From: Bacteroidaceae bacterium
Lineage (GTDB): Bacteria; Bacteroidota; Bacteroidia; Bacteroidales; Bacteroidaceae
Assembly (NCBI GenBank): GCA_017469925.1
Contig: JAFUFK010000003.1
Span: 13,281-77,280 of the forward strand
Direction of reading: 5' to 3'
Length of the DNA stretch: 64,000 nt
Below are positions 1 to 64,000 of the stretch, one piece after another. The notes under the pieces were generated by a model that was not told where the DNA came from, made no database searches, and saw nothing but the letters and a program-made list of their open reading frames with translations. Made by a program: the position numbers and the translations under genes. Every line of letters starts with the position of its first letter. The first letter of the stretch is position 1.

Positions 1-366
1 ATCTTCGCCCCCAACCTCCACAACAAGGGACTCATGAGCGACCGCGACTTCGACAACTACACGGAACTCTTCAACCTGATGATGTCCCTGGTGAAGTTGC
101 CCGACCTGATGATTTACATCCGCTCCAGCATCTCGAACCTCGTCTTCCAAATCCAGAAACGCGGTCGTGCCTACGAGCAGTCTATACAGATTGACTATCT
201 GCAAGGACTTAACGACCTGTACGAAGAGTGGATTCGCTCGTACGAGGGGCCGCTGCTCATCGTCGATGGCGACAACTGCAAGTTCGGCGAAGACCCCAAG
301 GCCTTCCAGACCATCACCGACGGCATCGACGCCACGCTCTACGGACTCTTCCCCTTGGAAAAGTAA
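1..366 (+). CDS. deoxynucleoside kinase family protein, C-terminal part (5' end outside window)
   Basis: The ORF is open to the window edge in frame 1 (ORF-track piece 34-366). The sequence KRGRAYEQSIQIDYLQGLNDLYEEW...LLIVDGD resembles dNK/dGK-type kinases. The N-terminus is not visible. Confidence 0.55.
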   Translation: MFAPNLHNKGLMSDRDFDNYTELFNLMMSLVKLPDLMIYIRSSISNLVFQIQKRGRAYEQSIQIDYLQGLNDLYEEWIRSYEGPLLIVDGDNCKFGEDPKAFQTITDGIDATLYGLFPLEK

Positions 367-368
367 CG

Positions 369-3300
369 ATGAAACGGACCTTTTTTGCACTTCTCCTACT
401 GATTGGGCTTTCAGGCAGGGCCCAGTTGGTCGATACGCGACTCGGCACCGCTAACAGCAACACCCCATCGGCCGGACGCTTCGGCAAGGGCAGCGAGGAG
501 CACGGCCACACACTGCCCGCCGTGCTCGAGCCTCACGGCATGACGTTTTGGACCCCACAGACACGCGACACGGAACAGAAGTGCGTCTGCCCCTATTACT
601 ATCAAGATACGCGCCTGCAGGGCTTCCGCGCCTCGCATTGGATTGTAGGCGGTTGCACGCAGGACTACGGTTCCTTCACCCTGATGCCTTTGGCAAACAA
701 GAGTAAACTGACTGCCGAGGGACGCGCCCAGGCCTTCAGCCACGCAGAGGAGGTGGCCACCCCGGCCTACTACAGCGTCAGCCTACCTTATGTACGATGC
801 GAGATGACGGGGCGCAGCCGTTCGGCCATCTTCCGATTCACCTTCAAAAGCAAGAAAAGGGCCTATCTCGTCTTTGAAACCAATAGCGACGAAGGCGAGG
901 GCACCATCGAATACGACGAACAACAAGCACGGGTTCGTGCCACAAATCCCGTCCACCGCATCTATCAGGGTTGGGGGGAACGGGCTGGCATGACGGGCTA
1001 TGCCGTATTGCAACTCCGTTCTGAGGATGTCAGCGAGTGGGGCAAAGAAGGGAATCTGCTGTGGATTCGCCTCAGCAGGCCCGATGTCCTTGCCAAGGTT
1101 GCCACCAGTTTCACGGGCATTGAAGGAGCAGAGCGAAACCTCCGTTCCGAGATTCCACACTGGGACTTCGACAAGACTCGCCACGAGTTGGAACAGATAT
1201 GGCAACGGCAGTTGGGAAAAATCAAGACCCCTCTCACCCCTCACCCCTCACCTCTCACCTCTCACCTCTCACCTCTCACCTTCTACTCCGCCCTCTACCA
1301 CGCCTCCTTCCTGCCCCATGTCCTGAGCGACGTCGATGGGCGCTATCCGGGCTTCGCAGGCACGGGCATCAGGCAGATGCCCCAAGGGCGCGACTACTAC
1401 GACGACTTCTCGGCCTGGGACACCTATCGCGCCCAGCACCCCCTGCTCAACATCATCAGTCCGCGGGAGAGTGCCGACATGATGCAGTCGCTCGTCCTGA
1501 AGTACCAACAGGGCGGCTGGCTGCCCATCTTCCCCTGCTGGAACAACTACACCGCCGCCATGATTGGCGACCACTGTGCGGCCATCTTGGCCGAGGCCTA
1601 TCGGAAGGGGATTCGAGACTTCGACTACACTGCGGCCTATGAAGGGATGAGAAAGAATGCCTTCGAAACGCCCCATTCCATCGAGGAATATCGCAACGGC
1701 ATGGGGCGCCGCGCGCTCGATTCCTACCTCCGGTATGGCTACATCCCCCTGGAGGACAGCGTGCCCGATGCCTTCCACCAGCGCGAACAGACGAGCCGCA
1801 CGATGGAGTATGCCTACGACGACTATGCCGTAGCCCAGATGGCCCGCCTGCTCGGCCATGCCGACGACTACCGCCAACTGACCCTCCGCAGCCGCTCGTG
1901 GGCCCGTGTCATCAATCCCCAGACTGGGTGGTGCGACGGACGGTGGGCGACGATGTCGCCAGTGCAAAGTGCAGAGTGGGCCACAACCACGAACTCTGAA
2001 CTGAGCACCTTGAACTGGCGGGGCGAAACCCCGCCTCGCCCTGCCTTCCTTACCGAGGGCTGGCCCTGCCACTACACTTGGTACGTGCCACACGACGTCG
2101 AGGGACTCATCCGGGCGATGGGTGGCCGCGAGCGCTTCGTCGGCCGTCTCGACAGCCTTTTCTCCGAGGGCCTCTATTGGCACGGCAACGAACCCTGCCA
2201 CCAGGTGGCCTACCTCTTCGACTACGCAGGCGAGCCCTGGCGCACGCAACGCTGGGTGCGCCACATCCTGCGCACCGAGTACAACGACTCGCCGGGTGGA
2301 CTCTCCGGCAACGACGACGCCGGACAGATGTCGGCCTGGTACCTGTTCTCCTGCCTCGGCTTCTACCCCGTATGTCCCGTATCGGGCGAATACGCCATCG
2401 GCAGCCCCGTCTTCCCCGAGGTCGAGATTCCGTTAGAGGGAGGCAAGGTGTTCCGCATCATTGCCCATAATGCATCAGAGGAGAACATCTACATCCAGTC
2501 GGCCCGGATGAATAATCTGCCGATGGAATCGCCATTTTTTACGCATGACGACCTCCTCTCGGGCGCAACACTGGAGTTCGAAATGGGCCCCCAGCCCTCC
2601 ACATGGGGCTGTACGGACCAGCCCACCTTCAACCCCATGGACTTCGGGGCCGTAGGCGACGGACTCCACGACGACACCGAGGCCGTACAGGCCTGTATCC
2701 GTGCCGCCAGAGGCAGGGTGGTTTTCCCCGCTGGCAAGACATTCCTTGTCGGTCCGCTCGAACTGAAAGCGGGCATCGACTACCACCTGGAAGCCAGCAG
2801 CCGACTGCTGGCCAATCCCGATGAAAGCATCTACCACCTGAGTGCCTTCGGCGACAACCGCGGCGAGGGCATGTTATGGCTCTGGGCCAACGGTGCCGAC
2901 GACATCACCCTCTCGGGCCAAGGCATCATCGACGGCAACGGCATCGCCTTCATGGGTCCCGAACTGGAGGATTCCTACGTGCTGAAGGAACTCAAGGACC
3001 CCCGGTTCGACCCGCGTCCCCACGTGCTCACCTTCTTCGGCTGTCGCAACCTCGAGATTTCCGGCATCACCGTACAGAACGGTGCCTACTGGACCATCCA
3101 CCTCGTCGGCTGCGACGGTGCCCGCATCCACGACATGAGCCTCCTCAACCAACTGAAGATTCGCAACGGCGACGGCATCGACCTCGACCACACCTCGAAC
3201 GTGGACATCTGGAACTGCCTCATCGAGAGCGGCGACGACTGCATCTGCCTCAAGAACCGCCGCGAATACAGCCCCGGCTACCTCTCCTCTGTCCATTATC

Positions 3301-3962
3301 CCGTGCCCACCATCACCATGCGAAGCAGCAAGACCCAGCACATCCGCGTCCGCGACTGCGTGATGACGGGCCGCTCGTGCACCATCAAGATTGGCAGTGA
3401 GAACATGGACAGCATCTCCGACGTCGTCTTCGACCATTGCGTCATCCGCGCCAGCAACCGCGCCCTCGGCATCCAGAATCGCGACGAAGGCACCGTCACC
3501 GACGTCACCTTCCAGAACATGACACTCGAGAGCCGCCTCTTCAGCGACGTCTGGTGGGGCAAGGCCGAACCCATCTACGTCACCTCCTACCCGCGTGCCG
3601 TCGGCAACCACAAGGACGCCGGCTGGCGCTTCCCCCGCGGGGCCACCGAGGGCCGATGCGGCGAGGTTTCGCACATCACCTTCCGCAACATCCTGGGCAT
3701 CTCGGAAAACGGTTGCTTCGTAGGTGGCGACGTTCCGGGCAAGGTCCACGACATCCGTTTCGACAACGTTCGCCTCACCCTGCGCCGCCTCACCCAGTTC
3801 CCCCTGGGCATCTACGACCGGCGTCCCTGTCTCGGCGAAGGCTTCGTCACGGGCCTCACCTACGGCCTCGTCACCGACAACGCCACGGTCCAGACCAGCC
3901 ACTTCAGCGTCGTCCCCGACGATACCTTCCCCCCAGAGCAATACGGCGGCGTCATCCTCTGA
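369..3962 (+). CDS. secreted GH92 alpha-mannosidase fused to a C-terminal GH28-like (right-handed beta-helix) glycosidase domain
   Basis: ORF 228-3962, with the start moved to ATG 369 (signal peptide MKRTFFALLLLIGLSGRAQ, 2 nt after the upstream stop). GH92 hallmarks are GHTLPAVLEPHGMTFWTPQT, GNEPCHQVAYLFDYAGEPW and GNDDAGQMSAWYLFSCLGFYPVCP. The C-terminal ~440 aa carry GH28 signatures: FGAVGDGLHDDTEAVQACI, NGDGIDL, SGDDCICLK, TIKIGSE. Confidence 0.75.
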   Translation: MKRTFFALLLLIGLSGRAQLVDTRLGTANSNTPSAGRFGKGSEEHGHTLPAVLEPHGMTFWTPQTRDTEQKCVCPYYYQDTRLQGFRASHWIVGGCTQDYGSFTLMPLANKSKLTAEGRAQAFSHAEEVATPAYYSVSLPYVRCEMTGRSRSAIFRFTFKSKKRAYLVFETNSDEGEGTIEYDEQQARVRATNPVHRIYQGWGERAGMTGYAVLQLRSEDVSEWGKEGNLLWIRLSRPDVLAKVATSFTGIEGAERNLRSEIPHWDFDKTRHELEQIWQRQLGKIKTPLTPHPSPLTSHLSPLTFYSALYHASFLPHVLSDVDGRYPGFAGTGIRQMPQGRDYYDDFSAWDTYRAQHPLLNIISPRESADMMQSLVLKYQQGGWLPIFPCWNNYTAAMIGDHCAAILAEAYRKGIRDFDYTAAYEGMRKNAFETPHSIEEYRNGMGRRALDSYLRYGYIPLEDSVPDAFHQREQTSRTMEYAYDDYAVAQMARLLGHADDYRQLTLRSRSWARVINPQTGWCDGRWATMSPVQSAEWATTTNSELSTLNWRGETPPRPAFLTEGWPCHYTWYVPHDVEGLIRAMGGRERFVGRLDSLFSEGLYWHGNEPCHQVAYLFDYAGEPWRTQRWVRHILRTEYNDSPGGLSGNDDAGQMSAWYLFSCLGFYPVCPVSGEYAIGSPVFPEVEIPLEGGKVFRIIAHNASEENIYIQSARMNNLPMESPFFTHDDLLSGATLEFEMGPQPSTWGCTDQPTFNPMDFGAVGDGLHDDTEAVQACIRAARGRVVFPAGKTFLVGPLELKAGIDYHLEASSRLLANPDESIYHLSAFGDNRGEGMLWLWANGADDITLSGQGIIDGNGIAFMGPELEDSYVLKELKDPRFDPRPHVLTFFGCRNLEISGITVQNGAYWTIHLVGCDGARIHDMSLLNQLKIRNGDGIDLDHTSNVDIWNCLIESGDDCICLKNRREYSPGYLSSVHYPVPTITMRSSKTQHIRVRDCVMTGRSCTIKIGSENMDSISDVVFDHCVIRASNRALGIQNRDEGTVTDVTFQNMTLESRLFSDVWWGKAEPIYVTSYPRAVGNHKDAGWRFPRGATEGRCGEVSHITFRNILGISENGCFVGGDVPGKVHDIRFDNVRLTLRRLTQFPLGIYDRRPCLGEGFVTGLTYGLVTDNATVQTSHFSVVPDDTFPPEQYGGVIL
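1229..1281 (+). repeat. heptanucleotide tandem tract (CYCTCAC x7) inside the GH92-GH28 CDS
   Basis: TCAC recurs at 1234, 1241, 1248, 1255, 1262, 1269 and 1276, exactly 7 nt apart. The tract is translated as PLTPHPSPLTSHLSPLTSHLSPLTF. Confidence 0.9.
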
Positions 3963-4022
3963 TATACCGATTCTTATTTATCGTGTGCGCGCCCACGCGT
4001 ACGCTCGTACATGCGCGTTGGA

Positions 4023-4103
4023 AACCAGTGACTGGTTAAGCCGAAACCAGTCACTGGTTTCGCCGAAAGGAGTGACTGGTTAAAATTTAACCAGTGACTG
4101 GTT
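4023..4103. repeat. four copies of the 15-bp palindrome AACCAGT(G/C)ACTGGTT at exact 22-bp spacing
   Basis: Palindrome centres lie at 4030, 4052, 4074 and 4096. Copy 3 has a degenerate left half (AAGGAGT). Copies 1 and 2 are mutually complementary over 17 nt (GAAACCAGTGACTGGTT / AACCAGTCACTGGTTTC). The array sits between the convergent stops at 3962 and 4161. Confidence 0.9.
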
Positions 4104-4160
4104 GCCAGGGAAGCAGATTCTCGTCCAGGGCAGACGGATTTGCCGTTTCCGATTCTACTT

Positions 4161-5771
4161 CTACACTTTCATCAGCCACTCGATGCTCTCCTGGCTGCTA
4201 AGCGATTGGTCCTGTATAACTTTTGTCACAAAACGCTTGCATATACTCGTCACCGACGTACGGGCATGAGCCGTCAGGTACGAAATTTCGGTCTTCGTCA
4301 TGCCCATTCGCAAGAGCAGGAAAGTCTGCTCCTCCACCTCCGAGACCTTGGACGCAAAGGCTTTCAGACGCCCCATCAGCATCGGGTCTCCCTTCTCAAG
4401 TAATGTCCGCACGTCCTCGTAGTCCTTCGCCGAGGCCACCCTGCCCTCCCTCGCTTTCTGTTGCAGGAGTTGGAACACCGTCGTCCCCTGAAACCGCTGC
4501 CGGGGTGTCTCAGACGAGTCCCTGTTCCATATGCGCATGCCGTCCACCTCTCGTTGCCACTTCATGGCCCGCTGCCGGTTTTCCTCTGTATCCTTGTCTT
4601 CCAGTGCGGCATTGGCCCTCTCCAGTTCCAGTTTGGCGTTTGCCAGCCGCCGCTTCATCCGGGCATACAGGAAGTAGGCCACGAAGCCCATCAGTGCCAG
4701 CACCAGCGAGAACACCCACCTGACTATCAGTCCCTGCCTGCGTTCCCGTTCCAGTTCCTCTGTCTTCTGCTTGCTGTCGGCCTGTGCGCGGCTGTAGTCG
4801 TAGAGTTGCTGTAGGTTCTGCACGTTTCCCGTCACCATCGCCTGATAGTCGCTATCCACAGCCTCGCATTGCAGTCTGGCATACTTCAGGGCCGAGTCCG
4901 TCTGGTGCCGTTGTTCGAACAACTCACGCAGTCCACGGTAGGCCGATTGCCTGTTGTTCCAGTCCGCTTCTCTCATTTCCCTGCGGAAAAACATCTCTGC
5001 CGAATCCAGTTCCCCCAGTGCCGTCAGCAGGCGCCCCTTCGCATAATAATATATAGGAAAAGAACTCTCCATCGTAAGCAGGTCCACGTCCCCGCTGTGC
5101 TGTTCGTAAATGGAAAGGAGTCTATTTGCATCTGATATATTATTAATCTCAAGATTTGCCAAAACGCCTGTATTCAACTCTCTTGCAATATAATTGAGAA
5201 ACTTTCCATCGCCCCATCTTTCTATTACAGAAAAATATCTGCTCGCTATCTCTCCAAAATGCCCCATGCTGTACAATCGTCCCAACCTTTTCAGTTGGGA
5301 ATCAATTATAAACAATGTATCATTGGCCGCTATTGCATATTTTTCAATGTAATCCTCTTCTTTCAAGGCCAGCTCATATAGTCGTTGTCTATACAAAATA
5401 TTATTCTTCTGCCCATATAGCCTTGTCAGAATATCATATCTGCAATCTTCCGCCAGTGTATCGGCAGCATCAATTCCCTTCAGAAAAGCCTCCACCGCCT
5501 TGGGAGCCTCGTGCAGGTCACGATAAACGCTGCCCAATAGGTAATAGGCCTCCATGCGTTCGTTGGGCGTCCCCTCCTGATTGTAAAACTCCACCACGCG
5601 CTGCATCATCGCATCGTCCTTTGCGGTCAGCGGCTGATAGTTCTTGTTACGGTCCGAGACATCGTCCATAATCGCCCTTGCCTGCCTGGCATCCATGCCC
5701 GTCGGAGCCGGTCCCCGGTTGCAGGAGATGGCAAAAATCGTCAAAAAGACCACCCAAAATTGTTGTCTCAT
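4161..5771 (-). CDS. membrane-anchored TPR protein with C-terminal helix-turn-helix (candidate one-component transmembrane regulator)
   Basis: Lipoprotein-type signal (VVFLTIFAISC) and TPR-like helical repeats in the N-terminal ~340 aa. One TM helix (GLIVRWVFSLVLALMGFVAYFLYA) is followed by a coiled-coil. The C-terminal segment QTFLLLRMGMTKTEISYLTAHARTSVTSICKRF looks like an HTH. The family was not identified with certainty. Confidence 0.55.
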   Translation of the reverse strand: MRQQFWVVFLTIFAISCNRGPAPTGMDARQARAIMDDVSDRNKNYQPLTAKDDAMMQRVVEFYNQEGTPNERMEAYYLLGSVYRDLHEAPKAVEAFLKGIDAADTLAEDCRYDILTRLYGQKNNILYRQRLYELALKEEDYIEKYAIAANDTLFIIDSQLKRLGRLYSMGHFGEIASRYFSVIERWGDGKFLNYIARELNTGVLANLEINNISDANRLLSIYEQHSGDVDLLTMESSFPIYYYAKGRLLTALGELDSAEMFFRREMREADWNNRQSAYRGLRELFEQRHQTDSALKYARLQCEAVDSDYQAMVTGNVQNLQQLYDYSRAQADSKQKTEELERERRQGLIVRWVFSLVLALMGFVAYFLYARMKRRLANAKLELERANAALEDKDTEENRQRAMKWQREVDGMRIWNRDSSETPRQRFQGTTVFQLLQQKAREGRVASAKDYEDVRTLLEKGDPMLMGRLKAFASKVSEVEEQTFLLLRMGMTKTEISYLTAHARTSVTSICKRFVTKVIQDQSLSSQESIEWLMKV

Positions 5772-5798
5772 AAGCGTATTTCCTCTTATTGTGGACTA

Positions 5799-5806
5799 CA
5801 AAGTTA
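5799..5806 (-). promoter_or_regulatory. Bacteroidota -7 promoter box (TAACTTTG on the minus strand) for the TPR-HTH gene
   Basis: Matches the TAnnTTTG consensus, 28 nt upstream of the start codon at 5771. Confidence 0.5.
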
Positions 5807-5915
5807 ACGAAAACGCCTGAAACCGCCAAAGAAAAAAACATCGATGAAATGGGCAAAAATAAAAATGCGCCATTTTTGCGCCATCTTTTTCTTGGAAAAA
5901 CAGTTCACCACATTG

Positions 5916-5923
5916 TACTTTTG
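5916..5923 (+). promoter_or_regulatory. Bacteroidota -7 promoter box (TACTTTTG) for the DUF3244-like / RHS gene string
   Basis: Matches the TAnnTTTG consensus, 40 nt upstream of ATG 5963. Confidence 0.5.
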
Positions 5924-5962
5924 CATCGCAATATTGCAAGAACCTTAAATAACACACACGTC

Positions 5963-6340
5963 ATGAAAAAGTTATTTTTAACTCTCTCACTTTTCGCCGC
6001 CATGATGGCCATGTCCACACAACTGTTCGCTGATGATCCCGCGTTTGAGAACATCATTAAACTGACCCTAACAGACATCCAACCAGTTAAGGATTATCCT
6101 CGCAGTCCCGTTCGTCCTCTTCAGATTGGGCAGAATGGACACGAACTTCATTTCTTCACGGTTGGCGACTACGAAGTCAACATCTACAGCATCAGCGATG
6201 AGGGAATAGGCAATATGGAATACACTGAACTTGTCCCCACCTCCTGCTCCAGCATCCTTCTGCCTTCCGACCTCACAGGCATCTATGCCATAGAAGTCGT
6301 TCGCGGAAGCCTGCACTTCTGGGGGGAAATTGAATTATAA
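5963..6340 (+). CDS. small secreted DUF3244-like protein
   Basis: ORF 5789-6340 trimmed to ATG 5963 (signal peptide MKKLFLTLSLFAAMMAMSTQLFA). About 125 aa with a C-terminal beta-sandwich-like tail (GIYAIEVVRGSLHFWGEIEL). The DUF3244 assignment is from memory of the family. Confidence 0.45.
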   Translation: MKKLFLTLSLFAAMMAMSTQLFADDPAFENIIKLTLTDIQPVKDYPRSPVRPLQIGQNGHELHFFTVGDYEVNIYSISDEGIGNMEYTELVPTSCSSILLPSDLTGIYAIEVVRGSLHFWGEIEL

Positions 6341-6360
6341 TTGTAAAAATAACAACTCGT

Positions 6361-6813
6361 ATGAAAAAGTTTATACTAATAACCTCTCTTTTATGTGGTC
6401 ATTTCTTAAAAATGATGGCTGCTATTGATCCGGTTATAACATATTCCTTTCCTTCTTTCTTTAATGCAATTGTAACATATACTTACGACGACGCTGGAAA
6501 CATTATTAAAAAAAGCCATCACTGGATTCTTACTACACAGGGAACAACAGAAGAAGATTCTGATGTATATTCCTTCAAAGGAGAGTTTGATATCTCTATT
6601 ACAGCCGACTATTCATGGGAGCATGTTTCCATAGAAATCACTGGTAATGTTGATGCAGAAGGGGGCTTACTTGAGGTCTATAACATGTCTGGGATGAACG
6701 TCTATAAGGCAAAGATGAGTAGCAATTGTACTTCTATCAATTTATCCTCTTTAAACAAAGGTGTATACATATTCCGTATAGGAATTGGCGATAGCATACT
6801 GATAAAACACTAA
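6361..6813 (+). CDS. small secreted protein with one YD motif and a T9SS C-terminal sorting domain
   Basis: It has an N-terminal signal and a YD motif (YTYDDAGNIIKK). The C-terminus LLEVYNMSGMNVYKAKMSS..INLSSLNKGVYIFRIGIGDSILIKH fits the T9SS CTD pattern. Confidence 0.5.
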   Translation: MKKFILITSLLCGHFLKMMAAIDPVITYSFPSFFNAIVTYTYDDAGNIIKKSHHWILTTQGTTEEDSDVYSFKGEFDISITADYSWEHVSIEITGNVDAEGGLLEVYNMSGMNVYKAKMSSNCTSINLSSLNKGVYIFRIGIGDSILIKH

Positions 6814-6815
6814 AG

Positions 6816-9800
6816 ATGAAAAAAATAATTATATTTTTGTTAACGGTTCTCCCTTCTTGCAACTCGCTCTTGGCGGAAAGTGTTATTGGTAAGGTGTCGG
6901 GGGGGCTGAATGTGAGTGAAACGGGAGCTGCAACGTACACGATTCCTATTAATTCACTGCCGAGTCCAAATGAATTTTCTCCCAGTATTTCATTAACATA
7001 TAATAGTCAAATGGGGAATGGTCTGGCAGGGTTCGGTTGGAACCTGTCAGGCCTTTCATCCATCACCATCGGCCCACGAAGCACATACTTTGACGGGACT
7101 GCTGAAGGAATGTACGAAGGTGACGACAACGCATACTTCCTTGATGGAATGCGCCTACTTTTGGTATCGGGCGAAAATGGGAAGCAAGGAGCTACATACC
7201 GCACCGAATCAGAACAGTATAGTGTCATCCGAATAGATTCGGTACTTGCGGAAACTCCCGCCATCTTTACCATAAAGAAAAAGGATGGCAGCACATATCG
7301 GTATGGAAGCAGTACGGGACGTGCCCGGTACACGGATAATGCTTCCTATGAGTGGGCACTTGACTATGCCGAAGACTGTTTAGGCAATTACATTGTCTAT
7401 ACCTATGAGCAATATGGCCTAACTCTATGTCCGTCGTCAATTACCTATGGCCGGAATAAGAACAATTCTTCAAGCCCTATTTATACGATTTCTTTCTCTT
7501 ACGGGTCAAGAAGTGACGAAATCCCGGTTCACAGGTTCGAGGCATCAATACCCTTCGCCATGAAACTCACGGGTATATCCTGCATGGTCCAAGGAAACTA
7601 TTATAGAACTTATCACCTTACGTATGACTATAATGTATATTCCCATCTTACATCTGTAAGAGAAGACGGATTGAACTCATCATCATACCCAGCCACATCC
7701 TTTGTCTGGGAGAACCTTCCCGAATATAACCTACAAGAGACGGCTCCCGGCATTCCTGCTCCCCCAGGTCAGGCTTTCTCCGACATACACTTCTTTGCAG
7801 CCGACGTGGACAATAACGGGCAAAGCGAACTAATTGGGCTCTATGATACAAATGGAACCGGAAATCAACTTAGGACTGCAAAAATATGGAAGCAAAATCC
7901 TTCTACGGGAAGTTTCTATATAGATGAGTCCCATACTACTGCAAGTGGTATAGCTGTGGGAAACGTATATATGCCTTGCCGACAGGGAGGTTCTTTAGCA
8001 CACGTTAGCAACAGACAGGACAATTCCATCCTGCTTCCATACTATTCCAACCTGGGAGGTGATGGGAGAGTTGTCTTTGACTGTATTAAGGAAGAAGTAA
8101 CCTTTCCTTATTTCATGCAAAGTGCATCCGACAAAATCTGCCACACAATAGCCGATATAGACCGAGATGGATATGATGAAATCATACTGGTAGAGAGGAA
8201 AGAAAACCATCATGCCACTTCCACACGACCGGTAAGCATCATTCGCCTCAACTTAAGCAACAGTTCGTTGACGAGTAGTAACCTTACGATGGACCTGAAT
8301 GGCGACCCCACTCGTATTGCCAGTGCAGACATAAACGGCGATGGAATGTCTGATCTTTTGGTATGCACAACTGAAGGTTTCTATATCTACTGGAACAATG
8401 CCGGGAGTTTCAGCGATACCAACCGCTATTATGGGACGGGATTTGGCGAATGTGATGTCTTGGAGATTGGAGACGTAAATGCCGACGGGTTGCCTGACCT
8501 CGTTATCAACAAACACAAATCAGAACTGACTACCCCAAATACGTGGCTCTGCGCAGTAAATAGTGGGACAACAACCGCCCCATTTTCTTTCTATGACATA
8601 GAAATTCTTGAAAACCTCGGGGCAAACAACTATGGGAATAATGAGGCCTACTGTCTGTTGCATGATCTGGATGGAGATGGAAAAATGGACTTAGTAGCAG
8701 GAATGGCCTTCCACCTGAATAATCACTTTAATAGCGGACAGGTTGTCCTTCTAAAGTCAAACGGCGCGACATTCAGTTATTTAGAAAGTGCCACATTTGC
8801 AACCGAGAGCCTGTATCCTTCATTCGACAAAATCGTACAAGGAGACTTCGATGGTGATGGCGTTATAGAAATAATGTACTATGGTGGTGCATTTCACACT
8901 CCTTCCTCTACTGCTGCATGGCGCAGACTAAAACCTGCCGGATACTCTGCTGCATCCAATCGTATTACAAAAATTACTGATGGATTAGGTCAAATCCAAA
9001 AAATTGATTACGGACTTCTCACTCACGAGGATGTATATGAACAAGACTCAACACCGAGTTTTCCTCTACTTGGATTTAGGGCTGCAATGTCCGTTGCCAA
9101 ACGCGTAGAAGCTATCGCAAGCAATGACACATTGTGGACATCTTTTAAGTATGGCGATGCGCTCTATCATTGGCAAGGGAAAGGTTTCCTTGGATTTAAG
9201 AAAAAATCCATAACTTCGAGTGATGGCACAAAGGCGATGTCAGAATGTGGCATAAATATGGACTATTATGTACTATATCCACATGCTGAAAAGATCTATG
9301 CAAGCAACGATTGCCTCTGGAAAGAAAATATCAGTACAACGATTTTCAACCCTGTCGGTTCTAAAAGTTATTTTGTTTACAATCAAAACCAGAGGGAAGA
9401 TGATAGAGTAAATGGATATTTTGATATTTCTACACACTCCTATGGGGCATATGGAAATATCATAAACGAAGAACATACAGATGAAAAATTTGAATCGGCA
9501 TCCGAATATATGTACTGGGAAAGTAACAACCCCAACATATATATAAAAGGATTGCCTTCCGTCATCGAAACAACAAAGTCTGTTGATTCTTCTCAAGAGG
9601 AAACAGAAAGGATTGTATATACTCGAGAAAATAATACGGGGCTTCCCTTATCCTGTAAGACTTATCGCAACGGCACACTAGTAGAAACCACTCTATATAG
9701 TTATAACACATGTGGGCAATTGGTAACACTTACCACCATTAATGGCAACTCCACAGATTCGCTTACCACCACATACACTTATATGCCTAATGGCAGGCTA

Positions 9801-12752
9801 TCTCAAATAACAGACCCTATGGGATTAACTACGAGTTATGGTTATAACGTATATGGGAACGTCTTTTCAGAAAAGAATTATCTGGGATATTCCACACATC
9901 ACACATACGACAATATGTTGCGTGAGACACTCTCATATAGCCCAATCTCAAGAGTAGAAAACATATACGAACAAGGGGATTATGGAAACGCCGCATATAA
10001 AGTTACTACTACAGCCAAGGGAAAACCTACTACGATATCCTATTACGATAGTTTCGAACGAAAAATTGCTGAGGCGGAGAAACGTTTTGACGGGCGATTT
10101 CTTTATATTGATTATTCTTACTTAAAGAACGGACAATTAGGTTTTGTTTCATTTCCACATATTTCGCCATCAGTCTCGAATGAAGGCACATATAGTACCT
10201 ATGATTTTTATAATAGAAAAATTAGCGAAGTCGATACTCAAGGAAAGACCTCAACATGGGAATACGAACCTTTCGTAGTTAGCTCTAATGTTGAAGGGGT
10301 TGCCCAAACTACAACTTATGCCCATCGTAATGTCATAAATACAATTCAAAATCTTGCTGGGACAGTTGATTTTTCTGTAGATGCGTTTGGAAGGACAACA
10401 CAAATTGTGAAAGGGACAAATACCACCACTATTAACTATGACGATTTTGGGCGCACACTCCAGACCAATGACATGTTAGGGATAACGAGATCTTATGTCT
10501 ATGACAGCAATGGTCATCTTCAATCTGTAACACAAGGAAGTAGCACCAAATATACCGAATATGACAGATTCGGACGATTGCTTTCCAATACATTTCATGA
10601 TAGCGGAACGACAGACACACAAACTTATTATACATACAATGCGAAAAATCAACTTGTTTGTGATTCAAGTAGTAATCATGTATACAAATATACTTATGAT
10701 GCTTATGGCCGTCTCAAACAGGAAAACCGACGGGTAATAGCCAATAATACCGAGAGTATGACGTGCTCTTACACGTACAATTCGCTCAACCAACTGACCC
10801 AGAAAAACGTTGTACTGGGATCGACAGGTATAAATCTTACAGAAAAATATACTTATTCCAACGGATGGTGTCGAAGCATTTCTGTCAATGATTCTTTAGT
10901 ATGGAAATTGGTAAAAGAAGATTATAATGGTCATGTCCAGAATACATCTAATCATTTGGATAATATTTCATGGAGTTACGATATCTATGGCAATTTGTTA
11001 TCCAAATCCGTTTCTGGCGTTCACTCCTTAATACAATCTTATGATTACGACCTTACAACAGGGAATCTTATTCAAGACGATAACTCTTCCTATACTTATG
11101 ACGACCTTAATCGTCTGATTAAGTGGAACAATAATAATTATTCTTATGACGGAAACAATAATCTGACTTCCATCATTCCCCTGGGGACGCTTTCTTATAA
11201 CAATTATAAGTTGAGTCATGCAAATACGAACAATCCACTCAGTGTTACCCCTTATGAATGCAGTTTCGCTTATCTCAAATCCATAGAGCGCCCATATGGA
11301 ATCGAAGAAAACGGGAAAAGAGTAATATTTGCCTATAATGGTAACAAGCAGAGAGTCTGGATGAAAAGCTACGAATATCAGGCGCTGGGACATCCGACAT
11401 TATTGGGCACTCGCTACTACATCAGCGAAAATTATGAAATCGACCAGAAAAATGGCGAACACAAGCGCTACTATTATTATGTTGGCGGCACCCCATATGA
11501 TGCACCAGCAGTTGTACTGATAGAAGATTCCGTCCCTGTTATATATCAAATATATAGAGATAGAATCGGCAGCATTGTTATGTATGCCGGCAGGAATAGC
11601 AGCACCAGTCTTTCCTATAATCCGTGGGGTGTAAGATTCCCTACATCTAATGCACACTACTCTTCACTGATTGATGACGACGCTCTCTATTGCAAGTTTA
11701 TAAGGACATATACAGGTCATGAGGAAATTCCCTACTTTGGCCTGCTCAATGCAAATGCTCGTATCTACAATCCCCATATAGGTCGTTTCATGAGCCCCGA
11801 CCCGCTCCTGACCATAAATGGGGCCCCTCAAGACTTCAACCCCTATGTCTATGCGCGGAACAATCCACTATCCTATGTGGATCAGGATGGAGAATTCCCA
11901 TGGGTCATAATTGCAGCTGTTGCAGGAGGAACTATGAATGTCTTAACCAATTTAGATGATATAAAAGGATTTAAAGAAGGGGCTATATACTTTATAATAG
12001 GGGCAACCGATGCTGTACTTACAGCCACGGGGCATACTCTTACTGGTGCAATCCTTTTCGGAAGTGCAAACAATCTTATATCACAACTTATCAATAAGGA
12101 TTGGGATTTGAAAAGGATTAATTGTATGCATATCTTGAGCGAGGGATTTATTGCAGGCTATTCTTCATACATGGGATCATATGTAAGTGCCCTTATATCC
12201 TCTCCTATTAACAAACTCACTTCTCATATCTCCAATTCACTACTAAGAGAATCAGCAAGTAAGGCTTTGGGTAATTATATTTCTAGTTTTGCTTCTCAAA
12301 CAGGATTTAATTTACTTAAAGGATATGATTTTTCAACATCTATCAAAAATGCTTCTACATCTTCTCTCGTTGATTTGGCCATGGGGGCAATAGATGGATT
12401 TGCATCTGAAAAAATAAGGCTAAATCTGCAAAAAAAATATGATTCCATTAATTCTAACACACAAGATATTATCAATAGAGCCATGGATAGTCCCAATTAC
12501 CCTTATGGGAGTGGAAATATTAATGTTTTTGTAGGAAAAGATGCGGATGGAATTATCAGAAATGTATGTATGAGCAAATATAACACTATCAACAATTTTA
12601 AAAATTCATTAGAATATAGTATTGTAGCAACAAATTGTTCTGCCCGACAAGGAGATTATTTAAAGCAAGCCCTTATCAATCTATGGGGTCTTGGAAAAAA
12701 TGGTGGCACATTAAAATATAATAAGCGAAATACTTTTTCACCCAGATGGTAA
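6816..12752 (+). CDS. RHS-repeat polymorphic toxin (SpvB/TcB-like N-terminus, FG-GAP/VCBS repeats, YD-repeat shell, RHS core, variable C-terminal domain)
   Basis: Lipobox-like signal (FLLTVLPSC). SpvB-type start: TGAATYTIPINSLPSPNEFSPSISLTYNSQMGNGLAGFGWNLSGLSSI. Six DxDxDG-type FG-GAP motifs (DVDNNGQSEL, DIDRDGYDEI, DINGDGMSDL, DVNADGLPDL, DLDGDGKMDL, DFDGDGVIEI). Many YD repeats (YTYMPNGRL, YGYNVYGN, YDAYGRL...). RHS core end: YTGHEE..ARIYNPHIGRFMSPDP...YARNNPLSYVDQDGE. Confidence 0.85.
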   Translation: MKKIIIFLLTVLPSCNSLLAESVIGKVSGGLNVSETGAATYTIPINSLPSPNEFSPSISLTYNSQMGNGLAGFGWNLSGLSSITIGPRSTYFDGTAEGMYEGDDNAYFLDGMRLLLVSGENGKQGATYRTESEQYSVIRIDSVLAETPAIFTIKKKDGSTYRYGSSTGRARYTDNASYEWALDYAEDCLGNYIVYTYEQYGLTLCPSSITYGRNKNNSSSPIYTISFSYGSRSDEIPVHRFEASIPFAMKLTGISCMVQGNYYRTYHLTYDYNVYSHLTSVREDGLNSSSYPATSFVWENLPEYNLQETAPGIPAPPGQAFSDIHFFAADVDNNGQSELIGLYDTNGTGNQLRTAKIWKQNPSTGSFYIDESHTTASGIAVGNVYMPCRQGGSLAHVSNRQDNSILLPYYSNLGGDGRVVFDCIKEEVTFPYFMQSASDKICHTIADIDRDGYDEIILVERKENHHATSTRPVSIIRLNLSNSSLTSSNLTMDLNGDPTRIASADINGDGMSDLLVCTTEGFYIYWNNAGSFSDTNRYYGTGFGECDVLEIGDVNADGLPDLVINKHKSELTTPNTWLCAVNSGTTTAPFSFYDIEILENLGANNYGNNEAYCLLHDLDGDGKMDLVAGMAFHLNNHFNSGQVVLLKSNGATFSYLESATFATESLYPSFDKIVQGDFDGDGVIEIMYYGGAFHTPSSTAAWRRLKPAGYSAASNRITKITDGLGQIQKIDYGLLTHEDVYEQDSTPSFPLLGFRAAMSVAKRVEAIASNDTLWTSFKYGDALYHWQGKGFLGFKKKSITSSDGTKAMSECGINMDYYVLYPHAEKIYASNDCLWKENISTTIFNPVGSKSYFVYNQNQREDDRVNGYFDISTHSYGAYGNIINEEHTDEKFESASEYMYWESNNPNIYIKGLPSVIETTKSVDSSQEETERIVYTRENNTGLPLSCKTYRNGTLVETTLYSYNTCGQLVTLTTINGNSTDSLTTTYTYMPNGRLSQITDPMGLTTSYGYNVYGNVFSEKNYLGYSTHHTYDNMLRETLSYSPISRVENIYEQGDYGNAAYKVTTTAKGKPTTISYYDSFERKIAEAEKRFDGRFLYIDYSYLKNGQLGFVSFPHISPSVSNEGTYSTYDFYNRKISEVDTQGKTSTWEYEPFVVSSNVEGVAQTTTYAHRNVINTIQNLAGTVDFSVDAFGRTTQIVKGTNTTTINYDDFGRTLQTNDMLGITRSYVYDSNGHLQSVTQGSSTKYTEYDRFGRLLSNTFHDSGTTDTQTYYTYNAKNQLVCDSSSNHVYKYTYDAYGRLKQENRRVIANNTESMTCSYTYNSLNQLTQKNVVLGSTGINLTEKYTYSNGWCRSISVNDSLVWKLVKEDYNGHVQNTSNHLDNISWSYDIYGNLLSKSVSGVHSLIQSYDYDLTTGNLIQDDNSSYTYDDLNRLIKWNNNNYSYDGNNNLTSIIPLGTLSYNNYKLSHANTNNPLSVTPYECSFAYLKSIERPYGIEENGKRVIFAYNGNKQRVWMKSYEYQALGHPTLLGTRYYISENYEIDQKNGEHKRYYYYVGGTPYDAPAVVLIEDSVPVIYQIYRDRIGSIVMYAGRNSSTSLSYNPWGVRFPTSNAHYSSLIDDDALYCKFIRTYTGHEEIPYFGLLNANARIYNPHIGRFMSPDPLLTINGAPQDFNPYVYARNNPLSYVDQDGEFPWVIIAAVAGGTMNVLTNLDDIKGFKEGAIYFIIGATDAVLTATGHTLTGAILFGSANNLISQLINKDWDLKRINCMHILSEGFIAGYSSYMGSYVSALISSPINKLTSHISNSLLRESASKALGNYISSFASQTGFNLLKGYDFSTSIKNASTSSLVDLAMGAIDGFASEKIRLNLQKKYDSINSNTQDIINRAMDSPNYPYGSGNINVFVGKDADGIIRNVCMSKYNTINNFKNSLEYSIVATNCSARQGDYLKQALINLWGLGKNGGTLKYNKRNTFSPRW

Positions 12753-12779
12753 ATACTTGCCTATATCAGAGAATAGCAT

Positions 12780-12787
12780 TATCTTTG
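12780..12787 (+). promoter_or_regulatory. possible internal -7 promoter box (TATCTTTG) for the immunity gene
   Basis: Matches the TAnnTTTG consensus, 24 nt upstream of ATG 12811 and just after the RHS stop. Confidence 0.35.
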
Positions 12788-12810
12788 CCATAAAAATAAA
12801 AAAATAGAAT

Positions 12811-13347
12811 ATGTTCAATTTTATAAAAGAGAAAAAGCGAGCCAGAGAAAGAAAACGCATGAACATAAAGATTGGCGACATCTTTTGCATAAAAATGGAC
12901 GATGGGAGTCTGCGTTTCATGCAATACGTAGCGGACGACAAAACTGAAATGTCTCCTGTAATAAGAATCTTTAAGAAGGTCTATCCTTCAGATTATCAAT
13001 TTCAGACAGAAGAAATTGTTGCAGATGAAGTGGACTTTTACTCGATGACTTGGTGCTTGTCGCATGGCATACAAGATGGTGATTGGCAAAGAGTGGGTTG
13101 GAGTAATAATGTGGGAGATACAGAGAACATAATGTTTCGCTTTTACCACGATGCTTTTAACTTTGTAAACAAGAAGAAATCTTACCAATGGTATGTATGG
13201 AAAATCAATCACGAGCGCATTGATATCGGAGAACTTACTGATGAATACAAAAAACGTGCTGATTGGGGATTAATATTCTCCACGGTACAACTTTTGGAAA
13301 AGATCAGACATGGTGATTTTACTACAATACAAACCAAAATTGAGTAA
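12811..13347 (+). CDS. candidate cognate immunity protein of the RHS toxin
   Basis: It lies directly downstream of the toxin on the same strand and has no signal peptide. The same AT-rich composition continues through it. The segment MNIKIGDIFCIKMDDGSLRFMQYV resembles Imm-type immunity proteins. An alternative start is ATG 12859. Confidence 0.45.
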   Translation: MFNFIKEKKRARERKRMNIKIGDIFCIKMDDGSLRFMQYVADDKTEMSPVIRIFKKVYPSDYQFQTEEIVADEVDFYSMTWCLSHGIQDGDWQRVGWSNNVGDTENIMFRFYHDAFNFVNKKKSYQWYVWKINHERIDIGELTDEYKKRADWGLIFSTVQLLEKIRHGDFTTIQTKIE

Positions 13348-13357
13348 TAGAAGTACA

Positions 13358-14005
13358 ATGAAAAAAGTAATTACGACAATCTTGCTGTTCTGCATGGTGT
13401 GCATGAGCAGCGGGGCACAAGAGTTCCGCGCCGGCATGGCCGTGGGAATGAACGTGAATTCACCATCATACTTCGACACGTTCGCGGGCTACAACGTAGG
13501 ACTGCGCGGAGAAGTCAGCTTCAACGGAATGGAGAGCGGGGCCATATTCGACCTGGGACTGCTGCTGAGCGATAAGGGATGGCGGTATAAGTTCGGAGAA
13601 ATGGCAAGCATTGACACCTATGGCGTACGCGATGTACGACTAAAGGCACACCCAACGTACCTGGACATTCCACTGCATGCAGGATACCGATGGCAGGTAA
13701 GCCCAAAGTTGCGACTGTTTGCCTCGGCGGGACCTACCATAGGAATAGGGCTGTTCGGAAAGGAGAAGATGACGTACGAATCGGCTGGCGGACACAGGAA
13801 TTCGAGAACATTGGTGGATAATGTGTTCGACAATACCATGGAGCGACTCGACGTGGCCCTGGGCTATCGCGTGGGCATGGAGTTCAAGCACGAAATACAG
13901 CTTTCGGTGTCGCAGGACTGGGGGCTGAGAAACTTCGACAAGGGCAGTTCGGACATCAAAATCCGTAACCGCAGCTTCTCGCTCGGACTGACCTTTATGT
14001 TCTGA
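13358..14005 (+). CDS. small outer-membrane beta-barrel protein
   Basis: ORF 13310-14005 trimmed to ATG 13358 (signal MKKVITTILLFCMVCMSSGAQ). It has alternating amphipathic beta-strands and a C-terminal ...SFSLGLTFMF with terminal Phe. Confidence 0.6.
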   Translation: MKKVITTILLFCMVCMSSGAQEFRAGMAVGMNVNSPSYFDTFAGYNVGLRGEVSFNGMESGAIFDLGLLLSDKGWRYKFGEMASIDTYGVRDVRLKAHPTYLDIPLHAGYRWQVSPKLRLFASAGPTIGIGLFGKEKMTYESAGGHRNSRTLVDNVFDNTMERLDVALGYRVGMEFKHEIQLSVSQDWGLRNFDKGSSDIKIRNRSFSLGLTFMF

Positions 14006-14078
14006 GGCGAAACCTTATTGATAGGTTTGAAAACCGTGAGCGGGGCTGACGGGGAGGCAGAGTTTCGCAAAGTAGGAG

Positions 14079-15212
14079 TCAGCGGCCGGCGTACATCGAC
14101 TCGTGGTAGCGTTCGTACTCGCCGGAGGTGATGCGGTCCATCCACTCCTGATGGTCGAGGTACCAGCGGACGGTCTTCTCGATGCCTTCCTCGAACTGGA
14201 GGGAGGGTTCCCAACCGAGTTCGCGCTGCAGTTTGCGGGAGTCGATGGCGTAGCGCTGGTCGTGGCCCAGACGGTCGGTGACGTAGGTGATGAGGTCCAT
14301 GTCCTCGCCCTCCTTGCGACCCAGGAGACGATCGACGGTGCGAATCACCACCTTGATGATGTCGATGTTCTTCCACTCGTTGAAACCGCCGATGTTGTAG
14401 GTCTCGGCCACCTTACCCTCGTGGAAGATGAGGTCGATGGCGCGGGCGTGGTCTTCGACGTAGAGCCAGTCGCGCACATTCTCGCCACGGCCATAGACGG
14501 GCAGAGGACGGCGATGGCGTATGTTGTTGATGAAGAGCGGAATAAGTTTCTCGGGGAACTGGTAAGGGCCGTAGTTGTTGGAGCAGTTGGTGACGATGGT
14601 GGGCATGCCGTAGGTGTCGTGGAAGGCGCGTACGAAGTGGTCGCTCGAGGCCTTGGAGGCGGAGTAGGGCGAATGGGGCTGGTACTTGAGGTCTTCGGTG
14701 AAGAAGGTGTCGCCGTAGGCCATGTGGTGGCTCTCGGACGATGCCGTGGTGGTGAACGGAGGCTCGATGCCCTCGGGATGGGTCATTTCCAGGGCACCAT
14801 ACACCTCGTCGGTAGAGATGTGGTAGAAGCGCTTGCCCTCGTAGCGCTCGGGCAGCGACTCCCAGTAGAGTTTGGCGGCCTGCAGGAGGGAGAGGGTGCC
14901 CATGACGTTGGTGCGGGCGAAGGTGAAGGGGTCCTTGATTGAGCGATCGACGTGGCTCTCGGCGGCCAGGTGGATGATGCCATCGACGTGCTCCGCCTGC
15001 ATCAACTGGTAGAAGGCATCGAAGTCGCAGATGTCCATACGCACAAAGCGATAGTTGGGTCGGTCTTCGACATCCTTCAGGTTCTCGAGGTTGCCGGCAT
15101 AGGTCAGTTTGTCGAGGCAGATGATTCGGTACTCAGGATATTTGTTCACGAAAAGGCGTACGACATGGCTCCCGATGAAGCCGGCACCGCCGGTGATTAC
15201 TATGCTCCGCAT
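14079..15212 (-). CDS. rfbB: dTDP-glucose 4,6-dehydratase
   Basis: MRSIVITGGAGFIGSHVVR..., YSASKASSDHFVRAF (YxxxK), extended SDR of RmlB type. Confidence 0.9.
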   Translation of the reverse strand: MRSIVITGGAGFIGSHVVRLFVNKYPEYRIICLDKLTYAGNLENLKDVEDRPNYRFVRMDICDFDAFYQLMQAEHVDGIIHLAAESHVDRSIKDPFTFARTNVMGTLSLLQAAKLYWESLPERYEGKRFYHISTDEVYGALEMTHPEGIEPPFTTTASSESHHMAYGDTFFTEDLKYQPHSPYSASKASSDHFVRAFHDTYGMPTIVTNCSNNYGPYQFPEKLIPLFINNIRHRRPLPVYGRGENVRDWLYVEDHARAIDLIFHEGKVAETYNIGGFNEWKNIDIIKVVIRTVDRLLGRKEGEDMDLITYVTDRLGHDQRYAIDSRKLQRELGWEPSLQFEEGIEKTVRWYLDHQEWMDRITSGEYERYHESMYAGR

Positions 15213-15213
15213 A

Positions 15214-15248
15214 AGTTAAAGGTTCAAAGTTTATGGTTCAAAGTTTTT
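15214..15248. repeat. 7-nt-periodic tandem repeat at the rfbD/rfbB junction
   Basis: AGTTAAA GGTTCAA AGTTTAT GGTTCAA AGTTTTT. The rfbD stop (15238-15240) lies inside the array, which ends 2 nt from the rfbB start codon (15212). Confidence 0.85.
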
Positions 15249-16146
15249 CGTTAATGTTGGCCAGGCAGCGGCGAAGCGAGTCGGTCCAGTAGGGGATGCG
15301 CAGGCCGAAGGTTTCCTTCACCTTGGTCTTGTCCAGCACGGAATAGGCGGGACGACGGACGGGACTGGGAAACTCGTCGCTATGGCAGGGCTGTATGTCG
15401 CACTGGGCGTGGCCTGCCAGCTCTGCTATCATTTTGGTGAAGTCGTACCACGAGGTGACACCCTCGTTCGAGTAGTGGTAGATGCCCGACTTGGAGTATG
15501 GGCGGACGTCGCTGGATGCATAGTCTTGCAGGACGGCATCGATGGCTTCGGCCAGGTCGAGTGCATAGGTGGGCGTCCCGCACTGGTCGAAGACGACCTT
15601 CAACTGGGGTTTGGTTGCCGTGAGGCTGAGCATCGTCTTCACGAAGTTGCGGCCGAACTCGGAGTAGAGCCAGGCCGTGCGCAGGATGACGTACTGGCAA
15701 CCCGAGGCCATGATGGCCTGTTCGCCCTCCAGTTTGGTCTGTCCATAGACGCCCGTGGGCGTGCCCTGTTGGTCCTCACGACAAGGGGTGTTGTAGGGGT
15801 CGCCACCAAAGACGTAGTCGGTAGAGATGTGGACCAGAAGGCCCCCGACACGCTTCATGGCATCGGCCAGGATACGGGGTGCCTCGGCATTGAGCCGGCG
15901 GCAGAGGTCGATGTCCGTCTCGGCCTTATCGACGTTGGTATAGGCGGCACAATTGACGATGGAATCGATGTTTTCTGCATCTACGAGCTGGTTTACGGCC
16001 TCGCGGTCGGTCATGTCGAACAGGGTGGTCTCGAGGCCATCGGCCTCCACCACGTCGGTGAAGATGTAGCGGTCCGACGAGGCCCGACTGACGAGCCTCA
16101 TCTCACGGCCAAGCTGGCCATTGGCGCCGGTAATTAAAATGTTCAT
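15238..16146 (-). CDS. rfbD: dTDP-4-dehydrorhamnose reductase
   Basis: [16 protein letters not shown]..., ISTDYVFGG, RmlD-type SDR. It has a 4-nt ATGA overlap with rfbA. Confidence 0.9.
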
Positions 16147-17048
16147 TCCAGTTCCTCTCTGCCGAAGCGTTTCACGTCGTCGATGACCTTCAGAAGATAC
16201 TGGCCATACTGGTTCTTCAGCATCGGCTGGGCCAACTGGCGCATCCGCTCCTCCGTAATCCAGCCGCGGCGGTAGGCAATGCCTTCGAGACAGGCCACCT
16301 TTAGCCCCTGACGCTTCTCGAGCACCTCGATGTAGGTCGAGGCCTCGGAGAGCGATTCGTGGGTGCCCGTATCGAGCCAGGCAAAGCCGCGTCCGAGGGT
16401 GAGCACCTTCAGGTCGCCATCGCGCAGGAACTCCTGATTGACGGTCGTAATCTCCAGTTCGCCACGAGCCGAGGGTTTGATATGGGCGGCCACGTCGAGC
16501 ACACGATTGGGATAGAAGTAGAGGCCCACGACGGCGTAGTTCGACTTCGGCTGGGCGGGTTTCTCCTCTATCGAAAGGCAGTTGCCCTGGCGGTCGAACT
16601 CGGCCACGCCATAGCGCTCGGGGTCGTTGACCCAGTAGCCGAAGACGGTGGCCTTCTGCTCCTCCTCGGCCGTCTTCACGGCCTGTTGCAACAACTGCGA
16701 AAAGCCTGCTCCGTGGAAGATGTTATCGCCCAGGACCAGACAGACACAATCGTCGCCCACGAAGTCGTGGCCGATGATGAAGGCCTGCGCCAGTCCGTCG
16801 GGGCTCGGCTGCTCGGCATACTCGAAGCGTACGCCAAAGTCGCTGCCATCGCCCAACAGGCGACGGAAGCCCGGCAGGTCGTGTGGTGTGGAGATAATCA
16901 GGATTTCACGGATTCCCGCAGTCATTAGCACCGAGATGGGATAGTAAATCATGGGCTTGTCGTAGATGGGGAGCATCTGCTTCGAAACACCTTTCGTAAT
17001 CGGGTAGAGGCGCGTTCCACTGCCTCCTGCTAAGACGATTCCTTTCAT
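16143..17048 (-). CDS. rfbA: glucose-1-phosphate thymidylyltransferase
   Basis: [37 protein letters not shown]... is a canonical RmlA N-terminus. Confidence 0.9.
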
Positions 17049-17068
17049 GGTTCGGCGGTTTTGTTATA

Positions 17069-17076
17069 CAAAAGTA
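17069..17076 (-). promoter_or_regulatory. -7 promoter box (TACTTTTG on the minus strand) for rfbADB
   Basis: Matches the TAnnTTTG consensus, 21 nt upstream of the rfbA start. Confidence 0.45.
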
Positions 17077-17133
17077 CGCTTTTTATATATTAATAACGAA
17101 AGAATGGGCCTAAAAGTGTATGGAAAGGGAAAA

Positions 17134-17168
17134 AATTGTCAATTATCAATTGTCAATTATTAATTATT
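17134..17168. repeat. 7-nt-periodic tandem repeat (AATTRTY x5) directly upstream of the tRNA-Ser promoter box
   Basis: AATTGTC AATTATC AATTGTC AATTATT AATTATT, ending 4 nt before TACCTTTG. Confidence 0.85.
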
Positions 17169-17171
17169 TAT

Positions 17172-17179
17172 TACCTTTG
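17172..17179 (+). promoter_or_regulatory. -7 promoter box (TACCTTTG) for tRNA-Ser
   Basis: Matches the TAnnTTTG consensus, 16 nt upstream of the mature tRNA 5' end. Confidence 0.6.
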
Positions 17180-17194
17180 CACTCGAATTCGCAA

Positions 17195-17281
17195 GGAGAG
17201 ATGCCAGAGTGGTCGAATGGACCGCACTCGAAATGCGGCGTACGGGCGACTGTACCCTGGGTTCGAATCCCAGTCTCTCCG
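17195..17281 (+). tRNA. tRNA-Ser (anticodon CGA), class II with long variable arm
   Basis: Acceptor GGAGAGA/TCTCTCC. Anticodon stem CCGCA/TGCGG with loop CTCGAAA. Long variable arm. T arm CTGGG-TTCGAAT-CCCAG. No encoded CCA. Confidence 0.85.
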
Positions 17282-17288
17282 CTTCAGA

Positions 17289-17317
17289 AGCAGAACCCCC
17301 TCGGTTCTGCTTTTTTT
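17289..17317 (+). terminator. intrinsic terminator after tRNA-Ser
   Basis: Stem AGCAGAACC / GGTTCTGCT with a 5-nt loop, followed by TTTTTTT. Confidence 0.65.
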
Positions 17318-17324
17318 ATCCGTA

Positions 17325-17924
17325 TCAGAATCGGACACCGAAGGTGGCCATGAGGTCGTGGAGGCGCTTGTGGCCCGTGGTCAGTCCGTGGGTCGCCTTG
17401 ACGTTGAGCAGGCCAATGTTGGCCTCGATACCGAAACGGGCCCACTTGTACTCGTACATAAGACTGGGCTGGAGCCCCAGGGAGAAAGGCTTGATTTTCG
17501 TCTGTCCGTTGTGTGGGTCAGTGGGGTCGGCGTCGATGTAATACTCGTCGTTCTGCACACAGAAGGAAAATACGGGACCAAGGCCCAGAGCCCAACTGCC
17601 CGCGCCATCGGAGAGGTGGAACTGGGCCATGACGGGAACGTCGAGGAAGAGGAAGGAGTCGTAGTCGCCACCATCCTCGTCCAGATGAAAGAGGGCCACC
17701 GACGACGACCTGAAAGCAACGCCGGGCATTAGGGAAAATCGCGGAGAGAAGTAATGGTTGAGCCCATAGCCCAGGCAGACGGAGAGTCCCCGGTCGGTTT
17801 CGTAGTCGGCGTGGTCGATAAAGAGTCCGGCCGAGGCGTAGATGGTATGCTCCCAACGGCGGTCTTGTGCCCGCAGGCCCATGAAGGGCAGGAGAACGAA
17901 GAATACGAGCGAAAGGTGTTTCAT
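17325..17924 (-). CDS. small outer-membrane beta-barrel protein
   Basis: Signal MKHLSLVFFVLLPFMGLRAQ, alternating beta-strand pattern, C-terminal ...LMATFGVRF. Confidence 0.6.
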   Translation of the reverse strand: MKHLSLVFFVLLPFMGLRAQDRRWEHTIYASAGLFIDHADYETDRGLSVCLGYGLNHYFSPRFSLMPGVAFRSSSVALFHLDEDGGDYDSFLFLDVPVMAQFHLSDGAGSWALGLGPVFSFCVQNDEYYIDADPTDPHNGQTKIKPFSLGLQPSLMYEYKWARFGIEANIGLLNVKATHGLTTGHKRLHDLMATFGVRF

Positions 17925-17954
17925 GTTCGTGCGTTTTTATTGGATTTAGCGGAG

Positions 17955-17962
17955 CAAAAGTA
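17955..17962 (-). promoter_or_regulatory. -7 promoter box (TACTTTTG on the minus strand) for the 17325-17924 gene
   Basis: Matches the TAnnTTTG consensus, 31 nt upstream of the start codon at 17924. Confidence 0.45.
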
Positions 17963-18030
17963 GGCTTTCCGACTGACGTGGACAAATTTTCCGTGTCGCA
18001 ATGTGTCGCGTTGCAACAAGGTGAGACGGA

Positions 18031-18876
18031 TTACCGGCCGACCACCTCGCGAAGCCAACGAAGGAAGGCCGGCTTCCACTGCCGGCACTCCTCAGTGCCC
18101 CTCTCCTCGCTGGCGCCAAAGCCGTGGCCGCCCGTACGATAGCGGATGTAGCGATGGGGAACGCCCTGTGCCGTCAGGGCCGAGTCGAGCAACTGGGCGT
18201 TGCGGGGATGGACCACGGGGTCGTCGTCGCAATTGACAAGGAAGACGGGCGGGCAGTCGCGAGGCACGTGCCGTTCGAGCGAAAGGGAGTCACGCAACGC
18301 CTGATGGTGCTTGCCGTACTCACCCAAAAGGGCACGGCGCGAACGCTTGTGGGCACACGGTTCGGCCATCGTGACAACGGGATAGATGGAAGCTACGAAG
18401 TCGGGCCGAAGGGAGGTGGTGTCGGTATGAGTAGCCGTAAAGTCGGTGGCCGACAGTTCTGCACCGAGCATGGCCAGATGGCCTCCGGCCGAGAAGCCCA
18501 TCACCCCGATGCGGTCGGCTGGCAGCCCATAAGCCTCGGCCTGAAGACGTAAGGTGAGGATGGCCTCCTGAAGGTCGGCAATCTGGTCGGGATGTCGATG
18601 GCCGCGAACCAGCAGTCGGGCGTGGGTAATGAAAGCCGGCACACCCTGTACCCGATACTTTAAGACGAAGGCAGCAATGCCATTGGCCTGAAGCCAACGG
18701 GCCACGGTGTGGCCCTCGGTGGACATGTCGAGCCACGAGTAACTGCCGCCCGGACAGACGATGACAGCCGCCCAAGGGCGGCCCTCGGGCAGATAGGGAA
18801 TGAGGTCGGGGGTTCGCCCCGTCGCCCCTCGGGCAATGGTGAATAGGAGAAGGAGGAGGAAGGGACGTAGGTTCAT
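18031..18876 (-). CDS. alpha/beta hydrolase (esterase/lipase type), last gene of the long cluster
   Basis: ORF 18031-18912 trimmed to the ATG at 18876, which forms an ATGA overlap with the upstream stop. It has a signal-like N-terminus, the nucleophile elbow GFSAGGHLA, and a C-terminal GGHGFG histidine region. Confidence 0.7.
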   Translation of the reverse strand: MNLRPFLLLLLFTIARGATGRTPDLIPYLPEGRPWAAVIVCPGGSYSWLDMSTEGHTVARWLQANGIAAFVLKYRVQGVPAFITHARLLVRGHRHPDQIADLQEAILTLRLQAEAYGLPADRIGVMGFSAGGHLAMLGAELSATDFTATHTDTTSLRPDFVASIYPVVTMAEPCAHKRSRRALLGEYGKHHQALRDSLSLERHVPRDCPPVFLVNCDDDPVVHPRNAQLLDSALTAQGVPHRYIRYRTGGHGFGASEERGTEECRQWKPAFLRWLREVVGR

Positions 18877-19940
18877 GCGTCGAGTTGGATGTTTGGGGGC
18901 AGATTGGGACAACGGGCATAGAGGCGACGTAGGTTGGCCTGGGCAGTAGGCTGGCCGGGAACTACCGTAGTATCGGGATGGACGAGGGCATAGAGCAGGG
19001 TTATGACACCTGAGAGGTCGTTTCCCTCCACAAAGGCGAGTTGTTCGGGACTGCCTGCATCGACGTAGTCCACATAACCATCGTGGGCACGTAACTCACG
19101 CTCCGCCTGCCGACGAAGGCCGATGCGCGAGAACATTTCGGGCAAGAAGTAGCGGAAGTAGGCGCCCGTCTCCGTCCGTTGGCAAAGGGCTTCGTAATGT
19201 TCCTGGAAGTAGCGGTGGAGGGAACGGGTGCGTGCCTTCACGTCGTTGCCCCACGAACGGTCGTCGGCCTTGATGCGCTGGCCTATCTCGACGTGCAGTG
19301 CAGCATGGTTGCTATAGTTGACGCCCACGGGCATAACGTGGCCCGGACCATGGATAACAATGGGCAGGATGTCGATACCCAACTGTTCGGCAATCCAAAG
19401 AGGGCCCTGGTGGAAGCGACGGATACTGCACGTACGCGAACGCATGCCTTCGGCAAAGATGATGACGGAATAGCCGCGCGACGTGCGGTCGCGGAAGTAG
19501 TCGAGCCGTTCTTCCATACTACTGGCCAAAGGGAAGTAGTCGGCATAGCGGAAGACGCGCGAAACGACGGGCGTGTGCCACACCTTCTCGTTCATTACCA
19601 TCAGGATGCGAGGCGAGAGGGGCAAGAGACAGAGGGGGTCGAGGGTCGATTGGTGGTTGCAGATTATGATGGACCCGCGCTCGAAGGTCTCGCCATGGGG
19701 ATTATCGACAGTGAGACTGAGCCAGGGATGGGCTTTGATGTTCCAACGGAACACCTGCTGGATGCGGCGATGGATGTCGAACCGAGTGGCTTCACTGACA
19801 GGACCACGGCGCAGGGTTATGCGTGTCAACCCGACGTATATACCATAGAAAATCTCTCCGAAAAAGACTACAGCCGAAGCCACTTGCAGGAGGAAGCGGC
19901 GCAGGGTCATGGGGAGGTCTATGAAGGGGTTGGTTCTCAT
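18873..19940 (-). CDS. PlsC-type lysophospholipid/glycerolipid acyltransferase with N-terminal TM segment
   Basis: HX4D motif in CNHQSTLDP, and FAEGMRS (the EGTR-like block). Confidence 0.7.
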   Translation of the reverse strand: MRTNPFIDLPMTLRRFLLQVASAVVFFGEIFYGIYVGLTRITLRRGPVSEATRFDIHRRIQQVFRWNIKAHPWLSLTVDNPHGETFERGSIIICNHQSTLDPLCLLPLSPRILMVMNEKVWHTPVVSRVFRYADYFPLASSMEERLDYFRDRTSRGYSVIIFAEGMRSRTCSIRRFHQGPLWIAEQLGIDILPIVIHGPGHVMPVGVNYSNHAALHVEIGQRIKADDRSWGNDVKARTRSLHRYFQEHYEALCQRTETGAYFRYFLPEMFSRIGLRRQAERELRAHDGYVDYVDAGSPEQLAFVEGNDLSGVITLLYALVHPDTTVVPGQPTAQANLRRLYARCPNLPPNIQLDA

Positions 19941-21265
19941 CAGGATTTGTAGTGTTTGCGGTTGAGTTTGCCATTGAAGGTACGCTCCACTTGGGCGACA
20001 GGCTCATAGAGTTGGGGCACCTTGTAGGGCTCGAGTCGCGACAGGAGGTGGCGGGCCAGATCGCGCTTGCGCAGTTCATGGCCCTCGCTGAGCACTACCA
20101 GCAGGCGCAGGGCCTGGCCCGTGACAGGATGGGGGACAGCCGTACAGATGCAGTCGTGCACCATCGGATGGGAGAGGGCTGCGTCCTCGACCTCAACGGG
20201 AGAGACCTTAAACCCACCAACATTGATGACATCGTCGTCGCGCCCTTGCAGGTGGAGACGGCCCTCGGAGTCGATGCGACCCACGTCGCTGGTGTAGAGT
20301 GTCCCATCCCGCAGGACCTCGGACGTACGAACCGGATTATCGACATAGCCGCTCATGAGCGTATCGCCCTGACAGGCAATGGTGCCCTCGGGGGTGATGA
20401 ACAGGCGGGAGTGGGGCATCGAGCGTCCCAAGCAACCTGCTACGCAGCCGTCGTGGCTATAGCAGTGAGTGGCAATGATACCAGTCTCGGTAGAGGCGTA
20501 CGTGTTGTAGAGACGGGTGTGGGGCAGGAGGTCACAGAGTGCTCGCATATCGGCCTCGGCCATGGGCGCCGCACCCGTCTCGATGAAATCCAGACGGTCG
20601 GCCAAGGCCTGTAGGCGGTCGGCAGCAAACTGCAACAGAATGCGCAAGTTGGCCGGTACCAGGAAGGTGGCAAAACGGGAGAAGGGCAACTGGAAGGCAG
20701 CAAAGAAGTCGTCGAGATTCTTCATACCTTGAAGGATGATGAGGGTGGAACCCGTCATTACCACAGGGAAAATCTTCGAAAGACTGCCGATATGGTTGAG
20801 CGGCCCGGCAATGACGAAGGCTACGTCGGGGCAGAAGCCTTGCGAGGCAATGAGGTTTTCGCCGTCGGCCACAATGGCGCGATGGCTAATCATGACGCCC
20901 TTGGCATCGCCCGTAGTACCCGTTGTGTAGAGTACGTCGGCTGTATCGGAAGCCACTGGGCAACCCTTGAGCCACGAGGAGACAGCAGCAAAGCGCTCGT
21001 CGGACAGACCGCACTCCAGCGGGGCTGCGGCTGCACCCAGCAGATGGACGGCAAAGTAGGTAAGAAGGAAATCTATCGACTGACTGGTGCGAAACGGGAA
21101 AATCTGGCCTTCCCGCAATCCGTCCTCATGGAGCTGACGGGCACGAGACCGTACCCTATGATACAGTTGAGCATAGGTCAGCGACTCCCCACCACAGACA
21201 ACAGCCAGGCAGTCGGGCCGCTGCTCGGCGTGTTCCGAGAGGTAAGTTTCCAGCGTGGGTTTCAT
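19940..21265 (-). CDS. class I adenylate-forming (AMP-dependent) acyl/aryl ligase
   Basis: AMP-binding core LYTTGTTGDAKGVMISH, YASTETG, GDVGRIDSEGRLHLQGRDDDVINVGGFKV. Confidence 0.8.
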   Translation of the reverse strand: MKPTLETYLSEHAEQRPDCLAVVCGGESLTYAQLYHRVRSRARQLHEDGLREGQIFPFRTSQSIDFLLTYFAVHLLGAAAAPLECGLSDERFAAVSSWLKGCPVASDTADVLYTTGTTGDAKGVMISHRAIVADGENLIASQGFCPDVAFVIAGPLNHIGSLSKIFPVVMTGSTLIILQGMKNLDDFFAAFQLPFSRFATFLVPANLRILLQFAADRLQALADRLDFIETGAAPMAEADMRALCDLLPHTRLYNTYASTETGIIATHCYSHDGCVAGCLGRSMPHSRLFITPEGTIACQGDTLMSGYVDNPVRTSEVLRDGTLYTSDVGRIDSEGRLHLQGRDDDVINVGGFKVSPVEVEDAALSHPMVHDCICTAVPHPVTGQALRLLVVLSEGHELRKRDLARHLLSRLEPYKVPQLYEPVAQVERTFNGKLNRKHYKS

Positions 21266-21489
21266 GGGCGGGCGGCGAGTTTCTGCTCCACCATGCGGAC
21301 GATATTGTCGAGGTTGCGCAGGTTCTTGGGTGTGGCATCACGAGAGTCGAGTTCGATTCCGTACTCTTCGGAGAGGGTCATCAGGATGTTGGTGACACCG
21401 AGCGAGTCGAGTTCGCTGTAAAGGAACTCAGATTCAACATCGACCAGGGGGAGGGCTTCTTCGAGAAGCTGTTTTATTTGTTCACGCAT
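21262..21489 (-). CDS. acyl carrier protein (third ACP of the cluster)
   Basis: 75 aa with the phosphopantetheine site LDSLGV in SELDSLGVTNILMTL. It has an ATGA overlap with the ligase gene. Confidence 0.75.
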   Translation of the reverse strand: MREQIKQLLEEALPLVDVESEFLYSELDSLGVTNILMTLSEEYGIELDSRDATPKNLRNLDNIVRMVEQKLAARP

Positions 21490-21492
21490 GAT

Positions 21493-22650
21493 TTATAAAT
21501 GAGAGGTGAGAGGATTAGAAGTGAATAACATTTTCGATTCGATGGGGTTGGCATAGATGCCGAGAAAGATTTCAAAGAGAGTCTCGACGTCGGACGACTC
21601 CTCGTACTGGCAGAGACGACGCATACGGTGGAGGAAGGCCTGCTTCTGCTCCTCGGTGTATTCGTGGCTGTAGGCCTCGTTGCCATAGAGCAGGTCGTGG
21701 GCAATGTAGTTATTGGGCGTCAGGCGATAGGCAGTGCAGATACGCTCATCGAGAAGGGTGGCCACATGGCGGTGGAAATCGCCTGACGTGCATGACTCCC
21801 ACTGGGTCAGTTCGTCGCGAGAGATAGGGCGACAGAACTCCATGTGCACACGTCCCTTCGGTTGCACGATGCCTGTCAGGATACTATTGAGGTCCTCGCC
21901 GGGCTTCTTTGTGTAGGGACCGCGACGGCGCTCGTAAAGTTCGAGCGTCTTCAGTATATCGCACGACTCCCATTCGTAGGAGACGGATACGGGCACGAGG
22001 TGGAGTTGGGCCAAAGCCTCAACCTTGTCGCCCGAATAGCTCATACCAAACATCTTAATGATGCCTTGGTCGGTGCGGTCGATACCATCCTTCGTACGGC
22101 CGTTGCGCTGAGCTATCCACACCGAATGGCGGTCGTCGGTAATCACCTTCCGCATGTACTCCGACAGATGGCACGAGGCACGATAGAACTCGCGTACGTT
22201 AGTGCCGGGGCGCTCGACGCGGAACATGCGATTCGACTTGCCTATATCTACCACCAATTGTCCCTGCATCAGGTTGGCCCCAAAGGTTATTTCCGTAGTC
22301 TCGAACCCGTTACTGACCAAGAGGTATTGCATGAGCGACGAGTCGAGCATGATGTCGCGGTGGTTCGACACGTACATATAACTGCCCGAAGGTGACAGGT
22401 GTTCGAGTCCGCCAAAGGTCAGTTCCGTAATGCTGCGACGGATAACCTGGCGGTTGACCTCCATCATCACCGTATGCTGAAAGTCGCGGATGTTATCGTA
22501 ACTGCGTACCCGCTGGCGCACGGTATTGAGGTCGTCGTCAGGATAGACGTAAGAGGCCAGCAGGGGGAAGGTGGCATTGTCGGCAATACGATGCATAGCT
22601 TCCGATATCTCAGAATCGTAATAGGGGCGTATATCGTCAAACTTTTCCAT
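21493..22650 (-). CDS. glycerolipid-type acyltransferase (HX4D family)
   Basis: ORF 21493-22689 trimmed to the ATG at 22650 (MEKFDDIRPYY). HX4D motif in VSNHRDIMLDSS. The C-terminus ...NPLTSHL runs into a GTGAGAG-type repeat. Confidence 0.6.
   Translation of the reverse strand: MEKFDDIRPYYDSEISEAMHRIADNATFPLLASYVYPDDDLNTVRQRVRSYDNIRDFQHTVMMEVNRQVIRRSITELTFGGLEHLSPSGSYMYVSNHRDIMLDSSLMQYLLVSNGFETTEITFGANLMQGQLVVDIGKSNRMFRVERPGTNVREFYRASCHLSEYMRKVITDDRHSVWIAQRNGRTKDGIDRTDQGIIKMFGMSYSGDKVEALAQLHLVPVSVSYEWESCDILKTLELYERRRGPYTKKPGEDLNSILTGIVQPKGRVHMEFCRPISRDELTQWESCTSGDFHRHVATLLDERICTAYRLTPNNYIAHDLLYGNEAYSHEYTEEQKQAFLHRMRRLCQYEESSDVETLFEIFLGIYANPIESKMLFTSNPLTSHL
21499..21526. repeat. 7-nt-periodic repeat (ATGAGAG GTGAGAG GATTAGA AGTGAAT) at the acyltransferase/ACP junction
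   Basis: It has the same GTGAGAG unit as the tracts at 1229-1281 (reverse complement) and 27009-27064. It covers the last codons of the acyltransferase gene, just after its stop at 21493-21495. The ACP start (21489) is 9 nt beyond the array. Confidence 0.6.
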
Positions 22651-24163
22651 GTTCGTGATGAGTAGGGTTAATTTGTTCGAGCAGCACACCTGGGCCTAAG
22701 ATGGCCTCAGCCGTGACAATGGCCGTCAGGGGCACTCCGCAGATACCGTGGAGGTAGATGTTCTGCCCTGTGAGCAAGAGGTTGCGAAGTTTCGTGGCAA
22801 TGTGAAGCTGCGAGAGGGCCATATTCTCGCAATCCTGACGATAGCCGTAGAGGGTGCCCTCCTTAGAGCCATAGTAGTCGCGAATCGTCAGAGGAGAGGC
22901 TGCAAACCGATACTCCACACAGTCGGAAATGCCTGGAAGGAGGCGTTCGAGCTTGGCCATAATGCGCTGTACATTCCACTCCTTCCATGCCTCGTATTCC
23001 GGTCCGCGATGGGTCACCGTGGTATCGGTCCACTGGCGCACCTCGTCGAACGACATCAAGCAGTTGACCGTCATACGTGAGGCGTAAGGGCCTTGCTTCT
23101 TGTCGGGCGGTGTCAGATACATGAAGCCCAAGGGCCAATCGGGGGCCTCATAGTTTTCGGCATGTTGCCACACCAATCCGTAGCGCTCTTGATAGTAGCA
23201 GGGATGGTTAACGTAGGGCACTGTACCGGGCCGGAACTTCAGATAGAGCACAAAGGCCGAATAGGTATTGGGAATCTCCTCCAGTCTCATACGATAGGCA
23301 CGAGGGAAGGCTCCCTCATCGGCCAATCGGAGCAGCGTCGTGGGGTGGATGTCCGACACATAGATGTCGCCCACATATTCTCGCCCCGAGCAGGTGATGA
23401 CCTTTTGCACCTGACGATCGGCGGTCGCGATGTGGACGACAGCATCGCTCGTCAGTACCTCACCACCTCTATCACGAATAACTTCGGCCAAGGCATCGGC
23501 CAAATGCTGGCCACCACCACCGAAGAGGCTGGAGCCCTCGATGTAGAGTACGTTTATCATGGCGTGGATGTAAGCCGGCGTATGTCCTGCCACCCCGCCG
23601 TACATGGGATTCATGTAGGCCAAAAGGTCCCGCAGACGAAAATCAGTCACGTATTGGGCTATCAACTGGTCGGCGGGCATCAGAAATTCGGGACCGTGGT
23701 CAACGAAGCCTTCAACTGGGCGCCGGAGATTAAAAAGGTCGATTTCATCGGCAATCCGGTAGAGTGTATCGACGTACCGACGCAGTCCTATCGCTTCCTC
23801 TGGGAAGAGGCCGGAAAGATAGGATACGAAGCGCTGACGCCCGCGAGGGATGCGGTAAGTGGTTGGTCCACCCTCCCAATAAGTAATTGCGTCGATGGCA
23901 TCATCGTCGGTTGGGCGAATGTTGAGAAGGTCCATGATGCCCAGATAGCGACATATCTTGTTCAGGCAACCTCCTTCCTGAAATCCACCCAGAATGTGCA
24001 TGCCCGTCTCGTAAAGTTCGCCCCTACGCATGAAACACTGAAGACCGCCACCAATGATGCGATTCTTCTCCAACACCGTCACGCGGCAACCATTCCTAGC
24101 CAACAGGGCACCCGTAAACAGCCCCCCTACTCCACCTCCGATGATGACTACATGCTTGTTCAT
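22637..24163 (-). CDS. FAD-dependent CrtI/phytoene-desaturase-family oxidoreductase
   Basis: N-terminal dinucleotide fold VVIIGGGVGGLFTGALLARNGCRVTVLEKN. About 500 aa, with CrtI-like length and C-terminal LLTGQNI..HGICG. Confidence 0.75.
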   Translation of the reverse strand: MNKHVVIIGGGVGGLFTGALLARNGCRVTVLEKNRIIGGGLQCFMRRGELYETGMHILGGFQEGGCLNKICRYLGIMDLLNIRPTDDDAIDAITYWEGGPTTYRIPRGRQRFVSYLSGLFPEEAIGLRRYVDTLYRIADEIDLFNLRRPVEGFVDHGPEFLMPADQLIAQYVTDFRLRDLLAYMNPMYGGVAGHTPAYIHAMINVLYIEGSSLFGGGGQHLADALAEVIRDRGGEVLTSDAVVHIATADRQVQKVITCSGREYVGDIYVSDIHPTTLLRLADEGAFPRAYRMRLEEIPNTYSAFVLYLKFRPGTVPYVNHPCYYQERYGLVWQHAENYEAPDWPLGFMYLTPPDKKQGPYASRMTVNCLMSFDEVRQWTDTTVTHRGPEYEAWKEWNVQRIMAKLERLLPGISDCVEYRFAASPLTIRDYYGSKEGTLYGYRQDCENMALSQLHIATKLRNLLLTGQNIYLHGICGVPLTAIVTAEAILGPGVLLEQINPTHHEHGKV

Positions 24164-25653
24164 TGGTTGGCCTCCATGATTTGGTTAAATACTGTCTGCG
24201 TGCCCAGAATGTCGGAACACGTAACGATAGTCCCTACCAATACACCTAAAACTCCGTGAGAATTGATGTTCTGGCCCGTAAGCAAGAGATTGGGAACCTT
24301 AGTGCGATGTGAAACGCGACCGGCAGTTCCCAGATGTATGTCCTTGGCCACGCCATAAAGGCTGCCCTCCTCCGTGCCTGTATAATCACGATAGGTAAGG
24401 GGCGTGGCAGTATAGTAATGGGCTACGGCCTGGCGCAGTCCGGGCATATCCTTCTCAAGGGCATCGAGCAAGCGCTCTGCCTTCAGGTGCTTAAAGTCTT
24501 CGTAGGCTTGTCCTCGATGCCCTACACAGGTGTCCTGCCACTGGCGCACATCGTCCATCTGCATGTAGGAAAGCACCACACCACTATGGGCATAACGGGG
24601 ATTCGGTTCGTTGCAGAAGTGCATGTAGAGATAACCCTTTGGCCACGTTGACTCATCATAATGCTCGCAGCCCCAGGGCGAGGGCTGATGATAGGCATAG
24701 AGATTGTGATTCATGTAGGGCATAGCCTCAGGGCGAAACTGGAGGAAAAGCGAGAAGGTAGAAATAGTGTTGGGTATAGCCTGGATGCGCTGGCGATAGG
24801 AGGGACGAAGTATCGGCGTATCCAACAATTCTAACATGCGACAGGGATGGATTCCCGCGATAACATAGTCGGCAGGTAGCAGGCGCTCGCCATTGACCTC
24901 AACAGCTGTGGCCTGCACCGAGTCACATAGTATCCGAGTAGCCTTGCTATTGACCAAGACCTCACCGCCATGGGCTTCTATCTGCCGCCGCAAAGCGTGG
25001 GCCAGTTGGTCGCTGCCTCCAACAAAACGATAAGCACCTTGGTTGTAGAAATCCATTACAAAGGCATGTGTGGCAAAGGGCGTTTTGTCACGTTCGGCGG
25101 CGTACAGGGGCAGATTGCCCACAAGTACACGGGCAAGGAGTGGATCGGTAATAACGCTGTCGATGACCTCGTTGATGCTACGAAGCATGTACTCTGTGCT
25201 CAAGACGGCATTGCCACGGTCGAAGCAAAGGGAATGCATCGACGACGAGCGTGCCACCTGGGCTACAAGGTCGTAATAGCAGGCCAGCTGGTCGGTCTGC
25301 GAAGGGAAATAGCTGCTCATCTGCTGGATGAAGGGGTCGCGACCATTGGCAAAACGGAACTGTTCGCCCCCGAGCGACACCACATCGTATCCATCGGCAT
25401 CAAGGGCTTGCAGACGAAGGTCGTCACGAATGCCCAAATAGCGGAACAACTTGTCCAGAATCTGCCCCTTGCCAGCCGAACCGATAAAATGCATACCCGT
25501 CTCGAAGCGGTTGCCCCGACGCACGAAGCATTGCAGGCAACCGCCCACATGCAATCCCTGTTCCAATACCGTTACCTGGAAACCATTGCGCGACAACAGA
25601 GCTCCACACGATAAGCCTCCAAGCCCACTGCCTATGACTACGATTCGCTTCAT
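24160..25653 (-). CDS. FAD-dependent CrtI/phytoene-desaturase-family oxidoreductase (paralog)
   Basis: IVVIGSGLGGLSCGALLSRNGFQVTVLEQG and C-terminal LLTGQNINSHGVLG. A paralog of the adjacent gene. Confidence 0.75.
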   Translation of the reverse strand: MKRIVVIGSGLGGLSCGALLSRNGFQVTVLEQGLHVGGCLQCFVRRGNRFETGMHFIGSAGKGQILDKLFRYLGIRDDLRLQALDADGYDVVSLGGEQFRFANGRDPFIQQMSSYFPSQTDQLACYYDLVAQVARSSSMHSLCFDRGNAVLSTEYMLRSINEVIDSVITDPLLARVLVGNLPLYAAERDKTPFATHAFVMDFYNQGAYRFVGGSDQLAHALRRQIEAHGGEVLVNSKATRILCDSVQATAVEVNGERLLPADYVIAGIHPCRMLELLDTPILRPSYRQRIQAIPNTISTFSLFLQFRPEAMPYMNHNLYAYHQPSPWGCEHYDESTWPKGYLYMHFCNEPNPRYAHSGVVLSYMQMDDVRQWQDTCVGHRGQAYEDFKHLKAERLLDALEKDMPGLRQAVAHYYTATPLTYRDYTGTEEGSLYGVAKDIHLGTAGRVSHRTKVPNLLLTGQNINSHGVLGVLVGTIVTCSDILGTQTVFNQIMEANQ

Positions 25654-28600
25654 ATCTTCTCCATAAACTTACTGCGCACCTGTTGGGCTAATGCTAATGA
25701 CGACATGTCCTTGAAAACGTCATAACTAATACGCTTACCAACTTCTATTTCAATATTCCCCTGACGCAACATGAAATCGTACTTCGGGAGTACCCACCCC
25801 ACTCCGTGCAAATAGACTGGCAAGACATCAATCTCAAGTTGCTGGGCCAACTTGAAAGCCCCCTGATGGAAACGATGCACCCGAAGATCGTTTGACCGAG
25901 TGCCCTCAGGAAATATCATGACGGAATATCCCCTACGAGCCAAATCGCGTATGCGTTCAGCATTGCGGTCGAAGCCGTCAGAGATGGGATAGTACTCGGC
26001 ATACTTTATGAACTTACGATAGAACCAATTGTTCCAGACCCAATCGTTCGTCAACAATACGATTTTGGGTGAAAGCATCAGGATACACATCAAGTCGAGG
26101 TGCGACTGATGGTTAGCCACAATGACGGATGGACGTGAGAAATCCTCATCGTTATCGTTCGTCACACCAACCCGGACACCAGGCACGTGGTGAATCGTAA
26201 AGCGTGAGATCCAACTAATCAGCCGATGATAGCGCAGGCGCTTCTGCTTCGTCACCGGACCTACATGGAAATAAATCCAGGCAAAGGGGATAAGGAAGAA
26301 GGTGGTCCCAATGATGAAAAAGAGTATGGAAAAGAGCGAATAAACTATACGCTTAAGGGTAAGTGGAACCTCGCGCCGCTGGCCATCCTTTTCGGTCATC
26401 CATCGGAAAATAACGGGAGGCAAGTAGCAGGCCATCAATACAACTACTCCCATGCCCACCATCGCCACCATTGCCAGAGAGCGCAAGGCCGGATGCTTGG
26501 CCAATATCAGTGCACCTATGCCAATGAACATAATGATGCCCGAAAGGGCTACGCTGTTCTTATAGCTCGCAAGCGTTTTCTTCCCCGTCCGATACTCTTG
26601 GAGCAAGCCTTCAGTAATGAAGATAGTATAGTCATCACCCTGACCAAATATGAATGTGGCCAAGATGATGTTGACAATATTGAACTGCATACCTAAGAGA
26701 TTCATTAGGCCCAGAATCCACAACCACCCAACAGTTAACGGGAGGAACGAAAGCAAAGTGAGTTCGAAACTGCAGAACGAAAACCACAAGAAAGCAAACA
26801 CCACAAATCCGCAAACAAAACCGATGTAGTTAAAATTCTTGGATAGCAGGCTGACCAAGCTATTGCTTACATCTTCGGTAGCAAACAGGAAACTATCGTC
26901 TTGCAACTGGGGTCGGAACTTTTCCGCAATAGCAGAGGCTTCTCCTCGAGGCACCTGCACAAAATTAACTATCGATACCGTCCCCGTTATAGAATCGGTC
27001 ATGACGAAGTGAGAGGTGAGGGACGAAAGATGAGAGGTGAGGGACGAAAGATGAGAGGTGAGATGGAAGAATGGATTGAAAGCAGTACTTGAGAAACCCA
27101 GTTGAGTAGCCTGCTTTTGCAATGTTTCTATGGCCTCGGGGTGCTGCTGCCATAGCTCAATCCAACGCTGAGCACGCTGTTCCTGGGCAGCACATGAAGG
27201 CAGAATACTCGACAATCCCGAAATCTGCTGGACTAGAGGATTCGAGGTCAGTAAGGCCACCAGACGCTCATTATTCTCCAAAGCCTCATCCAACGTCTGC
27301 CCGTGACTCACCGCAAAGAGCGTTTCCGTAGTGTCATTGGCCTTAATACTGGTTGAGAGCATGCGCATGTCGGCTCGTTGCGAAGGAGTCATATAATTGA
27401 TGTGTCGCATGTCAGTATCGAACGAAGTTCCCAAACTAAAATAGCCCAATACCAAAGTCGCCAACACTACAAAGGCAAATACCCACTTACGATGACGATT
27501 AAAGAAGGGGAGACGTACATGGAGATAAACAGAATGTCCCCCCTCCCCCGCCGTCCTTGCAGGAGCCAATACTGGTAAAGCTACGAGTACAAACAAGATA
27601 GTGCCCACAAGCATTAAGGAACCAAACAACCCCAAGTCTTTCATGGCATCGGCGTCGAGGAAAACCAAACAAAGGAAGGCACTGACTGTCGTAATATTGC
27701 CAATTAACAGCGGCGGTACCATCTCACGCAGAGCTTCGCGTTTATCAGTCTCATGCTTAATGTGGTCGAGGTAATGTAGGGGATAGTTGACGGCAATGCC
27801 GATAATCACCGACCCAATGCCTATAACAATAATGGAGATAGAGGCTTTGAAAATTGCAAGACAACCGATAGCAAACAACCAACCGAAGGTGATGGAAAGG
27901 GCTATCCAAACGAGGTCGTTCCAACGCCGGAAACTATAGATAAGCATAGCAAATATCAGCACAACAGCAACAATCACGGCCAAGAGACTATCGTACTTAA
28001 TCTGACGGGCATTAGTAACGGCTATCAATGGAGCACCCACTGCCGAAACATCCACCCCGTGATATATGGCCTCTGTCGAATCTATCGCAGTTTGCAGAAT
28101 GTCAGCCAATCGCGCATTTTCCTTCGACTCACTCATACTATATGGGGAGGAAAGGAATGCAAGCCCCACACGACCATCCTTATCAAAGACATAACCATCA
28201 CGCAACTGGTAGTGGTCGCTCAACTGCATGCTACGTAATGATGCCATGACGGAGCCGCAAAGATGCAGAGGATCGTAGGGAAGGGACTGAGAAACAATGC
28301 CACTTGTAGGTAACATCAATAGGGCACAGTTTTCTTCCATACATTTCCCGACAAATGCCGTGTCGGAAAGCAGCGATTCAGCCCTTTCATAGTCGGATTC
28401 GGACATCAATAGAGGATAGGTCTGCCAGACTTCACTCAAGACATCATACATCTGAGATTCATCAACCTGTATCTGTAAATCCCGAACTATGCCATCAACA
28501 TCAACCAGTCGAAGATTATCCCCAAAGGCATCCATGGCCTCCTCTAACATTTGGTAGTCAAACCCACCCTCGTCACGAAAGACCACGACAATGCGATCCT

Positions 28601-28802
28601 GACCTCCCATTCTGTTATAAACCGACATATAACGGGCACTCTCCTCGTCTTGAGGCAAGAAAGCCGAGATGTCTTCTTGATAATCGAGACGAGAAGCCAA
28701 GAATACGCAGGCCGTTACTATGATGCCAATGAATGACCAAAGCAGCCATCGCCGCTCGGAGAACCAATCGTAGAGGAAAAGGAATGGCTTTGTCATCGGC
28801 AT
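25650..28802 (-). CDS. MMPL/RND-like membrane exporter fused to a C-terminal PlsC-type acyltransferase
   Basis: ORF 25650-28853. The likely start is the ATG at 28802, or the ATG at 28796, which forms an ATGA overlap with the GT2 stop. About 800 aa form two bundles of TM helices separated by soluble loops (MMPL-like). The C-terminal ~230 aa carry HX4D (ANHQSHLDL) and FPEGTRS. Confidence 0.7.
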   Translation of the reverse strand: MPMTKPFLFLYDWFSERRWLLWSFIGIIVTACVFLASRLDYQEDISAFLPQDEESARYMSVYNRMGGQDRIVVVFRDEGGFDYQMLEEAMDAFGDNLRLVDVDGIVRDLQIQVDESQMYDVLSEVWQTYPLLMSESDYERAESLLSDTAFVGKCMEENCALLMLPTSGIVSQSLPYDPLHLCGSVMASLRSMQLSDHYQLRDGYVFDKDGRVGLAFLSSPYSMSESKENARLADILQTAIDSTEAIYHGVDVSAVGAPLIAVTNARQIKYDSLLAVIVAVVLIFAMLIYSFRRWNDLVWIALSITFGWLFAIGCLAIFKASISIIVIGIGSVIIGIAVNYPLHYLDHIKHETDKREALREMVPPLLIGNITTVSAFLCLVFLDADAMKDLGLFGSLMLVGTILFVLVALPVLAPARTAGEGGHSVYLHVRLPFFNRHRKWVFAFVVLATLVLGYFSLGTSFDTDMRHINYMTPSQRADMRMLSTSIKANDTTETLFAVSHGQTLDEALENNERLVALLTSNPLVQQISGLSSILPSCAAQEQRAQRWIELWQQHPEAIETLQKQATQLGFSSTAFNPFFHLTSHLSSLTSHLSSLTSHFVMTDSITGTVSIVNFVQVPRGEASAIAEKFRPQLQDDSFLFATEDVSNSLVSLLSKNFNYIGFVCGFVVFAFLWFSFCSFELTLLSFLPLTVGWLWILGLMNLLGMQFNIVNIILATFIFGQGDDYTIFITEGLLQEYRTGKKTLASYKNSVALSGIIMFIGIGALILAKHPALRSLAMVAMVGMGVVVLMACYLPPVIFRWMTEKDGQRREVPLTLKRIVYSLFSILFFIIGTTFFLIPFAWIYFHVGPVTKQKRLRYHRLISWISRFTIHHVPGVRVGVTNDNDEDFSRPSVIVANHQSHLDLMCILMLSPKIVLLTNDWVWNNWFYRKFIKYAEYYPISDGFDRNAERIRDLARRGYSVMIFPEGTRSNDLRVHRFHQGAFKLAQQLEIDVLPVYLHGVGWVLPKYDFMLRQGNIEIEVGKRISYDVFKDMSSLALAQQVRSKFMEKI
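27009..27064. repeat. 21-nt (3 x 7) tandem repeat GTGAGAG GTGAGGG ACGAAAG inside the MMPL-PlsC CDS
   Basis: There are 2.6 copies, translated on the minus strand as TSHLSSLTSHLSSLTSH. Confidence 0.9.
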
Positions 28803-29512
28803 AACTTTTTTAACAACATACGAGGATAGCCATATACTACGGCCATAACACACAGCACCGTATTAAGTGCACTTATGCGAGCAAAGTCCTTAAAAGGTCG
28901 GAAATGCGATACTCGCTCACTCGCCGAGGGATAGTACACCTGAATAGGAATAGAGATTAGCTGCACTCCCTTCCATGCTGCCATAACCAGCAACTCTAAC
29001 TCAGCTTCATACTTGTCCGTCATCCACCATAGGTTGGTAAAACTTGCAAGCGGATAAAGTCGGTATCCCGTCTGCGTATCTGGCAAATACTGGAGCGTTT
29101 GTATATAGAACCAAAAGTTTGAAAAACGGTTGGCAAATGTATTGCTCCGAGGCATATTGTCGGCAGTCAGATTTCGGCTGCCAACAATCAAGGCAGAAAG
29201 GTTTTCCGCATGTGTCTTGAGCAATAAAGGGATGTCTGTTGCCCGATGCTGTCCATCGGCATCCAATGTCACGACATGTGAGAAACCCAGTCGGTGCGCT
29301 TCGAGAAAACCTTGCTTTAACGCATAACCTTTACCATGATTATGTGAATATGAGACTACGTGAATGTCGGGAACTGATGACAACAACTCAGGGGTATGGT
29401 CGGTGCAGCCATCGTTTACCACAATCACATCTCGGAGATAAGCCTTCACGTCCTGAATGACGCGAAGTATCGTTTCCTGATTATTGTATGTGGGAATGAC
29501 GGCACAAACCAT
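28793..29512 (-). CDS. family 2 glycosyltransferase (polyprenyl-phosphate sugar transferase-like, C-terminal TM)
   Basis: VIPTYNNQETI...VVNDGCTDHT...LDADGQH are GT2 motifs. The hydrophobic C-terminus is ISALNTVLCVMAVVYGYP. Confidence 0.75.
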   Translation of the reverse strand: MVCAVIPTYNNQETILRVIQDVKAYLRDVIVVNDGCTDHTPELLSSVPDIHVVSYSHNHGKGYALKQGFLEAHRLGFSHVVTLDADGQHRATDIPLLLKTHAENLSALIVGSRNLTADNMPRSNTFANRFSNFWFYIQTLQYLPDTQTGYRLYPLASFTNLWWMTDKYEAELELLVMAAWKGVQLISIPIQVYYPSASERVSHFRPFKDFARISALNTVLCVMAVVYGYPRMLLKKLCR

Positions 29513-29524
29513 AATTGTATTCTC

Positions 29525-29896
29525 CTATCTATCCGTTTTTGCTGTTAGCGAAAGCTTCGTATATACTTTTCCGTCCCATTGGAAAGAAGCCAGAACGGCA
29601 AGCCCATCGTCTGTCGGTGTCAGACGCTGAACGAGGACTCGCATTTGTGGTGTTTCCATTGGTGTCATAACCGACAGATACTTTATGTTCTTCACGTGCT
29701 GAAGGCTCATACTACGATGTTGCCACTCACCCAATATCTCCAATAACATTTGGACCTGACACACACCAGGAACTATCGGAATACCAGGAAAGTGGGCCTT
29801 GAATATCTCATGCTCCCCGTTCAACGTCAAATCGAAGGTGGGGTACTCACCCGATACAACCGCATCTATGTGGAAAAAATCATTCAGTAATTTCAT
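29525..29896 (-). CDS. FabA/FabZ-like hot-dog 3-hydroxyacyl-ACP dehydratase
   Basis: 123 aa, with FKAHFPGIPIVPGVCQVQMLLE matching the FabZ-type HF(P)xxPxxPGV motif. Confidence 0.65.
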   Translation of the reverse strand: MKLLNDFFHIDAVVSGEYPTFDLTLNGEHEIFKAHFPGIPIVPGVCQVQMLLEILGEWQHRSMSLQHVKNIKYLSVMTPMETPQMRVLVQRLTPTDDGLAVLASFQWDGKVYTKLSLTAKTDR

Positions 29897-30326
29897 CGAG
29901 ATTGCGAAAACGATAGGTTAATTTATGACGCTTATTAACGAGGGAAACGGTATCGCCGTTCTTCTCTACAGAGCGTTGCCCACGACAACACGAAGTGGTT
30001 TGGGAAAAAAGGAAAGACAAATCGCGTTGCAGAGTTCGGCGAATATACCATTTGTTGAGGAAACTGGCCACATTCATCAACTTGGTCTTACCTTCGCGAT
30101 AAGTGAAATCAAATGCCTTGATACCAAATTCGTTGATTACACTGCCCCGAAGGGTGTCCTCACTCTGCCGCATGAGGCACAGCCCAGTAATGTCGCGCCC
30201 ATGAGCCGAAAGTTCAAGATGCGTCCTGGCCATTCCCTCATCATCGAAGGTGAAAAGAGCCTGAGCCTGCACACTTCCTATGCTCACCAACAGCCATACA
30301 ACCATGAATCCAACCTGCGTTTTCAT
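29880..30326 (-). CDS. hypothetical secreted protein (cluster-embedded)
   Basis: Signal MKTQVGFMVVWLLVSIGSVQAQ. No recognisable motif. It overlaps both neighbouring genes. Confidence 0.4.
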   Translation of the reverse strand: MKTQVGFMVVWLLVSIGSVQAQALFTFDDEGMARTHLELSAHGRDITGLCLMRQSEDTLRGSVINEFGIKAFDFTYREGKTKLMNVASFLNKWYIRRTLQRDLSFLFSQTTSCCRGQRSVEKNGDTVSLVNKRHKLTYRFRNLDEITE

Positions 30327-30964
30327 TTCATTCCAAACACATTATCATTGATAGGGAGATTCTGGCGAGGATTCTCGAGATATATCATGGTTGTGTCGCC
30401 CGTCGTCTCTTTCATTTCTACACGAATCACCATCTTTGTCTTCACATCGATATGGAGGGTTATAAGCGAGAACATGCGCTTCATCTCCTTCTTTTGCGGG
30501 ACAAGACGGGCCTCCCACTCGCCATCATGGCGATACATGGTAACGCTGAAGTCAGTCTTCGACGACAAGCATTTGCCTGTAATGCTATTCATCATAATGC
30601 GCGTTATCTCCTGAAACAAACGACTCGACCGCACATCTACCACATTGAGTTTGTCGTTGGCCCCGCGCATCATTACCTTATCCTTATTCAGTACAAAGCA
30701 ATACTTATAAGGCGTCGCATATTCCCAGCGCAGACGATCGCCTCCTTTATAATACATATGCCCTTGCGACTTCATGTCGCCGTCAAGCAACGACAGATGC
30801 TTTACCTGTCGGAAGTCACATTGCAAGGTCTTCAGGTTTGCCACCGCCTTTTCTATTTGGCCGACCATCTGCTTCTGCTCCGCTATGCTGACAGGCTTTT
30901 GAGCCCACAATGGTAGGTTCAATAGGCACAATAGAGAGAAGAAAAATAACCTTTTCATCGACAT
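30323..30964 (-). CDS. LolA-like lipoprotein-carrier family protein
   Basis: Signal peptide plus LKTLQCDFRQVKHLSLLDGDMKSQGHMYYKGGDRLRWEY, typical of the LolA/LolA-like fold. Confidence 0.65.
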   Translation of the reverse strand: MSMKRLFFFSLLCLLNLPLWAQKPVSIAEQKQMVGQIEKAVANLKTLQCDFRQVKHLSLLDGDMKSQGHMYYKGGDRLRWEYATPYKYCFVLNKDKVMMRGANDKLNVVDVRSSRLFQEITRIMMNSITGKCLSSKTDFSVTMYRHDGEWEARLVPQKKEMKRMFSLITLHIDVKTKMVIRVEMKETTGDTTMIYLENPRQNLPINDNVFGMK

Positions 30965-30968
30965 TTTC

Positions 30969-31325
30969 TTATTTCAGGATTAAGAAGCAGCCACACACTA
31001 TCAGGCACACACCCAACCAGCGATAGACTGGTACAGCCTCATGGAAGAATATGATGGCAGCAAACATCCCCAACACATAACTGATGCTTATCAGGGGATA
31101 AGCCATACTGAAGGGGAACACCTTAAGAATGTACATCCACAATAGGGAAGCCGCACCATAGCACAAGCCACAAACCGCAAACTGCCAATTGAGGAACACA
31201 CTCTTCCAAAACACACCCGACCAGGCAAAGGTTTCCATTCGTTGCAAGGCAAACTTCAGCAACACTTGACCGCTCGTAAGCAGAAAACATTGCAGGAGAG
31301 CAAGGGGGAGGAGTCTTAATATCAT
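30969..31325 (-). CDS. small 4-TM membrane protein (EamA/ArnE/GtrA-like)
   Basis: 118 aa with four hydrophobic helices. The family is not resolved by eye. Confidence 0.45.
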   Translation of the reverse strand: MILRLLPLALLQCFLLTSGQVLLKFALQRMETFAWSGVFWKSVFLNWQFAVCGLCYGAASLLWMYILKVFPFSMAYPLISISYVLGMFAAIIFFHEAVPVYRWLGVCLIVCGCFLILK

Positions 31326-31329
31326 AAAA

Positions 31330-31357
31330 GGTTAGGGGTTAAAGGTTAGAGGTTATG
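31330..31357. repeat. 7-nt-periodic tandem repeat (GGTTAGG GGTTAAA GGTTAGA GGTTATG) at the KS / 4-TM gene junction
   Basis: The KS stop (31346-31348) lies inside the array, which ends 4 nt from the start codon at 31325. Confidence 0.85.
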
Positions 31358-33190
31358 CAAGACATTGGAGGGGTCGAGTTGAGTCGTCAAGGCATCAATA
31401 TCCAGTTCACAAAGTGCCCCATCGGGATTTGTGCTCAAGACAACAGACACCGAACTTTGCCCCACAGGAATCTGTTTACCCGTAAGACGATGTATCAAGT
31501 CAGCGAAGATTTCCGTCGATTCGTCGTGACTGCCCACAAGGATGTTCTCGGCGTCAGTCAATCGAAATTGCAGCAGGGCATCGAGCAAGGCCGTACGGAT
31601 AGAGTGCTCGCTCTGCGTAATGGTGACGTTATAGCCATGGCAACGAGTCTTTATGCCCATAAGCCCGGCTATCGTATTATGGGTACTCTGCATGAAGAGC
31701 GTTGGTCCGAGGCAATGCTCCCCCTCACGGCACATCTGCAGCAAAAACTTCTCGGAGTTTTCAAGCATACCCAATGTGGTGGCCGTAATAATGGCATCAG
31801 GAGTCGGCACCCCAGCCTCACGAAGTGCGGTAAGCGAAGTCGTCAAAGCGGCCTTCAGCAATCGGCACATGCGACGAGCCTCCATCGGCGAAACGAATTC
31901 TTTGACACGATCAGTAGTCTCATGGACGGCCAGTGTCGACAGGCTCTTGACATAGACTTTTGGAGAGATATGAGGCAGGAGATGGGAGGTATGACCCGGC
32001 TGGCTGAGAATAAGGCATGAATCGTTTCCACCAAAGCCAAAGCTATTGCACATTACATGGCAAAGCTGCACATCACGAACTCCCATCGTAGGCACAATGC
32101 CTTGCTCCATTGCCGTCTGCCACCCCAGGTTAGCAGGCAGGAAACCATTCTGCATGGCCAAGAGGCAAATGACCGTCTCGATAGAACCCGAGGCAGAAGT
32201 GGTGTGGCCCGTCATCGACTTTGTACTGGATACAGGAGGCACCACATCGCCAAACACACGCAAGATGGCCACGCTCTCGCTCTGGTCATTATTGGGAGTT
32301 CCCGTGCCATGGGCATTGATGTATCCAATCTGCTCGCAATCCAGTTGAGCCATATTGAGAGCCTGCTGCATTGCACGATAGGCTCCCTCCCCGTTGTCGG
32401 ACGAAGCTGTTTGGTGGTGGGCATCACACGCATTACCGTATCCACTGAGCACAGCTAAAGGACTGACTCCCCTACGGGTCACCGATTCCTCGCTTTCCAA
32501 TACCACATAGGCCGCACCCTCACCCAGATTCAGGCCACGACGGTCGCGGTCGAAGGGACGGCACTGCTCATGGTCGAGTATCATCAAGGTGTTGAACCCA
32601 TTGAGGTGGAATTTCGACAAGGCCTCTGCGCCACCAGCCACTACCCTATCGGCCACCCCCGTCTTGATGAGGTTGGCCCCCATGATGATGGCATTGGCTG
32701 CTGAGGAACAAGCTGTACTGATGGTGATGGTACGGCCAGGGTCAAGGCCAACAATACGGGCAGTCAGTTGGGTCGTAGTACCACAGTCGTGAGAGGCCAA
32801 CGTAGCCAGATGCTCGTCGCTGTCCTGCATGTCGAGGAAGTAGCGCTCGGTATAGTCCATACCTCCGACGGTGGTTCCCGAAATCAAGGGTACAGTTTCC
32901 ATGTCTTCAGCATCGAGACCTGCCTCTGCTATAGCCTCGCGAACGGCTACAGCACCCAACAAGGCCGTACGATTGACCATGGCATCGTCGGAAAGCCCCA
33001 ACATCTGGCGCAATTCGCCATCGGTCTGTCGGACTTCTCCCACCGAAAGGTCGGTATGCTCGGTCTGCAAGTGGTGAATAGGACCTATCCCACTCCGCCC
33101 TTCCAAGAGGGAGTGCAGGACCTCATCCTTCCCTGTGCCAATGGCTGAGATAATGCCACTACCGGTTATGAAGACCGTCTGGTTGGTCAT
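31346..33190 (-). CDS. beta-ketoacyl-ACP synthase with a C-terminal KS-like (chain-length-factor-like) extension
   Basis: The N-terminal ~400 aa are KAS II-like (ISTACSSAANAI active-site Cys, NAHGTGT, SFGFGGN). About 200 further aa form a second thiolase-like segment. Confidence 0.7.
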   Translation of the reverse strand: MTNQTVFITGSGIISAIGTGKDEVLHSLLEGRSGIGPIHHLQTEHTDLSVGEVRQTDGELRQMLGLSDDAMVNRTALLGAVAVREAIAEAGLDAEDMETVPLISGTTVGGMDYTERYFLDMQDSDEHLATLASHDCGTTTQLTARIVGLDPGRTITISTACSSAANAIIMGANLIKTGVADRVVAGGAEALSKFHLNGFNTLMILDHEQCRPFDRDRRGLNLGEGAAYVVLESEESVTRRGVSPLAVLSGYGNACDAHHQTASSDNGEGAYRAMQQALNMAQLDCEQIGYINAHGTGTPNNDQSESVAILRVFGDVVPPVSSTKSMTGHTTSASGSIETVICLLAMQNGFLPANLGWQTAMEQGIVPTMGVRDVQLCHVMCNSFGFGGNDSCLILSQPGHTSHLLPHISPKVYVKSLSTLAVHETTDRVKEFVSPMEARRMCRLLKAALTTSLTALREAGVPTPDAIITATTLGMLENSEKFLLQMCREGEHCLGPTLFMQSTHNTIAGLMGIKTRCHGYNVTITQSEHSIRTALLDALLQFRLTDAENILVGSHDESTEIFADLIHRLTGKQIPVGQSSVSVVLSTNPDGALCELDIDALTTQLDPSNVLHNL

Positions 33191-33444
33191 TTAGTACGGT
33201 TTTTGCTGACAAAGTCGGCCATCACACGGACGGAGCGGAAGACTTCCTTCCCCTTCGATGCGTCGGCCAGTTTGATACCATAATTCTTCTCCAGGAGTAC
33301 AATGAGTTCCAAGGCATCGATGGAGTCAAGTTCCAGTCCTTCGCCAAAGAGGGGTGCATCGGTATCGATGTCCTCGGGGGTGAGGTCTTCGAGGTTCAGT
33401 ACGTCAATGATTTGTTCTTTCAGTTGTTGAATCAGTTCTTCCAT
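33187..33444 (-). CDS. acyl carrier protein (second ACP)
   Basis: 85 aa, with LELDSIDALELIVLLE containing the DSI/DSL phosphopantetheine serine. Confidence 0.8.
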   Translation of the reverse strand: MEELIQQLKEQIIDVLNLEDLTPEDIDTDAPLFGEGLELDSIDALELIVLLEKNYGIKLADASKGKEVFRSVRVMADFVSKNRTK

Positions 33445-33983
33445 ATTTTTAGGTTTGCTTCGAATGTTTCGTTATCTGTATAGTCTATCCATCCGCCCAA
33501 GACGGAGTGGATGGCGGGGTCGGTCAGTACATTATCCACCAATTGCCGGATACGTCCCCAGTCTTTACTGGGAAGTACATAGTAGGCCGTCTCGCCATGA
33601 TAGTGATTGCGCATAGCAACTTCGCCCGCCACAATGTTTGGCAAGGTATAGACGAACACCGACGGACTGGGATAGCATGCCGCGGGGTCTGCGATAGTCT
33701 GGCGGAAGGCTTCGTCAGATACAACGGATGCCGAACTGCCCACGAGCAGCACGGCACGATCGAAACGCTCTGCGAATCGCTCCTCGCCCTCAGCCTGTAG
33801 CAATAGTTCAGTAGCCACGAGGCCCAGTCGGCACAGGGGGTCCATCTTGTAGAATTTGGGATAGTCGCCCACATAGCGGAGGTAGAGTTCCTTCAGCATC
33901 ACAGCCCCTTGGCTCTCGATGTCGAGAACCTTGCCACATAGTGTGACGCCGGTGGGCGTTATCTCCAATTCGTAATTCATCAT
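33432..33983 (-). CDS. small KS-N-terminal-like protein (possible KS partner / CLF-like)
   Basis: 183 aa with no active-site Cys motif seen. The call rests on its position between a KS and an ACP, as in APE/flexirubin-type loci, so it is context-based. Confidence 0.4.
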   Translation of the reverse strand: MMNYELEITPTGVTLCGKVLDIESQGAVMLKELYLRYVGDYPKFYKMDPLCRLGLVATELLLQAEGEERFAERFDRAVLLVGSSASVVSDEAFRQTIADPAACYPSPSVFVYTLPNIVAGEVAMRNHYHGETAYYVLPSKDWGRIRQLVDNVLTDPAIHSVLGGWIDYTDNETFEANLKIWKN

Positions 33984-33988
33984 TTTTG

Positions 33989-35074
33989 CTACATTTTTTC
34001 AAACATCATGGCTGCATTGCCACCGCCAAAGCCCGAAATGGTCTTGACAAATCGCCGCCCCACGACAGACCGATGCTGGGACGAAAGGTTGAGCAACCGA
34101 CTCGTTCCCGCATGCTCATATCCTCGGGTCCCCAGCACGATGCCGTCGTCAAGTGACTGCATGCAGAGCAGGGTCTCGATGAGTCCGGCAGCCCCCATGG
34201 TGTGACCGAGGTAGCCCTTCAGGGAACCTGCGGGCACCGTGGCCAGTCCGGCACGCGTCAGTCCCACGCTCTCCATCTCGTCGTTGTAGAGTGTGGCGGT
34301 ACCATGGAGATTGACGAAGGCAATGTCTGCCGACGAAAGGCCGCCCATGACGGCACTGAGTGCCTGATAGTAGCCTTCGGCGTTCTTGGAGGGCGACGAA
34401 AGGTGATAGGCATCGTTGCGGACAGCGCCTCGTACCAACTGCCACTGGGCACGCGATACATCGCAGCCCAGCACCATACAGGCCGCAGCATCGCCCAAGT
34501 TCAGTCCCATGCGATCCTCGTCGAAGGGGCGACAGGGCTCGGGGGAGAGAGCCTTCAGACTGTAGAAACCATTGACCGTAAAGTCGGACTGCAAGTCGGC
34601 ACCCACCACCACGACATGGTCGTATTCGCCCGACGTCAGCGTCCGCCTTGCCTCGACGAGGGCATGAAGACCGGAAATACAGGCATTGCAGACCACCAGA
34701 GGCACGACAGGATTGCCAAACCACTGGGCTATACGCATGGCTGTCGTGCTCAGGGGGCGGTAGAGGTCGCCCTTCGTCGTAGAAAGGATGAAAAGCGTGC
34801 GCGGGCTACGCACATCGATGTCGGCATCCTGCAAAGCCCCACGGACAGCCAATATGCACAGACGCTCGAAACGGCTATACCCTGCTGTTGCCATACCTTC
34901 GCACATGGTTTCTATCTCTCCTTCATCGAAGAGCGAGGCTACGAAAGGCTGCGGTACGCCCCACCGACCCTCATAGCGGCGAAGCCGGGTCTTCCCCTGC
35001 TTCACAGCCTCGTAGGTGGCACGTGTTCCCAGCCCGAGAGGCGACACGATATAGTCCGACAGTCTTACAACCAC
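33989..35074 (-). CDS. beta-ketoacyl synthase (APE/flexirubin-type KS)
   Basis: VVCNACISGLHAL (active-site Cys), NLHGTATLYND, ISGFGGGNA. The short 361-aa form is typical of these loci. Confidence 0.7.
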   Translation of the reverse strand: MVVRLSDYIVSPLGLGTRATYEAVKQGKTRLRRYEGRWGVPQPFVASLFDEGEIETMCEGMATAGYSRFERLCILAVRGALQDADIDVRSPRTLFILSTTKGDLYRPLSTTAMRIAQWFGNPVVPLVVCNACISGLHALVEARRTLTSGEYDHVVVVGADLQSDFTVNGFYSLKALSPEPCRPFDEDRMGLNLGDAAACMVLGCDVSRAQWQLVRGAVRNDAYHLSSPSKNAEGYYQALSAVMGGLSSADIAFVNLHGTATLYNDEMESVGLTRAGLATVPAGSLKGYLGHTMGAAGLIETLLCMQSLDDGIVLGTRGYEHAGTSRLLNLSSQHRSVVGRRFVKTISGFGGGNAAMMFEKM

Positions 35075-35478
35075 TTTCTCTTCCAGTTTTCAAAGAATTC
35101 AGGACAATACCATACGAGTTGATAGTCGTGGTCCATAAACACCTGCGTACTGCGCCCTGTGGCATAGACCTCGCCATCTTCCGGATTGTATATCTTGTAG
35201 TCAAACACTATCTTGGCGGCATCGCTGGGCACATAGGTGATGCTGATGCGGGGATGCATGCCGTAGAGCAACGGGCGGCGGAAGTTGAACGTCAAGTCCA
35301 CCAGCGGGGCAAAGAAGCCCTCGTCGTAGTAGCGCGAATAGGACAATTCGTATTGTTCGCCGAAAGCCTCGCGGGCATCCTCGAAGTAGAGCGAATACGA
35401 GCCATGCCACACGACGTTCATCGAATCGACTTCGCTGAAACGTATGGTCAGGTCTTTCTCCGTAGTCAGGGTTTTCAT
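35065..35478 (-). CDS. 4HBT/YbgC-type hot-dog thioesterase
   Basis: IRFSEVDSMNVVWHGSYSLYFEDAREAF matches the 4-hydroxybenzoyl-CoA thioesterase family N-terminus. Confidence 0.7.
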   Translation of the reverse strand: MKTLTTEKDLTIRFSEVDSMNVVWHGSYSLYFEDAREAFGEQYELSYSRYYDEGFFAPLVDLTFNFRRPLLYGMHPRISITYVPSDAAKIVFDYKIYNPEDGEVYATGRSTQVFMDHDYQLVWYCPEFFENWKRKWL

Positions 35479-35482
35479 GTGC

Positions 35483-35932
35483 TCAATCTTTCTTTAGTGC
35501 ATCTTGAGACTCCTCTCGCTTAATCGCAATCTTCATTTCGGCCTGGACGAGCAGTTCGTCGCCACTACGCACCTCGGCATCGACCATCGTCATGCCGAAG
35601 ACTTCCTCCTTGACGCGAATGGTGGTCGTCAGGCGTTCGCCCACATGGGGCGTGCGCAGTATCGTAAGGTCGCGTATGGCACCGATGTAACCGATGCCTA
35701 CAGGCCGATGGCTGATGTAGTTGATGTAGCCGATGCGCGTGGCACAGGTCTGGGCAATGTTCTCTATAAGTCCCGTCTCCATCAGGTGGTCGCCCTCCGT
35801 AAAGAGCCCGTCGCTGCGCACCTCGAACTCGGTAGTCACCACCTCCTGCGTGAAATGCACCAGATGGTCCACAAGCACGATGGGCGGCCGCTGGGGCAGC
35901 AAGTCGAGTATGTCTATCTCTCGCAGTTCCAT
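35483..35932 (-). CDS. hot-dog fold dehydratase (second DH)
   Basis: ORF 35483-36010. The start was chosen at ATG 35932 (MELREIDILDLLPQRPPIVLVD), with ATG 35953 as an alternative. The LLPQRPP..LVD N-terminus is FabZ-like. Confidence 0.55.
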   Translation of the reverse strand: MELREIDILDLLPQRPPIVLVDHLVHFTQEVVTTEFEVRSDGLFTEGDHLMETGLIENIAQTCATRIGYINYISHRPVGIGYIGAIRDLTILRTPHVGERLTTTIRVKEEVFGMTMVDAEVRSGDELLVQAEMKIAIKREESQDALKKD

Positions 35933-35936
35933 GTCC

Positions 35937-36821
35937 TTATTGCCAAAATTCATAGAAGTTGAACCACTGGTGGGGGTAACGGTGCAAAATTTGGCCCATT
36001 TCATCGGCAAAATGCTGGGCCATCTGCTCCATGCGCTGGCGGCGAGGCAACAAAGCGTCAGCCTCGACGGGGCGCACCACGATGCGGTAACGGCGGACCG
36101 ACTCCTTCATCACGAACAGGGCCAAGGCAGGCACCTCGCGCTGGACGGCCAAGGCAAACGGCCCCAAGGGGAAACGTGCGCGAGCGCCCAGGAAGTCGCA
36201 CTCGACACTGCGAGGCGAACCAAACACGCGGTCGGCCGGCATGCTGACGATGTTGCCCTCGGCAAGTTGCGTCGAAAGGGTATAGACGTGACTCATGTCG
36301 TCGCTCACAGGCACCATGCGCACATGGGTGGCCTCGAACATGCGCCGGCGCTGCTCCATCACGGTCTCCGTCTCGCCCTGGAACACCAAGGCATAGAGCC
36401 ACTTCTGCCGAGGCCGCATCGAGTAGCCCGAGAGTTCGTAGTTACCTACATGACTGCTCAGGAGCATCAGCCCCGGCTCGCCCTGCTCCAACTGGTCGAG
36501 CAATTCCTTGCCCTCGAACTCGAACTGGAACGTCTGCCCGGCAAACATGGCAAAGCGATCGACGATGACCTGCCCAAAGCGGAAGTGCTGGGCATAGACG
36601 TCGGACAGCGCCTGCCAGGGACGGCGCCCGAGACGATGGCGGAAGTAGCGATACGAGGCACGGCACCCGCCGCGATTACGAAACATGTAGAAAGGCACCA
36701 TCCACCCCATACAGAAGTACGGGACGACGAGGGGCGTATGGCGGAACCACCGGACCAGCGTGCGCTGCATCCAGGGTGTGCCCCCCGTGTTACCTTTCCA
36801 CTGTTCGTGTGCGTACGGCAT
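35937..36821 (-). CDS. LpxL/HtrB-like lysophospholipid acyltransferase (LPLAT) family protein
   Basis: SSHVGNYE (HX4E variant of the acyltransferase motif), with the length and N-terminal membrane segment typical of lipid A late acyltransferase-like proteins. Confidence 0.6.
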   Translation of the reverse strand: MPYAHEQWKGNTGGTPWMQRTLVRWFRHTPLVVPYFCMGWMVPFYMFRNRGGCRASYRYFRHRLGRRPWQALSDVYAQHFRFGQVIVDRFAMFAGQTFQFEFEGKELLDQLEQGEPGLMLLSSHVGNYELSGYSMRPRQKWLYALVFQGETETVMEQRRRMFEATHVRMVPVSDDMSHVYTLSTQLAEGNIVSMPADRVFGSPRSVECDFLGARARFPLGPFALAVQREVPALALFVMKESVRRYRIVVRPVEADALLPRRQRMEQMAQHFADEMGQILHRYPHQWFNFYEFWQ

Positions 36822-37066
36822 CAGGCGTTGACTTTCGATTCGATGTAGTCGCAGAACTTGTGCAGCGTATCTACGCCAGCCATTTCTTCGGGCTTAATCT
36901 TAAAGCCGAAGTTCTTCTCCACAATCACGACGATGTCCACGAAGTCGAGGCTGTCGATGCCCATGTCGTCCTTCAGTTTGGCGTCGTCGAAAATCTTTTC
37001 TTCTTCAATCTCCAGGTCTTCGATGAGGAAGTTCCTCACCTTTTCTTCAATTTCTTGTCTTGTCAT
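36821..37066 (-). CDS. acyl carrier protein (first ACP)
   Basis: ORF 36821-37114 trimmed to ATG 37066, 4 nt after the methyltransferase stop. It carries GIDSLDFVDIVV with the phosphopantetheine serine. Confidence 0.8.
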   Translation of the reverse strand: MTRQEIEEKVRNFLIEDLEIEEEKIFDDAKLKDDMGIDSLDFVDIVVIVEKNFGFKIKPEEMAGVDTLHKFCDYIESKVNA

Positions 37067-37070
37067 ATCT

Positions 37071-38183
37071 TTAAATCTTTCCATTTTTCCTGCATACCAT
37101 GATGCTGTGGCCATACCCGATGTGGTCGTGCATGGTCTCCAGTTCCAGTCCGGCCTCGCGAACGAGCCGGAGCATGTCGTCGCTGTGGTACATCTTGCTG
37201 TTGCCGTTGGCCAGGGCCGTGAAATAGAGGCTCGTCATGGTCAGGGCAAAGGCAGCGCTCTCATATTTCTGGCGGTCCCAGAAGGTCTCCATGACGTAGA
37301 GCCGGGTGTCGTCGGTCATGGCCGCCCGTGCCCGACGTAGGATGCTCACAATCTCCTCCTCGCCGAAGCAGTCGAGGAATTGCGACATCCAGATGGCATC
37401 CAGCCCACCCTCGCGCTGCGGGAAGAGGGCTTCGGGGTCGAGCAGGTTGATGCCGTGCCCCTTGATGCGCCCGGCACCGGGCTTGTCGGCGGTGTTCGTC
37501 CTCATCAGTCCTATCTGCTGGGGCAGGTCGAGGATGGTAACCTCCACTTCGGGGTCGAACGCCACACACTGGAGGGCCCACTTGCCCGTATTGCCGCCCA
37601 CGTCGTAGAGCGAACGGGTGTGGTGCCGGCGGAAGACAATCTCCAGTGCCTCGGCAAAGGAGTTGTCGCTATAGAAATGGTCGAAGCCGAACCAACTCCG
37701 CTGCACCTGCGGGGGCAGGCTCGAAAGCCCCTCGTAGATGGTGGGCCAGGGGCCGAAGTGCTCCAACCCGGCGGGCCGTCCCTCGCACAGCGACTCCTCC
37801 AGCCGATGCCAACCGATGTAGTTGACATCGTGGTTGAAGTCCATATCCACCTGGTGCGACGGATCGACCAGCAGATACCACCCGGCCCGCGTCAGCGTAT
37901 AGCGGTCGCTCTCGGGGTCGATGACAATGGTACCGATGCTCAGCGAGGCCTCCAGCAACACCTTTGCGGCATAGGGCGAGAGCCCGCACTGTCGGGCCAC
38001 CTCGGCCTCAGTCAGTCCCTCGGCACTCTCGCGCAGGGCCTTCAGCACGCCGAACTTCACCATCAGCCGTGTGGCTTGGAACACCACAGGCCCCCAAGCG
38101 ATGAGTTCGGCCAGATGCTGCGCCTCGTGGGCCGACATCCGGTCCTCGCTGTATGCCTTACGCAGATTCGTATTTAGGTTCAT
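37071..38183 (-). CDS. class I SAM-dependent O-methyltransferase (winged-helix dimerisation domain + MTase)
   Basis: SAM motif I in LYDVGGNTGKWA, with an N-terminal HTH-like dimerisation region. The start could instead be ATG 38138. Confidence 0.7.
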   Translation of the reverse strand: MNLNTNLRKAYSEDRMSAHEAQHLAELIAWGPVVFQATRLMVKFGVLKALRESAEGLTEAEVARQCGLSPYAAKVLLEASLSIGTIVIDPESDRYTLTRAGWYLLVDPSHQVDMDFNHDVNYIGWHRLEESLCEGRPAGLEHFGPWPTIYEGLSSLPPQVQRSWFGFDHFYSDNSFAEALEIVFRRHHTRSLYDVGGNTGKWALQCVAFDPEVEVTILDLPQQIGLMRTNTADKPGAGRIKGHGINLLDPEALFPQREGGLDAIWMSQFLDCFGEEEIVSILRRARAAMTDDTRLYVMETFWDRQKYESAAFALTMTSLYFTALANGNSKMYHSDDMLRLVREAGLELETMHDHIGYGHSIMVCRKNGKI

Positions 38184-38694
38184 TCTTCTTGATAATGCGG
38201 TTGGCGCGTTTCAGTTCCCGCTTCAGCAAATTGCCAGTAACCTTGCCTGTATGTTCGGCACCGTCCTTTATCAGGTTCAGTTTAGTCCCGAATATACCGC
38301 CTTTGGCCGTGATGTACCTGATCGAGGCCTCAACCTGTTCGCCATTCATCACGTACAAATCGCACACAAAATCGCCACGAGAGCTGATGCTGTTCACTAC
38401 GACCCTCAGCCGGTAGTCGGTCTTCAGGTGGGAACCCAGGCGCAACATGCCCGACAGGCGGTCGGCCACCTCGCCGAGGAAGTCGGCAACCACCCTGGGC
38501 TGGTCCTTGTCCCAGTCTTCCTCATATACGGCGAAGTCTTCCTCGCTCATTCCGTGGATGGAGGCTTCGGAGAAGTCAATTTCAAACTTGGCCTTTCCCT
38601 CTTGGGCCAGTCCTACGAACGAGCCCGAAATGGTCTGCCCGTAGGTCATCACTGTCAGGGCTATGCCCACAAATGTCAAAAATAATCGTTTCAT
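38158..38694 (-). CDS. hypothetical secreted protein (cluster-embedded)
   Basis: ORF 38158-38727 trimmed to ATG 38694 (signal MKRLFLTFVGIALTVMTYGQ). No family recognised. Confidence 0.4.
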   Translation of the reverse strand: MKRLFLTFVGIALTVMTYGQTISGSFVGLAQEGKAKFEIDFSEASIHGMSEEDFAVYEEDWDKDQPRVVADFLGEVADRLSGMLRLGSHLKTDYRLRVVVNSISSRGDFVCDLYVMNGEQVEASIRYITAKGGIFGTKLNLIKDGAEHTGKVTGNLLKRELKRANRIIKKNEPKYESA

Positions 38695-38707
38695 AGCGTT
38701 TCTCTTT

Positions 38708-39934
38708 TTATAGTTTCCGGAAAACAAGGGCTGAGTTGGTGCCGCCGAAGCCGAAGGAGTTGGAGAGGACGAGGCGGAGGTCGATGTCCTCGATGGTGTG
38801 GTCGGCCAGACGCAGGGGGGCGGCGTACTCGTCGGGGTGTTCGAGGTTGATGTTGGGAGCCACGAAGCGGTCGCGCATCATCAGCAGGCAATAGACGGCC
38901 TCGCTGGCTCCGGCCATCCAGCACTCGTGGCCCGTCATCGACTTGGTGCTGCTGATCCAGGCCTTCTTGCCATGGAACAGGCGGTCGAGGGCCATGGCCT
39001 CGTACATGTCGCCCTGGTGGGTGCTGGTGGCGTGGGCGTTGATGTAGTCGATGTCGTCGGGCGCGACGCCGGCGTCCTGCATGGCACGTTGCATGGCCGT
39101 GAGGCTGCCCTCGTCGCTGGGTTGCGAGATGCCGCCGCCGTTCGACGAGAATCCGTAGCCCACGACCTCGCCCAGTATGGCGGCTCCGCGCCGGATGGCG
39201 TGGTCGTAGTCCTCCAGGACGAGGGCTGCCGCGCCTCCGCTGGGGATGAGTCCGTCGCGGTCGCGGTCGAAGGGGCGGCTGGCCCGCGTGGGCTCGTCCA
39301 TGCGTTTCGAGAAGGCGCCCAGGGCGTCGAACGTGGCCATCGAGTAGTAGTTGGTCTCCTGCGCACCGCCGCACAGTACCATCTCCTGCATGCCCTGCTT
39401 TATGAGCATGTAGCCCAGCCCGATGGAGTGGCTGCCGCTGGCGCAGGCCGCACTGACTGTGAAGTTGACGCCGCGCAGGTGGAAGATGGTGCTCAGGTTC
39501 ATGTTCACCGTCGAGTTCATGCACTGGAAGATGAGTCCCGAGCCGAGCAGGGCCGAGTCGTGTTTCTCGTCCATGATATGGGCGGCCTCGATGACGGGCC
39601 GGGCCGACGAGTCGTTGCCGAAGATGGCACCCACCTCGTTGGCTCGCAGATAGTCGTCGTCGATGCCGGCCATGGCGAAGGCCTCGCGCGAGGCCATGTA
39701 GGCATACTCGGCCTCCTCCGACAGTCCCACGCGCAGGCGGCGGTCGATGACGCCCTTCAGTTGGGGCCGTTCGACGATGCCCGTCAGGGCACTCTGGTAG
39801 CCGTACTCGAGCCGAGCCTCCTCGAGCCCAATGCCGCTACGCCCCTGGCGCAGCGACTCGGCCACCTCTTCCGTACTTTTTCCCAGGCACGACCATACGC
39901 CTATGCCCGTTACCACTACTCTATTGCTTGCCAT
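38708..39934 (-). CDS. beta-ketoacyl-ACP synthase I/II family
   Basis: ORF 38708-39967 trimmed to ATG 39934 (MASNRVVVTGIGV). It carries SAACASGSHSIG (Cys), NAHATSTHQGD, SFGFGGTNS. Confidence 0.85.
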   Translation of the reverse strand: MASNRVVVTGIGVWSCLGKSTEEVAESLRQGRSGIGLEEARLEYGYQSALTGIVERPQLKGVIDRRLRVGLSEEAEYAYMASREAFAMAGIDDDYLRANEVGAIFGNDSSARPVIEAAHIMDEKHDSALLGSGLIFQCMNSTVNMNLSTIFHLRGVNFTVSAACASGSHSIGLGYMLIKQGMQEMVLCGGAQETNYYSMATFDALGAFSKRMDEPTRASRPFDRDRDGLIPSGGAAALVLEDYDHAIRRGAAILGEVVGYGFSSNGGGISQPSDEGSLTAMQRAMQDAGVAPDDIDYINAHATSTHQGDMYEAMALDRLFHGKKAWISSTKSMTGHECWMAGASEAVYCLLMMRDRFVAPNINLEHPDEYAAPLRLADHTIEDIDLRLVLSNSFGFGGTNSALVFRKL

Positions 39935-39936
39935 AT

Positions 39937-39971
39937 AACTCTTAACTCTGAACTTTGCACTTTGCACTTAC
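39937..39971. repeat. 7-nt-periodic tandem repeat (AACTCTT AACTCTG AACTTTG CACTTTG CACTTAC) at the fabG/KAS junction
   Basis: The fabG stop (39968-39970) lies inside the array, which ends 2 nt from the KAS start codon (39934). Confidence 0.85.
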
Positions 39972-40699
39972 GTATATAGTCCGCCGTTGATGCTGATGAC
40001 CTCGCCCGTGATGTACGAAGCCGCGTCGGACAGCAGGAAGCCCACCAGTTCGGCCACCTCCTCGGGACGTCCGAAACGCTTCATGGGCACCAGTTCGCGC
40101 AACTCCTCCTGGGGCAGGTCGGCGGTCATGTCGGTCTCGATGAAACCGGGTGCAACGGCGTTGACCGTCACCCCGCGCACGGCCGTCTCCTGGGCCAGGG
40201 CCTTGGTGGCTCCGACGAGGGCGGCCTTGGCCGCGCTGTAGTTGGTCTGGCCGGGCAGTCCCTTGAGGCCCGAGAGCGAGGCCATGTTGACGATGCGCCC
40301 GCCGTGGCGGCGTCGCATCATCTGGGGCAGCAGTCGCTTCGTGACGTAGTAGAATCCGTTGAGCGACGTGTCGAGCACCGCGTGCCAGTCGGCCGAGGGC
40401 ATCATGAACATCATACCGTCGCGCCGTATGCCGGCGTTGTTCACGAGGTAGGCTATGTAGTCGTCGGGGTGCCGCTCCTGCCAGCCGTCGAGGGCCGTCT
40501 CTACCTGGGCCTCGTCGCCGACGTCGAAGGGCAAGAGTTCGGCCCGTCCGCCCATGGCCCGAATCTGTTCGGCGACCTCCTCGGCAGCCGCCCGATTGCG
40601 CTGGAAATTGACGATGACAGGCAGCCCCATCTGGGCCAGTTTCAGGCACACTGCGCGCCCGAGCCCGCGCGAACCACCCGTCACTAATGCGTATTTCAT
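39968..40699 (-). CDS. fabG: 3-oxoacyl-ACP reductase (SDR), first gene of the long cluster
   Basis: ORF 39968-40777 trimmed to ATG 40699 (MKYALVTGGSRGLGRAV). It carries NNAGI and YSAAKAAL (YxxxK). Confidence 0.85.
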   Translation of the reverse strand: MKYALVTGGSRGLGRAVCLKLAQMGLPVIVNFQRNRAAAEEVAEQIRAMGGRAELLPFDVGDEAQVETALDGWQERHPDDYIAYLVNNAGIRRDGMMFMMPSADWHAVLDTSLNGFYYVTKRLLPQMMRRRHGGRIVNMASLSGLKGLPGQTNYSAAKAALVGATKALAQETAVRGVTVNAVAPGFIETDMTADLPQEELRELVPMKRFGRPEEVAELVGFLLSDAASYITGEVISINGGLYT

Positions 40700-40739
40700 C
40701 TCAGTCCTTGTCGTGTTTATATTATAATATAAAAGCGCG

Positions 40740-40747
40740 CAAAGGTA
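40740..40747 (-). promoter_or_regulatory. -7 promoter box (TACCTTTG on the minus strand) for the 25-gene cluster
   Basis: Matches the TAnnTTTG consensus, 41 nt upstream of the fabG start. No other box was seen inside the cluster junctions. Confidence 0.5.
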
Positions 40748-40837
40748 CGAAAAAAACGGGACTCCCCCAAATCTCAACCGTTAATAATTACTACGTGCGG
40801 CAGCGCTTGTAAACATTTTTCCGTCCTCCCCGGGGGC

Positions 40838-40960
40838 CGTCCGGAACCTGCCGCCGAAAGTAATGTTAACCTATCGGCCGAGATAATATTAACTTCCGGC
40901 CATCGGTTAACATAACCTGGGGGCGTAGGTTAACATTACTTTCAGGCGTAAGCTTCCGAC
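40838..40960. repeat. GTTAAC-rich ~122-bp imperfect palindromic element, copy A
   Basis: Outer arms GAAAGTAATGTTAACCT (40856-40872) and AGGTTAACATTACTTTC (40927-40943), extended by CGGAA...TTCCG. About 90 percent identical to copy B at 59301-59422, in the same orientation. Confidence 0.85.
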
Positions 40961-41159
40961 CCCCAGCGAGATGCCCCTCCTTCGTGTTGTAAACCAGTGC
41001 GTTAACCTCTACAGCAAAAGATGGGGCAGACACCCTCGTGCCTGCCCCATCCGGAAGCGTCTCGTTGTAAAAGTTTTTCACATTACCCTGCCACGACCTT
41101 GAACTGACGTTCGAGCTCGTTCACGCTCGGGCTAATCCGAACAAGTTGGGATTCGCCAC

Positions 41160-44100
41160 TCACTTTACCACGACCTTTTTGGTGCGGATGACGCCCTTGT
41201 TCTGCATCTTGATGATGTAGAGGCCGGGGGCCATGCTGGCGGTGCGGAGTCCCGAGGGATTCTTCTCGAAGCGCACCAGGCGGCCGTCGCTCGTGTATAT
41301 CCAAGCCTTCTCGGCATTGTCGATTTGCAACTGGCCACCCTGTACGTAGGCGTCGCTCACTTCGCCACGCGTCACGCGGATGCCGTCGGTAATCAGGTCG
41401 TCGGGCTCGTCGGCCACGCCCTGGTCGTGGGTGTCGATGCTACCGCGCTGGTTGGCCTCGTCGCCCGTAATCTCCACGTCGAAGTCGAGCGAGAAGCCCT
41501 TCGTGGTGAGGCCCGTAGGCAGGAAGGAGCCCTGGAACCAGGCGTCGGCAAAGACGATGCGCAGGCGACTCTTGCCCACATGGGCATCGGCGGGAATGGT
41601 GTACTCCGTCTCTACGCCCGTGGTCTCGAACTCAGGCGTTGCGGCACGCAGTTTGCCCATCATCAGGACGCGCTCGCCCAGGGGGTCGGAACCCTCGCCG
41701 GAGAGGAACTCGGTGGTGCCCAAGGGGTGGTTGAAGGTGCCGCTGCCGTCGAGGTCGAGCCAGATGCCGGCAAAGCAATATTGCAGGCCGTCGCTGTTGC
41801 CCGTAGAGGTGCGGTAGGCTGCCACGTCGGCATCCAGACCATTCTTACACTTCATGAAAATCTTTATCTTCTGCCCCTGGCTGACCTTGAGGGTCAGGTT
41901 GCGTGCGTCGGCATACTGCGAGCCGTCGGCAGGCGACGAGGTGGCGTGGTAGTCGAGATCCTGGTCGGCACCCGTGGTGGTGAAGTCGGTCACGTAGCGC
42001 ACGGCACGTGCAATGTTGGCTCCGGCGCAGTTGGGATCCATCTGGCTAATGCCGTAGGTGTCCTCCTCGACGAGTTCGGGCAGGGTGGCCTGGTCGCCAC
42101 GGGGAACTTCAACCCAAGCGACCTCGGAATAGGTCTTCAGGTCGGTGCCAACGGCGCGCACACCGATGAAGGGACGGTCGGCCTCGCTCTCGAAGTAGAG
42201 GTTGTTGACCACCGTGGCCCACTGCGTGGTGCGGCCCACCTCGGAAACGCGGCCCTCGGGACCGTTCTTGTAGAGCACCTCGAAGTGGTCGATGTTGGCC
42301 TCGTCGTTATACAGCAGGTCCCATGCGGCACGGTCGCCGGCAGCCTGATCGACATTCCAGTAGAGTTTCGCCGTCAGCGAACCCTTGGTCTCGTTCTTCA
42401 CGTCCACTACCAGGTCCTTCACGGCTGCGGGCTGTGCCTTCACGTCGTCGTTCAGTTCCAGTTTACCCACCATCATGCTATAATCGGCACTGCCGCCCGA
42501 AACGCGCAGGCCGATGCGCTCGATGACGTCGCCCGTGGAGACGGGAAGCGAGAGGGTGGTCTCCTGCCAGTTGGTGCCGCTGACATTGCCAACAGGTACC
42601 TCCTGCCAGTTGCCGCCGACGCGCACCAGTACGGAGAGGGCCGAGGCATTCTCACCATCCTTACCGCTCTTGAGGGCCACCTTGGCAACTGGATTGCCGG
42701 CAGAAACCTTCAGGTTGGTCTTGTAGAGGATGATGTCGGTCGATTTCGATGCGTCGCCCGTCAGCAGCAGGCACGAACCGCCCGTGTAGGCATCGGTGTG
42801 GGTGAAGGCAGGCTGGATGGCGGTGCTCACCGTCTCCGTACCGGCCTCGTAAACCAGCCAGCGGTAGGTGGGAACGACGTCCTGTGCAGCCATGTTGTAC
42901 CACGTGCCGGCCGTCTTCTTGCCCTTGTAGTTCCAGCGGTCGCCGTTACCCAGGTTGAAGTAGGTGGCGAAGGGCAGGTTGCCCTGGATGGCACTGCGCT
43001 CGGGGATGTATTGGGCCAGGCCCTGGAAGTTGGCCAGTGCGTTCTCGCCTTCCCATTCGATGCCGCTCTCGCGCTCAGCGGGGCGGTTGGCAGGATTGCG
43101 ATAGCCGCCGGAGAAACCGCGCTCGAGCAGGCGCTGGTAGTTCGACTGTGCGTTGTAGGCATCGGAACCGCTGTTGTAACTCCAGAAGCGGCTGTCGTCG
43201 TGTTCACCCCACAGGCAGACACCTATCTTGTGGGCCGACTCGCTGGGCGTATAGACGTACTGCCACGTGTTGTAGTCGTACTCCTGGGTATAGTCAAGGC
43301 GCTTCCAACTGCGGTTCATGGTCACAATCCACGTGCTGCCATACAGACCCTCCGACGTGCCCATCTTCTCCTCGGCCACGTCAACAGACGAGGCAAAGGT
43401 CGGGGCAAAGTTGTCGGCCGAATAGTTGAGCATCAAGTCGGTGGTCTTGCCGGTTTCCTTGGTGCCGAACAGGGCATCGGCGTTGTTCTCGGTCAGTCTG
43501 CTGGAAAACGTGTACATGCCGATGTGGAAGTTCTTGAAGCCCTGGGCCTCAGCCTCCTTGTAGAGTGCCTTGTGGAAGGCCACGACGTCGGGGTCGTCAT
43601 AACCCGAGGCCTCGAAGTTGTAGTTGATGCCGTCGCTGCCGAAGAAGAGCAGGCAGTTGATGAGGGGCTTCACGTAGCGATAGGTTCCATCGTCATTCTT
43701 AATGGTAATCATGCTCACGTAACTGTTGGCATCGCCCGTGCGACCGCCCGTCGTGTCGAAGAACTTGATACCCGACATGATGTCGGTGCCGTTCTTGTGG
43801 GCAGCATCCACCCAGCAGCCGGGGGCCTGGAAGATGGAGTGGTTCCAGGAACCGAACAGGTTGGTGTAGTTCCACATCGAGAAGACGTCGCTGGCGAAGT
43901 TGGCCGTGGGATAGCCGGCATCGCCGCCCTTACCCGAACCCATGGGGATGTTCATCCACAGGTTGCGGTTCTCGTAGGTCGAGGGTACCACGCGGTCGGC
44001 ACGGCTCATGATGTCGGCACGGCGCACGTGGGAACGAACGAAGGCAATGTCGGCCTGCTGGATGCCGGCGGCTTCGAACTCGGCTGCCGTGGGATAGTTG

Positions 44101-44234
44101 CGACCCTGCTGCAGCGCGTTGTAGAAGAGGTTCAGCAATTGTGCATCACCGAAGCCCGTGAAGTCGTACAGACTCTGTGCCTTGGCAATGCCTACTGCCA
44201 AAAGCATCATCAATGAAACTAAGATTTTCTTCAT
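41160..44234 (-). CDS. GH85-like endo-beta-N-acetylglucosaminidase with C-terminal T9SS sorting domain
   Basis: Signal MKKILVSLMMLLAVGIAKAQ. GH85-like blocks are MWNYTNLFGSWNH..PGCWVDAAHKNGTDIMSG and FGSDGINYNFE (N-x-E catalytic pattern). The C-terminus PGLYIIKMQNKGVIRTKKVVVK is T9SS CTD-like. Confidence 0.6.
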   Translation of the reverse strand: MKKILVSLMMLLAVGIAKAQSLYDFTGFGDAQLLNLFYNALQQGRNYPTAAEFEAAGIQQADIAFVRSHVRRADIMSRADRVVPSTYENRNLWMNIPMGSGKGGDAGYPTANFASDVFSMWNYTNLFGSWNHSIFQAPGCWVDAAHKNGTDIMSGIKFFDTTGGRTGDANSYVSMITIKNDDGTYRYVKPLINCLLFFGSDGINYNFEASGYDDPDVVAFHKALYKEAEAQGFKNFHIGMYTFSSRLTENNADALFGTKETGKTTDLMLNYSADNFAPTFASSVDVAEEKMGTSEGLYGSTWIVTMNRSWKRLDYTQEYDYNTWQYVYTPSESAHKIGVCLWGEHDDSRFWSYNSGSDAYNAQSNYQRLLERGFSGGYRNPANRPAERESGIEWEGENALANFQGLAQYIPERSAIQGNLPFATYFNLGNGDRWNYKGKKTAGTWYNMAAQDVVPTYRWLVYEAGTETVSTAIQPAFTHTDAYTGGSCLLLTGDASKSTDIILYKTNLKVSAGNPVAKVALKSGKDGENASALSVLVRVGGNWQEVPVGNVSGTNWQETTLSLPVSTGDVIERIGLRVSGGSADYSMMVGKLELNDDVKAQPAAVKDLVVDVKNETKGSLTAKLYWNVDQAAGDRAAWDLLYNDEANIDHFEVLYKNGPEGRVSEVGRTTQWATVVNNLYFESEADRPFIGVRAVGTDLKTYSEVAWVEVPRGDQATLPELVEEDTYGISQMDPNCAGANIARAVRYVTDFTTTGADQDLDYHATSSPADGSQYADARNLTLKVSQGQKIKIFMKCKNGLDADVAAYRTSTGNSDGLQYCFAGIWLDLDGSGTFNHPLGTTEFLSGEGSDPLGERVLMMGKLRAATPEFETTGVETEYTIPADAHVGKSRLRIVFADAWFQGSFLPTGLTTKGFSLDFDVEITGDEANQRGSIDTHDQGVADEPDDLITDGIRVTRGEVSDAYVQGGQLQIDNAEKAWIYTSDGRLVRFEKNPSGLRTASMAPGLYIIKMQNKGVIRTKKVVVK

Positions 44235-44290
44235 AATGAATGTTTTTAAGGTTAATACTTATTCCTATATTGTTAGGCTGATTTTCCAAG

Positions 44291-46090
44291 CTATAAGTTA
44301 GGAGCATCGACATCCCACCACAGGCGCGTAGCCTGCTGGTCAGGACCACCGAGAGCGGGCAGGCCAGTCTCCTGTATCTCCTTGAGCGAGGCATCGTCGG
44401 TGTTGGGGAATATCATGCGGCGCACCATGTCGCCCTCCTTCAGGCTGCCGTCGCCGTCCTCGACGTTCAGCACCGGGAACAGTTTGGGATAGCCCGTGCG
44501 ACGCACGTCAACCCAGGCCTCGTAACTGTTGGGATAGCCAGCCAGATACTTCTGGGTGATAATCTTCTCCAATTTGGTCTCGGGGTCGTCGGCCTCGTTC
44601 CAGGCCACGCCGATAGTGGTCACGCTCTCTATGTCGTCGCTGTTGCCCGTGGGGTCCTGATAGGTGTAGGGACGTGCCTCGGCCAGTTGCTTATAGGCCT
44701 GCAACAGGTTGCTGTAGCCAATGCCAAGGGCCGTGTTCTGGGGGTCGAAGGGCGACGAGTTGTCGATGCCACGCTCATAGAAGGACTGGGCCGTTCCACC
44801 CATGTCCCAGCCACGCAGGGCACCTTCGGCACGCAGGAAGTCGACCTCGCACCACTTCATGATGTAAAGGGGCAACTGGCCTATGAAATTGGGATTGGGC
44901 TGGCTGAAGCCGATGTACTGGTTGGAACCGTAACTCTGTCCCTGACCTACGTGCAGACCCGAGCGTATGCCCACAATCTTGGTGTTGGCCTCCAGACTCA
45001 CGGTATTGGTCTTGACGTTCATCAGTGCATCGCTGTTGCGGTTGAAGAGCATGCGGGTCATGGGATGATCGAGGCTCATCATCAGGCTCTCGAAGGAGGC
45101 GTTCAGGCGCTCATCGCCCCAGGTGCAGGATATGGTCTGCAAGGGGTGTGAGCCTCCGTAGTCGTTGGGATACATGCCTACCTCGTTCTCGTGGCTTTCG
45201 ATGACACCGTCCCTGACGGCTTCCTCGGCCCACTGGCGAGCCTTGTCGCGATCTACCTTTACCATGTGCATGGCCATGCGCAACTTCAGGGAGTTGGCCA
45301 AGCGACGCCAGGTTTCGAAGCCCTGGATGCCGTTAGCCTGGTCGCGGGAGATGACGACGTTCTTGTAGAGAAGTTGCTGGATGCGGTCCCTGTACCACTG
45401 AGGCTTCTGACCGAAGTAGCGGAAGCAAGCCTGTATGGTGTCGATGTTGTCCTTGACCATGTTGTAGATGTCCTCCATCTTGTTGTACGTGAAGGGATTG
45501 TCGGTCTTGTTGCCCTTGTAGTCGGCATAGGGGAAGGGGCCGTAGTTGTCGGTTTCCTCTACGGACACGAAGTCGAGCAGGAGCAGCAGGAGTGCCTTCA
45601 TCTCAGGGATGGAGTCGACATCGGGATGGTTGAGGAAGGGGGCGAAACTGTTCTTCACCAGCGAGAACTGCCCGTTGGCTCCCTTGTACCAACTGTCGGA
45701 AATCTGATAACTGGAGATGATGTTGCTGCCGTAGGCAAAGTCATAATGGGGGATGACGGCGTATCCGGCATAGACGTCGGCCAGCGTCATCATCAACTGA
45801 TAGGAATGTTCGACGGGATAGCCGCCTTCCTTGCCGCCCTTCATGCCCTTCTGGCCCGTCATGGTGCCGGAGAGGTAGGTGTCGATGCGCAGGAGGGCGC
45901 TGTCGAGTCCCTGTTGGGTGGGCACTACGGTGTAGTCGATGTGGTCGGCCTCGCCTTGCAGGACAACGTCGTCCTGTATGACCTCCGAAGGACGAAGGTC
46001 GTCAACGGGGTCGTCGAACGGCAGGCAAGAAACCAGGGCGAAACTTGTCAGGCCGAGGATTATCGCGGAAGATATATGATTCTTTTTCAT
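44291..46090 (-). CDS. susD: SusD/RagB family nutrient-binding outer-membrane lipoprotein
   Basis: Lipoprotein signal (LTSFALVSC) and a position immediately downstream of susC. The SusD-like C-terminus is ...QKYLAGYPNSYEAWVDVRRTGYPKLF. Confidence 0.85.
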   Translation of the reverse strand: MKKNHISSAIILGLTSFALVSCLPFDDPVDDLRPSEVIQDDVVLQGEADHIDYTVVPTQQGLDSALLRIDTYLSGTMTGQKGMKGGKEGGYPVEHSYQLMMTLADVYAGYAVIPHYDFAYGSNIISSYQISDSWYKGANGQFSLVKNSFAPFLNHPDVDSIPEMKALLLLLLDFVSVEETDNYGPFPYADYKGNKTDNPFTYNKMEDIYNMVKDNIDTIQACFRYFGQKPQWYRDRIQQLLYKNVVISRDQANGIQGFETWRRLANSLKLRMAMHMVKVDRDKARQWAEEAVRDGVIESHENEVGMYPNDYGGSHPLQTISCTWGDERLNASFESLMMSLDHPMTRMLFNRNSDALMNVKTNTVSLEANTKIVGIRSGLHVGQGQSYGSNQYIGFSQPNPNFIGQLPLYIMKWCEVDFLRAEGALRGWDMGGTAQSFYERGIDNSSPFDPQNTALGIGYSNLLQAYKQLAEARPYTYQDPTGNSDDIESVTTIGVAWNEADDPETKLEKIITQKYLAGYPNSYEAWVDVRRTGYPKLFPVLNVEDGDGSLKEGDMVRRMIFPNTDDASLKEIQETGLPALGGPDQQATRLWWDVDAPNL

Positions 46091-46109
46091 GATAAAAGGG
46101 GATTAAGCG

Positions 46110-49100
46110 TTAGAAATTCAGTTTCACGTTGAAACCATAGGAGCGCGACGTGGGCATGTTGAAGAGTTCGAAGCCCGAGAGTCCGTTGCCCGTAGCCAGT
46201 GCCACGTCGGGGTCGGCAGGCGACTTGCAATAGAAGAAGAACAGGTTGCGGCCGATGAACGACAGGGACAGGCTGGTGCCCTTGCCCACAAGGTTCGGGA
46301 AGGTGTAACTCAGCGATAGTTCGCGCAGGCGGAAGTTGGTGGCGCTGTAGATGTACTCGAGCGGGTTCTTGCTGCCGCCCAGGCTCTTGTAGTAGTTCTC
46401 CACGGGCACCACGCGACCGCTTCCATCGGGCAGATACATACCCAACTGGCCGTCGCTGGTGTAGAGGCCGGCAGCCTCAGCCGCCATGCGGGCGTCGGCC
46501 GTGCGCTGCGACACGCCGAAGTCGTCGAGGTAGGCCTCGGTCAGGGAGATGACCTTGCCTCCCAGGCGTCCGTTGATGAAGAAGAACAACTGGAAGTTCT
46601 TGTAACTGATGGTGTTGCTCCAGCCCATCTGCCACTTCGAGTTCATGTTGCCGGCATAGACGGTGTAGAGTTTGTTGTTCTCCGTCTCGAACTGCACGCG
46701 TCCGTCGGACGTAACCGCCAGCGTGCCGTCGGCATTGCGCTTGTAGTCAGTCACGTACATGTCGCCGTAGGAGCCGCCCTTCGTGTATCGCACACGCACA
46801 CCGGCCACGTCCGTTGCAATCAGTTTCTCGCTGCCGTCGGCGTTGTAGATGGTCTCCAGAATCTTGTTGTTGTTGAGGCTGAGGTTGTACGAGGTCTTCC
46901 AGCGCCAATCCTTGTTGATGCGGTAGTTGTAGCCCACCGTGGCCTCGAAGCCGCGGTTGCGCACCTTACCTGTGTTCATCGGCTCTGCCTTGCCCGAAGC
47001 ATTGGAGCCCACCATGTACTGCCCGTCGGAGACGGCGTTGTAGAACGTGAGGTCCACATCGAGGCGGGCACCGAAGAAGGAGGACTCGAAGCCCGTCTCG
47101 AAGGACTTAGTCTTCTCGGGCTGGGGGTTCTCGTAATAGGTGTAGTTGCTCAGGGTCACCGAGCCGTCCTTGTAGTTTTCCGTTCCCTTGTTGAAGAGGA
47201 TGTGCGGCAGCGTGTTACCGACCTCGGAGTAAGAGACACGATACTTCAGGTAGGAAATCCAATCGGGCAACTTAGCCAGCGAACTGATGACGGCATTGGC
47301 ACCCACGCCGAAGTAGCCGTAGCTGTTGCTCATGCCACGGTCCTTAAACTGCTTGAAGGCCCGGTACCAGTCCTGACGATAGGAGCCGTCGATGTAGATG
47401 CGCTGCTTCCATCCCAACTGGGCCGTGAAGAGTGCTGCCTTGTCCCAGTCGGTGCTCTTGCTCTGCGTGGTGGCACCCGGCCCCGAGGCTCCGAGGTCGA
47501 AGAGGTTGATGCGCTGCGAGAGCATCTGGCGTGCGGGGTCGTAGTAGGTGGCCTCCATGCCCGACTTCTGGGTCCGGTAGTGCGTAACGTGGCCTACCCA
47601 GCCTGCCGTGGCGCTGACGTCCCAGTCCTCCTTGAACGTCTTGTTGTAGGAGAGCAGGTAGTCGGTGTAGAGTTCGTTGGTCTTGTCGTAGTCCACCCAG
47701 TACTGTCCGTAGTCGTACATCGAGGCCGGGAGGAAGGTGGTAGCGTAGCGACGGCTGTCGCCGTTGAACTTCGTGTGGTCGAACGACAGGCGTGCCTGGA
47801 ACATCAGTCCGTCATAGATGTCCACCGTGCCCGTGAAGGAGCCGTAGATGCGGTCGATTTTCTGCAGACTGCGGTTCTGGTTGATGAGCCAGTAGGGATT
47901 GTTCTGGGCGGCCTGCATGTTGGCCCAGTTCTGCATCAGTCCCTCCAGGGGCACCCGCTGGCTGGGGTCGAGCGTGAAGGAACTGCCGTCCTGCACGTAG
48001 ATGCTGTGGGTGTTGCTCATCCAGCTGCCCGTGCGGGCGTAGTTGTGGCGGTAGTAGTCCATGTCCAGGTTGCGCTGTGCCACGTAGAGGTGGTAGAGGG
48101 GGTTCAGCACCGTGCCGCCGCCCATGCGGTTCTTGGTCTTGGTCTGCACGTAGTTGAGCGAGGCATCCATCGTCAGTCGCTTCAGGAACTTGTAGGTCTG
48201 GCGCAGGGCCACGGTGTTGCGGTTGTAGTTGTTGGAGCGCATCATGCCGTTGGCGTGTGAGTTGGCAAACGACAGGTAGGACTTAATCTTCTCCGTGCCG
48301 CCGCTCAGCGACACCGAGTTGTTCAGCGTGACGCCCGTGCGGAAGAAGTCGCCGATGTCGTCAGCGCCCCGGTTGCGCAGATAGACCTCCTGCGTGGGCT
48401 CCAGGAACTGGTTGGCCCCCATGGGTGCCGTCACCACGAGGTCGCTTGCAGGGCGGCTGTCAAGGCGTTCGCCCCAACTATCCAGCGCCAGTCCGCCCGT
48501 AGGCTGCACGCGCGCCCCATAGATATTCTGGATGTCGGGCGTGCGCAGGGGCGTGTCCATCGTCACGTTGGCATTGTAACTGACGTCTATCTTGCCCTCG
48601 CGGCCCTTCTTGGTCGTAATCATCAGCACGCCGTTGGCCGCGCGCGAACCGTAGAGGGCAGCCGCGTTGGCACCCTTCAGGACGTTGATCGACTCGATGT
48701 CGTCGGGGTTAATCATCGACAGGGGGTCGCCACCCTCGGTGTTCGAGGCGTAGGCGATGTCGCCCGTCGTTATCTGGCCACGGGGCTCGTTGCTCATGGG
48801 CACGCCATCGACAACTATCAGCGGCGACGAACTGCCCATGATGGACTTGTTGCCGCGAAGCATGATTTTCGACGCACCGCCGGCGCCGCCGGCACTCGGG
48901 GTGATGGTGATGCCGGCCACCTTGCCCTCCAGCGAATTGGCGACGTTGGCGTCCTGCACCTTCATGAAGTCGTCCGACGTCACCTTCTGCGTGGCGTAGG
49001 TCAGCGACTTCTCCTTGCGCAGGATGCCCATGGCCGTTACGACCACCTCGTTCATCTGGCGGTTCTCATCCTTCATCCTGACGTTAATGAGCGTACGCCC

Positions 49101-49409
49101 CCCGACGGGAATCTCCTGGGGGTCCATGCCCACGTAGGTCACCAGCAGCGTGGCATTCTTCTGAATGCCCGAGAGGCGGTAGCGACCGTCGATGTCGCAA
49201 CTGGCCAACTGGCCGTCTTGTCCCTTGACGCGCACGATGGCGCCCGTCAGCGGTTCGCCCAGGTCGTCGGTAACCGTACCGCTTACCGTGTGGCCTGCCT
49301 CGGCCGACTGGCTCTGCGTCTGAGCCATTGCTCCCGTGGGGGCGCCTACCATTAATGCCGCTGTCAGGACCATCCCGACAAGCAGCCACGCACTGTTACG
49401 TTTCTTCAT
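46110..49409 (-). CDS. susC: SusC/RagA family TonB-dependent transporter
   Basis: Carboxypeptidase-regulatory-like N-domain (VSGTVTDDLGEPLTGAIVRVKG), TonB-box/plug region (VVVTAMGI..., INPDDIESINVLKGANAAALYGSRAANGVLMITTKKG), terminal ...YGFNVKLNF. Confidence 0.9.
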   Translation of the reverse strand: MKKRNSAWLLVGMVLTAALMVGAPTGAMAQTQSQSAEAGHTVSGTVTDDLGEPLTGAIVRVKGQDGQLASCDIDGRYRLSGIQKNATLLVTYVGMDPQEIPVGGRTLINVRMKDENRQMNEVVVTAMGILRKEKSLTYATQKVTSDDFMKVQDANVANSLEGKVAGITITPSAGGAGGASKIMLRGNKSIMGSSSPLIVVDGVPMSNEPRGQITTGDIAYASNTEGGDPLSMINPDDIESINVLKGANAAALYGSRAANGVLMITTKKGREGKIDVSYNANVTMDTPLRTPDIQNIYGARVQPTGGLALDSWGERLDSRPASDLVVTAPMGANQFLEPTQEVYLRNRGADDIGDFFRTGVTLNNSVSLSGGTEKIKSYLSFANSHANGMMRSNNYNRNTVALRQTYKFLKRLTMDASLNYVQTKTKNRMGGGTVLNPLYHLYVAQRNLDMDYYRHNYARTGSWMSNTHSIYVQDGSSFTLDPSQRVPLEGLMQNWANMQAAQNNPYWLINQNRSLQKIDRIYGSFTGTVDIYDGLMFQARLSFDHTKFNGDSRRYATTFLPASMYDYGQYWVDYDKTNELYTDYLLSYNKTFKEDWDVSATAGWVGHVTHYRTQKSGMEATYYDPARQMLSQRINLFDLGASGPGATTQSKSTDWDKAALFTAQLGWKQRIYIDGSYRQDWYRAFKQFKDRGMSNSYGYFGVGANAVISSLAKLPDWISYLKYRVSYSEVGNTLPHILFNKGTENYKDGSVTLSNYTYYENPQPEKTKSFETGFESSFFGARLDVDLTFYNAVSDGQYMVGSNASGKAEPMNTGKVRNRGFEATVGYNYRINKDWRWKTSYNLSLNNNKILETIYNADGSEKLIATDVAGVRVRYTKGGSYGDMYVTDYKRNADGTLAVTSDGRVQFETENNKLYTVYAGNMNSKWQMGWSNTISYKNFQLFFFINGRLGGKVISLTEAYLDDFGVSQRTADARMAAEAAGLYTSDGQLGMYLPDGSGRVVPVENYYKSLGGSKNPLEYIYSATNFRLRELSLSYTFPNLVGKGTSLSLSFIGRNLFFFYCKSPADPDVALATGNGLSGFELFNMPTSRSYGFNVKLNF

Positions 49410-49452
49410 CGTTTTTTTTCGGTTTTTTATCGTATTAGATTCGTTCTCTCTG

Positions 49453-49460
49453 CAAATCTA
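49453..49460 (-). promoter_or_regulatory. -7 promoter box (TAGATTTG on the minus strand) for susC-susD-GH85
   Basis: Matches the TAnnTTTG consensus, 44 nt upstream of the susC start, followed by an A-rich leader. Confidence 0.45.
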
Positions 49461-49735
49461 CGAAATTTCCCTCTTACGCGCCAACTTTTCGCGGGGAAAC
49501 TTTCGTGCCGGAGGATAAAAAAATCTCCGCCCCGCACCTCATGATACATGGCGAGCAACGGGGCGAGTACATTATATCCTGACAATGGCGCCAAAGTCCA
49601 AGAAAAAACCTTACATAGCCCCCTACGGAGACAGAAAGGAAGCATCTCGTCGGACGTCCTATTAAGAAAGCGACGTAACATCTTGTCCCTCAACAAGAAA
49701 CAAAGCATTTACCCTATAAAGCAAGATGGTACGTT

Positions 49736-49811
49736 TGCATCTTTACTAAAGATAGACGTGTAAGACCTCGATGTTACAGCTGCATCTTTACTAAAGATAC
49801 ACGTGTAAGGA
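49736..49811. repeat. two 31-bp direct repeats (TGCATCTTTACTAAAGATASACGTGTAAGRAC), 45-bp period, upstream of the PUL
   Basis: The copies at 49736-49766 and 49781-49811 differ at 2 positions. Each contains the small palindrome CTTTA-C-TAAAG. Confidence 0.85.
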
Positions 49812-49911
49812 CGTAATGATGCAGCGACAAGATTCAGGACCGCTTGGGGCGGCCCTGAAAAATCCTTATATCGTGAATATACTTTTTTTGGGGGGGGAGG
49901 GAAGGGTGTTT

Positions 49912-51462
49912 TTATATTCCTCTCTCGGCCCAGTCGCCGCGGTCGAGGTTACGGTAGCCGATGGCCTCGGCGATGTGGTGGGAGCGGACCGTCTCCGAAC
50001 CCTCCAGGTCGGCAATGGTGCGGGCCACCTTCAGGATGCGGTTGTAGGCGCGGGCACTGAGGCGGAGGCGCTGCATGGCCAGGCGGAGCATGTCGAGCGA
50101 CTCGGGGTCGGGCTGGGCATACTGGCGCAACATGCGCTCGGTCATCATGGCGTTGCAGTGGACGTCGGGGTGGGAGCGGAATCGCTCCTCCTGTATCCGC
50201 CGGGCACGCACCACACGCTCGCGGATGGCGGCCGAGGGCTCGCCGGGCTGCATCTTCGCGAGTTCGGCAAAGGGGACGGGCTGTATCTCGCACTGGATGT
50301 CGATGCGGTCGAGCAGGGGGCCCGAGATGCGGCTCATGTACTGCTGGATGCGGCCGGGCGTGCAGGTGCAGTGGTGGGTGGGGTCGCCGTAGTAGCCGCA
50401 GGGGCAGGGGTTCATGCTGGCGACGAACATGAACGAGGCGGGATAGGTGACGGCATAGCGGGCACGGGAGACGTTGATGACACGGTCTTCGAGGGGTTGG
50501 CGCAACACCTCGAGGACGCTGCGGGGGAACTCCGGAAGTTCGTCGAGGAAGAGAACCCCATTGTGGGCCAGACTTATCTCACCGGGCTGGGGGTTCTGGC
50601 CACCGCCGACGAGGGCAACGGGCGAAATAGTGTGGTGGGGACTGCGGAAGGGGCGCGTGGCAATGAGCGACGTACCTCGGGGCAGGCGCCCGGCTACGGA
50701 GTGTATCTGGGTGGTCTCGAGGCTCTCGGTCAGCGTGAGCGGGGGCAGTATGGTGGGCAGGCGCTTGGCCATCATGCTCTTGCCCGACCCAGGCGGGCCT
50801 ATCATGATCAGGTTGTGGCCGCCGGATGCAGCAACCTCCATGGCACGCACGACGGCTTGCTGGCCGCGCACGTCGGAGAAGTCGATGTCGTAGTCGTCCT
50901 GGCGCTGGTAGAACTCGGCCCGCGTATCGACCTCGGTCGGCGCAATGGCCACGGTGGAGTTGTTGAGCAGGTCCATGACCTCCTGGATGTTGCGGGCGCC
51001 ATAGACCTTCAGACGGTTGACGACGGCTGCCTCGCGCTCGTTCTGCTGCGGCACGATGAGGCCTTCGTAACCCATCTCACGGGCCATGATGGCAATGGGC
51101 AGGGCGCCGCGGATGGGCAGCAGGGAGCCGTCGAGACTGAGTTCGCCGACCATCATGAAACGCTCGAGCCGCTCGTGGCTAATCTCGTCGGAGGTGGCCA
51201 TGATGCCCATGGCGATGGGCAGGTCGTAGGCCGAGCCTTCCTTCTTCAGGTCGGCAGGCGTAAGGTTGACGATGAAGGTCTGCTTAGGGAAGTGGTAGCC
51301 ACTGTTCTGGATGGCAGCCACGATGCGCTGGTAGCTCTCCTTGACGGCGTTGTCGGGCAGGCCGACGAGGAAGAACTGCATGCCCCGCGACGAGTTGACC
51401 TCGGCCGTGACGGGTATGGCCTGGAGGCCTTGGACGGCGGCAGTGTTTATCTTTACCAGCAT
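49912..51462 (-). CDS. comM: YifB/ComM family Mg-chelatase-like AAA+ ATPase
   Basis: LIMIGPPGSGKSMMAKRL (Walker A), VLFLDELPEF (Walker B), and a C-terminal Mg-chelatase-like domain. Confidence 0.85.
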   Translation of the reverse strand: MLVKINTAAVQGLQAIPVTAEVNSSRGMQFFLVGLPDNAVKESYQRIVAAIQNSGYHFPKQTFIVNLTPADLKKEGSAYDLPIAMGIMATSDEISHERLERFMMVGELSLDGSLLPIRGALPIAIMAREMGYEGLIVPQQNEREAAVVNRLKVYGARNIQEVMDLLNNSTVAIAPTEVDTRAEFYQRQDDYDIDFSDVRGQQAVVRAMEVAASGGHNLIMIGPPGSGKSMMAKRLPTILPPLTLTESLETTQIHSVAGRLPRGTSLIATRPFRSPHHTISPVALVGGGQNPQPGEISLAHNGVLFLDELPEFPRSVLEVLRQPLEDRVINVSRARYAVTYPASFMFVASMNPCPCGYYGDPTHHCTCTPGRIQQYMSRISGPLLDRIDIQCEIQPVPFAELAKMQPGEPSAAIRERVVRARRIQEERFRSHPDVHCNAMMTERMLRQYAQPDPESLDMLRLAMQRLRLSARAYNRILKVARTIADLEGSETVRSHHIAEAIGYRNLDRGDWAERGI

Positions 51463-51468
51463 CCCCCC

Positions 51469-54400
51469 TTAGTTCTTTCCTAATATGATGTTGACGAGAG
51501 CCGTCACGTCGGCTATGGTGATGCTCTGGTCGCCATTGACGTCGGCCGCCTCGTGGTCGTACTGGCCGGTGGTGTCCTTGCCCAGGATAATGTTGACGAG
51601 AGCCGTCACGTCGGCTATGGTAATCGAGCCGTCGCGGTTGACGTCGCCGGGGAGGGTGGTCACGATGTCCACGACGCTCCAGCGGGAGGCTTCGCCCTGA
51701 TTATCCCAACGTACCACGGGAGGCGCGGCAGAGTCATAGCCTGCCTCGTGGAAATAGGTGTAGCCACGGGCCGTACTGATATTCACCATGCCAGGCGTAC
51801 AGATGTCGAAAAGGAATTCGGCACCCTCGTCGGCAGAGACGGAATAGGCGGTATTGAGTGTGGTACTGGAGAAGTCGGTGAAGGCCTGCACGTTGCCCTC
51901 TGTCATCGAGATGGTGTAGGTGGCCTCCTTGCCCTCCACGCGGGTCAGCGTCAGTACGGTCGTAGGATCATCCTCCACGTCGGATGCGGGTACGGTGACG
52001 AGGCCGGTCGTATTATATACCGAAGAAGTGCCATAGCCGATGTAACTCTCGCCGATACGGCTGCCCGAACTCTTGATGCGGTACTGGCCTGTCTCGGGCC
52101 AAATGACGTTAGCTCCGACGATGGAACGCATCTCCTCGTAGGCGTATGGACTGCACGCAGTGGCCAGGGCCTGGCAGGCGTCGTAGTGCTCGTCGCAAAC
52201 GGACTTCTTCAGACCGAAGTACTGGTCCACATTGGTCGTGAACCAAGGAAGCAGATAGGCCTCGACGGTCGGGGTGCGGTCCATGGCCGCCGAGGGGTCG
52301 AAGTCGCCCAGTTCAATGATAGCATTCCGATTGCCCTCGTCGAGGGTGGAATAGGAGTCTATCAAAATCGTGCCTACAGTATTCACGTTGATGTTATGGG
52401 TTTCGTCGAACCGGAAGAACCAGGGATAGGCTTCATCGCCAGAGGCCGAAATCTCGATGTGCCGAGGCTCGTCGCTCAGGGTGTTGTCGGGGGTCAGGAA
52501 TTTGCCCGTGTGGATGCTATAGAGGTAGTAGCGATCCTCCGACTTCAGGATGGCAAAGTGCTCGCTCTCCATTTCCGTATCCACGACACCCTTGGTGGTC
52601 AGGCTCTCGCTCGTCGCGCTCCAAGTGCCACGGGAGTTGGTAATAATGTATATCTTCTCGTTGCTCAGGTCGGCCAAGTCGGTGACATAGGTGTAATCCG
52701 TCGGGACGGGAGCTCCAAGTACGGTCAGGGCCTCCGTGGGGTCGAAGTCGCCGACGGGGGCTATCGTGTATTGGTTGCCTGCGTCCAGAGTTGACCAGCC
52801 GTTGATGACCAGACCAGGCGCATAGCCCGAACTCGTATTGATGACGTTGCTGCCATACTGGAGTTGGAACAGGCCACTGCCCAGGTCCTTCAGGGTAATG
52901 GGGGTAGGCTCGATGTTCGTGACATCGCCCGTAGCATTGACGAACTTACCCGCCTCGATGCTCCAGAGGTAGAACTGCGACTCATAGGATATGAGGGCAA
53001 AGTCAGAGGCCGTGAAACTGCTTATTGAGGTAGATACCAACTGATTGTCGGAGACACCCAGTGTTCCGCGGTCGCAGAAGATGGTGTAGGCACGGGCGTT
53101 GCTGATTTCGTCCGTCGAGGTGATGGGCAGCCACGACAATGCCTCCGAGGGATCGAACGTGCCAGCAGGCATAATGGCCAACTGGTTGCCCGAGTCGGTG
53201 ATATAGTTCCAGTTGGTCACGACTCCAGGGTTACCCGCCGTAGAGACATTTATCTGGTCCCCCGTCCCCACGAACTTGATGGCCGTAGGATAATCCTCGA
53301 CGTCCGTTGACAACAGCGTGATTTCGTGACGAACACCAGGCGTGACGAGCGTGGTCGTGGGACCGCTGTCGCCAACAAACTTCCCCTCGCCTACGTTGTA
53401 GAGATAGTTCTTGCCGTTCTTCTCGACAAGGGCAAATTGCTGCTGCGGGTCCGACTCGTCCGGTGTCAGACCAGCAAGAGCCGTGGGACGCAGTTGGGTG
53501 GAACCCTCGGGGACACACAGCCAACCACGGGCAGCTGTCCGGATGGTATAGTACTTGTAGTTGCTGACTTCCGTAAAATCTGTAATCGGAGTATCGGCGT
53601 CGGCATCATAGCACTCGCCCATGGCGTAGTCCTTGCCGTCGCCCTGCGCAGCCTTGAGGGTATAGGTACCATTCTTCAGCCCTGCCGCAATGGTGCTCGA
53701 GACGGTGAAGGAGTTGGTGTTGGCGATATAGACGAGATTGCCGTCGGCGTCGTAAATCTTGAAGCCGACAGCACCCTTGCCGCCCGTCATCGTCACCTTA
53801 GTCCCACTCAGGGTATAGTCGTATGGCGAGACTACCTTATTGGCATACGTCTCATAATAGCCCACTTCGCCGAAGGTGCTCGTAGCCGCGCCGTTGTAGG
53901 TGGCCAGCGTACTACCCACGCCGCGGTCCTCGATGAACATGATGTTGCCGCCCTTCTTGGTATATTGTTGCATGGCCGAACGGACGGAGTTGACCATGGC
54001 GTCGGTCACCTTGATGTAGTAAGTGCTGTAATCGGGGAAAGCGTAGATGCCCGATTCCGGGATGTCTTTATCATTGGATACCGCGGGCGACGTCTTCCAG
54101 AATCCCCACGCTTCGAAGAACTCCGAAAGGTCGGTCTGCGTAATCTCGGCGGCGTACTGGGCAATCTTCAGATAGTCCTGCGTGGCATTGGCGGGACTGC
54201 TGGAGTTGGTACTCTTCGACAGGCCGCTGCTACGCAATTTGCTATATAAGGCCGACATGAAGGAGAAGCCCGTGTTGCCTCCCGAGGGCTGATAATTGCC
54301 CAGATAGTCGAAGTAGAGCCACAACTGGAAATACATCTTGTTGGAAATCCATACATCGCTGTAATCTCCCGACTGGGTGCGCATGCCCCCATAGTCTATC

Positions 54401-56502
54401 CACGAATAGCCACCATCCTGGTTAAAGCGCGAAATCATTGCTTTCACGCCTTCTCCACGGCTGGAACGCGTGCTTTGGAACAACTCTGAATCTTTGGCCA
54501 GCAGATTGACCGCCTGCGCCAATGAGTTGTTCGAGGATTCCGTCTGCCCAGCAATGTTGATGGGCCCTTGGTGCCCATGTCCCAGTTCGTGCTCAATGAC
54601 CCAGATGGCACCACCATTAGTACCGATATTGCTGAGGTTGCTGTAATTAAAGGTATCGCCCGTCGTAATGCCGGGGTGGCTGCTGCCATGGTTGCCGTCG
54701 CTCCAGAAGGGATTGGTGCCCACCGTCCCATTGTCGAAGGGGTTGACCATCATCTTGTACTGCCCGGTACTCTTATATTGGTCGCAACCGGTCAGGCTTT
54801 GTTCCGTATCGAAGATGAAGTCCCATATCTTCATCACGCCAGTGGCATTCGACTCGCCCTTCACACTATTCAGATAGACATTCAGCATGACGGAGTTGCC
54901 CTTCACATGCAGATAAGTGCCCTTGAACATGTTCGATTTCAGCCAAGCCCAGTCGTCGTTGGTATGGCCGCGATGCATGTCGAAGCAACCGTTACAGGTA
55001 CCGCCTTCAATGTGGACCTTGATGTCGGGATAGTTGTTGCAAGATTCGTCGGTATTGTTGAGCAGATAAGTGATGAAGATTTCACAATCCGCCGTGACGT
55101 ATATTGCATTGTAGCCCTGCTGAAGCGTGGTAGTTGCGCCCGTGCGGTTGGCACCGATGACAAGTTCAGCCTCCAGTGTGGCGTTGCTGTCCTTCACGTC
55201 GCTGTCCACAAACAGATAGAGCATGTCGCCCGTCTTTGCCTGAATACCTGTAGGATTCGACAGTCGGGCGAAACGCCCAATCTTAAGCTTCGAATACCAA
55301 AGCTCGCAGTTCGAGTATATTTCGTATTCGTGGATGCGGAAGTCTTTCTCATAGGCGTTCCACGTCGCGTCGGAGTTCCACGTGTCGTTCTTCACACGAA
55401 CGGCCATTTCCTGCAAGGCCGCTGGCAGGCTCGACATGGCCGAGCGCAACTGGGCGTCGGTCATCGAAGCATACGTACTCTTCAGCGTCGTGCAGGCCTT
55501 GTCGGAAAAGAAGGTTGAGAGGGCACTGGTGTGGTCAGCCGACGTCACGGCCTTAATCTCTGCAAGTTCTGCCTCTTGGGCCGAGGTCAGCGTCACCTCC
55601 TCCAGTTGCCAATACGAAGCGTCGGCCTCATAATTCCAACCCACTACATAGTAACTCTGGCTTGCTGCGGTATGCAATCCATACCAACTGCTACTGGCAT
55701 TGCTAAACGAGAACCATGTAGTGCCATCTGTCGTTTTTGAGGATACACTGAAGTTACACTTATTGGAACCCAACGTCCATTGCCCGCTCGTTGATGAGTT
55801 GGGCTGGATATACTCCTCCGTCAATACATTCTGGAACGTATAGTAACTGCCCGACTTCGTGATTTTCCACATTTGGGCATACGACCCGGCATTCGTCGTC
55901 ACGCTGCTCAATTTATTGCCCGTAGCCTCCATGCTTAAGTCGGAGTAATAGCTATGTAAGCGATATGTCTTCCCACTGGTGATAGAGGAAACATAAGATA
56001 CCTGCTCCACCGTCACCGTGAATGACGTGATGACTATCCAAGGACTATCCGTCGAAACCGCAAAGGTTGCCGACGAAGTGCTCAGGCCTGAAACCGCAAC
56101 CGTCGTGGGGCTCGATGAATTCGTCGATATCGTTTGTGCAGAACCTCCCGACGGGGTGATGGTGGAGGCCGTCGAGGAGTTGGTATATGCCTTTATGGTG
56201 TAGCCCGTAATCTGGTAGTTCCCTTCCACGGCAATCGTATAATTGTCGGTGTGGATGCTGAACTGGCTGCTGGTCACAATCATGTTGTTATTACTACACG
56301 AAAGGGTTACCTGCGGGTCTGCAGATGTGGACATCCATTTGTTGGCATATTGGCTCGAACTGGACAAGGTCAGTTCCGTAGAACCATTCCTATAAAAGGT
56401 TCCCGTCGATGTGCCGATTGTTATTGTCTGGCTGGCAGCCATGCTCTCCGTACCGACAAGCGTCAGCAGCAGGGCAGTAAGTAGGTTAAGCAGTCTTTTC
56501 AT
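51469..56502 (-). CDS. large secreted M60-like (enhancin-type) zinc metallopeptidase with repeated putative binding modules and a C-terminal dockerin
   Basis: Signal MKRLLNLLTALLLTLVGTESMAA. HEXXH in WVIEHELGHGHQGPINIAGQTESSNNS (M60-like HExxHxxQ...E). Three ~148-aa tandem modules. The C-terminus has two 22-aa dockerin-type Ca-binding repeats. Confidence 0.7.
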   Translation of the reverse strand: MKRLLNLLTALLLTLVGTESMAASQTITIGTSTGTFYRNGSTELTLSSSSQYANKWMSTSADPQVTLSCSNNNMIVTSSQFSIHTDNYTIAVEGNYQITGYTIKAYTNSSTASTITPSGGSAQTISTNSSSPTTVAVSGLSTSSATFAVSTDSPWIVITSFTVTVEQVSYVSSITSGKTYRLHSYYSDLSMEATGNKLSSVTTNAGSYAQMWKITKSGSYYTFQNVLTEEYIQPNSSTSGQWTLGSNKCNFSVSSKTTDGTTWFSFSNASSSWYGLHTAASQSYYVVGWNYEADASYWQLEEVTLTSAQEAELAEIKAVTSADHTSALSTFFSDKACTTLKSTYASMTDAQLRSAMSSLPAALQEMAVRVKNDTWNSDATWNAYEKDFRIHEYEIYSNCELWYSKLKIGRFARLSNPTGIQAKTGDMLYLFVDSDVKDSNATLEAELVIGANRTGATTTLQQGYNAIYVTADCEIFITYLLNNTDESCNNYPDIKVHIEGGTCNGCFDMHRGHTNDDWAWLKSNMFKGTYLHVKGNSVMLNVYLNSVKGESNATGVMKIWDFIFDTEQSLTGCDQYKSTGQYKMMVNPFDNGTVGTNPFWSDGNHGSSHPGITTGDTFNYSNLSNIGTNGGAIWVIEHELGHGHQGPINIAGQTESSNNSLAQAVNLLAKDSELFQSTRSSRGEGVKAMISRFNQDGGYSWIDYGGMRTQSGDYSDVWISNKMYFQLWLYFDYLGNYQPSGGNTGFSFMSALYSKLRSSGLSKSTNSSSPANATQDYLKIAQYAAEITQTDLSEFFEAWGFWKTSPAVSNDKDIPESGIYAFPDYSTYYIKVTDAMVNSVRSAMQQYTKKGGNIMFIEDRGVGSTLATYNGAATSTFGEVGYYETYANKVVSPYDYTLSGTKVTMTGGKGAVGFKIYDADGNLVYIANTNSFTVSSTIAAGLKNGTYTLKAAQGDGKDYAMGECYDADADTPITDFTEVSNYKYYTIRTAARGWLCVPEGSTQLRPTALAGLTPDESDPQQQFALVEKNGKNYLYNVGEGKFVGDSGPTTTLVTPGVRHEITLLSTDVEDYPTAIKFVGTGDQINVSTAGNPGVVTNWNYITDSGNQLAIMPAGTFDPSEALSWLPITSTDEISNARAYTIFCDRGTLGVSDNQLVSTSISSFTASDFALISYESQFYLWSIEAGKFVNATGDVTNIEPTPITLKDLGSGLFQLQYGSNVINTSSGYAPGLVINGWSTLDAGNQYTIAPVGDFDPTEALTVLGAPVPTDYTYVTDLADLSNEKIYIITNSRGTWSATSESLTTKGVVDTEMESEHFAILKSEDRYYLYSIHTGKFLTPDNTLSDEPRHIEISASGDEAYPWFFRFDETHNINVNTVGTILIDSYSTLDEGNRNAIIELGDFDPSAAMDRTPTVEAYLLPWFTTNVDQYFGLKKSVCDEHYDACQALATACSPYAYEEMRSIVGANVIWPETGQYRIKSSGSRIGESYIGYGTSSVYNTTGLVTVPASDVEDDPTTVLTLTRVEGKEATYTISMTEGNVQAFTDFSSTTLNTAYSVSADEGAEFLFDICTPGMVNISTARGYTYFHEAGYDSAAPPVVRWDNQGEASRWSVVDIVTTLPGDVNRDGSITIADVTALVNIILGKDTTGQYDHEAADVNGDQSITIADVTALVNIILGKN
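51488..51621 (-). repeat. near-identical 32-nt DNA duplication encoding the two dockerin repeat segments
   Basis: ATGTTGACGAGAGCCGTCACGTCGGCTATGGT occurs at 51488-51519 and 51590-51621, a 102-nt period, and encodes TIADVTALVNII twice. Confidence 0.85.
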
Positions 56503-56521
56503 GATATTGGTAAGTTAGTTT

Positions 56522-57334
56522 TCAGGGTATTTTTTGCATTGCGGGCTTGATAGACTGGTTGTAGTCGCTCCCCATGGCAAGGACCTTGCCGTCGGGGCCC
56601 ACGAGGATATAGTAGGGGATGTTGCGTATGCCCAGGCGAGTGAGCAGGGGGCCGCCCCATCCGGTGTAGTCGCAGTAGGTGCGCCATCGCATGGAGTCGG
56701 GGATGGACTCGGCGAAGCGCGTGTTGCGCGGCTCCAGGTCGAGGCTATAGCTGAAGGCTCGCAAGTCGGGATGTTCGTTGAGGGCCGTGCGGGTGTTGTA
56801 GTTGACGATGTTGCTGCCATGCTTCCAGTCGGCCCAGAAGGTCATGAGCAGGTAAGTGCCTCGCTGGTGCTTGACGATGCCAGAGCGAGGCAGTCGGCTG
56901 CCGACTTTCAGGGGGCGCGGGGCCACCTGACGCCCCGAGGGCAGGACGCTGTCGGCACCCTCCACCGAGACCTGGCTCAGGCTCAGGGCGTCGCCCTTGA
57001 TACGTACGTCGCAGCCCGAGTGGGCCTGGAAGGCGAGGGTCGAAAAGTTGGGATAAAGAATGACGAAAGTGTATGGGTCGTCGCCTTCCACCTTCGTCTG
57101 GTAGTCGAAGCGCCCGCGCAGGATGTGCAGGGTGTCGATGGTCGAGAGTCCTCCGTCGGGACTGTAGAGTAGCAGGTCGGCCTGCGGCAGGTTCTCGAAC
57201 TGGCCGCGAATGCGCACCCTACCCTTCTGCGGCCCGCAGGAGGCAAGGAGGAGAATAATAAAAAGGGCGACCCCTACCCCCAGCCCTCCCCGAGGGGAGG
57301 GAGTGCATACTTTTGCACATGGTGTTCCTTGCAT
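56522..57334 (-). CDS. thioredoxin-fold lipoprotein (DUF4369-like N-domain + TlpA-like domain) lacking the CXXC motif
   Basis: Lipobox LLLASC. The position normally occupied by FWASWCGPC reads FWADWKHGS. The start ATG 57334 lies inside the loop of an inverted-repeat element. Confidence 0.6.
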   Translation of the reverse strand: MQGTPCAKVCTPSPRGGLGVGVALFIILLLASCGPQKGRVRIRGQFENLPQADLLLYSPDGGLSTIDTLHILRGRFDYQTKVEGDDPYTFVILYPNFSTLAFQAHSGCDVRIKGDALSLSQVSVEGADSVLPSGRQVAPRPLKVGSRLPRSGIVKHQRGTYLLMTFWADWKHGSNIVNYNTRTALNEHPDLRAFSYSLDLEPRNTRFAESIPDSMRWRTYCDYTGWGGPLLTRLGIRNIPYYILVGPDGKVLAMGSDYNQSIKPAMQKIP

Positions 57335-57397
57335 AAGTGTATGTTCTATGTCGGTATATACTCCCTCCCCTCGGGGAGGGTTGGGGGTGGGGGTCGC
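57267..57397. repeat. GC-rich inverted-repeat element: 37-bp arms flanking a 57-bp spacer
   Basis: The left arm is GCGACCCCTACCCCCAGCCCTCCCCGAGGGGAGGGAG (57267-57303). The right arm (57361-57397) is its reverse complement with 2 mismatches. Each arm contains its own CCCTCCCC-GAGGGGAGGG hairpin. Confidence 0.9.
57308..57315 (+). promoter_or_regulatory. -7-type promoter box (TACTTTTG) inside the inverted-repeat spacer, currently pointing away from the downstream gene
   Basis: It matches the TAnnTTTG consensus on the plus strand, but all neighbouring genes are on the minus strand. Confidence 0.35.
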
Positions 57398-57406
57398 TTC
57401 AGTCTT

Positions 57407-59098
57407 TTACTTCACGAGACTTGCGATGGCGCTGGCGTACTGAGCAAACTCAAGGTCGTTCTTGGCACGCTCCTTCAGCGACGCATCCTTCTCGATGGCC
57501 TGGCGCAGACTGCTTACGAGGCCCGAGGCATCGCTCGTGCGGGCAGCCAGTATGGCTTGCAGGTACGAGGTGGTGGCATCGGCCTTCTTCACGCCGGCCA
57601 GTGTCTGGCGGGCAGCGGCATAGTCGCGGTTGAGCAACTGGGCCAGGGCTGCCGTGTTGGTCTTGGCACCAGCCAGTGCCTGGGCAGCCTGCTGATAGTT
57701 GCCCTTGGCCAGGTTGTACGAACCCAGCACCTCGTTGTACGTGTTGGCGCCAAAGCCCTGAGCCAGCAGTGTCTCGGCGCGGTCCAGGTTACCCTCGCGC
57801 AGGGCGAGCAGAGCCTGGTTGGTATTGACCTCGGCAGCCGACGACTTGACGCTCTTGGCCTTCTCCAGGTAAGCGGCAGCCGACTGGTAGTCGCCCTCGC
57901 TGTAGGCCACCTGGGCCAGGTTGTTCAGGGCACGGTAGTCGTTGGGGAACAGGCGCTGGATGGTCTGGTTCCAGTCCTTCTGCTCGGCAGGTGTCTCTAC
58001 GAGCATGTTGGCACCATAGACCAGTTCTTCGACGCTCAGTTGCGAGGGGTCCTGCTTATACTGGTTGAGGATTTCCTCGTCGCTGCGGCCGATGATTTCG
58101 TAGTTCACGATGAGGCGTGCGCGGCGCAGTTCGGGCAGGATGCCGTCCTTGATGTCGGTATAGACGTTGCTGATGTTGCGAATCTGCTGCTCACGCTCCT
58201 CGGGGTCCTGATACATCGAGAGGACGGAGAGGATGACCTGCTTGTCCTGCAGGTTGCTGGCCTCGACGAGTTGCTGGAATCCGTCCCAGTCTTCGGCCGT
58301 GTAGCGGGTGTTGATGTCGGCGTCCATCTTTATCTTCTTCAGTTCCTTGCGCAGGTAGTCGGCGCTGACGTTCTGGCGGCGCTCGGCCAGACGCTCGTTG
58401 AGCGAATAGCTGCCGTCGGGCGAGGCGTATGCACTTACCTCGATGGCATCCAGCGCGCGGCCTTCGGCGTCGTCATTGATTTCCTTCAGCACCTTGGCCA
58501 GGTCCTTCATGCTGACGCTCTGCAGTTCGCTCGTGCGCAGGTTCGACTGGCCGATGAGGAACTTGATGTTGGCCTCCTGCTTCTGCTCGATGACGCGCTG
58601 GAACTGGTCGGGAGCCAAGGCGGCGTTCGTACCGTCGAGGCAACGGCCCAACAGGTCTTCGGTGGCCACGACGCCGTAGCCCACCTTCACGTCGGGCAAC
58701 TGCACCACCTTCTTACCCAGGCGGGCGTCGAAGGTCATGTAGAGGTCGCTCTTCAGCATCTCGGGCGTGTAGCGGAAGTTGGCCTTCATGTTGTACGTGC
58801 CGCCCAGTTTGTAGTTGACGTCCGTCCCGTTGCCTTCCACCTTCTCGCCCTGGAAGGTCACGCTCTGTGCCTGAGCCTCGCCACCCTGGTAGCGCAGTAC
58901 GGGCGTAGCGGTGATTTGGGCCTTCTTCTTCATATACTTCTCGGGGAACGTGGCCGAGATGTTGGCAGCCACCTCGCCGCCCTGCTCCACCAGGGGCGTA
59001 GGCGTAACGCGGAAGTCGTCGCTCGTGAGTTTACCCAGTTTCGAGCAGCTCGTCAGCACGAGAGCCGCTGCCAATGTCAGGAAAATGCTTTTCTTCAT
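57407..59098 (-). CDS. lipoprotein with OmpA-like segment and C-terminal TPR repeats
   Basis: Lipobox LVLTSC. The segment VSAYASPDGSYSLNERLAERRQNVSADYL resembles the OmpA C-terminal-like motif. The C-terminal ~200 aa are TPR-like (AYSEGDYQSAAAYLEKA...). Confidence 0.55.
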   Translation of the reverse strand: MKKSIFLTLAAALVLTSCSKLGKLTSDDFRVTPTPLVEQGGEVAANISATFPEKYMKKKAQITATPVLRYQGGEAQAQSVTFQGEKVEGNGTDVNYKLGGTYNMKANFRYTPEMLKSDLYMTFDARLGKKVVQLPDVKVGYGVVATEDLLGRCLDGTNAALAPDQFQRVIEQKQEANIKFLIGQSNLRTSELQSVSMKDLAKVLKEINDDAEGRALDAIEVSAYASPDGSYSLNERLAERRQNVSADYLRKELKKIKMDADINTRYTAEDWDGFQQLVEASNLQDKQVILSVLSMYQDPEEREQQIRNISNVYTDIKDGILPELRRARLIVNYEIIGRSDEEILNQYKQDPSQLSVEELVYGANMLVETPAEQKDWNQTIQRLFPNDYRALNNLAQVAYSEGDYQSAAAYLEKAKSVKSSAAEVNTNQALLALREGNLDRAETLLAQGFGANTYNEVLGSYNLAKGNYQQAAQALAGAKTNTAALAQLLNRDYAAARQTLAGVKKADATTSYLQAILAARTSDASGLVSSLRQAIEKDASLKERAKNDLEFAQYASAIASLVK

Positions 59099-59141
59099 GA
59101 TTTTTACTTCTTTATATTTTATTACAATTCATTTACGCGTG

Positions 59142-59149
59142 CAAAGGTA
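59142..59149 (-). promoter_or_regulatory. -7 promoter box (TACCTTTG on the minus strand) for the 57407-59098 gene
   Basis: Matches the TAnnTTTG consensus, 44 nt upstream of the start codon at 59098. Confidence 0.5.
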
Positions 59150-59300
59150 CGAATAAGCGAGCAAAAAGCCAAACAAGTTTGCACTTTTTCGAGCGGAAGC
59201 ACCTAAGAGTAGAGGTCAAAGGTAGTGCAAACTGAGCGAAAAAGCAAACTTTTATTTGTTTTTTCGTTTTGTCCAAATTTTTCCTACCTCTCGGGGGGTG

Positions 59301-59422
59301 GTCCGAAACCTGCCGCTGGAAGTTATGTTAACCTATCGGCCGAGATAATGTTAACTTCCGGCCATCGGTAAACTTAACCTGGGGGCGTAGGTTAACATAA
59401 CTTCCGGCGGCCCCTTCGGAGA
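59301..59422. repeat. GTTAAC-rich ~122-bp imperfect palindromic element, copy B
   Basis: Outer arms are GGAAGTTATGTTAACCT (59318-59334) and AGGTTAACATAACTTCC (59389-59405). Relative to copy A, two arm positions changed on both arms so that pairing is kept. Confidence 0.85.
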
Positions 59423-59533
59423 CGTGACGAAAAGGCCTCGTTTATCATTGATAGACAAAGGGTTACGTTTCTTGGACCGAGTGCTGCGATGTCGGAGACG
59501 GGCCCGCCATGCCGCCCCGGGCGGTTGTAAAGA

Positions 59534-60760
59534 TTATTCGTAACGCAGGGTGAGGAGGCGGGAGGGATGGAACGTGGCCTGGGCCACGTCGAGAAGTTGC
59601 TGGGCGGTGAGCCGGTCGATGGAGTCGCAGAGTTGCCGAAGGGTCTGCGTGGTGCCGAGGTGGAGCATGCGGCGCCCCATGCCGATGGCCACGTTCTCGC
59701 CGTTCTCCCAGGCCAGGGCCACCTGGCCCTTCAACTGGCGCTTGGCGGCCTGTAGGGCCGAGGGCGAGAGGGGTGCGTCGCAGAGGCGTTGGAGTTCGGT
59801 GCGGACGAGGCGCAGACAGCGCTCCACATCCTTGTGGTCGCAACCGAAGTAGGTCTGCCAGAGTCCCGTGTCGGTGTAGCCCGCCATGGAACTCTCTACG
59901 GTATAGACGAGTCCGCGGCGCTCGCGCAGGGCGAGGTTGAGCCGCGAGTTCATGCCCGGGCCGCCCAGGAGGTTGTTGAGCAGGTAGAGGCTCGTGTAGT
60001 GCGGGTCGCCCATCGGATAGGCCTGACAGCCCAGGACGACGTGGGCCTGGTGGGTGTGCTTCGGGATAAGGGTGACTCCACCCCCCTGTCCCTCCCGAGG
60101 GAGGGGAGTGGTTAGCGTGGGTTGCTCAATGTCTGGCTGGCATATATTCCCCTCCATGACAGGGAGGGGTAAGGGGAGAGTCCGCAGGGTCACGTCGCCC
60201 AGCACGAACAGCACCATGCGCTCGGGGCGATAGAGGCGACGGGTGAAGCGCAGGAGGTCGTCGCGACGGTACTGGCGCAGGCGGTCGGCCGAGCCCAGTA
60301 TGTTGCGCCCCAGGGGGTGACAGGGGAAGAGGAGCCGGTCGAAGTCGTCGTAGATGAGTTCCGACGGGGAGTCGTTGTAACTCTCGATTTCGTCGATGAC
60401 GACCTCTGCCTCGCGCTCCAGTTCGCGCTCGGGGAAGGTGCTGTGGAGGGTAATGTCGAACAGGAGGTCGAGGGCCCGGCCGAGGTGCTGACGCAACGTC
60501 GAGCAGTAATATATGGTGTGCTCCTTGCCCGTATAGGCATTCAGGTCGCCACCGACCGACTCCATACGGTTGAGTATGTGCCAGGCGCGGCGGCGCTCGG
60601 TGCCCTTGAACGACATGTGCTCGATGAAATGGGCCATTCCGGACTCGCTGTCGGTCTGGTGGCGAGTGCCTGCCTCGACGGCAATGCCACAATAGACCAC
60701 CTGTCCGGGGCGGTGGTCGATGACAATGCGCAGGCCGTTGTCTAAGGTTGTTGTTTCCAT
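59534..60760 (-). CDS. M16 (pitrilysin/insulinase) family zinc peptidase
   Basis: ORF 59534-60910 trimmed to ATG 60760 (METTTLDNGLRIV). It carries the inverted zinc motif HFIEH (HxxEH) followed by MSFKGT. Confidence 0.8.
   Translation of the reverse strand: METTTLDNGLRIVIDHRPGQVVYCGIAVEAGTRHQTDSESGMAHFIEHMSFKGTERRRAWHILNRMESVGGDLNAYTGKEHTIYYCSTLRQHLGRALDLLFDITLHSTFPERELEREAEVVIDEIESYNDSPSELIYDDFDRLLFPCHPLGRNILGSADRLRQYRRDDLLRFTRRLYRPERMVLFVLGDVTLRTLPLPLPVMEGNICQPDIEQPTLTTPLPREGQGGGVTLIPKHTHQAHVVLGCQAYPMGDPHYTSLYLLNNLLGGPGMNSRLNLALRERRGLVYTVESSMAGYTDTGLWQTYFGCDHKDVERCLRLVRTELQRLCDAPLSPSALQAAKRQLKGQVALAWENGENVAIGMGRRMLHLGTTQTLRQLCDSIDRLTAQQLLDVAQATFHPSRLLTLRYE
60072..60186. repeat. diverged copy of the GC-rich inverted-repeat element embedded in frame in the M16 CDS
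   Basis: GTGACTCCACCCCCCTGTCCCTCCCGAGGGAGGGGAG aligns by eye at roughly 75-80 percent to the left arm at 57267-57303. A right-arm-like segment TTCCCCTCCATGACAGGGAGGGGTAAGGGGAGAGTCCGC follows a 39-nt spacer ending in GCATATA. Confidence 0.55.
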
Positions 60761-61278
60761 AAGTAAAGTACGGACTCGGGGCCCATGTTGAAGAGGAGAT
60801 CGACGATGCTGAGGTCGGGCATGAACCCACAGCGGTCGGAGAAGAGTTGGTAGTAGGGCAAGGGCCGCCCGCCTTTCGCAGGCAGGGAGGCTATGTCTAT
60901 CAGTTCGCACACTTTCTCCTGAAGGACTTGATTGAAATCTATCAGAAACTCGTACTTCTTTTCATAAAAAGGGGCGAATTCATCGGCATAAAATTCAAAA
61001 AAGGGTGTACGCCCATAACTGCTCTTCAAGGCATTCCAATGGAGATGGCGCCACTGGCCATGGTCGCTGATGCGAATGTCGCGCATGGGAGTGCGGTAAG
61101 GCACGAACTTGACCACAGGTATGGAAAGAGCCAATGGCCCGTTAGGCGAGGCTATGTAGCATCGGTTCCTAAGCGTTTGTTTGCGATAAGGCTCATCGGT
61201 GTCGATGCTGTATGTCTCGCCCTGCGCCAACTGGGCGTAGTACGAAATGGGGGCAAGGTAGTAGCTGGGAAGAAGCAT
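60742..61278 (-). CDS. WbqC family protein
   Basis: ORF 60742-61299 trimmed to ATG 61278 (MLLPSYYLAPISYYAQL...YRKQTLRNRCYI...LSIPV), the characteristic WbqC-like N-terminus. Confidence 0.7.
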   Translation of the reverse strand: MLLPSYYLAPISYYAQLAQGETYSIDTDEPYRKQTLRNRCYIASPNGPLALSIPVVKFVPYRTPMRDIRISDHGQWRHLHWNALKSSYGRTPFFEFYADEFAPFYEKKYEFLIDFNQVLQEKVCELIDIASLPAKGGRPLPYYQLFSDRCGFMPDLSIVDLLFNMGPESVLYLWKQQP

Positions 61279-62726
61279 CAGCGAATGTTGTCCACCCAAC
61301 GGAACAGGCGGTTCCAGCGGATACCGCCGTCGAAGAGGCTGTAGTCCTTGTTACGCGACATCCATATCATGACGGGCTTGCCCACGATGTGGTCCTCGGG
61401 CACGAATCCCCACATGCGCGAGTCGGCCGAGTTGTGGCGGTTGTCGCCCTGCATCCAGTAGTAGTCCATCTTGAAGGTGTAGGACTGGGCTCGCTCGCCG
61501 TTGATGAGGATGTCGCCCTGGTCGGTGACCTCCAGCGTGTTGCCCTCATAGATACGGATGCAGCGCTCATAGACGGGCAGGTTGTCGAGGTTCAGTGTGA
61601 TGCTGGCTCCCTTGGCCGGAATCCAGATGGGGCCGTAGTTATCGACCGTCCAACCCTTGTGACCGTTGAGGGGATAGATTTCCTCGGTGCTGGTCTTGAC
61701 CTCCGGCTCGACGCTGCTCACGAGGTCGGGACGGGCACGCATGGCCTCCACCATCTTCTCCGTCAGGGGGCAGACGCCCGACTGATAGAGGTCCTTGTAG
61801 TCGTCGAACGAAAGGCCGATTTCGCGGATGAAGTCGTCGGGCAGAGAGGCGCCGACGAGTTGTACGCGGTAGTTGAACTGCACGTTGTCGGGCACCTTAT
61901 TGGGCTGACCGTCGATATAAACCATGCGGTCGCGCACCTCGAGGGTCTGGCCGGGCAGGCCGACGCAGCGCTTCACATAGTTCTCGCGCCGATCGACGGG
62001 ACGCCACGTTACCTGGCCATACTCGCCGGGGTACGACTTCACGTAGTTGCTGCCAAGGGCGTAGAACTGTTCAAACTGCCGGCGGCGGGCCAGGGCATCG
62101 AGGGCATCGAGATCGACCTTGCCGAAGTTCTGCTCATAGAGTTGACGGCCAAAACTGTAGCACATGATGTAGTAGTCGGCATTCTGATAGTTCAGGGCCA
62201 CGCTGTCGCCCGAGGGGTAGTTGAAGACGACGATATCGTTCTGCTTCACGGGCTTTGGCGATACGCGCTTGTACTTCCACTGCGGCCACTCGATGTAGCT
62301 CTTGCTGCCGAAGACAGGCAGGGTATGCTGGCACAGGGGCATCGAGAGCGGTGTCATCGGGGCACGCGGCCCGTAGGCCGTCTTCGAGACGTAGAGGTAG
62401 TCGCCGACGAGCAGGCTCTTCTCCAAACTGCTCGATGGAATGGTGTAATTTTGGAAAAAATAGATGTTGACGAAATAGACGGCTACGAGGGCAAAGACGA
62501 TGGCATCGACCCAACTCATGAGCGTGCGGGTGACGGGATTCTCGAGTTCCTTCCACCAGCCCCACTTAATCTTGCGGGTGACGTAGGCGTCGAAGGTCAG
62601 CGGCACGGCGATGTAGCCCCACCAGGGGGCCTTTATCCAGAAAAGGAACACGAGCATGAGCACGGTAAACACGATTCCGTAGGCCCAGTCTTTCCAGGTG
62701 CGAGGCTTTTGTTCTGACTTTTTCAT
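61278..62726 (-). CDS. lepB: signal peptidase I (long Bacteroidota form)
   Basis: S26 motifs IPSSSLEKSLLVGDYLYVSK, YVKRCVGLPGQTLEV, GDNRHNSADSRMWGFVPEDHIVGKP. Confidence 0.85.
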   Translation of the reverse strand: MKKSEQKPRTWKDWAYGIVFTVLMLVFLFWIKAPWWGYIAVPLTFDAYVTRKIKWGWWKELENPVTRTLMSWVDAIVFALVAVYFVNIYFFQNYTIPSSSLEKSLLVGDYLYVSKTAYGPRAPMTPLSMPLCQHTLPVFGSKSYIEWPQWKYKRVSPKPVKQNDIVVFNYPSGDSVALNYQNADYYIMCYSFGRQLYEQNFGKVDLDALDALARRRQFEQFYALGSNYVKSYPGEYGQVTWRPVDRRENYVKRCVGLPGQTLEVRDRMVYIDGQPNKVPDNVQFNYRVQLVGASLPDDFIREIGLSFDDYKDLYQSGVCPLTEKMVEAMRARPDLVSSVEPEVKTSTEEIYPLNGHKGWTVDNYGPIWIPAKGASITLNLDNLPVYERCIRIYEGNTLEVTDQGDILINGERAQSYTFKMDYYWMQGDNRHNSADSRMWGFVPEDHIVGKPVMIWMSRNKDYSLFDGGIRWNRLFRWVDNIR

Positions 62727-62730
62727 TTAT

Positions 62731-62760
62731 TGTGAATTATGAATTGTGAATTGTGAATTG
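62731..62760. repeat. 7-nt-periodic tandem repeat (TGTGAAT TATGAAT TGTGAAT TGTGAAT) at the dapB/lepB junction
   Basis: The dapB stop (62737-62739) lies inside the array, which ends 4 nt from the lepB start codon (62726). Confidence 0.85.
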
Positions 62761-63507
62761 AAACAAGTCTTCCATGGTGAGCAGGCCCGAATGTTGGGCC
62801 GTGTATTCGGCTGCCAACACGGCGCCGAGGGCAAAGCCGCGACGGTTGTGGGCCGAGTGGGTGATGGTAATCTCGTCGGCCTCGGAGTCCCAGGTAATGG
62901 AGTGGATGCCCGGTACTTCGCCCCGGCGGACGCTGTCGATGCGCAACTGGTCGGCCGGCACGTCGGCAGTGCCCTCCACCGTGCCATCGGGCTGCGTAAG
63001 TTGGCCCATCTGCCAACCGCCGAGCCTCGGGACCTCGGCGGTCAGTTCCTCGGCCAGGGTGATGGCCGTGCCACTGGGATGGTCGAGCTTGTGGATGTGG
63101 TGGACCTCCTCTATCCGGGGTGTGTACGAGGGGAACTGGTTCATGATGCGTGCCAGATAGCGATTGACGGCGCGGAAGATGGTTACGCCCAGGCTGAAGT
63201 TTGAACTCCAGAAGAGCGTCTCCCCCCCTTCGGTGCAAAGACGGCGCACCTCCTCACCGTGCTCCTTGAGCCAACCCGTCGAGCCGCTGACCACCTTCAC
63301 GTTATGACGGAAGGCACGCAGATAGTTGTCGAAGGCTACATGAGGAGCGGTGAATTCGATGGCCACGTCGGCCGAACGGAACTGGGGACTGTCGAAGTCT
63401 TGCTGATTGTCAATATCTATGATGCTGACAATCTCATGGCCACGGCTGAGGGCGATTTCCTCTATCATGCGCCCCATCTTCCCGTAGCCGATTAGTGCTA
63501 TTTTCAT
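62737..63507 (-). CDS. dapB: 4-hydroxy-tetrahydrodipicolinate reductase
   Basis: MKIALIGYGKMGRMIEE..., EVHHIHKLDHPSGTA (E-x-HH-x-K-x-D-x-PSGTA). The C-terminal tail FQFTIHNS is encoded by the heptamer repeat. Confidence 0.9.
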   Translation of the reverse strand: MKIALIGYGKMGRMIEEIALSRGHEIVSIIDIDNQQDFDSPQFRSADVAIEFTAPHVAFDNYLRAFRHNVKVVSGSTGWLKEHGEEVRRLCTEGGETLFWSSNFSLGVTIFRAVNRYLARIMNQFPSYTPRIEEVHHIHKLDHPSGTAITLAEELTAEVPRLGGWQMGQLTQPDGTVEGTADVPADQLRIDSVRRGEVPGIHSITWDSEADEITITHSAHNRRGFALGAVLAAEYTAQHSGLLTMEDLFQFTIHNS

Positions 63508-63530
63508 CGTTTGTTAAATATTTTCGAGTG

Positions 63531-63538
63531 CAAAGATA
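63531..63538 (-). promoter_or_regulatory. -7 promoter box (TATCTTTG on the minus strand) for dapB-lepB
   Basis: Matches the TAnnTTTG consensus, 24 nt upstream of the dapB start. Confidence 0.5.
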
Positions 63539-63559
63539 GGTAATTCACGACAAAAACCG

Positions 63560-63567
63560 TACTTTTG
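63560..63567 (+). promoter_or_regulatory. -7 promoter box (TACTTTTG) for the DUF2851 gene
   Basis: Matches the TAnnTTTG consensus, 26 nt upstream of GTG 63593 and divergent from the dapB promoter. Confidence 0.45.
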
Positions 63568-63592
63568 TTAGGTATTTTTAAGAATTATTTAC

Positions 63593-64000
63593 GTGGAGAA
63601 GCTCCTACACTACGTCTGGAAACATAAATTATTGCCTCTGAAGGCCCTGCTAACGACCGACGGACAGGAGGTGGAAATCATCGACCCGGGACTGGCCAAC
63701 CAGAACCAAGGCCCCGACTTCTTCAATGCCAAGGTGCGACTGGGCGATACGGTATGGGCGGGCAATGTGGAGATTCACCTGCGCTCGAGCGACTGGTTCC
63801 GGCACGGGCATGAGGGCGACGAGGCCTACGACAGCGTTATCCTGCACGTGGCCAGCGTCATCGACTGCGACGTAACGACCAGCAGCGGGAAACGACTACC
63901 TCAGTTGCAACTCGACATCCCCGCAGAACTGCATCAGCGCTACGAAATCCTGAGAAAGACCGAGGACTACCCCCGTTGCTACCACATCATCCCGGGGTTG
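63593..64000 (+). CDS. DUF2851 family protein, N-terminal part (3' end outside window)
   Basis: This ORF is open to the window edge and so is not in the ORF track. Hand translation from GTG 63593 gives (M)EKLLHYVWKHKLLPLKALLTTDGQEVEIIDPGLANQNQGPDFFNAKVRLGDTVWAGNVEIHLRSSDWFRHGHEGDEAYDSVILHV. An in-frame TAG lies at 63569-63571. Confidence 0.6.
   Translation, partial: MEKLLHYVWKHKLLPLKALLTTDGQEVEIIDPGLANQNQGPDFFNAKVRLGDTVWAGNVEIHLRSSDWFRHGHEGDEAYDSVILHVASVIDCDVTTSSGKRLPQLQLDIPAELHQRYEILRKTEDYPRCYHIIPGL

Follow-up and report, generated by a model that had tools for sequence, protein, structure and literature searches.

A Bacteroidales form of the aryl-polyene/flexirubin gene cluster, with an outer-membrane polyene lipid as its probable product

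Judged by homology, the 25 genes at 18031-40699 on the minus strand of the window analysed here (64,000 nucleotides of DNA from a Bacteroidaceae bacterium) belong to the aryl-polyene (APE)/flexirubin biosynthetic family, in a form often found in Bacteroidales of the gut and mouth. By analogy with characterised clusters, we consider it reasonably likely that this Bacteroidales version makes an APEL-like lipid and not flexirubin itself; the product is probably an outer-membrane polyene lipid, for which the best reading is an APEL-like polyene glyco-phospholipid exported by MMPL, LolA2 and LolB2. An earlier note had already taken the region for an aryl-polyene/flexirubin-type type II PKS and lipid cluster, with an outer-membrane-anchored polyene or modified fatty-acyl glycolipid as its plausible product; the family assignment and an outer-membrane polyene glycolipid as the likely product are both supported here. 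APE/flexirubin-type clusters in Bacteroides and Prevotella have been reported before in genome-mining papers, and none of the papers searched characterises the product of such a cluster in Bacteroidales, in keeping with that note's description of the product as uncharacterised for this lineage.

The genes run consecutively from the ATG of the ketoreductase at 40699 to the stop codon of the esterase at 18031 (as given by the ORF list and the gene model) and form a real operon-like cluster (Table 1): intergenic gaps reach at most 33 nt, and overlaps occur at 15 of the 24 junctions, much as had been described. Of eight ATGA overlaps listed previously, seven are true 4-nt start/stop overlaps (18873, 21262, 24160, 25650, 28793, 30323 and 33187), the remaining one, at 19940, being a 1-nt TGATG overlap like that at 36821. 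The whole set had also been placed behind a single promoter box. The box is indeed present, with the first ATG of the cluster 40 nt downstream as read from the sequence, and is compatible with a Bacteroidetes promoter by position only; the motif by itself is not significant, as TAnnTTTG has seven minus-strand occurrences from 17.0 to 41.2 kb, where chance alone would give about six. Four of the seven lie inside the cluster, and a single promoter remains conjectural. The upstream GH85/T9SS gene (41160-44234) has its own hairpin and T-run, and these set the 5' limit of the unit; the OMP gene downstream of the cluster has its own TAnnTTTG at 17962.

Table 1 Genes of the cluster, from the first (g25) to the last (g1), with flanking features; percentages for genes are identities.
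Feature	Position	Strand	Evidence
Terminator-like hairpin and T-run of upstream GH85/T9SS gene	41020..41051	-	14-nt arms, 93% complementary, then TCTTTTG
Putative Bacteroidetes-type promoter	40740..40771	-	TTTG 40771-40768, 20-nt spacer, TACCTTTG 40747-40740
g25 ketoreductase, FlxB/ApeQ orthologue	39968..40699	-	NCBIfam FlxB_rubin_SDR 389.7, cut-off 340; Persicobacter FlxB 56%, E. coli ApeQ 45%
g24 FabB-like ketosynthase, FlxC/ApeR type	38708..39934	-	Cys-His-His triad intact; ApeR 34%
g23 178-aa protein, N-terminal signal-like sequence	38158..38694	-	Specific to this lineage
g22 SAM methyltransferase, FlxJ/ApeB orthologue	37071..38183	-	NCBIfam FlxJ_fam_MTase 570.2, cut-off 560; Persicobacter enzyme 47%, ApeB 43%
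g21 ACP, FlxD/ApeF type	36821..37066	-	PP-binding domain (Pfam); FlxD 44%; ApeF profile E = 3e-19
g20 LpxL-family acyltransferase, FlxE/ApeJ C-terminal half	35937..36821	-	Pfam Lip_A_acyltrans; FlxE 28%; profile match to E. coli ApeJ residues 297-550, E = 7e-30
g19 hot-dog dehydratase, FlxF/ApeP type	35483..35953	-	FlxF 35%
g18 4HBT-fold thioesterase, FlxH/ApeK	35065..35478	-	Pfam 4HBT_2; FlxH 51%, ApeK 33%
g17 short ketosynthase (361 aa), FlxI type	33989..35074	-	Cys-His-His triad intact; FlxI 35%
g16 Cys-less CLF-like partner of g17, FlxL type	33432..33983	-	FlxL 30%; SPxxF...N..(A/V)G motif common to ApeC, catalytic Cys missing
g15 ACP, FlxM/ApeE type	33187..33444	-	FlxM 64%, ApeE 49%
g14 fusion of ketosynthase (FlxN/ApeO) and chain-length factor (FlxO/ApeC)	31346..33190	-	Pfam ketoacyl-synt + Ketoacyl-synt_2; FlxN 45%, FlxO 37%, ApeO 35%, ApeC 25%
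g13 small 4-TM EamA/DMT protein resembling ArnE/ArnF flippase subunits	30969..31325	-	Pfam EamA 34.6, cut-off 28.2; NCBIfam ArnF 52, ArnE 49.5, each under cut-off
g12 LolA2 periplasmic carrier (FlxQ/ApeL)	30323..30964	-	NCBIfam LolA2_flexi 208.2, cut-off 125; ApeL profile E = 2.8e-16
g11 LolB2-like protein (FlxR; possibly ApeN-like)	29880..30326	-	LolB2_flexi 35.5, under cut-off 60
g10 hot-dog dehydratase, FlxS/ApeI type	29525..29896	-	FlxS 29%; ApeI profile E = 6e-12; precomputed Pfam ApeI-like match
g9 GT2 glycosyltransferase, FlxT/ApeJ N-terminal half	28793..29512	-	Resembles lipid-phosphate sugar transferases; FlxT 48%, ApeJ N-terminus 34%; best NCBIfam models AglJ, PpgS, ArnC, all under cut-off
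g8 fusion of MMPL/RND exporter and PlsC-type acyltransferase (FlxU; = ApeM + ApeD)	25650..28796	-	Pfam MMPL + Acyltransferase; FlxU 28% across 1049 residues; ApeM and ApeD matches weak
g7 CrtI/CrtISO/RetSat-family flavoenzyme, FlxV orthologue	24160..25653	-	Persicobacter FlxV 35%, full length; NCBIfam CrtD/CrtISO/CrtI all under cut-off
g6 second FlxV-like flavoenzyme, g7 paralogue	22637..24163	-	g7 38%; FlxV 33%, full length
g5 GPAT/PlsB-fold acyltransferase	21493..22650	-	AlphaFold2 model, pLDDT 85.8; Foldseek best human GPAT1 (E = 8e-9), then T. maritima PlsC, plant GPATs
g4 third carrier protein, overlaps g3 start	21262..21489	-	PP-binding domain (Pfam); not ApeE/F-like (profile E ~0.05)
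g3 ANL-superfamily adenylating enzyme (441 aa)	19940..21265	-	Pfam AMP-binding + AMP-binding_C; A4 motif PLNHIG, acid-ligase type; best PDB matches LgrA A domain 164 bits, feruloyl-CoA synthetase 121 bits
g2 PlsC/LPLAT acyltransferase, ApeD-like	18873..19940	-	Pfam Acyltransferase; ApeD profile E = 5e-18; paralogue of g8 acyltransferase domain (g8 C-terminus 36%)
g1 secreted alpha/beta esterase, BD-FAE family (acetyl/feruloyl-esterase-like)	18031..18876	-	Pfam BD-FAE; NCBIfam PaeX, AxeA1 under cut-off; PDB matches 6a6o, 7dwc, 3bjr

The family assignment draws on both gene order and profile matches. Eighteen genes are collinear, one to one, with FlxB to FlxV of the canonical, TAL-containing flexirubin-type cluster on Persicobacter plasmid pPP6 (22-64% identity), the order also matches that in the published table of the C. 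pinensis flx genes, and three proteins (g25, g22 and g12) pass the cut-offs of the flexirubin-specific NCBIfam equivalogs FlxB, FlxJ and LolA2_flexi. Counterparts of ApeB, C, D, E, F, I, J, K, L, M, O, P, Q and R of E. coli CFT073 are present as well, although ApeJ, a single protein in E. coli, is here split between g9 and g20. Pfam and NCBIfam agree with the inventory drawn up earlier (ketoreductase, ketosynthases, ACPs, dehydratases, thioesterase, methyltransferase, LpxL-like acyltransferase, GT2, LolA-like protein, MMPL exporter and adenylating enzyme), the totals being three ketosynthases (KS) with intact catalytic triads, two CLF-like partners without the catalytic Cys (one of them fused), three ACPs and two hot-dog dehydratases. 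Points that tell against the APEL-like reading are that the product-level steps are all drawn by analogy, that the window holds no aromatic starter source, that g3 is an orthologue of neither ApeH nor FlxY, and that two similarities are weak: g19 has a precomputed Pfam ApeP-like match (not recovered by a fresh hmmscan) and an ApeP profile match at E = 2.4e-4, and g11 is 22% identical to FlxR (E = 2e-7), with ApeN as its top profile match (E = 0.023).

The downstream 7.6 kb had been set apart as lying outside the canonical set, a view that does not hold. By sequence, g8 is FlxU, and g7 and g6 are FlxV duplicates that sit at the FlxV position, directly after FlxU-type g8, as FlxV does in the canonical flexirubin cluster. 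The other five genes of the block encode a GPAT-fold acyltransferase, an ACP, an adenylating enzyme, a PlsC acyltransferase and an esterase; the E. coli set likewise has PlsC-type (ApeD) and adenylating (ApeH) enzymes, and all or most of the five accompany the APE core in six other Bacteroidales loci (the esterase in five). The block is not foreign. Despite rearrangement, the accessory set g1-g7 is again found alongside the core in the loci labelled L003-L007, L012 and L014: g6 is found in L003, L004, L006, L007, L012 and L014; g5, which shows 62-68% identity across >100 Bacteroidales protein clusters, lies within the APE cluster in L003, L004, L006, L012 and L014; g4 always adjoins the g3 orthologue in L003, L004, L012 and L014; and g1, which L005 and L007 have as well, forms part of the cluster itself in L012 and L014.

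In line with the earlier note's account of the cluster, the 47 proteins predicted in the window yielded no aromatic ammonia-lyase, no chorismate-utilising enzyme and no DarA/DarB (four rml/OMP flank genes, 14079-17924, being judged by translation reading only or, for the OMP, by Pfam), and TAL, FlxW, FlxY, UbiC and XanB2-type genes are absent throughout the 64 kb. The lack of starter-unit genes, to which that note drew attention, is not atypical: E. coli-type ape clusters likewise have an adenylating enzyme alone, and yet aryl polyenes are made. Here g3 and its own ACP g4 are a candidate loading pair; g3 is no orthologue of ApeH (23% identity) or FlxY, and the FlxY-type ligase has no homologue anywhere in the cluster, g3 included. 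It had been held, too, that the aryl head group cannot be inferred, but g22 is a full-length ApeB/FlxJ orthologue; in Xenorhabdus, on whose deletion mutants the APEL gene roles rest, deletion of apeB gives desmethyl products, ApeB methylating the phenyl ring. By homology, g22 implies a phenolic head group.

The alternative that survives best, possible if rather doubtful, is a polyene or polyunsaturated acyl glycolipid without an aromatic head group, for which g3 and g4 would load an aliphatic starter acid. The window is without an aromatic-acid-forming enzyme, g3 is a generic ANL enzyme whose best NCBIfam match is a fatty-acid-CoA ligase model, the cluster has two KS/CLF pairs, and the Xenorhabdus ape cluster also yields a non-aryl conjugated C26:5 acyl chain, which such a product would resemble; against this must be set the presence of g22, above its equivalog cut-off and with ring methylation as the role of its ApeB counterpart, and the aryl polyenes made by E. 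coli-type clusters that have no starter genes either.

A genuine flexirubin, in which an aryl-octaene acid is esterified to a dialkylresorcinol, would have TAL, 4-coumarate ligase, FlxW and DarA/DarB encoded elsewhere in the genome, and we think this improbable. The collinearity and the three equivalog passes are what such a cluster would show, and the C. pinensis dar genes do form a locus separate from the flx cluster. However, both reference clusters, those of C. pinensis and Persicobacter, hold TAL, FlxW and FlxY internally, whereas here g5-g1 occupy the slot in which FlxW and FlxY lie; moreover, tblastn and Pfam tables gave no TAL, 4-coumarate ligase, FlxW or DarA/DarB in the loci of seven relatives. 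Since TAL, FlxW, FlxY and DarA/B are all absent from the window, flexirubin itself is unlikely.

The KS phylogeny proposed as a check in the earlier note places g14 with FlxN and ApeO, g17 with FlxI (100% bootstrap) and g24 with FlxC, although in this small tree g24 also groups with E. coli FabB (98% bootstrap). That last grouping, the 40% identity of g24 to FabB, the passing of a generic FabG model by g25 and the GPAT- and PlsC-type acyltransferases might suggest a housekeeping operon for type II fatty-acid and phospholipid synthesis, but this is already contradicted by the data and scarcely credible, as Pfam and NCBIfam find no enoyl reductase, FabH, FabD, FabI/K or Acc among the genes of the cluster, all three KS score under the FabF and FabB NCBIfam equivalog cut-offs (g24: FabB 378 vs 630, FabF 337 vs 494), g24 is 58% identical to FlxC, and the cluster includes CLF partners without the Cys, dehydratases of the ApeI/ApeP type, a methyltransferase for the ring, LolA2/LolB2 and MMPL.

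For the APEL-like lipid that we prefer, the composition of the PKS and the ApeB/FlxJ-type nature of g22 follow from homology, and the product-level steps are drawn by analogy with Xenorhabdus APEL. The PKS, which is of type II and has no enoyl reductase (g24, g14, g17 + g16, g25, g19 + g10, g21 and g15), would build conjugated polyene acyl chains. Glycerol-3-phosphate would be acylated by GPAT-fold g5, PlsC-type g2 and the C-terminal domain of g8; hexosamine would be put on the lipid phosphate by g9, and the polyene esterified from its ACP onto the sugar by g20. Double bonds may be modified by g7 and g6, and the lipid would reach the outer membrane via g13, the MMPL domain of g8, and g12/g11. 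More speculatively, g3 and g4, in the FlxW/FlxY slot, might serve to load either an aromatic acid as the starter or a free fatty acid. To our knowledge, Bacteroides and Prevotella have not been described as yellow or flexirubin-positive, and for this reason either the cluster could be silent or what it makes may not be a long chromophore.

Several features had been overlooked in the earlier note, namely secreted g23 (no Pfam or NCBIfam match, and no homologue across the related loci compared), LolB2-like g11, the MMPL-acyltransferase fusion g8, ArnE/F-like g13, which is kept in L003-L007, L012 and L014, and the KS-CLF fusion g14, whose architecture is identical in 120 of 120 homologues among the matches listed. 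A comparable joining is seen in L003 and L004, where g16 is fused to the g17 orthologue.

On the best explanation, this cluster, whose 25 genes are transcribed in the order g25 (the KR) to g1 (the esterase), belongs to the aryl-polyene (APE)/flexirubin family in its Bacteroidales form and probably makes an APEL-like outer-membrane lipid; the predicted type II PKS and export parts of this model rest on orthology to characterised systems, and the proposed lipid-assembly part rests on analogy with the Xenorhabdus APEL pathway. A search of genome contigs with the exporter gene g8 yielded six loci, none of them from Flavobacteriia or Chitinophagia, and a flexirubin-type cluster containing a tyrosine ammonia-lyase (TAL), on plasmid pPP6 of Persicobacter psychrovividus, was taken as comparator instead, having been found by tblastn of plasmids with the flavoenzyme gene g7. 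When the two are set side by side, 18 of the window genes prove to be one-to-one orthologues in collinear FlxB to FlxV order, which is also the order in the published gene table of the Chitinophaga pinensis flexirubin cluster (flxA to flxY). Common to the window and to the flx clusters of C. pinensis, Flavobacterium johnsoniae and pPP6 are a KR, KS, ACP, LpxL-like acyltransferase, dehydratase, thioesterase, KS with a small partner, and a further ACP, followed by a KS with its chain-length factor (CLF), LolA2, LolB2, dehydratase, GT2, MMPL-acyltransferase and FlxV flavoenzyme, together with the FlxJ methyltransferase. The flexirubin equivalogs of NCBIfam are passed by g25 (FlxB, 389.7 against a cut-off of 340), g22 (FlxJ, 570 against 560) and g12 (LolA2, 208 against 125), and several genes of the cluster would receive "flexirubin biosynthesis protein" names from NCBI annotation models.

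Coordinates of the features discussed, and flx counterparts of the cluster genes (identities are to the pPP6 cluster)
Feature	Position	Strand	flx counterpart	Identity
Low-GC island	5849-13347
tRNA-Ser (CGA)	17195-17282	+
Promoter-type box of OMP gene	17962
Cluster g25-g1	18031-40699	-
g7, g6 (flavoenzymes)			FlxV	35%, 33%
g8 (MMPL-acyltransferase)			FlxU	28% over 1049 residues
g9 (GT2)			FlxT	48%
g10 (dehydratase)	29525-29896		FlxS	29%
g11 (LolB2-like)			FlxR	22%
g12 (LolA2)			FlxQ	22%
g14 (KS-CLF fusion)			FlxN + FlxO	45% / 37%
g15 (ACP)			FlxM	64%
g16 (CLF-like partner)			FlxL	30%
g17 (KS)			FlxI	35%
g18			FlxH	51%
g19 (dehydratase)	35483-35953		FlxF	35%
g20 (LpxL-like)			FlxE	28%
g21 (ACP)			FlxD	44%
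g22 (methyltransferase)			FlxJ	47%
g23	38158-38694
g24 (KS)			FlxC	58%
g25 (KR)			FlxB	56%
Promoter box of cluster	40747-40740	-
Palindromic element, first copy	40830-40970
Hairpin and T-run of upstream gene	41020-41051
M60 peptidase gene	51469-56502	-
Palindromic element, second copy	about 59290-59430
g17 + g16 as one ORF, locus L003	3595-5379
g17 + g16 as one ORF, locus L004	3643-5415
GT2-PlsC fusion, locus L007	4086-6098
GT2-PlsC fusion, locus L014	6003-7553

The gene inventory drawn up in the earlier note agrees with the Pfam and NCBIfam assignments, and to it should be added some points that it overlooked: g14 is a ketosynthase fused to a truncated chain-length factor (PF13723), g8 is an MMPL exporter (with the Pfam MMPL domain) fused to a PlsC-type acyltransferase, g11 is LolB2-like and g13 is a small ArnE/ArnF-like protein with four TM segments. 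The Cys-His-His triad is intact in all three ketosynthases, and the catalytic Cys is missing both from g16 and from the C-terminal half of g14, which share with E. coli ApeC the motif SPxxF...N..(A/V)G.

The second relationship is with the ape cluster of E. coli CFT073, which was retrieved with its annotation to serve as the reference. BLAST and small profiles together identify counterparts of ApeB, C, D, E, F, I, J, K, L, M, O, P, Q and R. The core set listed by Grammbitter et al. (2020) consists of KS (apeO/R), ACP (apeE/F), CLF (apeC), DH (apeI/P), KR (apeQ) and transporter (apeM); its ketosynthases are represented by the g14 N-terminus (35% to ApeO, grouping with FlxN and ApeO) and by g24 (34% to ApeR over its full length), its Cys-less CLF by the g14 C-terminus (a match to Ketoacyl-synt_2, 25% to ApeC), its ACPs by g15 (49% to ApeE) and g21 (36% to ApeF), its KR by g25 (45% to ApeQ) and its MMPL/RND exporter by g8 (a weak ApeM match). 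For the dehydratases the situation is rather less simple. Precomputed Pfam annotation gives g19 as ApeP-like and g10 as ApeI-like, but direct hmmscan returned no ApeP-like match and an ApeI-like score of 15 bits (cut-off 28.5), and sequence searches of the PDB with both proteins were marginal (FabZ, E = 0.2; ApeI chain 6qsr_A, E = 0.04). The assignment was therefore based on profiles built from orthologues, against which g10 gave E = 6e-12 for ApeI and g19 gave E = 2.4e-4 for ApeP (in a database of 18 proteins), and on comparison with FlxS and FlxF, of which g10 and g19 respectively are clear orthologues.

Like the cluster in the window, the APEL-producing ape cluster (apeA-R of E. coli CFT073 and Xenorhabdus doucetiae) carries an adenylating enzyme only, with no starter-forming gene, and the two share a common logic of lipid assembly and of Lol-like/MMPL export. 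They differ in how some functions are divided: ApeJ corresponds to two genes in the window (g9 for the GT2 and g20 for the LpxL-like part), whereas g14 unites ApeO with ApeC, and g8 unites ApeM with ApeD. Beyond the ape set, the window has a second KS/CLF pair (g17, g16), the two FlxV flavoenzymes, a GPAT-fold acyltransferase, a third ACP and the esterase, while clear orthologues of ApeA, ApeG and ApeN are absent from the cluster and the adenylating enzyme g3 shares only 23% identity with ApeH. In Xenorhabdus, deletions have assigned sn-2 acylation of a glycerophospholipid to ApeD, transfer of GalNAc onto the phosphate and then esterification of the aryl polyene to the sugar to ApeJ, ring methylation to ApeB, and export to ApeM, ApeL and ApeN. 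By analogy, g5, g2 and the acyltransferase domain of g8, together with g9, g20, g13, g12 and g11, could form a fuller, self-contained version of the same logic.

A phenolic head group is expected mainly because the ApeB/FlxJ orthologue g22 has been kept; against it stand the lack of a starter-forming gene in the window and the fact that g3 has no orthologue of known specificity. The main rival is a polyene lipid without an aryl group, which is possible but less likely.

The genes g7 to g1, which form the downstream block, had been regarded as atypical on first reading, a description that fails for two of them, since the CrtI-like pair g7 and g6 is simply a duplicated FlxV. In the comparison with pPP6, no flx counterpart was found for g5, g4, g3, g2 or g1, and these five sit in the slot occupied in flx clusters by FlxW, a C45-family protein proposed to esterify the polyene to resorcinol, and FlxY, a 4-coumarate ligase. 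The first of the five, g5, gave only a marginal Pfam match; its AlphaFold2 model (pLDDT 85.8) resembles human GPAT1 (E = 8e-9) as well as PlsC of T. maritima and GPATs of plants, and on this predicted structure it is a GPAT-fold acyltransferase. Its family shows 62-68% identity over more than 100 protein clusters from Bacteroidales. The gene g3 encodes a complete adenylating enzyme of the ANL superfamily, not of FlxY type (E = 0.01 over only 87 residues against a FlxY-type ligase). Its best PDB match is an NRPS A domain, and activation of an amino acid was considered and rejected, as the A4 motif is PLNHIG, the His-type of carboxylic-acid ligases (read by eye from the sequence), and not FDxS with an amino-binding Asp. 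The ACP gene g4, which always adjoins g3, probably encodes the private carrier protein of g3; g2 is ApeD-like by profile match, and g1 is a predicted secreted esterase of BD-FAE type. In related Bacteroidales loci (L003-L007, L012 and L014) g7 or g6 and g5 to g1 accompany the core with their orders shuffled, the esterase lying inside the cluster in L012 and L014; that they stay with the core despite this shuffling argues for a functional linkage.

It is conceivable, though doubtful, that in the Bacteroidales clusters a module of salvage and lipidation, acting in the order g1, then g3/g4, then g5/g2/g8, has taken the place of TAL, of the 4-coumarate ligase and of FlxW, which esterifies the resorcinol. 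The secreted esterase would act on plant fibre in the diet and free hydroxycinnamic or hydroxybenzoic acids, g3 would load the freed acids onto g4, and the GPAT- and PlsC-type set (g5, g2, g8) would build a dedicated glycerophospholipid carrier. Were this so, gut anaerobes would possess an aryl-polyene outer-membrane lipid that depended on diet.

A true flexirubin, the product of clusters with which the window shares so much gene order, is quite unlikely. Unlike the flx clusters, the window cluster has no FlxA (TAL), FlxK (halogenase), FlxP (deacetylase), FlxW, FlxX (PPTase), FlxY (PaaK-like ligase) or DarA/B; its FlxN and FlxO are fused, its FlxV is duplicated, and it has in addition the ArnE/F-like g13, g23, and the five genes g5 to g1 where FlxW-FlxY would sit. 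No scanned protein in the 64-kb window has a Lyase_aromatic domain, DarA, DarB and FlxW are likewise absent from it (the sole DarB match being g24, at 23.7 bits against a cut-off of 550), and neither the window nor the gene tables of the related loci contain any aromatic ammonia-lyase, chorismate-utilising enzyme, DarA/DarB, C45 peptidase, halogenase or PPTase. The absence of ammonia-lyase, chorismate-utilising and DarA/DarB genes, remarked on from the outset, thus holds throughout the window.

In a neighbour-joining tree of ketosynthases g17 groups with FlxI, and the g14 N-terminus falls with FlxN and ApeO; g24 joins FlxC in a pair to which E. coli FabB is sister (98% bootstrap); the tree is small, and housekeeping Bacteroidales FabF is not among its sequences. 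This relationship of g24 (40% identical to FabB) is what would favour the cluster being housekeeping FAS II, a reading that can nevertheless virtually be dismissed, as all three KS fall under the relevant equivalog cut-offs (g24 scoring 378 against 630 for FabB and 337 against 494 for FabF; g14 and g17 scoring 317 and 135 against the same FabF value) and none of FabH, FabD or an enoyl reductase occurs among the 25 genes. The phylogenetic comparison with FabF/FabB that the earlier note had proposed, small as the tree is, leaves the secondary-metabolite reading standing.

As to the organisation of the run, the genes form an unbroken series with no intergenic gap greater than 33 nt and with overlaps at 15 of the 24 junctions, start codons having been picked to match the gene calls of an identical public contig. 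Seven of the eight ATGA overlaps originally quoted are real; that at 19940 is instead a 1-nt TGATG overlap. The proposed single promoter is the box TACCTTTG, which precedes the first ATG by 40 nt and follows a TTTG at a distance of 20 nt, an arrangement that a Bacteroidetes promoter would be expected to show. However, the 8-mer pattern has seven matches on the minus strand in 24 kb where about six are expected, and four of these lie within the cluster, so that one promoter driving all 25 genes is no more than plausible. A scan for sigma-70 promoters and terminators within the cluster gave only the shuffled expectation, being uninformative for Bacteroidetes, and an Rfam scan found no match in the cluster leader, its sole match in the window being a tRNA. 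The gene upstream, whose product is GH85-like and bears a T9SS sorting tail, has its own hairpin and T-run, while the OMP gene downstream has its own promoter-type box. Between g24 and g22 lies g23 (178 aa, with a signal-like N-terminus and a GC3 below that of its neighbours), for which no recognisable family match was found, nor any homologue in the related loci compared; it may be a recent insertion, to judge from these features. Neither flank gene, nor g23, is found beside the cluster in relatives.

An imperfect palindrome some 135 bp long, with the core AAAGTAATGTTAACCTA present as an inverted pair and an RNA fold of -71 kcal/mol (z = -6.6), occurs in two intergenic copies of 89% identity. 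The copy near g25 was considered as a regulator of the cluster or invertible-promoter site and rejected, the promoter lying outside the repeat and the other copy, at about 59.3 kb, lying in an unrelated region; it looks like a dispersed REP/MITE-like repeat rather than a cluster-specific regulator. There is also a strong gradient of GC3 along the cluster, from 0.85-0.87 in g25/g24 to 0.47-0.50 in g9-g11 and back to about 0.70 in g1-g5, and this compositional pattern suggests a mosaic or recombinant past for the middle (export/GT) segment.

Turning to relatives, which were compared through 10-kb flanks of their contigs, the exact g14 protein is present on five metagenome contigs. Among named loci, the nearest belong to MAGs of Bacteroides, Paraprevotella, Alistipes, Porphyromonadaceae and unclassified Bacteroidales, with roughly 40-60% protein identity. 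The fused KS-CLF architecture of g14 is seen in all 120 of the matches listed, which makes it a common Bacteroidales gene and not an oddity of this contig. Other fusions vary: g17 and g16 form one ORF in Bacteroides and Paraprevotella MAGs (L003 and L004), and in L007 and L014 the GT2 is joined to a PlsC acyltransferase in an ApeJ-like fusion. Compared with the related Bacteroidales loci, to which its proteins are about 50-60% identical, the window comes from a higher-GC Bacteroidales MAG, and has g17 and g16 unfused, g23 extra and its accessory genes reordered. Genome mining has reported "arylpolyene" BGCs in Bacteroides xylanisolvens, where the BGC is described as syntenic with that of C. 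pinensis flexirubin, and in many Prevotella species; these share a phylogenetic group and an antiSMASH type with the window, and the flexirubin gene-cluster "cloud" covers five of six Bacteroidetes classes analysed.

Among bacterial biosynthetic gene clusters, those of the APE/flexirubin family rank with the most widespread, and in Proteobacteria they protect against oxidative stress. In the human gut and mouth the Bacteroidales form is an abundant and persistent part of the microbiome, with a statistical link to colonisation and caries, and a literature search found no experimental characterisation of its product. The present cluster adds no new class; it is of an already-known kind and unsurprising, and its value to specialists in natural products and the microbiome is moderate. 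What the comparison yields is a parts list for the Bacteroidales subtype (a conserved flx/ape core, missing initiation and termination genes, and a five-gene replacement module), which turns an "uncharacterised arylpolyene BGC" into specific questions, namely what g3/g4 use as substrate, what the two FlxV paralogues do and which lipid serves as acceptor.

A few observations concern the rest of the window. Within the low-GC island (35-45% GC, against about 60% in its flanks) lie genes for a protein with a T9SS tail, for a polymorphic-toxin-like protein of 1978 aa (SpvB/TcdB/FG-GAP/RHS) and for an Imm26 immunity protein; the tRNA-Ser gene lies just past the OMP gene downstream of the cluster; and the M60 (enhancin-like) peptidase, of 1677 aa, has at its C-terminus a dockerin type I domain, an unusual feature for Bacteroidales.

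What the first reader, a model, noticed from the sequence alone, without database searches (positions are those of the whole stretch)
39937..39971. Recurrent 7-nt-periodic tandem repeats filling the spacers between co-directional genes
Five same-strand gene junctions are built from heptamer repeats, each with its own unit:
- 15214-15248: AGTTWWW / GGTTCAA.
- 21499-21526: ATGAGAG GTGAGAG...
- 31330-31357: GGTTARR.
- 39937-39971: AACTCTK / CACTTWS.
- 62731-62760: TRTGAAT.

At four of the five junctions the upstream gene's stop codon lies inside the array. At 21499-21526 the stop (21493-21495) lies just past the array edge, and the array covers the last codons of the acyltransferase gene. At all five, the array ends 2-9 nt before the next start codon. 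Each array therefore supplies both the C-terminal tail of the upstream protein (for example dapB ...FQFTIHNS) and the translation-initiation region of the downstream gene.

A sixth array sits on the tRNA-Ser promoter, and two more lie inside CDSs. The common property is the 7-nt period, not the sequence. That points to a shared generating mechanism or a selected spacing function. I do not know of a described function for this pattern.
Basis: seen in the sequence. Interest (0 to 1): 0.65.

Follow-up and report, generated by a model that had tools for sequence, protein, structure and literature searches.

The report
Seven-base tandem repeats between operon genes
A gut Prevotella-like bacterium carries short tandem arrays of 7-base units in the small gaps between genes; they are real and far beyond chance, but they belong to a repeat class already described in other bacteria and look like tolerated copying-slippage products, not a new regulatory device.

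Summary
In the 64-kb window, strong tandem periodicity occurs only at periods 7, 14 and 21, apart from one 22-nt array. Four co-directional junctions (rmlD>rmlB, KS-CLF>EamA, FabG>KAS, dapB>lepB) are built almost entirely from heptamer arrays. The fifth claimed junction (21499-21526) is only two copies inside a CDS end. The arrays at the tRNA-Ser promoter and inside two CDSs are also real.

The organism is a high-GC gut or rumen Bacteroidales (Prevotellaceae-like) MAG. In 2.6 Mb from about 160 related genomes and metagenome contigs, period 7 is the commonest tandem period: 206 arrays with 98 different units, mostly non-coding. Array density differs strongly between genomes.

Orthologous junctions show turnover. 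The nearest relative has the same dapB-lepB unit expanded from 4.6 to about 10 copies. Most relatives have none, and some have other units or period 9. No copy-number change was seen among four samples.

This matches the published class of long simple sequence repeats, where heptanucleotides are the most abundant unit and polymerase slippage is the proposed cause. Similar start-codon-proximal heptamers are described in Beggiatoaceae, cyanobacteria and some Bacteroidetes.

Best reading: slippage-born arrays kept where tolerated, which passively form the protein tail and the downstream leader. A selected translational role is not excluded.

The parts
39936..39969 (-). Focal array. Sense strand reads GTGCAAA GTGCAAA GTTCAGA GTTAAGA GTTAT. 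It fills the 33-nt FabG>KAS spacer (39935-39967) inside the aryl-polyene-like operon.
   Evidence: TRF one search reports two period-7 rows. Sequence. Gene calls. Identical in all four samples, and without gaps in a strain about 3% divergent.
62729..62760 (-). CAATTCA-type array, x4.6. It holds the last 5 codons and the stop of dapB, plus the 10-nt spacer before lepB.
   Evidence: The unit matches the ancestral dapB end CAATTC-TAA. In L004 the same unit is expanded to about 10 copies.
31327..31355 (-). AACCTYT-type array, x4.1 (period 14 x2.1). It holds the KS-CLF stop and the 20-nt spacer before the EamA-family gene.
   Evidence: In relatives this junction is mostly an ATGA overlap, so the array is an insertion.
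15213..15246 (-). AAACTTTGAACCWT array, period 14 made of two alternating heptamers, x2.4. It holds the rmlD stop and the 25-nt spacer before rmlB.
17134..17173 (+). AATTGTC/AATTATC/AATTATT array, about x5. It covers the -33 region and abuts the TAnnTTTG -7 box (17172-17179) of tRNA-Ser (17195-17282).
1230..1281 (+). CCTCTCA x7.4 inside the GH92/GH28 gene (369-3962). It encodes ...TPLTPHPSPLTSHLSPLT..., an 8-residue loop insertion relative to a solved GH92 structure.
   Evidence: alignment to 7zgm_A.
27003..27062 (-). Period-21 array (three heptamers, CCTCACC TCTCATC TTTCGTC) x3 inside the MMPL-acyltransferase gene. It encodes the repeated peptide LTSHLSS.
21500..21513 (-). CCTCTCA x2 in the last codons (..NPLTSHL*) of the 385-aa gene. 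This is a weak member; the spacer to the ACP gene is only 3 nt.
   Evidence: Not reported by TRF at score 30.

Best explanation
These are heptanucleotide long simple sequence repeats. They are short tandem arrays born by slipped-strand mispairing during replication, seeded on whatever local sequence was there. The lineage is a set of gut and rumen Prevotellaceae-like Bacteroidales in which slippage of 7-11-nt units is unusually productive.

The arrays survive where extra bases are tolerated:
- in the few non-coding bases between operon genes;
- in the dispensable last codons of the upstream gene;
- in promoter-upstream DNA;
- inside genes, only as in-frame (21-nt) additions in loops.

Because these junctions are so short, an array that lands there becomes the whole spacer. 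It therefore passively provides the new stop codon, a short C-terminal tail, and the A/T-rich, unstructured leader of the next cistron. That leader suits the Shine-Dalgarno-independent initiation typical of Bacteroidota.

What is shown: the arrays exist, period 7 dominates, and the arrays are lineage-specific, turn over, and sit inside operons. What is inferred: the slippage origin and the passive, tolerated status.
For: - Period 7/14/21 is the only strong tandem signal in the window.
- In 2.6 Mb of relatives, period 7 is the commonest period: 206 arrays with 98 distinct units. About 70% are non-coding, although non-coding DNA is about 10% of the sequence.
- Array density is genome-specific. 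60 of 116 loci have none and 19 have 4 or more (p = 2e-24). Density correlates with that of 8-11-nt arrays (rho 0.39) but not with GC.
- Local seeding: the dapB array unit CAATTCA matches the ancestral ...CAA TTC TAA end.
- Turnover: the nearest species has the same unit at 10.4 vs 4.6 copies. Other relatives have none, other units, or period 9.
- The KS-CLF>EamA junction is an ATGA overlap in most relatives.
- At FabG>KAS, about 20 of 65 relatives carry period-7 arrays of varied units, while others have 0-20 nt or an overlap.
- In-CDS arrays exist only as in-frame peptide repeats or a loop insertion.
- None of the four junction arrays contains a TAnnTTTG promoter box, while every operon start in the window has one.
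- Published precedent: heptanucleotides are the most abundant long SSR class, with a polymerase-slippage hypothesis (PMC4679880 introduction; PMC4692102 discussion).
Against: - Slippage was not observed directly. There was no copy-number difference among four metagenome samples or in a strain about 3% divergent. These were contigs, which hide rare variants.
- A purely neutral model does not obviously predict three findings. The sense strand is A-rich and C-poor (G-rich 42 vs C-rich 17, p = 0.0015). Co-directional spacers are preferred about 1.9-fold (p = 0.028). Arrays are more often than expected within 15 nt of starts (30 vs 22.9 +/- 3.1).
- The FabG>KAS junction carries arrays in about a third of relatives, far above the 7% background. 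This suggests either a hotspot or selection.
- Why the period is 7, and not 5 or 6, is unexplained.
- My gene calls in the relatives are crude (ATG-start ORFs), and the loci are orthologous neighbourhoods, so array counts are not fully independent.
Confidence: 0.62

Rival explanations
1. The arrays are selected cis-elements acting in the mRNA. They would be repeated docking sites in the leader for a single-strand RNA binder such as ribosomal protein S1, a cold-shock-domain protein or another factor. These sites would set initiation or re-initiation of the downstream cistron in an organism that does not use Shine-Dalgarno pairing. The 7-nt register would reflect the footprint of the binder.
For: - Arrays end 0-3 nt before start codons in the window.
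- In relatives there is an excess of arrays within 15 nt of starts. The sense strand is A-rich and C-poor, and co-directional spacers are preferred.
- Arrays are predicted unpaired, and array-bearing leaders fold weakly, at -3.5 to -7 kcal/mol over 70 nt.
- Arrays recur at the FabG>KAS junction across many species with different units.
- The same idea was proposed for TAACTGA repeats (PMC4679880) and for Nostoc heptamers (bioRxiv 10.1101/2022.06.06.494920).
Against: - Units are extremely diverse (98 kinds), so no single sequence-specific binder fits.
- Three of the four window arrays are C-rich and lack G on the sense strand, opposite to the family-wide trend.
- Most orthologous junctions work without any array or as overlaps.
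- Fold z-scores do not differ from shuffles or from array-free junctions.
- The A-richness mirrors ordinary array-free leaders, which have A = 0.386.
- Arrays also occur in convergent spacers and inside CDSs.
Confidence: 0.2
2. The arrays are contingency (phase-variation) loci. Frequent gain or loss of units would switch or tune expression of neighbouring genes, as with the 7-bp promoter repeats of the Haemophilus influenzae hmw genes.
For: - Copy number differs between species at dapB-lepB.
- One array sits in a promoter (tRNA-Ser), and one junction is in rml (surface sugar) genes.
- The CCTCTCA x7.4 array is nearly perfect.
Against: - Arrays are short (2-5 copies) and imperfect.
- The neighbouring genes are mostly housekeeping (dapB, lepB, tRNA, fatty-acyl enzymes).
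- No length variants were seen in four samples or in a divergent strain.
- Junction arrays lie outside reading frames, so unit changes cannot frameshift the downstream gene.
Confidence: 0.06
3. The arrays are pieces of small mobile or REP/MITE-like elements whose arms are built of heptamer repeats. They would have been inserted at junctions, not grown in place.
For: - Relatives contain inverted pairs of arrays, sometimes flanking a 100-200-nt core: L082 12442-12518, L008 12771-12866, L128, L095, L126.
- The same CCTCTCA unit occurs at three sites in the window.
- Identical arrays of 31 nt or more occur in many other contigs of the same metagenomes, shown by depth spikes and loose ends at the array edges.
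Against: - The window's junction arrays have no inverted partner and no core.
- Their units match the local ancestral sequence, as at the dapB end.
- Units differ at nearly every site.
- No transposase or target duplication is evident.
Confidence: 0.08
4. The pattern is a chance pattern or an assembly artefact.
For: One claimed site (21499-21526) is only a two-copy match. Logan contigs break at some arrays.
Against: - Shuffles give 0.05 arrays where 4-5 are seen.
- Arrays are identical in independent assemblies of different samples.
- The same phenomenon appears in about 160 unrelated assemblies.
Confidence: 0.01

Closest known systems
Long simple sequence repeats with 5-11-nt units, heptanucleotide class (Mrazek, Guo & Shah 2007, as summarised in PMC4679880 and PMC4692102)
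   Same: Tandem arrays of 7-nt units that are longer than chance allows. Units whose length is not a multiple of 3 are mostly intergenic. Heptamers are the most abundant period, and the distribution among lineages is sporadic. Polymerase slippage is proposed as the origin.
   Different: The class was described mainly in Burkholderia, Xanthomonas, cyanobacteria and actinobacteria. I found no description for Prevotellaceae or gut Bacteroidales. Here the arrays are short (2-7 copies) and often make up an entire intercistronic spacer, including the stop codon.
TAACTGA intergenic direct repeats of marine Beggiatoaceae, some cyanobacteria and five Bacteroidetes (MacGregor 2015, PMC4679880)
   Same: Heptamer direct repeats of 2-6 copies, within a few nt upstream of start codons, in forward orientation. 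They sit next to housekeeping genes and occasionally inside ORFs. [quoted passage not shown]
   Different: That system uses a single unit (TAACTGA) genome-wide. Here nearly every array has its own unit, and TAACTGA repeats are absent from the window and from all 168 loci.
Cyanobacterial STRR heptanucleotide families and Nostoc/Xanthomonas GGGNATC-type repeats (PMC4692102; bioRxiv 10.1101/2022.06.06.494920)
   Same: Period 7. Intergenic, including between operon genes such as pecE-pecF. Length varies between close relatives at conserved positions. Some form inverted pairs. Function is unresolved.
   Different: Those are a few defined, often G-rich (quadruplex-prone) unit families present in many copies. 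The arrays here are A/T-rich, heterogeneous and not quadruplex-forming.
Promoter heptamer repeats that tune expression (H. influenzae hmw1A/hmw2A 7-bp repeats, PMC8262952 and PMC12721329; V. cholerae ctxAB TTTTGAT repeats, bioRxiv 10.1101/2021.05.14.444153)
   Same: 7-nt tandem units upstream of a gene. Unit number can differ between strains.
   Different: Those are single virulence loci with many perfect copies, demonstrated regulators, and demonstrated copy-number effects. Here the arrays form a genome-wide scatter next to housekeeping genes, and no variation was seen within the population.

Membership tests
Heptanucleotide long simple sequence repeats (LSSR, 5-11-nt units) | Head-to-tail tandem copies of a 5-11-nt unit | tested here: met
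   TRF reports period-7 and period-14 arrays at seven sites, plus one period-21 array.
Heptanucleotide long simple sequence repeats (LSSR, 5-11-nt units) | Arrays longer or more frequent than chance predicts for the genome's composition | tested here: met
   4-5 arrays observed against 0.05 expected from local shuffles. The 14-mer CCTCTCACCTCTCA gives 11 matches against 0.39 expected.
Heptanucleotide long simple sequence repeats (LSSR, 5-11-nt units) | Units not divisible by 3 are concentrated in non-coding DNA, and in-CDS arrays keep the reading frame | tested here: met
   In relatives, 50 of 71 period-7 arrays are mostly non-coding, although about 10% of the DNA is non-coding. In-CDS arrays form 7-residue peptide repeats or a loop insertion.
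Heptanucleotide long simple sequence repeats (LSSR, 5-11-nt units) | Period 7 is the most abundant unit length | tested here: met
   There are 206 period-7 arrays, against 62 (period 8), 153 (period 9, mostly coding), 48 (period 10) and 55 (period 11).
Heptanucleotide long simple sequence repeats (LSSR, 5-11-nt units) | Copy number changes by slippage | tested here: inconclusive
   Between species, copy number differs: 4.6 vs 10.4 copies of the same unit. Within the population, contigs show no change. Raw reads were not available.
TAACTGA repeat system (MacGregor 2015) | The unit is TAACTGA | tested here: not met
   No TAACTGA dimer occurs in the window or in any of the 168 loci.
TAACTGA repeat system (MacGregor 2015) | Arrays lie within a few nt upstream of start codons, in forward orientation | tested here: met
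   The four junction arrays end 0-3 nt before the ATG.
Cyanobacterial STRR | A few defined heptamer families dispersed in many copies in heterocystous cyanobacteria | tested here: not met
   There are 98 distinct units among 205 arrays. The host is a Bacteroidales.
Phase-variable contingency SSR | Length heterogeneity within a population that switches expression of surface or virulence genes | tested here: inconclusive
   No indels were seen at arrays in four samples, but contigs drop rare variants. The neighbouring genes are mostly housekeeping.

The most novel reading that the evidence does not exclude
In gut and rumen Prevotellaceae, tandem arrays of 7-11-nt units are a selected, lineage-wide class of intercistronic leader. 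They would be A-rich, C-poor on the sense strand, and unable to fold. They would recruit the ribosome (via S1 or another single-strand binder) for Shine-Dalgarno-independent initiation or re-initiation, and unit number would tune the stoichiometry of operon products. On this reading, the persistence of arrays with shifting units at the FabG>KAS junction across many species reflects maintenance by selection.
Probability: 0.15. Interest if true: 0.6.

Novelty: new member of a known kind. Interest (0 to 1): 0.3.

Why it matters
If these arrays are only tolerated slippage products, they matter in practical ways:
- They mark a genome-specific mutational propensity in an abundant gut clade.
- They create and move stop codons and C-terminal tails.
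- They split formerly overlapping gene pairs.
- They break short-read assemblies.
- They can mislead gene-start and gene-end calling in MAGs.

If they prove to tune translation in organisms that lack Shine-Dalgarno initiation, they would give a simple, evolvable handle on operon stoichiometry in Prevotella and Bacteroides. They would also revive the long-open question of why 7 nt is the favoured unit in bacteria.

Tried and rejected
- Rfam gathering scan of the window: only tRNA-Ser was found, with no RNA family at any array.
- Promoter idea: I looked for the Bacteroides-type TAnnTTTG box (consensus from my own knowledge). It precedes every operon start in the window but is absent from the four junction arrays, so the arrays are not internal promoters.
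- Structure idea: leaders with arrays fold weakly, but no differently from shuffles or from array-free junctions.
- Stop codons in all three frames: this is true for the rmlD and KS-CLF arrays by eye. However, several arrays in relatives lack any stop triplet, and A/T-rich heptamers contain stops often by chance, so I did not pursue it.
- Strain-level copy-number variation: only four runs hold this genome, all as contigs, and no indels were seen.
- The exact 1067-aa ORF look-up failed because the called start differs.
- TAACTGA membership was rejected.
- One literature query was malformed.
- No correlation was found between array density and GC.

Full report
**What is in the sequence**

TRF lists period-7, period-14 or period-21 arrays at 1230-1281, 15213-15246, 17134-17173, 27003-27062, 31327-31355, 39936-39969 (two rows) and 62729-62760. 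It also lists a weak one at 6201-6222. A simple run scan for s[i]=s[i+p] finds strong runs only at p=7, 14 and 21, plus one 22-nt array. Against local shuffles, the counts at run score 10 or more are 4, 5 and 4 for periods 7, 14 and 21, with 0.05-0.1 expected. Every other period between 4 and 22 has 0-2. The periodicity is real and specific.

**Organism and genes**

Pfam hits point to a Bacteroidales with an aryl-polyene/flexirubin-like cluster at about 18-40.7 kb. The hits include GH92/GH28, SusC/SusD, an OMP beta-barrel, DUF6377, ApeI/ApeP-like proteins, LolA and an MMPL-acyltransferase. Identical proteins lie on a 183-kb scaffold of a gut metagenome. I used that scaffold's gene calls to build the window's gene map. 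The closest genomes by dapB (89-90% identity) are roe-deer and rumen 'Bacteroidaceae/Prevotellaceae' MAGs. Window GC is about 55%.

**Anatomy of the junctions**

There are 13 co-directional spacers of 10-60 nt, and four are made of arrays:
- rmlD>rmlB: 25 nt.
- KS-CLF>EamA: 20 nt.
- FabG>KAS: 33 nt.
- dapB>lepB: 10 nt.

The upstream stop codon is inside the array for rmlD, KS-CLF and dapB, and at its edge for FabG. The arrays end 0-3 nt before the next ATG.

The fifth claimed junction (21499-21526) is CCTCTCA x2 in the last codons of a 385-aa gene, with a 3-nt spacer. It is below the TRF threshold. It is still probably real, because the same 14-mer family occurs at 1230-1281 and 27010-27065. 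That gives 11 matches against 0.39 expected, all on the sense strand. Each site encodes a (P/S)LTSHLS-type peptide. The GH92 array is an 8-residue loop insertion relative to PDB 7zgm.

The tRNA-Ser array abuts a TAnnTTTG box. The same box sits 16-44 nt upstream of dapB, FabG, rmlA, SusC and other first genes, but in none of the junction arrays. The junction arrays are therefore intra-operonic. The consensus for this box is from my own knowledge of Bacteroides promoters.

**Relatives**

I fetched 80 dapB neighbourhoods from species genomes and 80 KAS neighbourhoods from metagenomes, 2.6 Mb in all.

Overall pattern:
- Period 7 is the most frequent tandem period: 206 arrays with 98 distinct canonical units among 205.
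- About 70% of the period-7 arrays are non-coding, although only about 10% of the DNA is non-coding. Periods 9 and 12 are mostly coding.
- Density is about 85 arrays per Mb (94 per Mb in the window) and very uneven. 60 of 116 loci have none and 19 have four or more (chi-square p = 2e-24).
- Density correlates with that of 8-11-nt arrays (rho 0.39) but not with GC. That is the signature of a genome-level propensity.

Orthologous junctions:
- At dapB>lepB, dapB normally ends ...DLFxF-stop at residue 251. In the window and in the nearest species (L004) it reads on into the array.
- The array's unit CAATTCA resembles the ancestral ...CAA TTC TAA end. L004 has about 10 copies against 4.6 here.
- Other relatives have no array, different units, or period-9 arrays.
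- At FabG>KAS, about 20 of 65 relatives carry period-7 arrays with varied units such as GTGAAAA, GAGTTAG, TAAATGA, TTCACTA and GAGTCAG. The rest have 0-20 nt or overlap.
- At KS-CLF>EamA, most relatives have an ATGA overlap, so the window's array is an insertion that separated two coupled genes.

**Tests bearing on function**

I excluded the two junctions used to fetch the loci. Results:
- Arrays occur in 7.4% of co-directional spacers and 4.0% of divergent or convergent ones (odds ratio 1.9, p = 0.028).
- Density is 0.76 arrays per kb in co-directional spacers and 0.13-0.26 in the others.
- The sense strand is A-rich and C-poor (G-rich 42 vs C-rich 17, p = 0.0015).
- 30 arrays lie within 15 nt of a start, against 22.9 +/- 3.1 under random placement.

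Other results:
- Ordinary array-free leaders are already A-rich, at A = 0.386.
- Three of the four window arrays are C-rich on the sense strand.
- Array-bearing leaders fold weakly (-3.5 to -7 kcal/mol over 70 nt) with the arrays unpaired. Their z-scores do not differ from shuffles or from array-free junctions.
- All arrays are identical in independent assemblies from different samples.
- Logan contigs of the four runs that hold this genome show no indels at the arrays. This includes a co-occurring strain about 3% divergent across 39197-41000. Contigs cannot exclude rare variants.

These tests have limits. My gene calls in the relatives are crude, and the loci are orthologous neighbourhoods, so the p-values are indicative only.

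**Comparison with the literature**

- Heptameric repeats were reported as over-represented among long SSRs in many bacterial genomes. Units not divisible by three were mostly intergenic, and polymerase slippage with a 7-nt contact length was suggested (Mrazek et al. 2007, as summarised in PMC4679880 and PMC4692102).
- TAACTGA repeats lie within a few nt of start codons in Beggiatoaceae, cyanobacteria and five Bacteroidetes. S1, Csp or CsrA were proposed as binders (PMC4679880). That unit is absent here.
- Xanthomonas and Nostoc heptamers show conserved positions with variable length, and inverted pairs (PMC4692102).
- A Nostoc preprint reports effects of deleting heptamer repeats on reporter expression, but no mechanism (10.1101/2022.06.06.494920).
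- I found no paper describing the pattern in Prevotellaceae.

**Verdict**

The pattern is a local instance of a described class, heptanucleotide long SSRs, in a clade where it seems not to have been reported.

The evidence favours a shared mutational origin (slippage) plus tolerance at junctions, gene ends and loops. The arrays passively provide tails, stops and leaders. A selected role in Shine-Dalgarno-independent initiation remains possible (about 0.15-0.2), given the strand bias and the FabG>KAS recurrence. A fixed 'spacing' function is contradicted by the copy-number differences and by the many array-free orthologous junctions.

Noticed in passing
window 4021-4103 and 59351-59408; L006 14143-14341; L034 13581-13743; L160 551-660: A second repeat class. 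These are tandem arrays with a 22-23-nt period whose units all differ, and many contain an internal palindrome (for example GAAACCAGTGACTGGTTAAGCC x3.8). Almost all are intergenic. There are 55 period-22 and 13 period-23 arrays in 2.6 Mb of relatives. No Rfam family matches in the window. Here too the period is shared, not the sequence.
   Followed up: partly
window 1230-1281, 21500-21513, 27010-27065: The same CCTCTCA-type unit occurs at three separate CDS sites, always on the sense strand. Each site encodes a (P/S)LTSHLS-like peptide. This gives 11 pattern matches against 0.39 expected, and hints that some units spread or arise repeatedly.
   Followed up: partly
window 17134-17173 and 62729-62760: Logan word depth jumps 100- to 500-fold at these arrays, and many contigs with unrelated flanks end at the array edges. 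Identical arrays of 31 nt or more therefore exist at many other places or in other organisms in the same gut metagenomes. Contigs also break at the period-21 array near 27033-27039.
   Followed up: no
L082 12442-12518; L008 12771-12866 and 18690-18797; L056 242-308; L128, L095 and L126 at the FabG>KAS junction: In relatives, heptamer arrays often come as inverted pairs, with an array followed by its reverse complement. Some flank a 100-200-nt core. These could form long hairpins or REP/MITE-like elements. No such pair was seen at the window's junction arrays.
   Followed up: no
window 18031-40699 (- strand): A large aryl-polyene/flexirubin-like biosynthetic cluster. It includes ApeI- and ApeP-like proteins, LolA, an MMPL-acyltransferase fusion, KS/CLF, three ACPs, FabG, a methyltransferase and two amine-oxidase-family (phytoene-desaturase-like) genes. 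A TAnnTTTG box lies upstream of FabG at 40740-40747.
   Followed up: partly
window 6816-13347: A 1978-aa SpvB/TcdB/RHS-repeat toxin-like gene is followed by an Imm26-family immunity gene with its own TAnnTTTG box (12780-12787). The region is low in GC (about 40%) compared with the window's 55%, which suggests a horizontally acquired polymorphic-toxin module.
   Followed up: no
window 31323-31348 vs L093, L100, L107, L145: KS-CLF and the EamA-family gene overlap as ATGA in most relatives. In the window they are separated by the array, and KS-CLF carries a C-terminal tail about 11 residues longer.
   Followed up: partly

Follow-up and report, generated by a model that had tools for sequence, protein, structure and literature searches.

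The described invertons of Bacteroidales, which are associated with Mpi-family invertases, span about 150–400 bp and bring together inverted repeats and a TAnnTTTG-like box ahead of a gene for a surface lipoprotein or peptidase. MITEs are non-coding elements shorter than 300 bp, with terminal inverted repeats around an AT-rich core. In the REPIN-RAYT system (Bertels and Rainey, 2011; PMC3116915), short palindromes stand singly or as inverted doublets separated by short spacers, in tens of copies or more, and persist over the long term at orthologous sites; a small enzyme gene, the HUH/Y1 transposase RAYT, present once per genome, is bracketed by two inverted units. REP sequences are recognized by a conserved tetranucleotide, GTAG or CGTC, at the palindrome foot (PMC3733652). 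Rickettsia palindromic elements (RPEs; Ogata et al., 2000, reviewed in PMC10969869) lie in frame within genes, where the extra peptide is tolerated. The Correia elements of Neisseria (PMC10969869), of 100–155 bp, have terminal inverted repeats, lie upstream of genes and are co-transcribed as hairpins; they carry a TA target duplication, sigma-70 promoters and an IHF site, and they are reported to invert. Vsr-like (EDxHD) free-standing homing endonucleases such as I-Bth0305I (PMC3239194) are encoded by small Vsr-fold nuclease genes which act as selfish inserts while host expression is preserved.

The window (the whole 64-kb stretch of DNA that was analysed) contains only one inverted doublet, a cassette of 131 bp. 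A sequence-only reading had described it as two 37-bp arms around a 57-bp spacer; the cassette is real, and its dimensions had to be corrected. The arms at 57267–57304 and 57360–57397 are reverse complements of 38 nt with two mismatches (57275 T/C and 57283 G/A), and the spacer (57305–57359) measures 55 nt with 38% G+C. The repeat finder extended the arms to 57267–57310 and 57354–57397 (44 nt, 91% complementarity, 43 nt between them), and the chance expectation for such a match in the shuffled window was 0. Each arm holds one palindrome, CCCTCCCC-GA/TC-GGGGAGGG. The proximal core (57284–57301) is an 8-bp stem around a 2-nt centre, and the distal core lies at 57363–57380. Read on the gene strand, the distal, upstream arm (57354–57397, plus strand) consists of a C-rich tail GCGACCCCCACCCCCAA, the palindrome CCCTCCCCGAGGGGAGGG and the inner motif AGTATATAC. 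The proximal arm (57267–57310, minus strand) reads GTATGCACT, CCCTCCCCTCGGGGAGGG and CTGGGGGTAGGGGTCGC, and would contribute the signal-peptide part VCTPSPRGGLGVGVA in frame. The AT-rich loop between them (57311–57353, minus strand) carries a start codon and lies outside the repeat family.

The cassette separates two minus-strand genes. Upstream lies the gene of a 563-aa TPR protein (57407–59098). Downstream, the ORF 56522–57334 begins MQGTPCAKVCTPSPRGGLGVGVALFIILLLASC... and encodes a lipoprotein with DUF4369 and thioredoxin-like domains, without the CxxC motif; the candidate unit would also include an M60 peptidase gene. As the sequence-only reading had it, the lipoprotein ATG (57332–57334) lies inside the spacer, and it is the sole in-frame ATG, GTG or TTG ahead of the hydrophobic core. 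According to the predicted translation, the proximal arm is read as TPSPRGGLGVGV between this ATG and the signal-peptide core, and the two arm mismatches change the family-consensus codons TTG/GTG to CTG/GTA. A T-rich run, CCTTTTTATTATT (57254–57266, minus strand), comes straight after the long stem; it resembles the U-run of a terminator and also codes for LFII of the signal-peptide core. T-rich runs 3′ of the arm are also present in the orthologs and in many other copies of the repeat. The lipobox LLASC ends with the codon of Cys33 (57236–57238, minus strand), a residue nearly invariant in alignment A1. Signal peptidase II would cut off all element-encoded residues, so that the mature lipoprotein would be unchanged, as the insert sits in a cleavable signal peptide. 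A protein scan of the species-representative genome collection with the lipoprotein gave no relative, and a phmmer search of 1.84 billion representatives with the 33-aa signal peptide gave 4 matches, all of them long ORFs called through arm arrays.

The window cassette belongs to a dispersed repeat family. Its unit is an arm of about 40 nt composed of a G-rich tail YYGGGGWGGGGKY, the palindrome CCCTCCCC-NN-GGGGAGGG, flanked by ..GTAAC/GTATA-T-ACT and AGT.., and a short inner motif, which is AGTATATAC in the subfamily of the window copy. Arms occur as singlets, as inverted doublets with the tails outward, whose short spacers are unrelated to one another, and in full-length elements. In four metagenomes that contain the locus, the arm is present on many other contigs, and its 31-mer unitig depth was 1550, 800, 1130 and 1700 against 25.5, 12.8, 14.3 and 37.3 for the locus contig, about 46–79 times the genome depth in the same samples. 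The spacer is single-copy, being found in exactly one contig per run and in one configuration. The pattern ACTCCCTCCCCNNGGGGAGGG matched at least 120 loci in metagenome contigs, and about 104 of the matches listed are of gut or rumen type and share the G-rich tail. Among the matches listed, a strict count found about 137 cores standing alone and 12 tail-out doublets, the latter with inner distances of 35–122 nt, or of 419–420 nt when a DUF559 gene is enclosed; looser inspection revealed further doublets, whose spacers are mutually unrelated. The arm contains no stop codon in any frame. By eye, no flanking direct repeat that could be a target-site duplication was seen at the window cassette or at the other doublets inspected.

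In species-representative genomes, the stricter pattern CCCTCCCCNNGGGGAGGGNTGGGGGT hit no more than 6 loci, all off target (Sphingomonadales and Thermaceae), and was judged too strict. One of these 6 loci adjoins a DUF559 gene. A DUF559 gene of Novosphingobium is flanked by near-identical palindromes. Rfam returned nothing above the gathering score, with only generic hairpin (miRNA precursor) models below the threshold. When the genomic contexts were classified with stop-to-stop frames of at least 90 aa, spurious frames of GC-rich DNA swamped the result; with a minimum of 180 aa, 36 cases were still ambiguous. A preference of the arms for lipoprotein genes was rejected, since signal peptides follow only a minority of the copies.

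In full-length relatives, the same arms bracket a gene for a DUF559 endonuclease of about 125 aa (Vsr-fold, PD-(D/E)XK). A DUF559 gene (PF04480, E-values of 1e-32 to 1e-35) lies 13–100 nt from the arm in 14 of the approximately 104 arm-selected loci listed, and most of these genes have arms on both sides. DUF559 genes in L165 and L073 are preceded by an arm of the distal type, with tail, palindrome and AGTATATAC. When DUF559 genes were instead selected by protein similarity, all five were bracketed by arms and located between co-oriented genes, at four distinct junctions (argG|argC twice, S9 peptidase|mutS2, cysD|cysN and sufC|sufD). Other hosts of full-length elements are leuC and lipoprotein genes. 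The DUF559 copies share 44–76% identity with D55, D59, E70, D72, G73, H76 and R101 invariant, and of the solved structures, 3HRL is the nearest. The DUF559 copies that could be placed are old and fixed at their loci; one argG|argC site is met again in different species and in hundreds of samples, so that recent mobility is unproven. A 9230-nt contig carries two arms 415 nt apart, enclosing an interval 82% identical to the DUF559 gene of L073. Its depth was 26.3 against 25.5 for the locus contig in X1, and 11.6 against 12.8 in X2; by depth alone it was assigned to the genome of the window, from which it probably comes. In the literature, we found no paper tying DUF559 to such a repeat family. 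A published link of DUF559 to programmed inversion (PMC9881135) was set aside, as it concerns intragenic inverted repeats of paralogous pairs.

In these full-length elements the downstream host gene restarts inside the element, its start codon often overlapping the DUF559 stop codon. The predicted ArgC and LeuC proteins read the arm in frame as MNTDKHITSSPRGGIKVGVLGAAGYTGGEL and MFENQGSNTNTPSPWGGPGRGLTLFDKIWDSHVV, respectively, MutS2, CysN and SufD likewise have it in frame, and the lipoprotein of L073 reads MEMKNKITRVYTPSPRGGFGVGVSILLF...SC. In L073, L079, L093 and L114 the arm is read in the frame TPSPRGG..., and L143 has a closely similar version of it, TSSPRGG. With the window lipoprotein and other lipoproteins, these predicted translations resemble those of genes bearing RPEs. 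In contrast to RPEs, the insertions are located at the extreme 5′ end of genes or at gene junctions and supply a new start codon, the insert at this locus would be hidden in a cleaved signal peptide, and the family is linked to an endonuclease gene and found in another phylum.

Comparison of orthologous junctions showed that the element is present in some relatives and absent from others. In element-free relatives the TPR stop codon abuts or overlaps the lipoprotein start (TAAGAAATG or ATAATG). One ortholog (L010) has a single arm, in frame, behind the ancestral ATG, and two others (L012 and L141) have diverged doublets with an ATG within the spacer. Bearers and non-bearers of the element are intermixed on the protein tree. 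Three lineages hold a doublet at this junction, with arms that co-vary and are still complementary; this retention could mean that the hairpin is not inert and has been recruited to serve the host. Neither a clean pair of empty and filled loci nor a target-site duplication was found, so that transposition or homing is a hypothesis.

In our opinion, the cassette is probably a non-autonomous, MITE- or REPIN-like inverted doublet of a family dispersed in gut and rumen Bacteroidales of Prevotella type. The evidence supports what had been the fallback of the sequence-only reading, a miniature transposable element or hairpin. The cassette is MITE-like in its size, its terminal inverted repeats of 38–44 nt, its lack of coding content and its AT-rich core; it is unlike MITEs in the lack of target-site duplication at the doublets inspected. 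Its many copies were counted across the same metagenomes. Longer elements with the same arms encode the DUF559 nuclease and no known transposase. The window copy corresponds to the full-length layout minus the DUF559 ORF, in the order TPR gene, distal arm, spacer with ATG, proximal arm in frame, hydrophobic core and lipobox. Full-length elements sit between two co-oriented host genes which would normally be co-transcribed. The start codon within the element would keep the downstream host gene alive, with translation continuing in frame through the arm. Our hypothesis is that the arms are propagated or maintained by the DUF559 nuclease, in a way that resembles homing or the action of a RAYT, and that the doublet may have arisen from a DUF559 element by deletion, or may be its empty partner. 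In the mRNA, the GC stem of 38 bp and the U-run behind it might reduce both the read-through and the translation that pass from the TPR gene to the lipoprotein and M60 genes.

We propose more tentatively, as a possibility, that the cassette represents, without its gene, a selfish element of an undescribed kind, in which an arm-bracketed DUF559 gene homes into junctions of co-transcribed genes in Bacteroidales. A coupled start codon and a frame-open arm would spare the host, at the cost of an N-terminal extension only, and singlets and doublets would be non-autonomous progeny or targets. The range of such an element possibly extends beyond Bacteroidales, given the palindromes around the Novosphingobium gene. 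This would recall I-Bth0305I and similar enzymes, with a small Vsr-fold nuclease gene as a selfish insert that preserves host expression. However, no intron or intein is involved here, the gene is bracketed by palindromic arms, and homing is a proposal; DUF559 is also a different family from EDxHD within the same clan (PMC3424549).

The sequence-only reading had favoured an ON/OFF invertible promoter, in which a recombinase, or recombination between the arms, would flip the spacer so that a box, TACTTTTG, faces the lipoprotein and M60 genes and a second ATG takes over. The geometry agrees with that description. The box (57308–57315, plus strand) matches the Bacteroidetes −7 box TAnnTTTG, is directed away from the lipoprotein gene and is the only one within 57100–57600; after inversion of the spacer in silico, it ends 32 nt upstream of the second ATG, and the frame reads MSVYTPSPRGGLGVGVALF.... 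The arms are 95% identical, and Correia elements of similar size have been reported to bear promoters and to invert (PMC10969869). With 0.5 TAnnTTTG per kb over both strands of the window, about 0.03 boxes are expected in 55 nt, or about 0.05 by our estimate once the AT-rich composition is allowed for. Nevertheless, the box is composed of the end of the arm inner motif (..ATAC) and TTTTG, and related copies of the repeat read ATACTTTTT or ATACTTTTC at this place. It is probably a chance match, and alone it is weak evidence of a promoter. A −33 TTTG would have to fall in the GC-rich arm, and the in-frame ATG in either orientation is largely a consequence of the open frames of the arm. The arms themselves are a generic repeat found in more than 100 unrelated contexts, with heterogeneous spacers, and many other copies lack promoter or ATG content, which the sequence-only reading had itself named as the mark of a generic repeat. 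Neither the box nor the spacer is conserved in the orthologous doublets of L012 and L141. The arm of L010 is not there for inversion, as only one arm is kept at that place.

Orientation was judged from assembled contigs (Logan contigs; the locus is found in four runs, SRR12529327 and SRR12529338 among them). The four runs, the other contigs fetched and a strain variant (P0060; 98% identical, with the same spacer-encoded N-terminus) all have the present orientation, which is represented by contigs from at least 7 samples, and the inverted form was found in no contig; such data do not strictly exclude a rare inversion. In agreement with the sequence-only reading, no recombinase, integrase or resolvase domain was detected in the main ORFs of the window. 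The segment of 55 bp is also far below the size of known invertons, and the TA duplication, sigma-70 promoters and IHF site of Correia elements were not seen in the cassette. Thus, despite the inverted repeats and the box upstream of a surface lipoprotein and peptidase unit, we consider an inverton at this locus extremely improbable.

It is also very unlikely that the cassette is an ordinary REP/REPIN moved by a RAYT, a tyrosine transposase of IS200 type, encoded at another place in the genome, with DUF559 merely a frequent neighbour. The inverted palindrome doublet, the high copy number and the persistence at orthologous sites are REPIN traits (PMC3116915, PMC3337134), as is a small enzyme gene between two inverted units. 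However, the GTAG/CGTC tag is absent from the foot of the palindrome, where the flank is usually GTAAC/GTATA-T-ACT, and the bracketed gene was DUF559 in every case inspected, in the 14 arm-selected loci as in the five genes selected by protein similarity, and never a Y1 transposase. Moreover, several diverged DUF559 copies lie inside operons here, instead of one RAYT per genome, and the arms are often predicted to be translated.

Another explanation is that the hairpin is retained for a function between the TPR gene and the lipoprotein and M60 genes, whether as intrinsic terminator, as attenuator or as a gate on translation; its loop would show or hide the start codon, and the repeat ancestry would be secondary (exaptation). 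The gene-strand RNA folds as a single long hairpin (−92 to −94 kcal/mol; z between −10 and −12), in which a long GC-rich stem with the start codon in its loop is immediately followed by CCUUUUUAUUAUU, upstream of an intact co-oriented gene. The doublets of L012 and L141 still fold despite their diverged arms (−61 kcal/mol with z = −5.5, and −62 kcal/mol with z = −3.8, respectively). In element-free orthologs a different strong hairpin spans the lipobox, a few codons further downstream (−48 kcal/mol and z = −6.5 in L140). Orthologs with the element have it only in weak form, a hint that the junction calls for some hairpin. On the other hand, if a terminator stood ahead of a promoterless start codon, an intact and conserved gene would be silenced; the long stem is missing from single-arm orthologs; and complementary arms are likewise expected from fresh insertions of a lineage's own variant or from conversion between arms. 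We find a role as host regulatory hairpin rather unlikely as the main explanation, and any effect of the cassette on expression of the host genes is inferred from its sequence.

The dispersed inverted doublet remains our preferred reading. It takes a candidate phase-variation switch away from the surface lipoprotein/M60 peptidase unit and puts a repeat insertion in its place. This family will keep misleading gene callers and invertible-promoter finders on Prevotella-type genomes; long N-terminal extensions, truncated calls (such as a 231-aa version of the lipoprotein) and broken assemblies are to be expected. The arrangement of host gene, arm, DUF559, restart, in-frame arm and host gene joins a large domain family of unknown function to a dispersed palindromic repeat, and it indicates how an insert can occupy an operon tidily without breaking it. 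If the nuclease acts on arms or on empty junctions, this would constitute a new model of homing-like spread without introns or inteins. If the selfish-element reading is true, it would give a biological role to the very large DUF559 family and would represent a second partnership of enzyme and repeat, analogous to RAYT and REPIN with a different nuclease.

The cassette (57267-57397) is located in a region where all genes are on the minus strand, namely those of an M16 peptidase (59534-60910), a TPR protein of 563 aa (57407-59098), a DUF4369 lipoprotein of 270 aa (56522-57334) and an M60 peptidase with a dockerin (1677 aa, 51469-56502). Downstream of the TPR stop and ahead of the hydrophobic core in the lipoprotein signal peptide are two arms (57267-57304 and 57360-57397), reverse complements of 38 nt with 2 mismatches; extension to 44 nt gives 91% complementarity. 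Each arm has its own palindrome, CCCTCCCC-NN-GGGGAGGG, and the inner distance of the doublet is 61 nt. The spacer (38% G+C) contains the ATG of the lipoprotein ORF, and the proximal arm is read in this ORF as MQGTPCAKVCTPSPRGGLGVGVALFIILLLASC. Thus, the inverted-repeat cassette with an ATG in its spacer, first noticed from the sequence alone, was confirmed. The gene-strand RNA was predicted to fold as a single hairpin (-92 to -94 kcal/mol, z -10 to -12), directly followed by CCUUUUUAUUAUU.

The two arms differ from each other only at 57275 and 57283, where the family-consensus codons TTG and GTG are turned into CTG and GTA. In related species, the TTG/GTG arm codons are possible in-frame starts, and some gene calls begin with MGVVLF. 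Because these codons are altered, the spacer ATG is the sole canonical start of this ORF. The extension is predicted to be removed with the signal peptide at Cys33, which would therefore leave the mature lipoprotein untouched. The C-terminal half of this protein is thioredoxin-like, and its distant homologs (P0056-P0058) match thioredoxin, Redoxin or AhpC-TSA families. FWADWKHGS is found at the position of FWARWCQGT in the ortholog P0011; therefore, the redox cysteine motif of the fold is probably missing and the lipoprotein is probably not redox-active.

Contigs of the four gut metagenomes holding the locus were aligned to the cassette region. The locus contig showed zero differences from this region, and the spacer was single-copy, with one contig per run and one configuration throughout. 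The arm sequence matched many further contigs of these metagenomes, and the 31-mer arm unitig reached depths of 1550, 800, 1130 and 1700, versus 25.5, 12.8, 14.3 and 37.3 for the locus contig. A scan of metagenome contigs with the pattern ACTCCCTCCCCNNGGGGAGGG gave at least 120 loci. Among the matches listed, 16 loci were an unrelated soil palindrome and about 104 others (45-60% G+C, mostly from gut or rumen samples) had in common the oriented unit (GTAAC/GTATA)T-ACT-CCCTCCCC-TY-GGGGAGGG-YYGGGGWGGGGG-CTTT. Under strict criteria, the matches listed comprised 12 tail-out inverted doublets, whose inner distances ranged from 35 to 122 nt, besides about 137 cores that were unpaired; additional doublets with a degenerate partner arm were recognized by eye, and the spacers were unrelated to one another. 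The cassette is a member of this arm family, and many other copies are without promoter or ATG content, which the sequence-only reading itself had regarded as the mark of a generic repeat.

Some contigs presented same-orientation arms every 210-306 nt (L047 28-1121, L128 157-758). Gene callers translate such repeat arrays, and some of the resulting predicted proteins (P0196-P0198, as long as 2539 aa) have 7-12 copies of the arm-encoded peptide. The soil-metagenome element (L017, L019, L045, L051, L058 and others) is a different, highly conserved one, a perfect palindrome ACTCCCTCCCCTAGGGGAGGGAGT flanked by TTCCAAGGCATC and GTCACCCATGTG, frequently at 30-60 nt from the end of a contig.

In several doublets the inner distance was about 420 nt, and the interval was an ORF of about 125 aa matching Pfam DUF559 (PF04480, E 1e-32 to 1e-35). 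Among the matches listed, a DUF559 gene was present 13-100 nt from an arm in 14 of the ~104 arm-selected loci, mostly with inverted arms on both sides. The association was also observed in the reverse direction, starting from one arm-associated DUF559 protein. It had 572 homologs at E <= 1e-10, and the named ones were DUF559 or endonuclease domain proteins of Bacteroidaceae or Prevotella MAGs. All five of the protein-selected genes looked up had arms on both sides and were located between two co-oriented genes normally forming an operon, at four distinct junctions: argG|argC (2/5), S9 peptidase|mutS2, cysD|cysN and sufC|sufD. Identity among the DUF559 copies is 44-76%, the Vsr-type residues (D55, D59, E70, D72, G73, H76, R101) are invariant, and the closest solved structure is 3HRL, a Neisseria DUF559 protein. 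In two of the four runs (X1, X2), a 9230-nt contig at a depth equal to that of the locus contig carries two arms 415 nt apart, each with 4 mismatches to the window arms, and the interval aligns to a DUF559 gene at 82%; a full-length copy is therefore very probably present in the genome of the window. A literature search found no published link between DUF559 and a repeat family.

Two other DUF559 arrangements were seen. A Novosphingobium MAG (L006 535-1154), an off-target match of an earlier genome scan, has an alphaproteobacterial DUF559 gene in the same arrangement, with very similar flanking palindrome-plus-tail units (CCCTTCCCC..GGGGAAGGG, TTGGGATGGGGG); the partnership may extend beyond Bacteroidales or have arisen twice. 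At L087 ~4088-4540 and L061 ~4362-4814, a DUF559 gene and arm-like palindromes lie within a UDP-galactopyranose-mutase-like ORF. Here the insertion is inside a gene and not at a junction, and the open frame extends beyond DUF559 into the host protein's C-terminal half (..VPLREGFREAFHQLVYCGPIDQYF..).

Full-length elements combine a position at a junction with a predicted translational restart. The upstream host gene is followed by an arm with its C-rich tail outward, DUF559, its stop, an ATG a few nt away or overlapping as in ATAATG, and an arm in frame with the downstream host N-terminus. Such in-frame arms were found in ArgC (MNTDKHITSSPRGG-IKVGVLGAAGYTGGEL), LeuC (MFENQGSNTNTPSPWGGPGRGL-TLFDKIWDSHVV), MutS2 (..PLPREGNGGGAA-IEKKIGFDEIRTLL), CysN (..SLPSGRFGGGPGGG-..LLRLLTAGSVDDGKSTL), a lipoprotein (MEMKNKITRVYTPSPRGGFGVGV-SILLFSILLFVVSC) and also SufD. 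The G-rich strand of the arm has zero stop codons in any frame, therefore the host gene is restored by any in-register ATG upstream. The same order is found in the window cassette, with the TPR gene, the distal arm, the spacer with its ATG, the proximal arm read as TPSPRGGLGVGV, and the core and lipobox of the lipoprotein; all that it lacks is the DUF559 ORF. Its distal arm and downstream sequence (..GGGGAGGGAGTATATACCGAC..ATG) are also similar to the arm of the locus L165 and the start of DUF559 there (..GGGAAGGGAGTATATACGACCGAAGGATG).

The TPR-DUF4369 synteny was kept in all relatives fetched, and the distribution of the element among these orthologs is patchy. In element-free orthologs the genes abut or overlap (TAAGAAATG in L137, ATAATG in L140) and the signal peptide is short and canonical (MKKFLPLIAVFLFAAC). 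L010 kept ATAATG, followed by one in-frame arm, and L015 has a single degenerate arm. In L012 and L141/L142 the junction carries a doublet with an ATG in its spacer, as in the window; the arms are diverged, the spacers are unrelated, and TAnnTTTG is absent. Even so diverged, the doublets retain a predicted fold (-61 and -62 kcal/mol). Bearers and non-bearers were interleaved in an approximate tree of the mature proteins, thus the junction was hit, or cleared, several times. The element-free orthologs (L140 ~2525-2575, L137 ~1200-1250) present a near-perfect 16-21-bp hairpin across the lipobox codons (TCTTCCTTTTTGCGGC..GCCGCAAAAAGGAAGA; -48 kcal/mol, z -6.5), and this region folds weakly in repeat-bearing orthologs, window included. 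This may reflect either a structure wanted at the junction or a feature attracting the element.

The sequence-only reading had preferred an ON/OFF invertible promoter for the lipoprotein/M60 peptidase unit. Its geometry was reproduced: the box TACTTTTG is at 57308-57315 on the plus strand, and after in-silico flip of the spacer its end is 32 nt upstream of an ATG giving MSVYTPSPRGG in frame. However, half of this box is derived from the inner motif of the arm itself (..ATAC + TTTTG), the sequence is ATACTTTTT or ATACTTTTC in related copies, and the -33 element position falls inside the GC-rich arm; the chance expectation of a TAnnTTTG box in such a spacer is ~0.03-0.05. The single-arm ortholog retains the arm-encoded peptide. 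The exact protein (6 contigs read, at least 5 samples) and the 98%-identical strain variant P0060 (4 more contigs on record) share an unchanged spacer-encoded N-terminus, MQGTPCAKV. At contig level, no strand switch of the spacer was observed in any contig examined, and the main ORFs of the window include no recombinase, transposase or DUF559 protein, in agreement with the earlier remark on recombinases. Generic repeats in one orientation, heterogeneous spacers, a non-conserved box and the lack of a recombinase among the main ORFs thus argue against inversion. As rare variants can hide in contigs and Correia elements, of a size similar to the cassette, are reported to invert (PMC10969869), we still grant this reading a very slight chance.

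Elsewhere in the window, a low-G+C island (6816-13347, ~40% vs 58%) encodes a 1978-aa RHS/Tc-toxin type protein (SpvB, TcdB_toxin_midN, FG-GAP and RHS repeats) followed by an Imm26 immunity protein gene. It looks like a polymorphic toxin-immunity cassette and was probably horizontally acquired. A long lipid/polyketide-like cluster (~18900-40800, minus strand) contains three ketoacyl synthases, a ketoreductase, an MMPL-acyltransferase fusion, two amine-oxidase/desaturase-like flavoproteins, an O-methyltransferase, an AMP-ligase and a lipid A-type acyltransferase, and resembles aryl-polyene/flexirubin-type clusters.

The inverted-repeat cassette is a MITE/REPIN-like palindromic doublet built from a dispersed repeat, as the fallback of a miniature element or hairpin had anticipated, and its reading as a switch is not supported. 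We hypothesize that it arose by deletion from a DUF559 element or is the unoccupied partner of one. By analogy with RAYT-REPIN systems and with free-standing or Vsr-like homing endonucleases (PMC3116915, PMC3239194, PMC3424549), the DUF559 nuclease would spread or maintain the arms. The long stem and U-run may lower read-through and translation into the lipoprotein and M60 genes. Two features are unusual, namely the DUF559 nuclease gene of the full-length partner and the location of the family in operon junctions, where it is read in frame.
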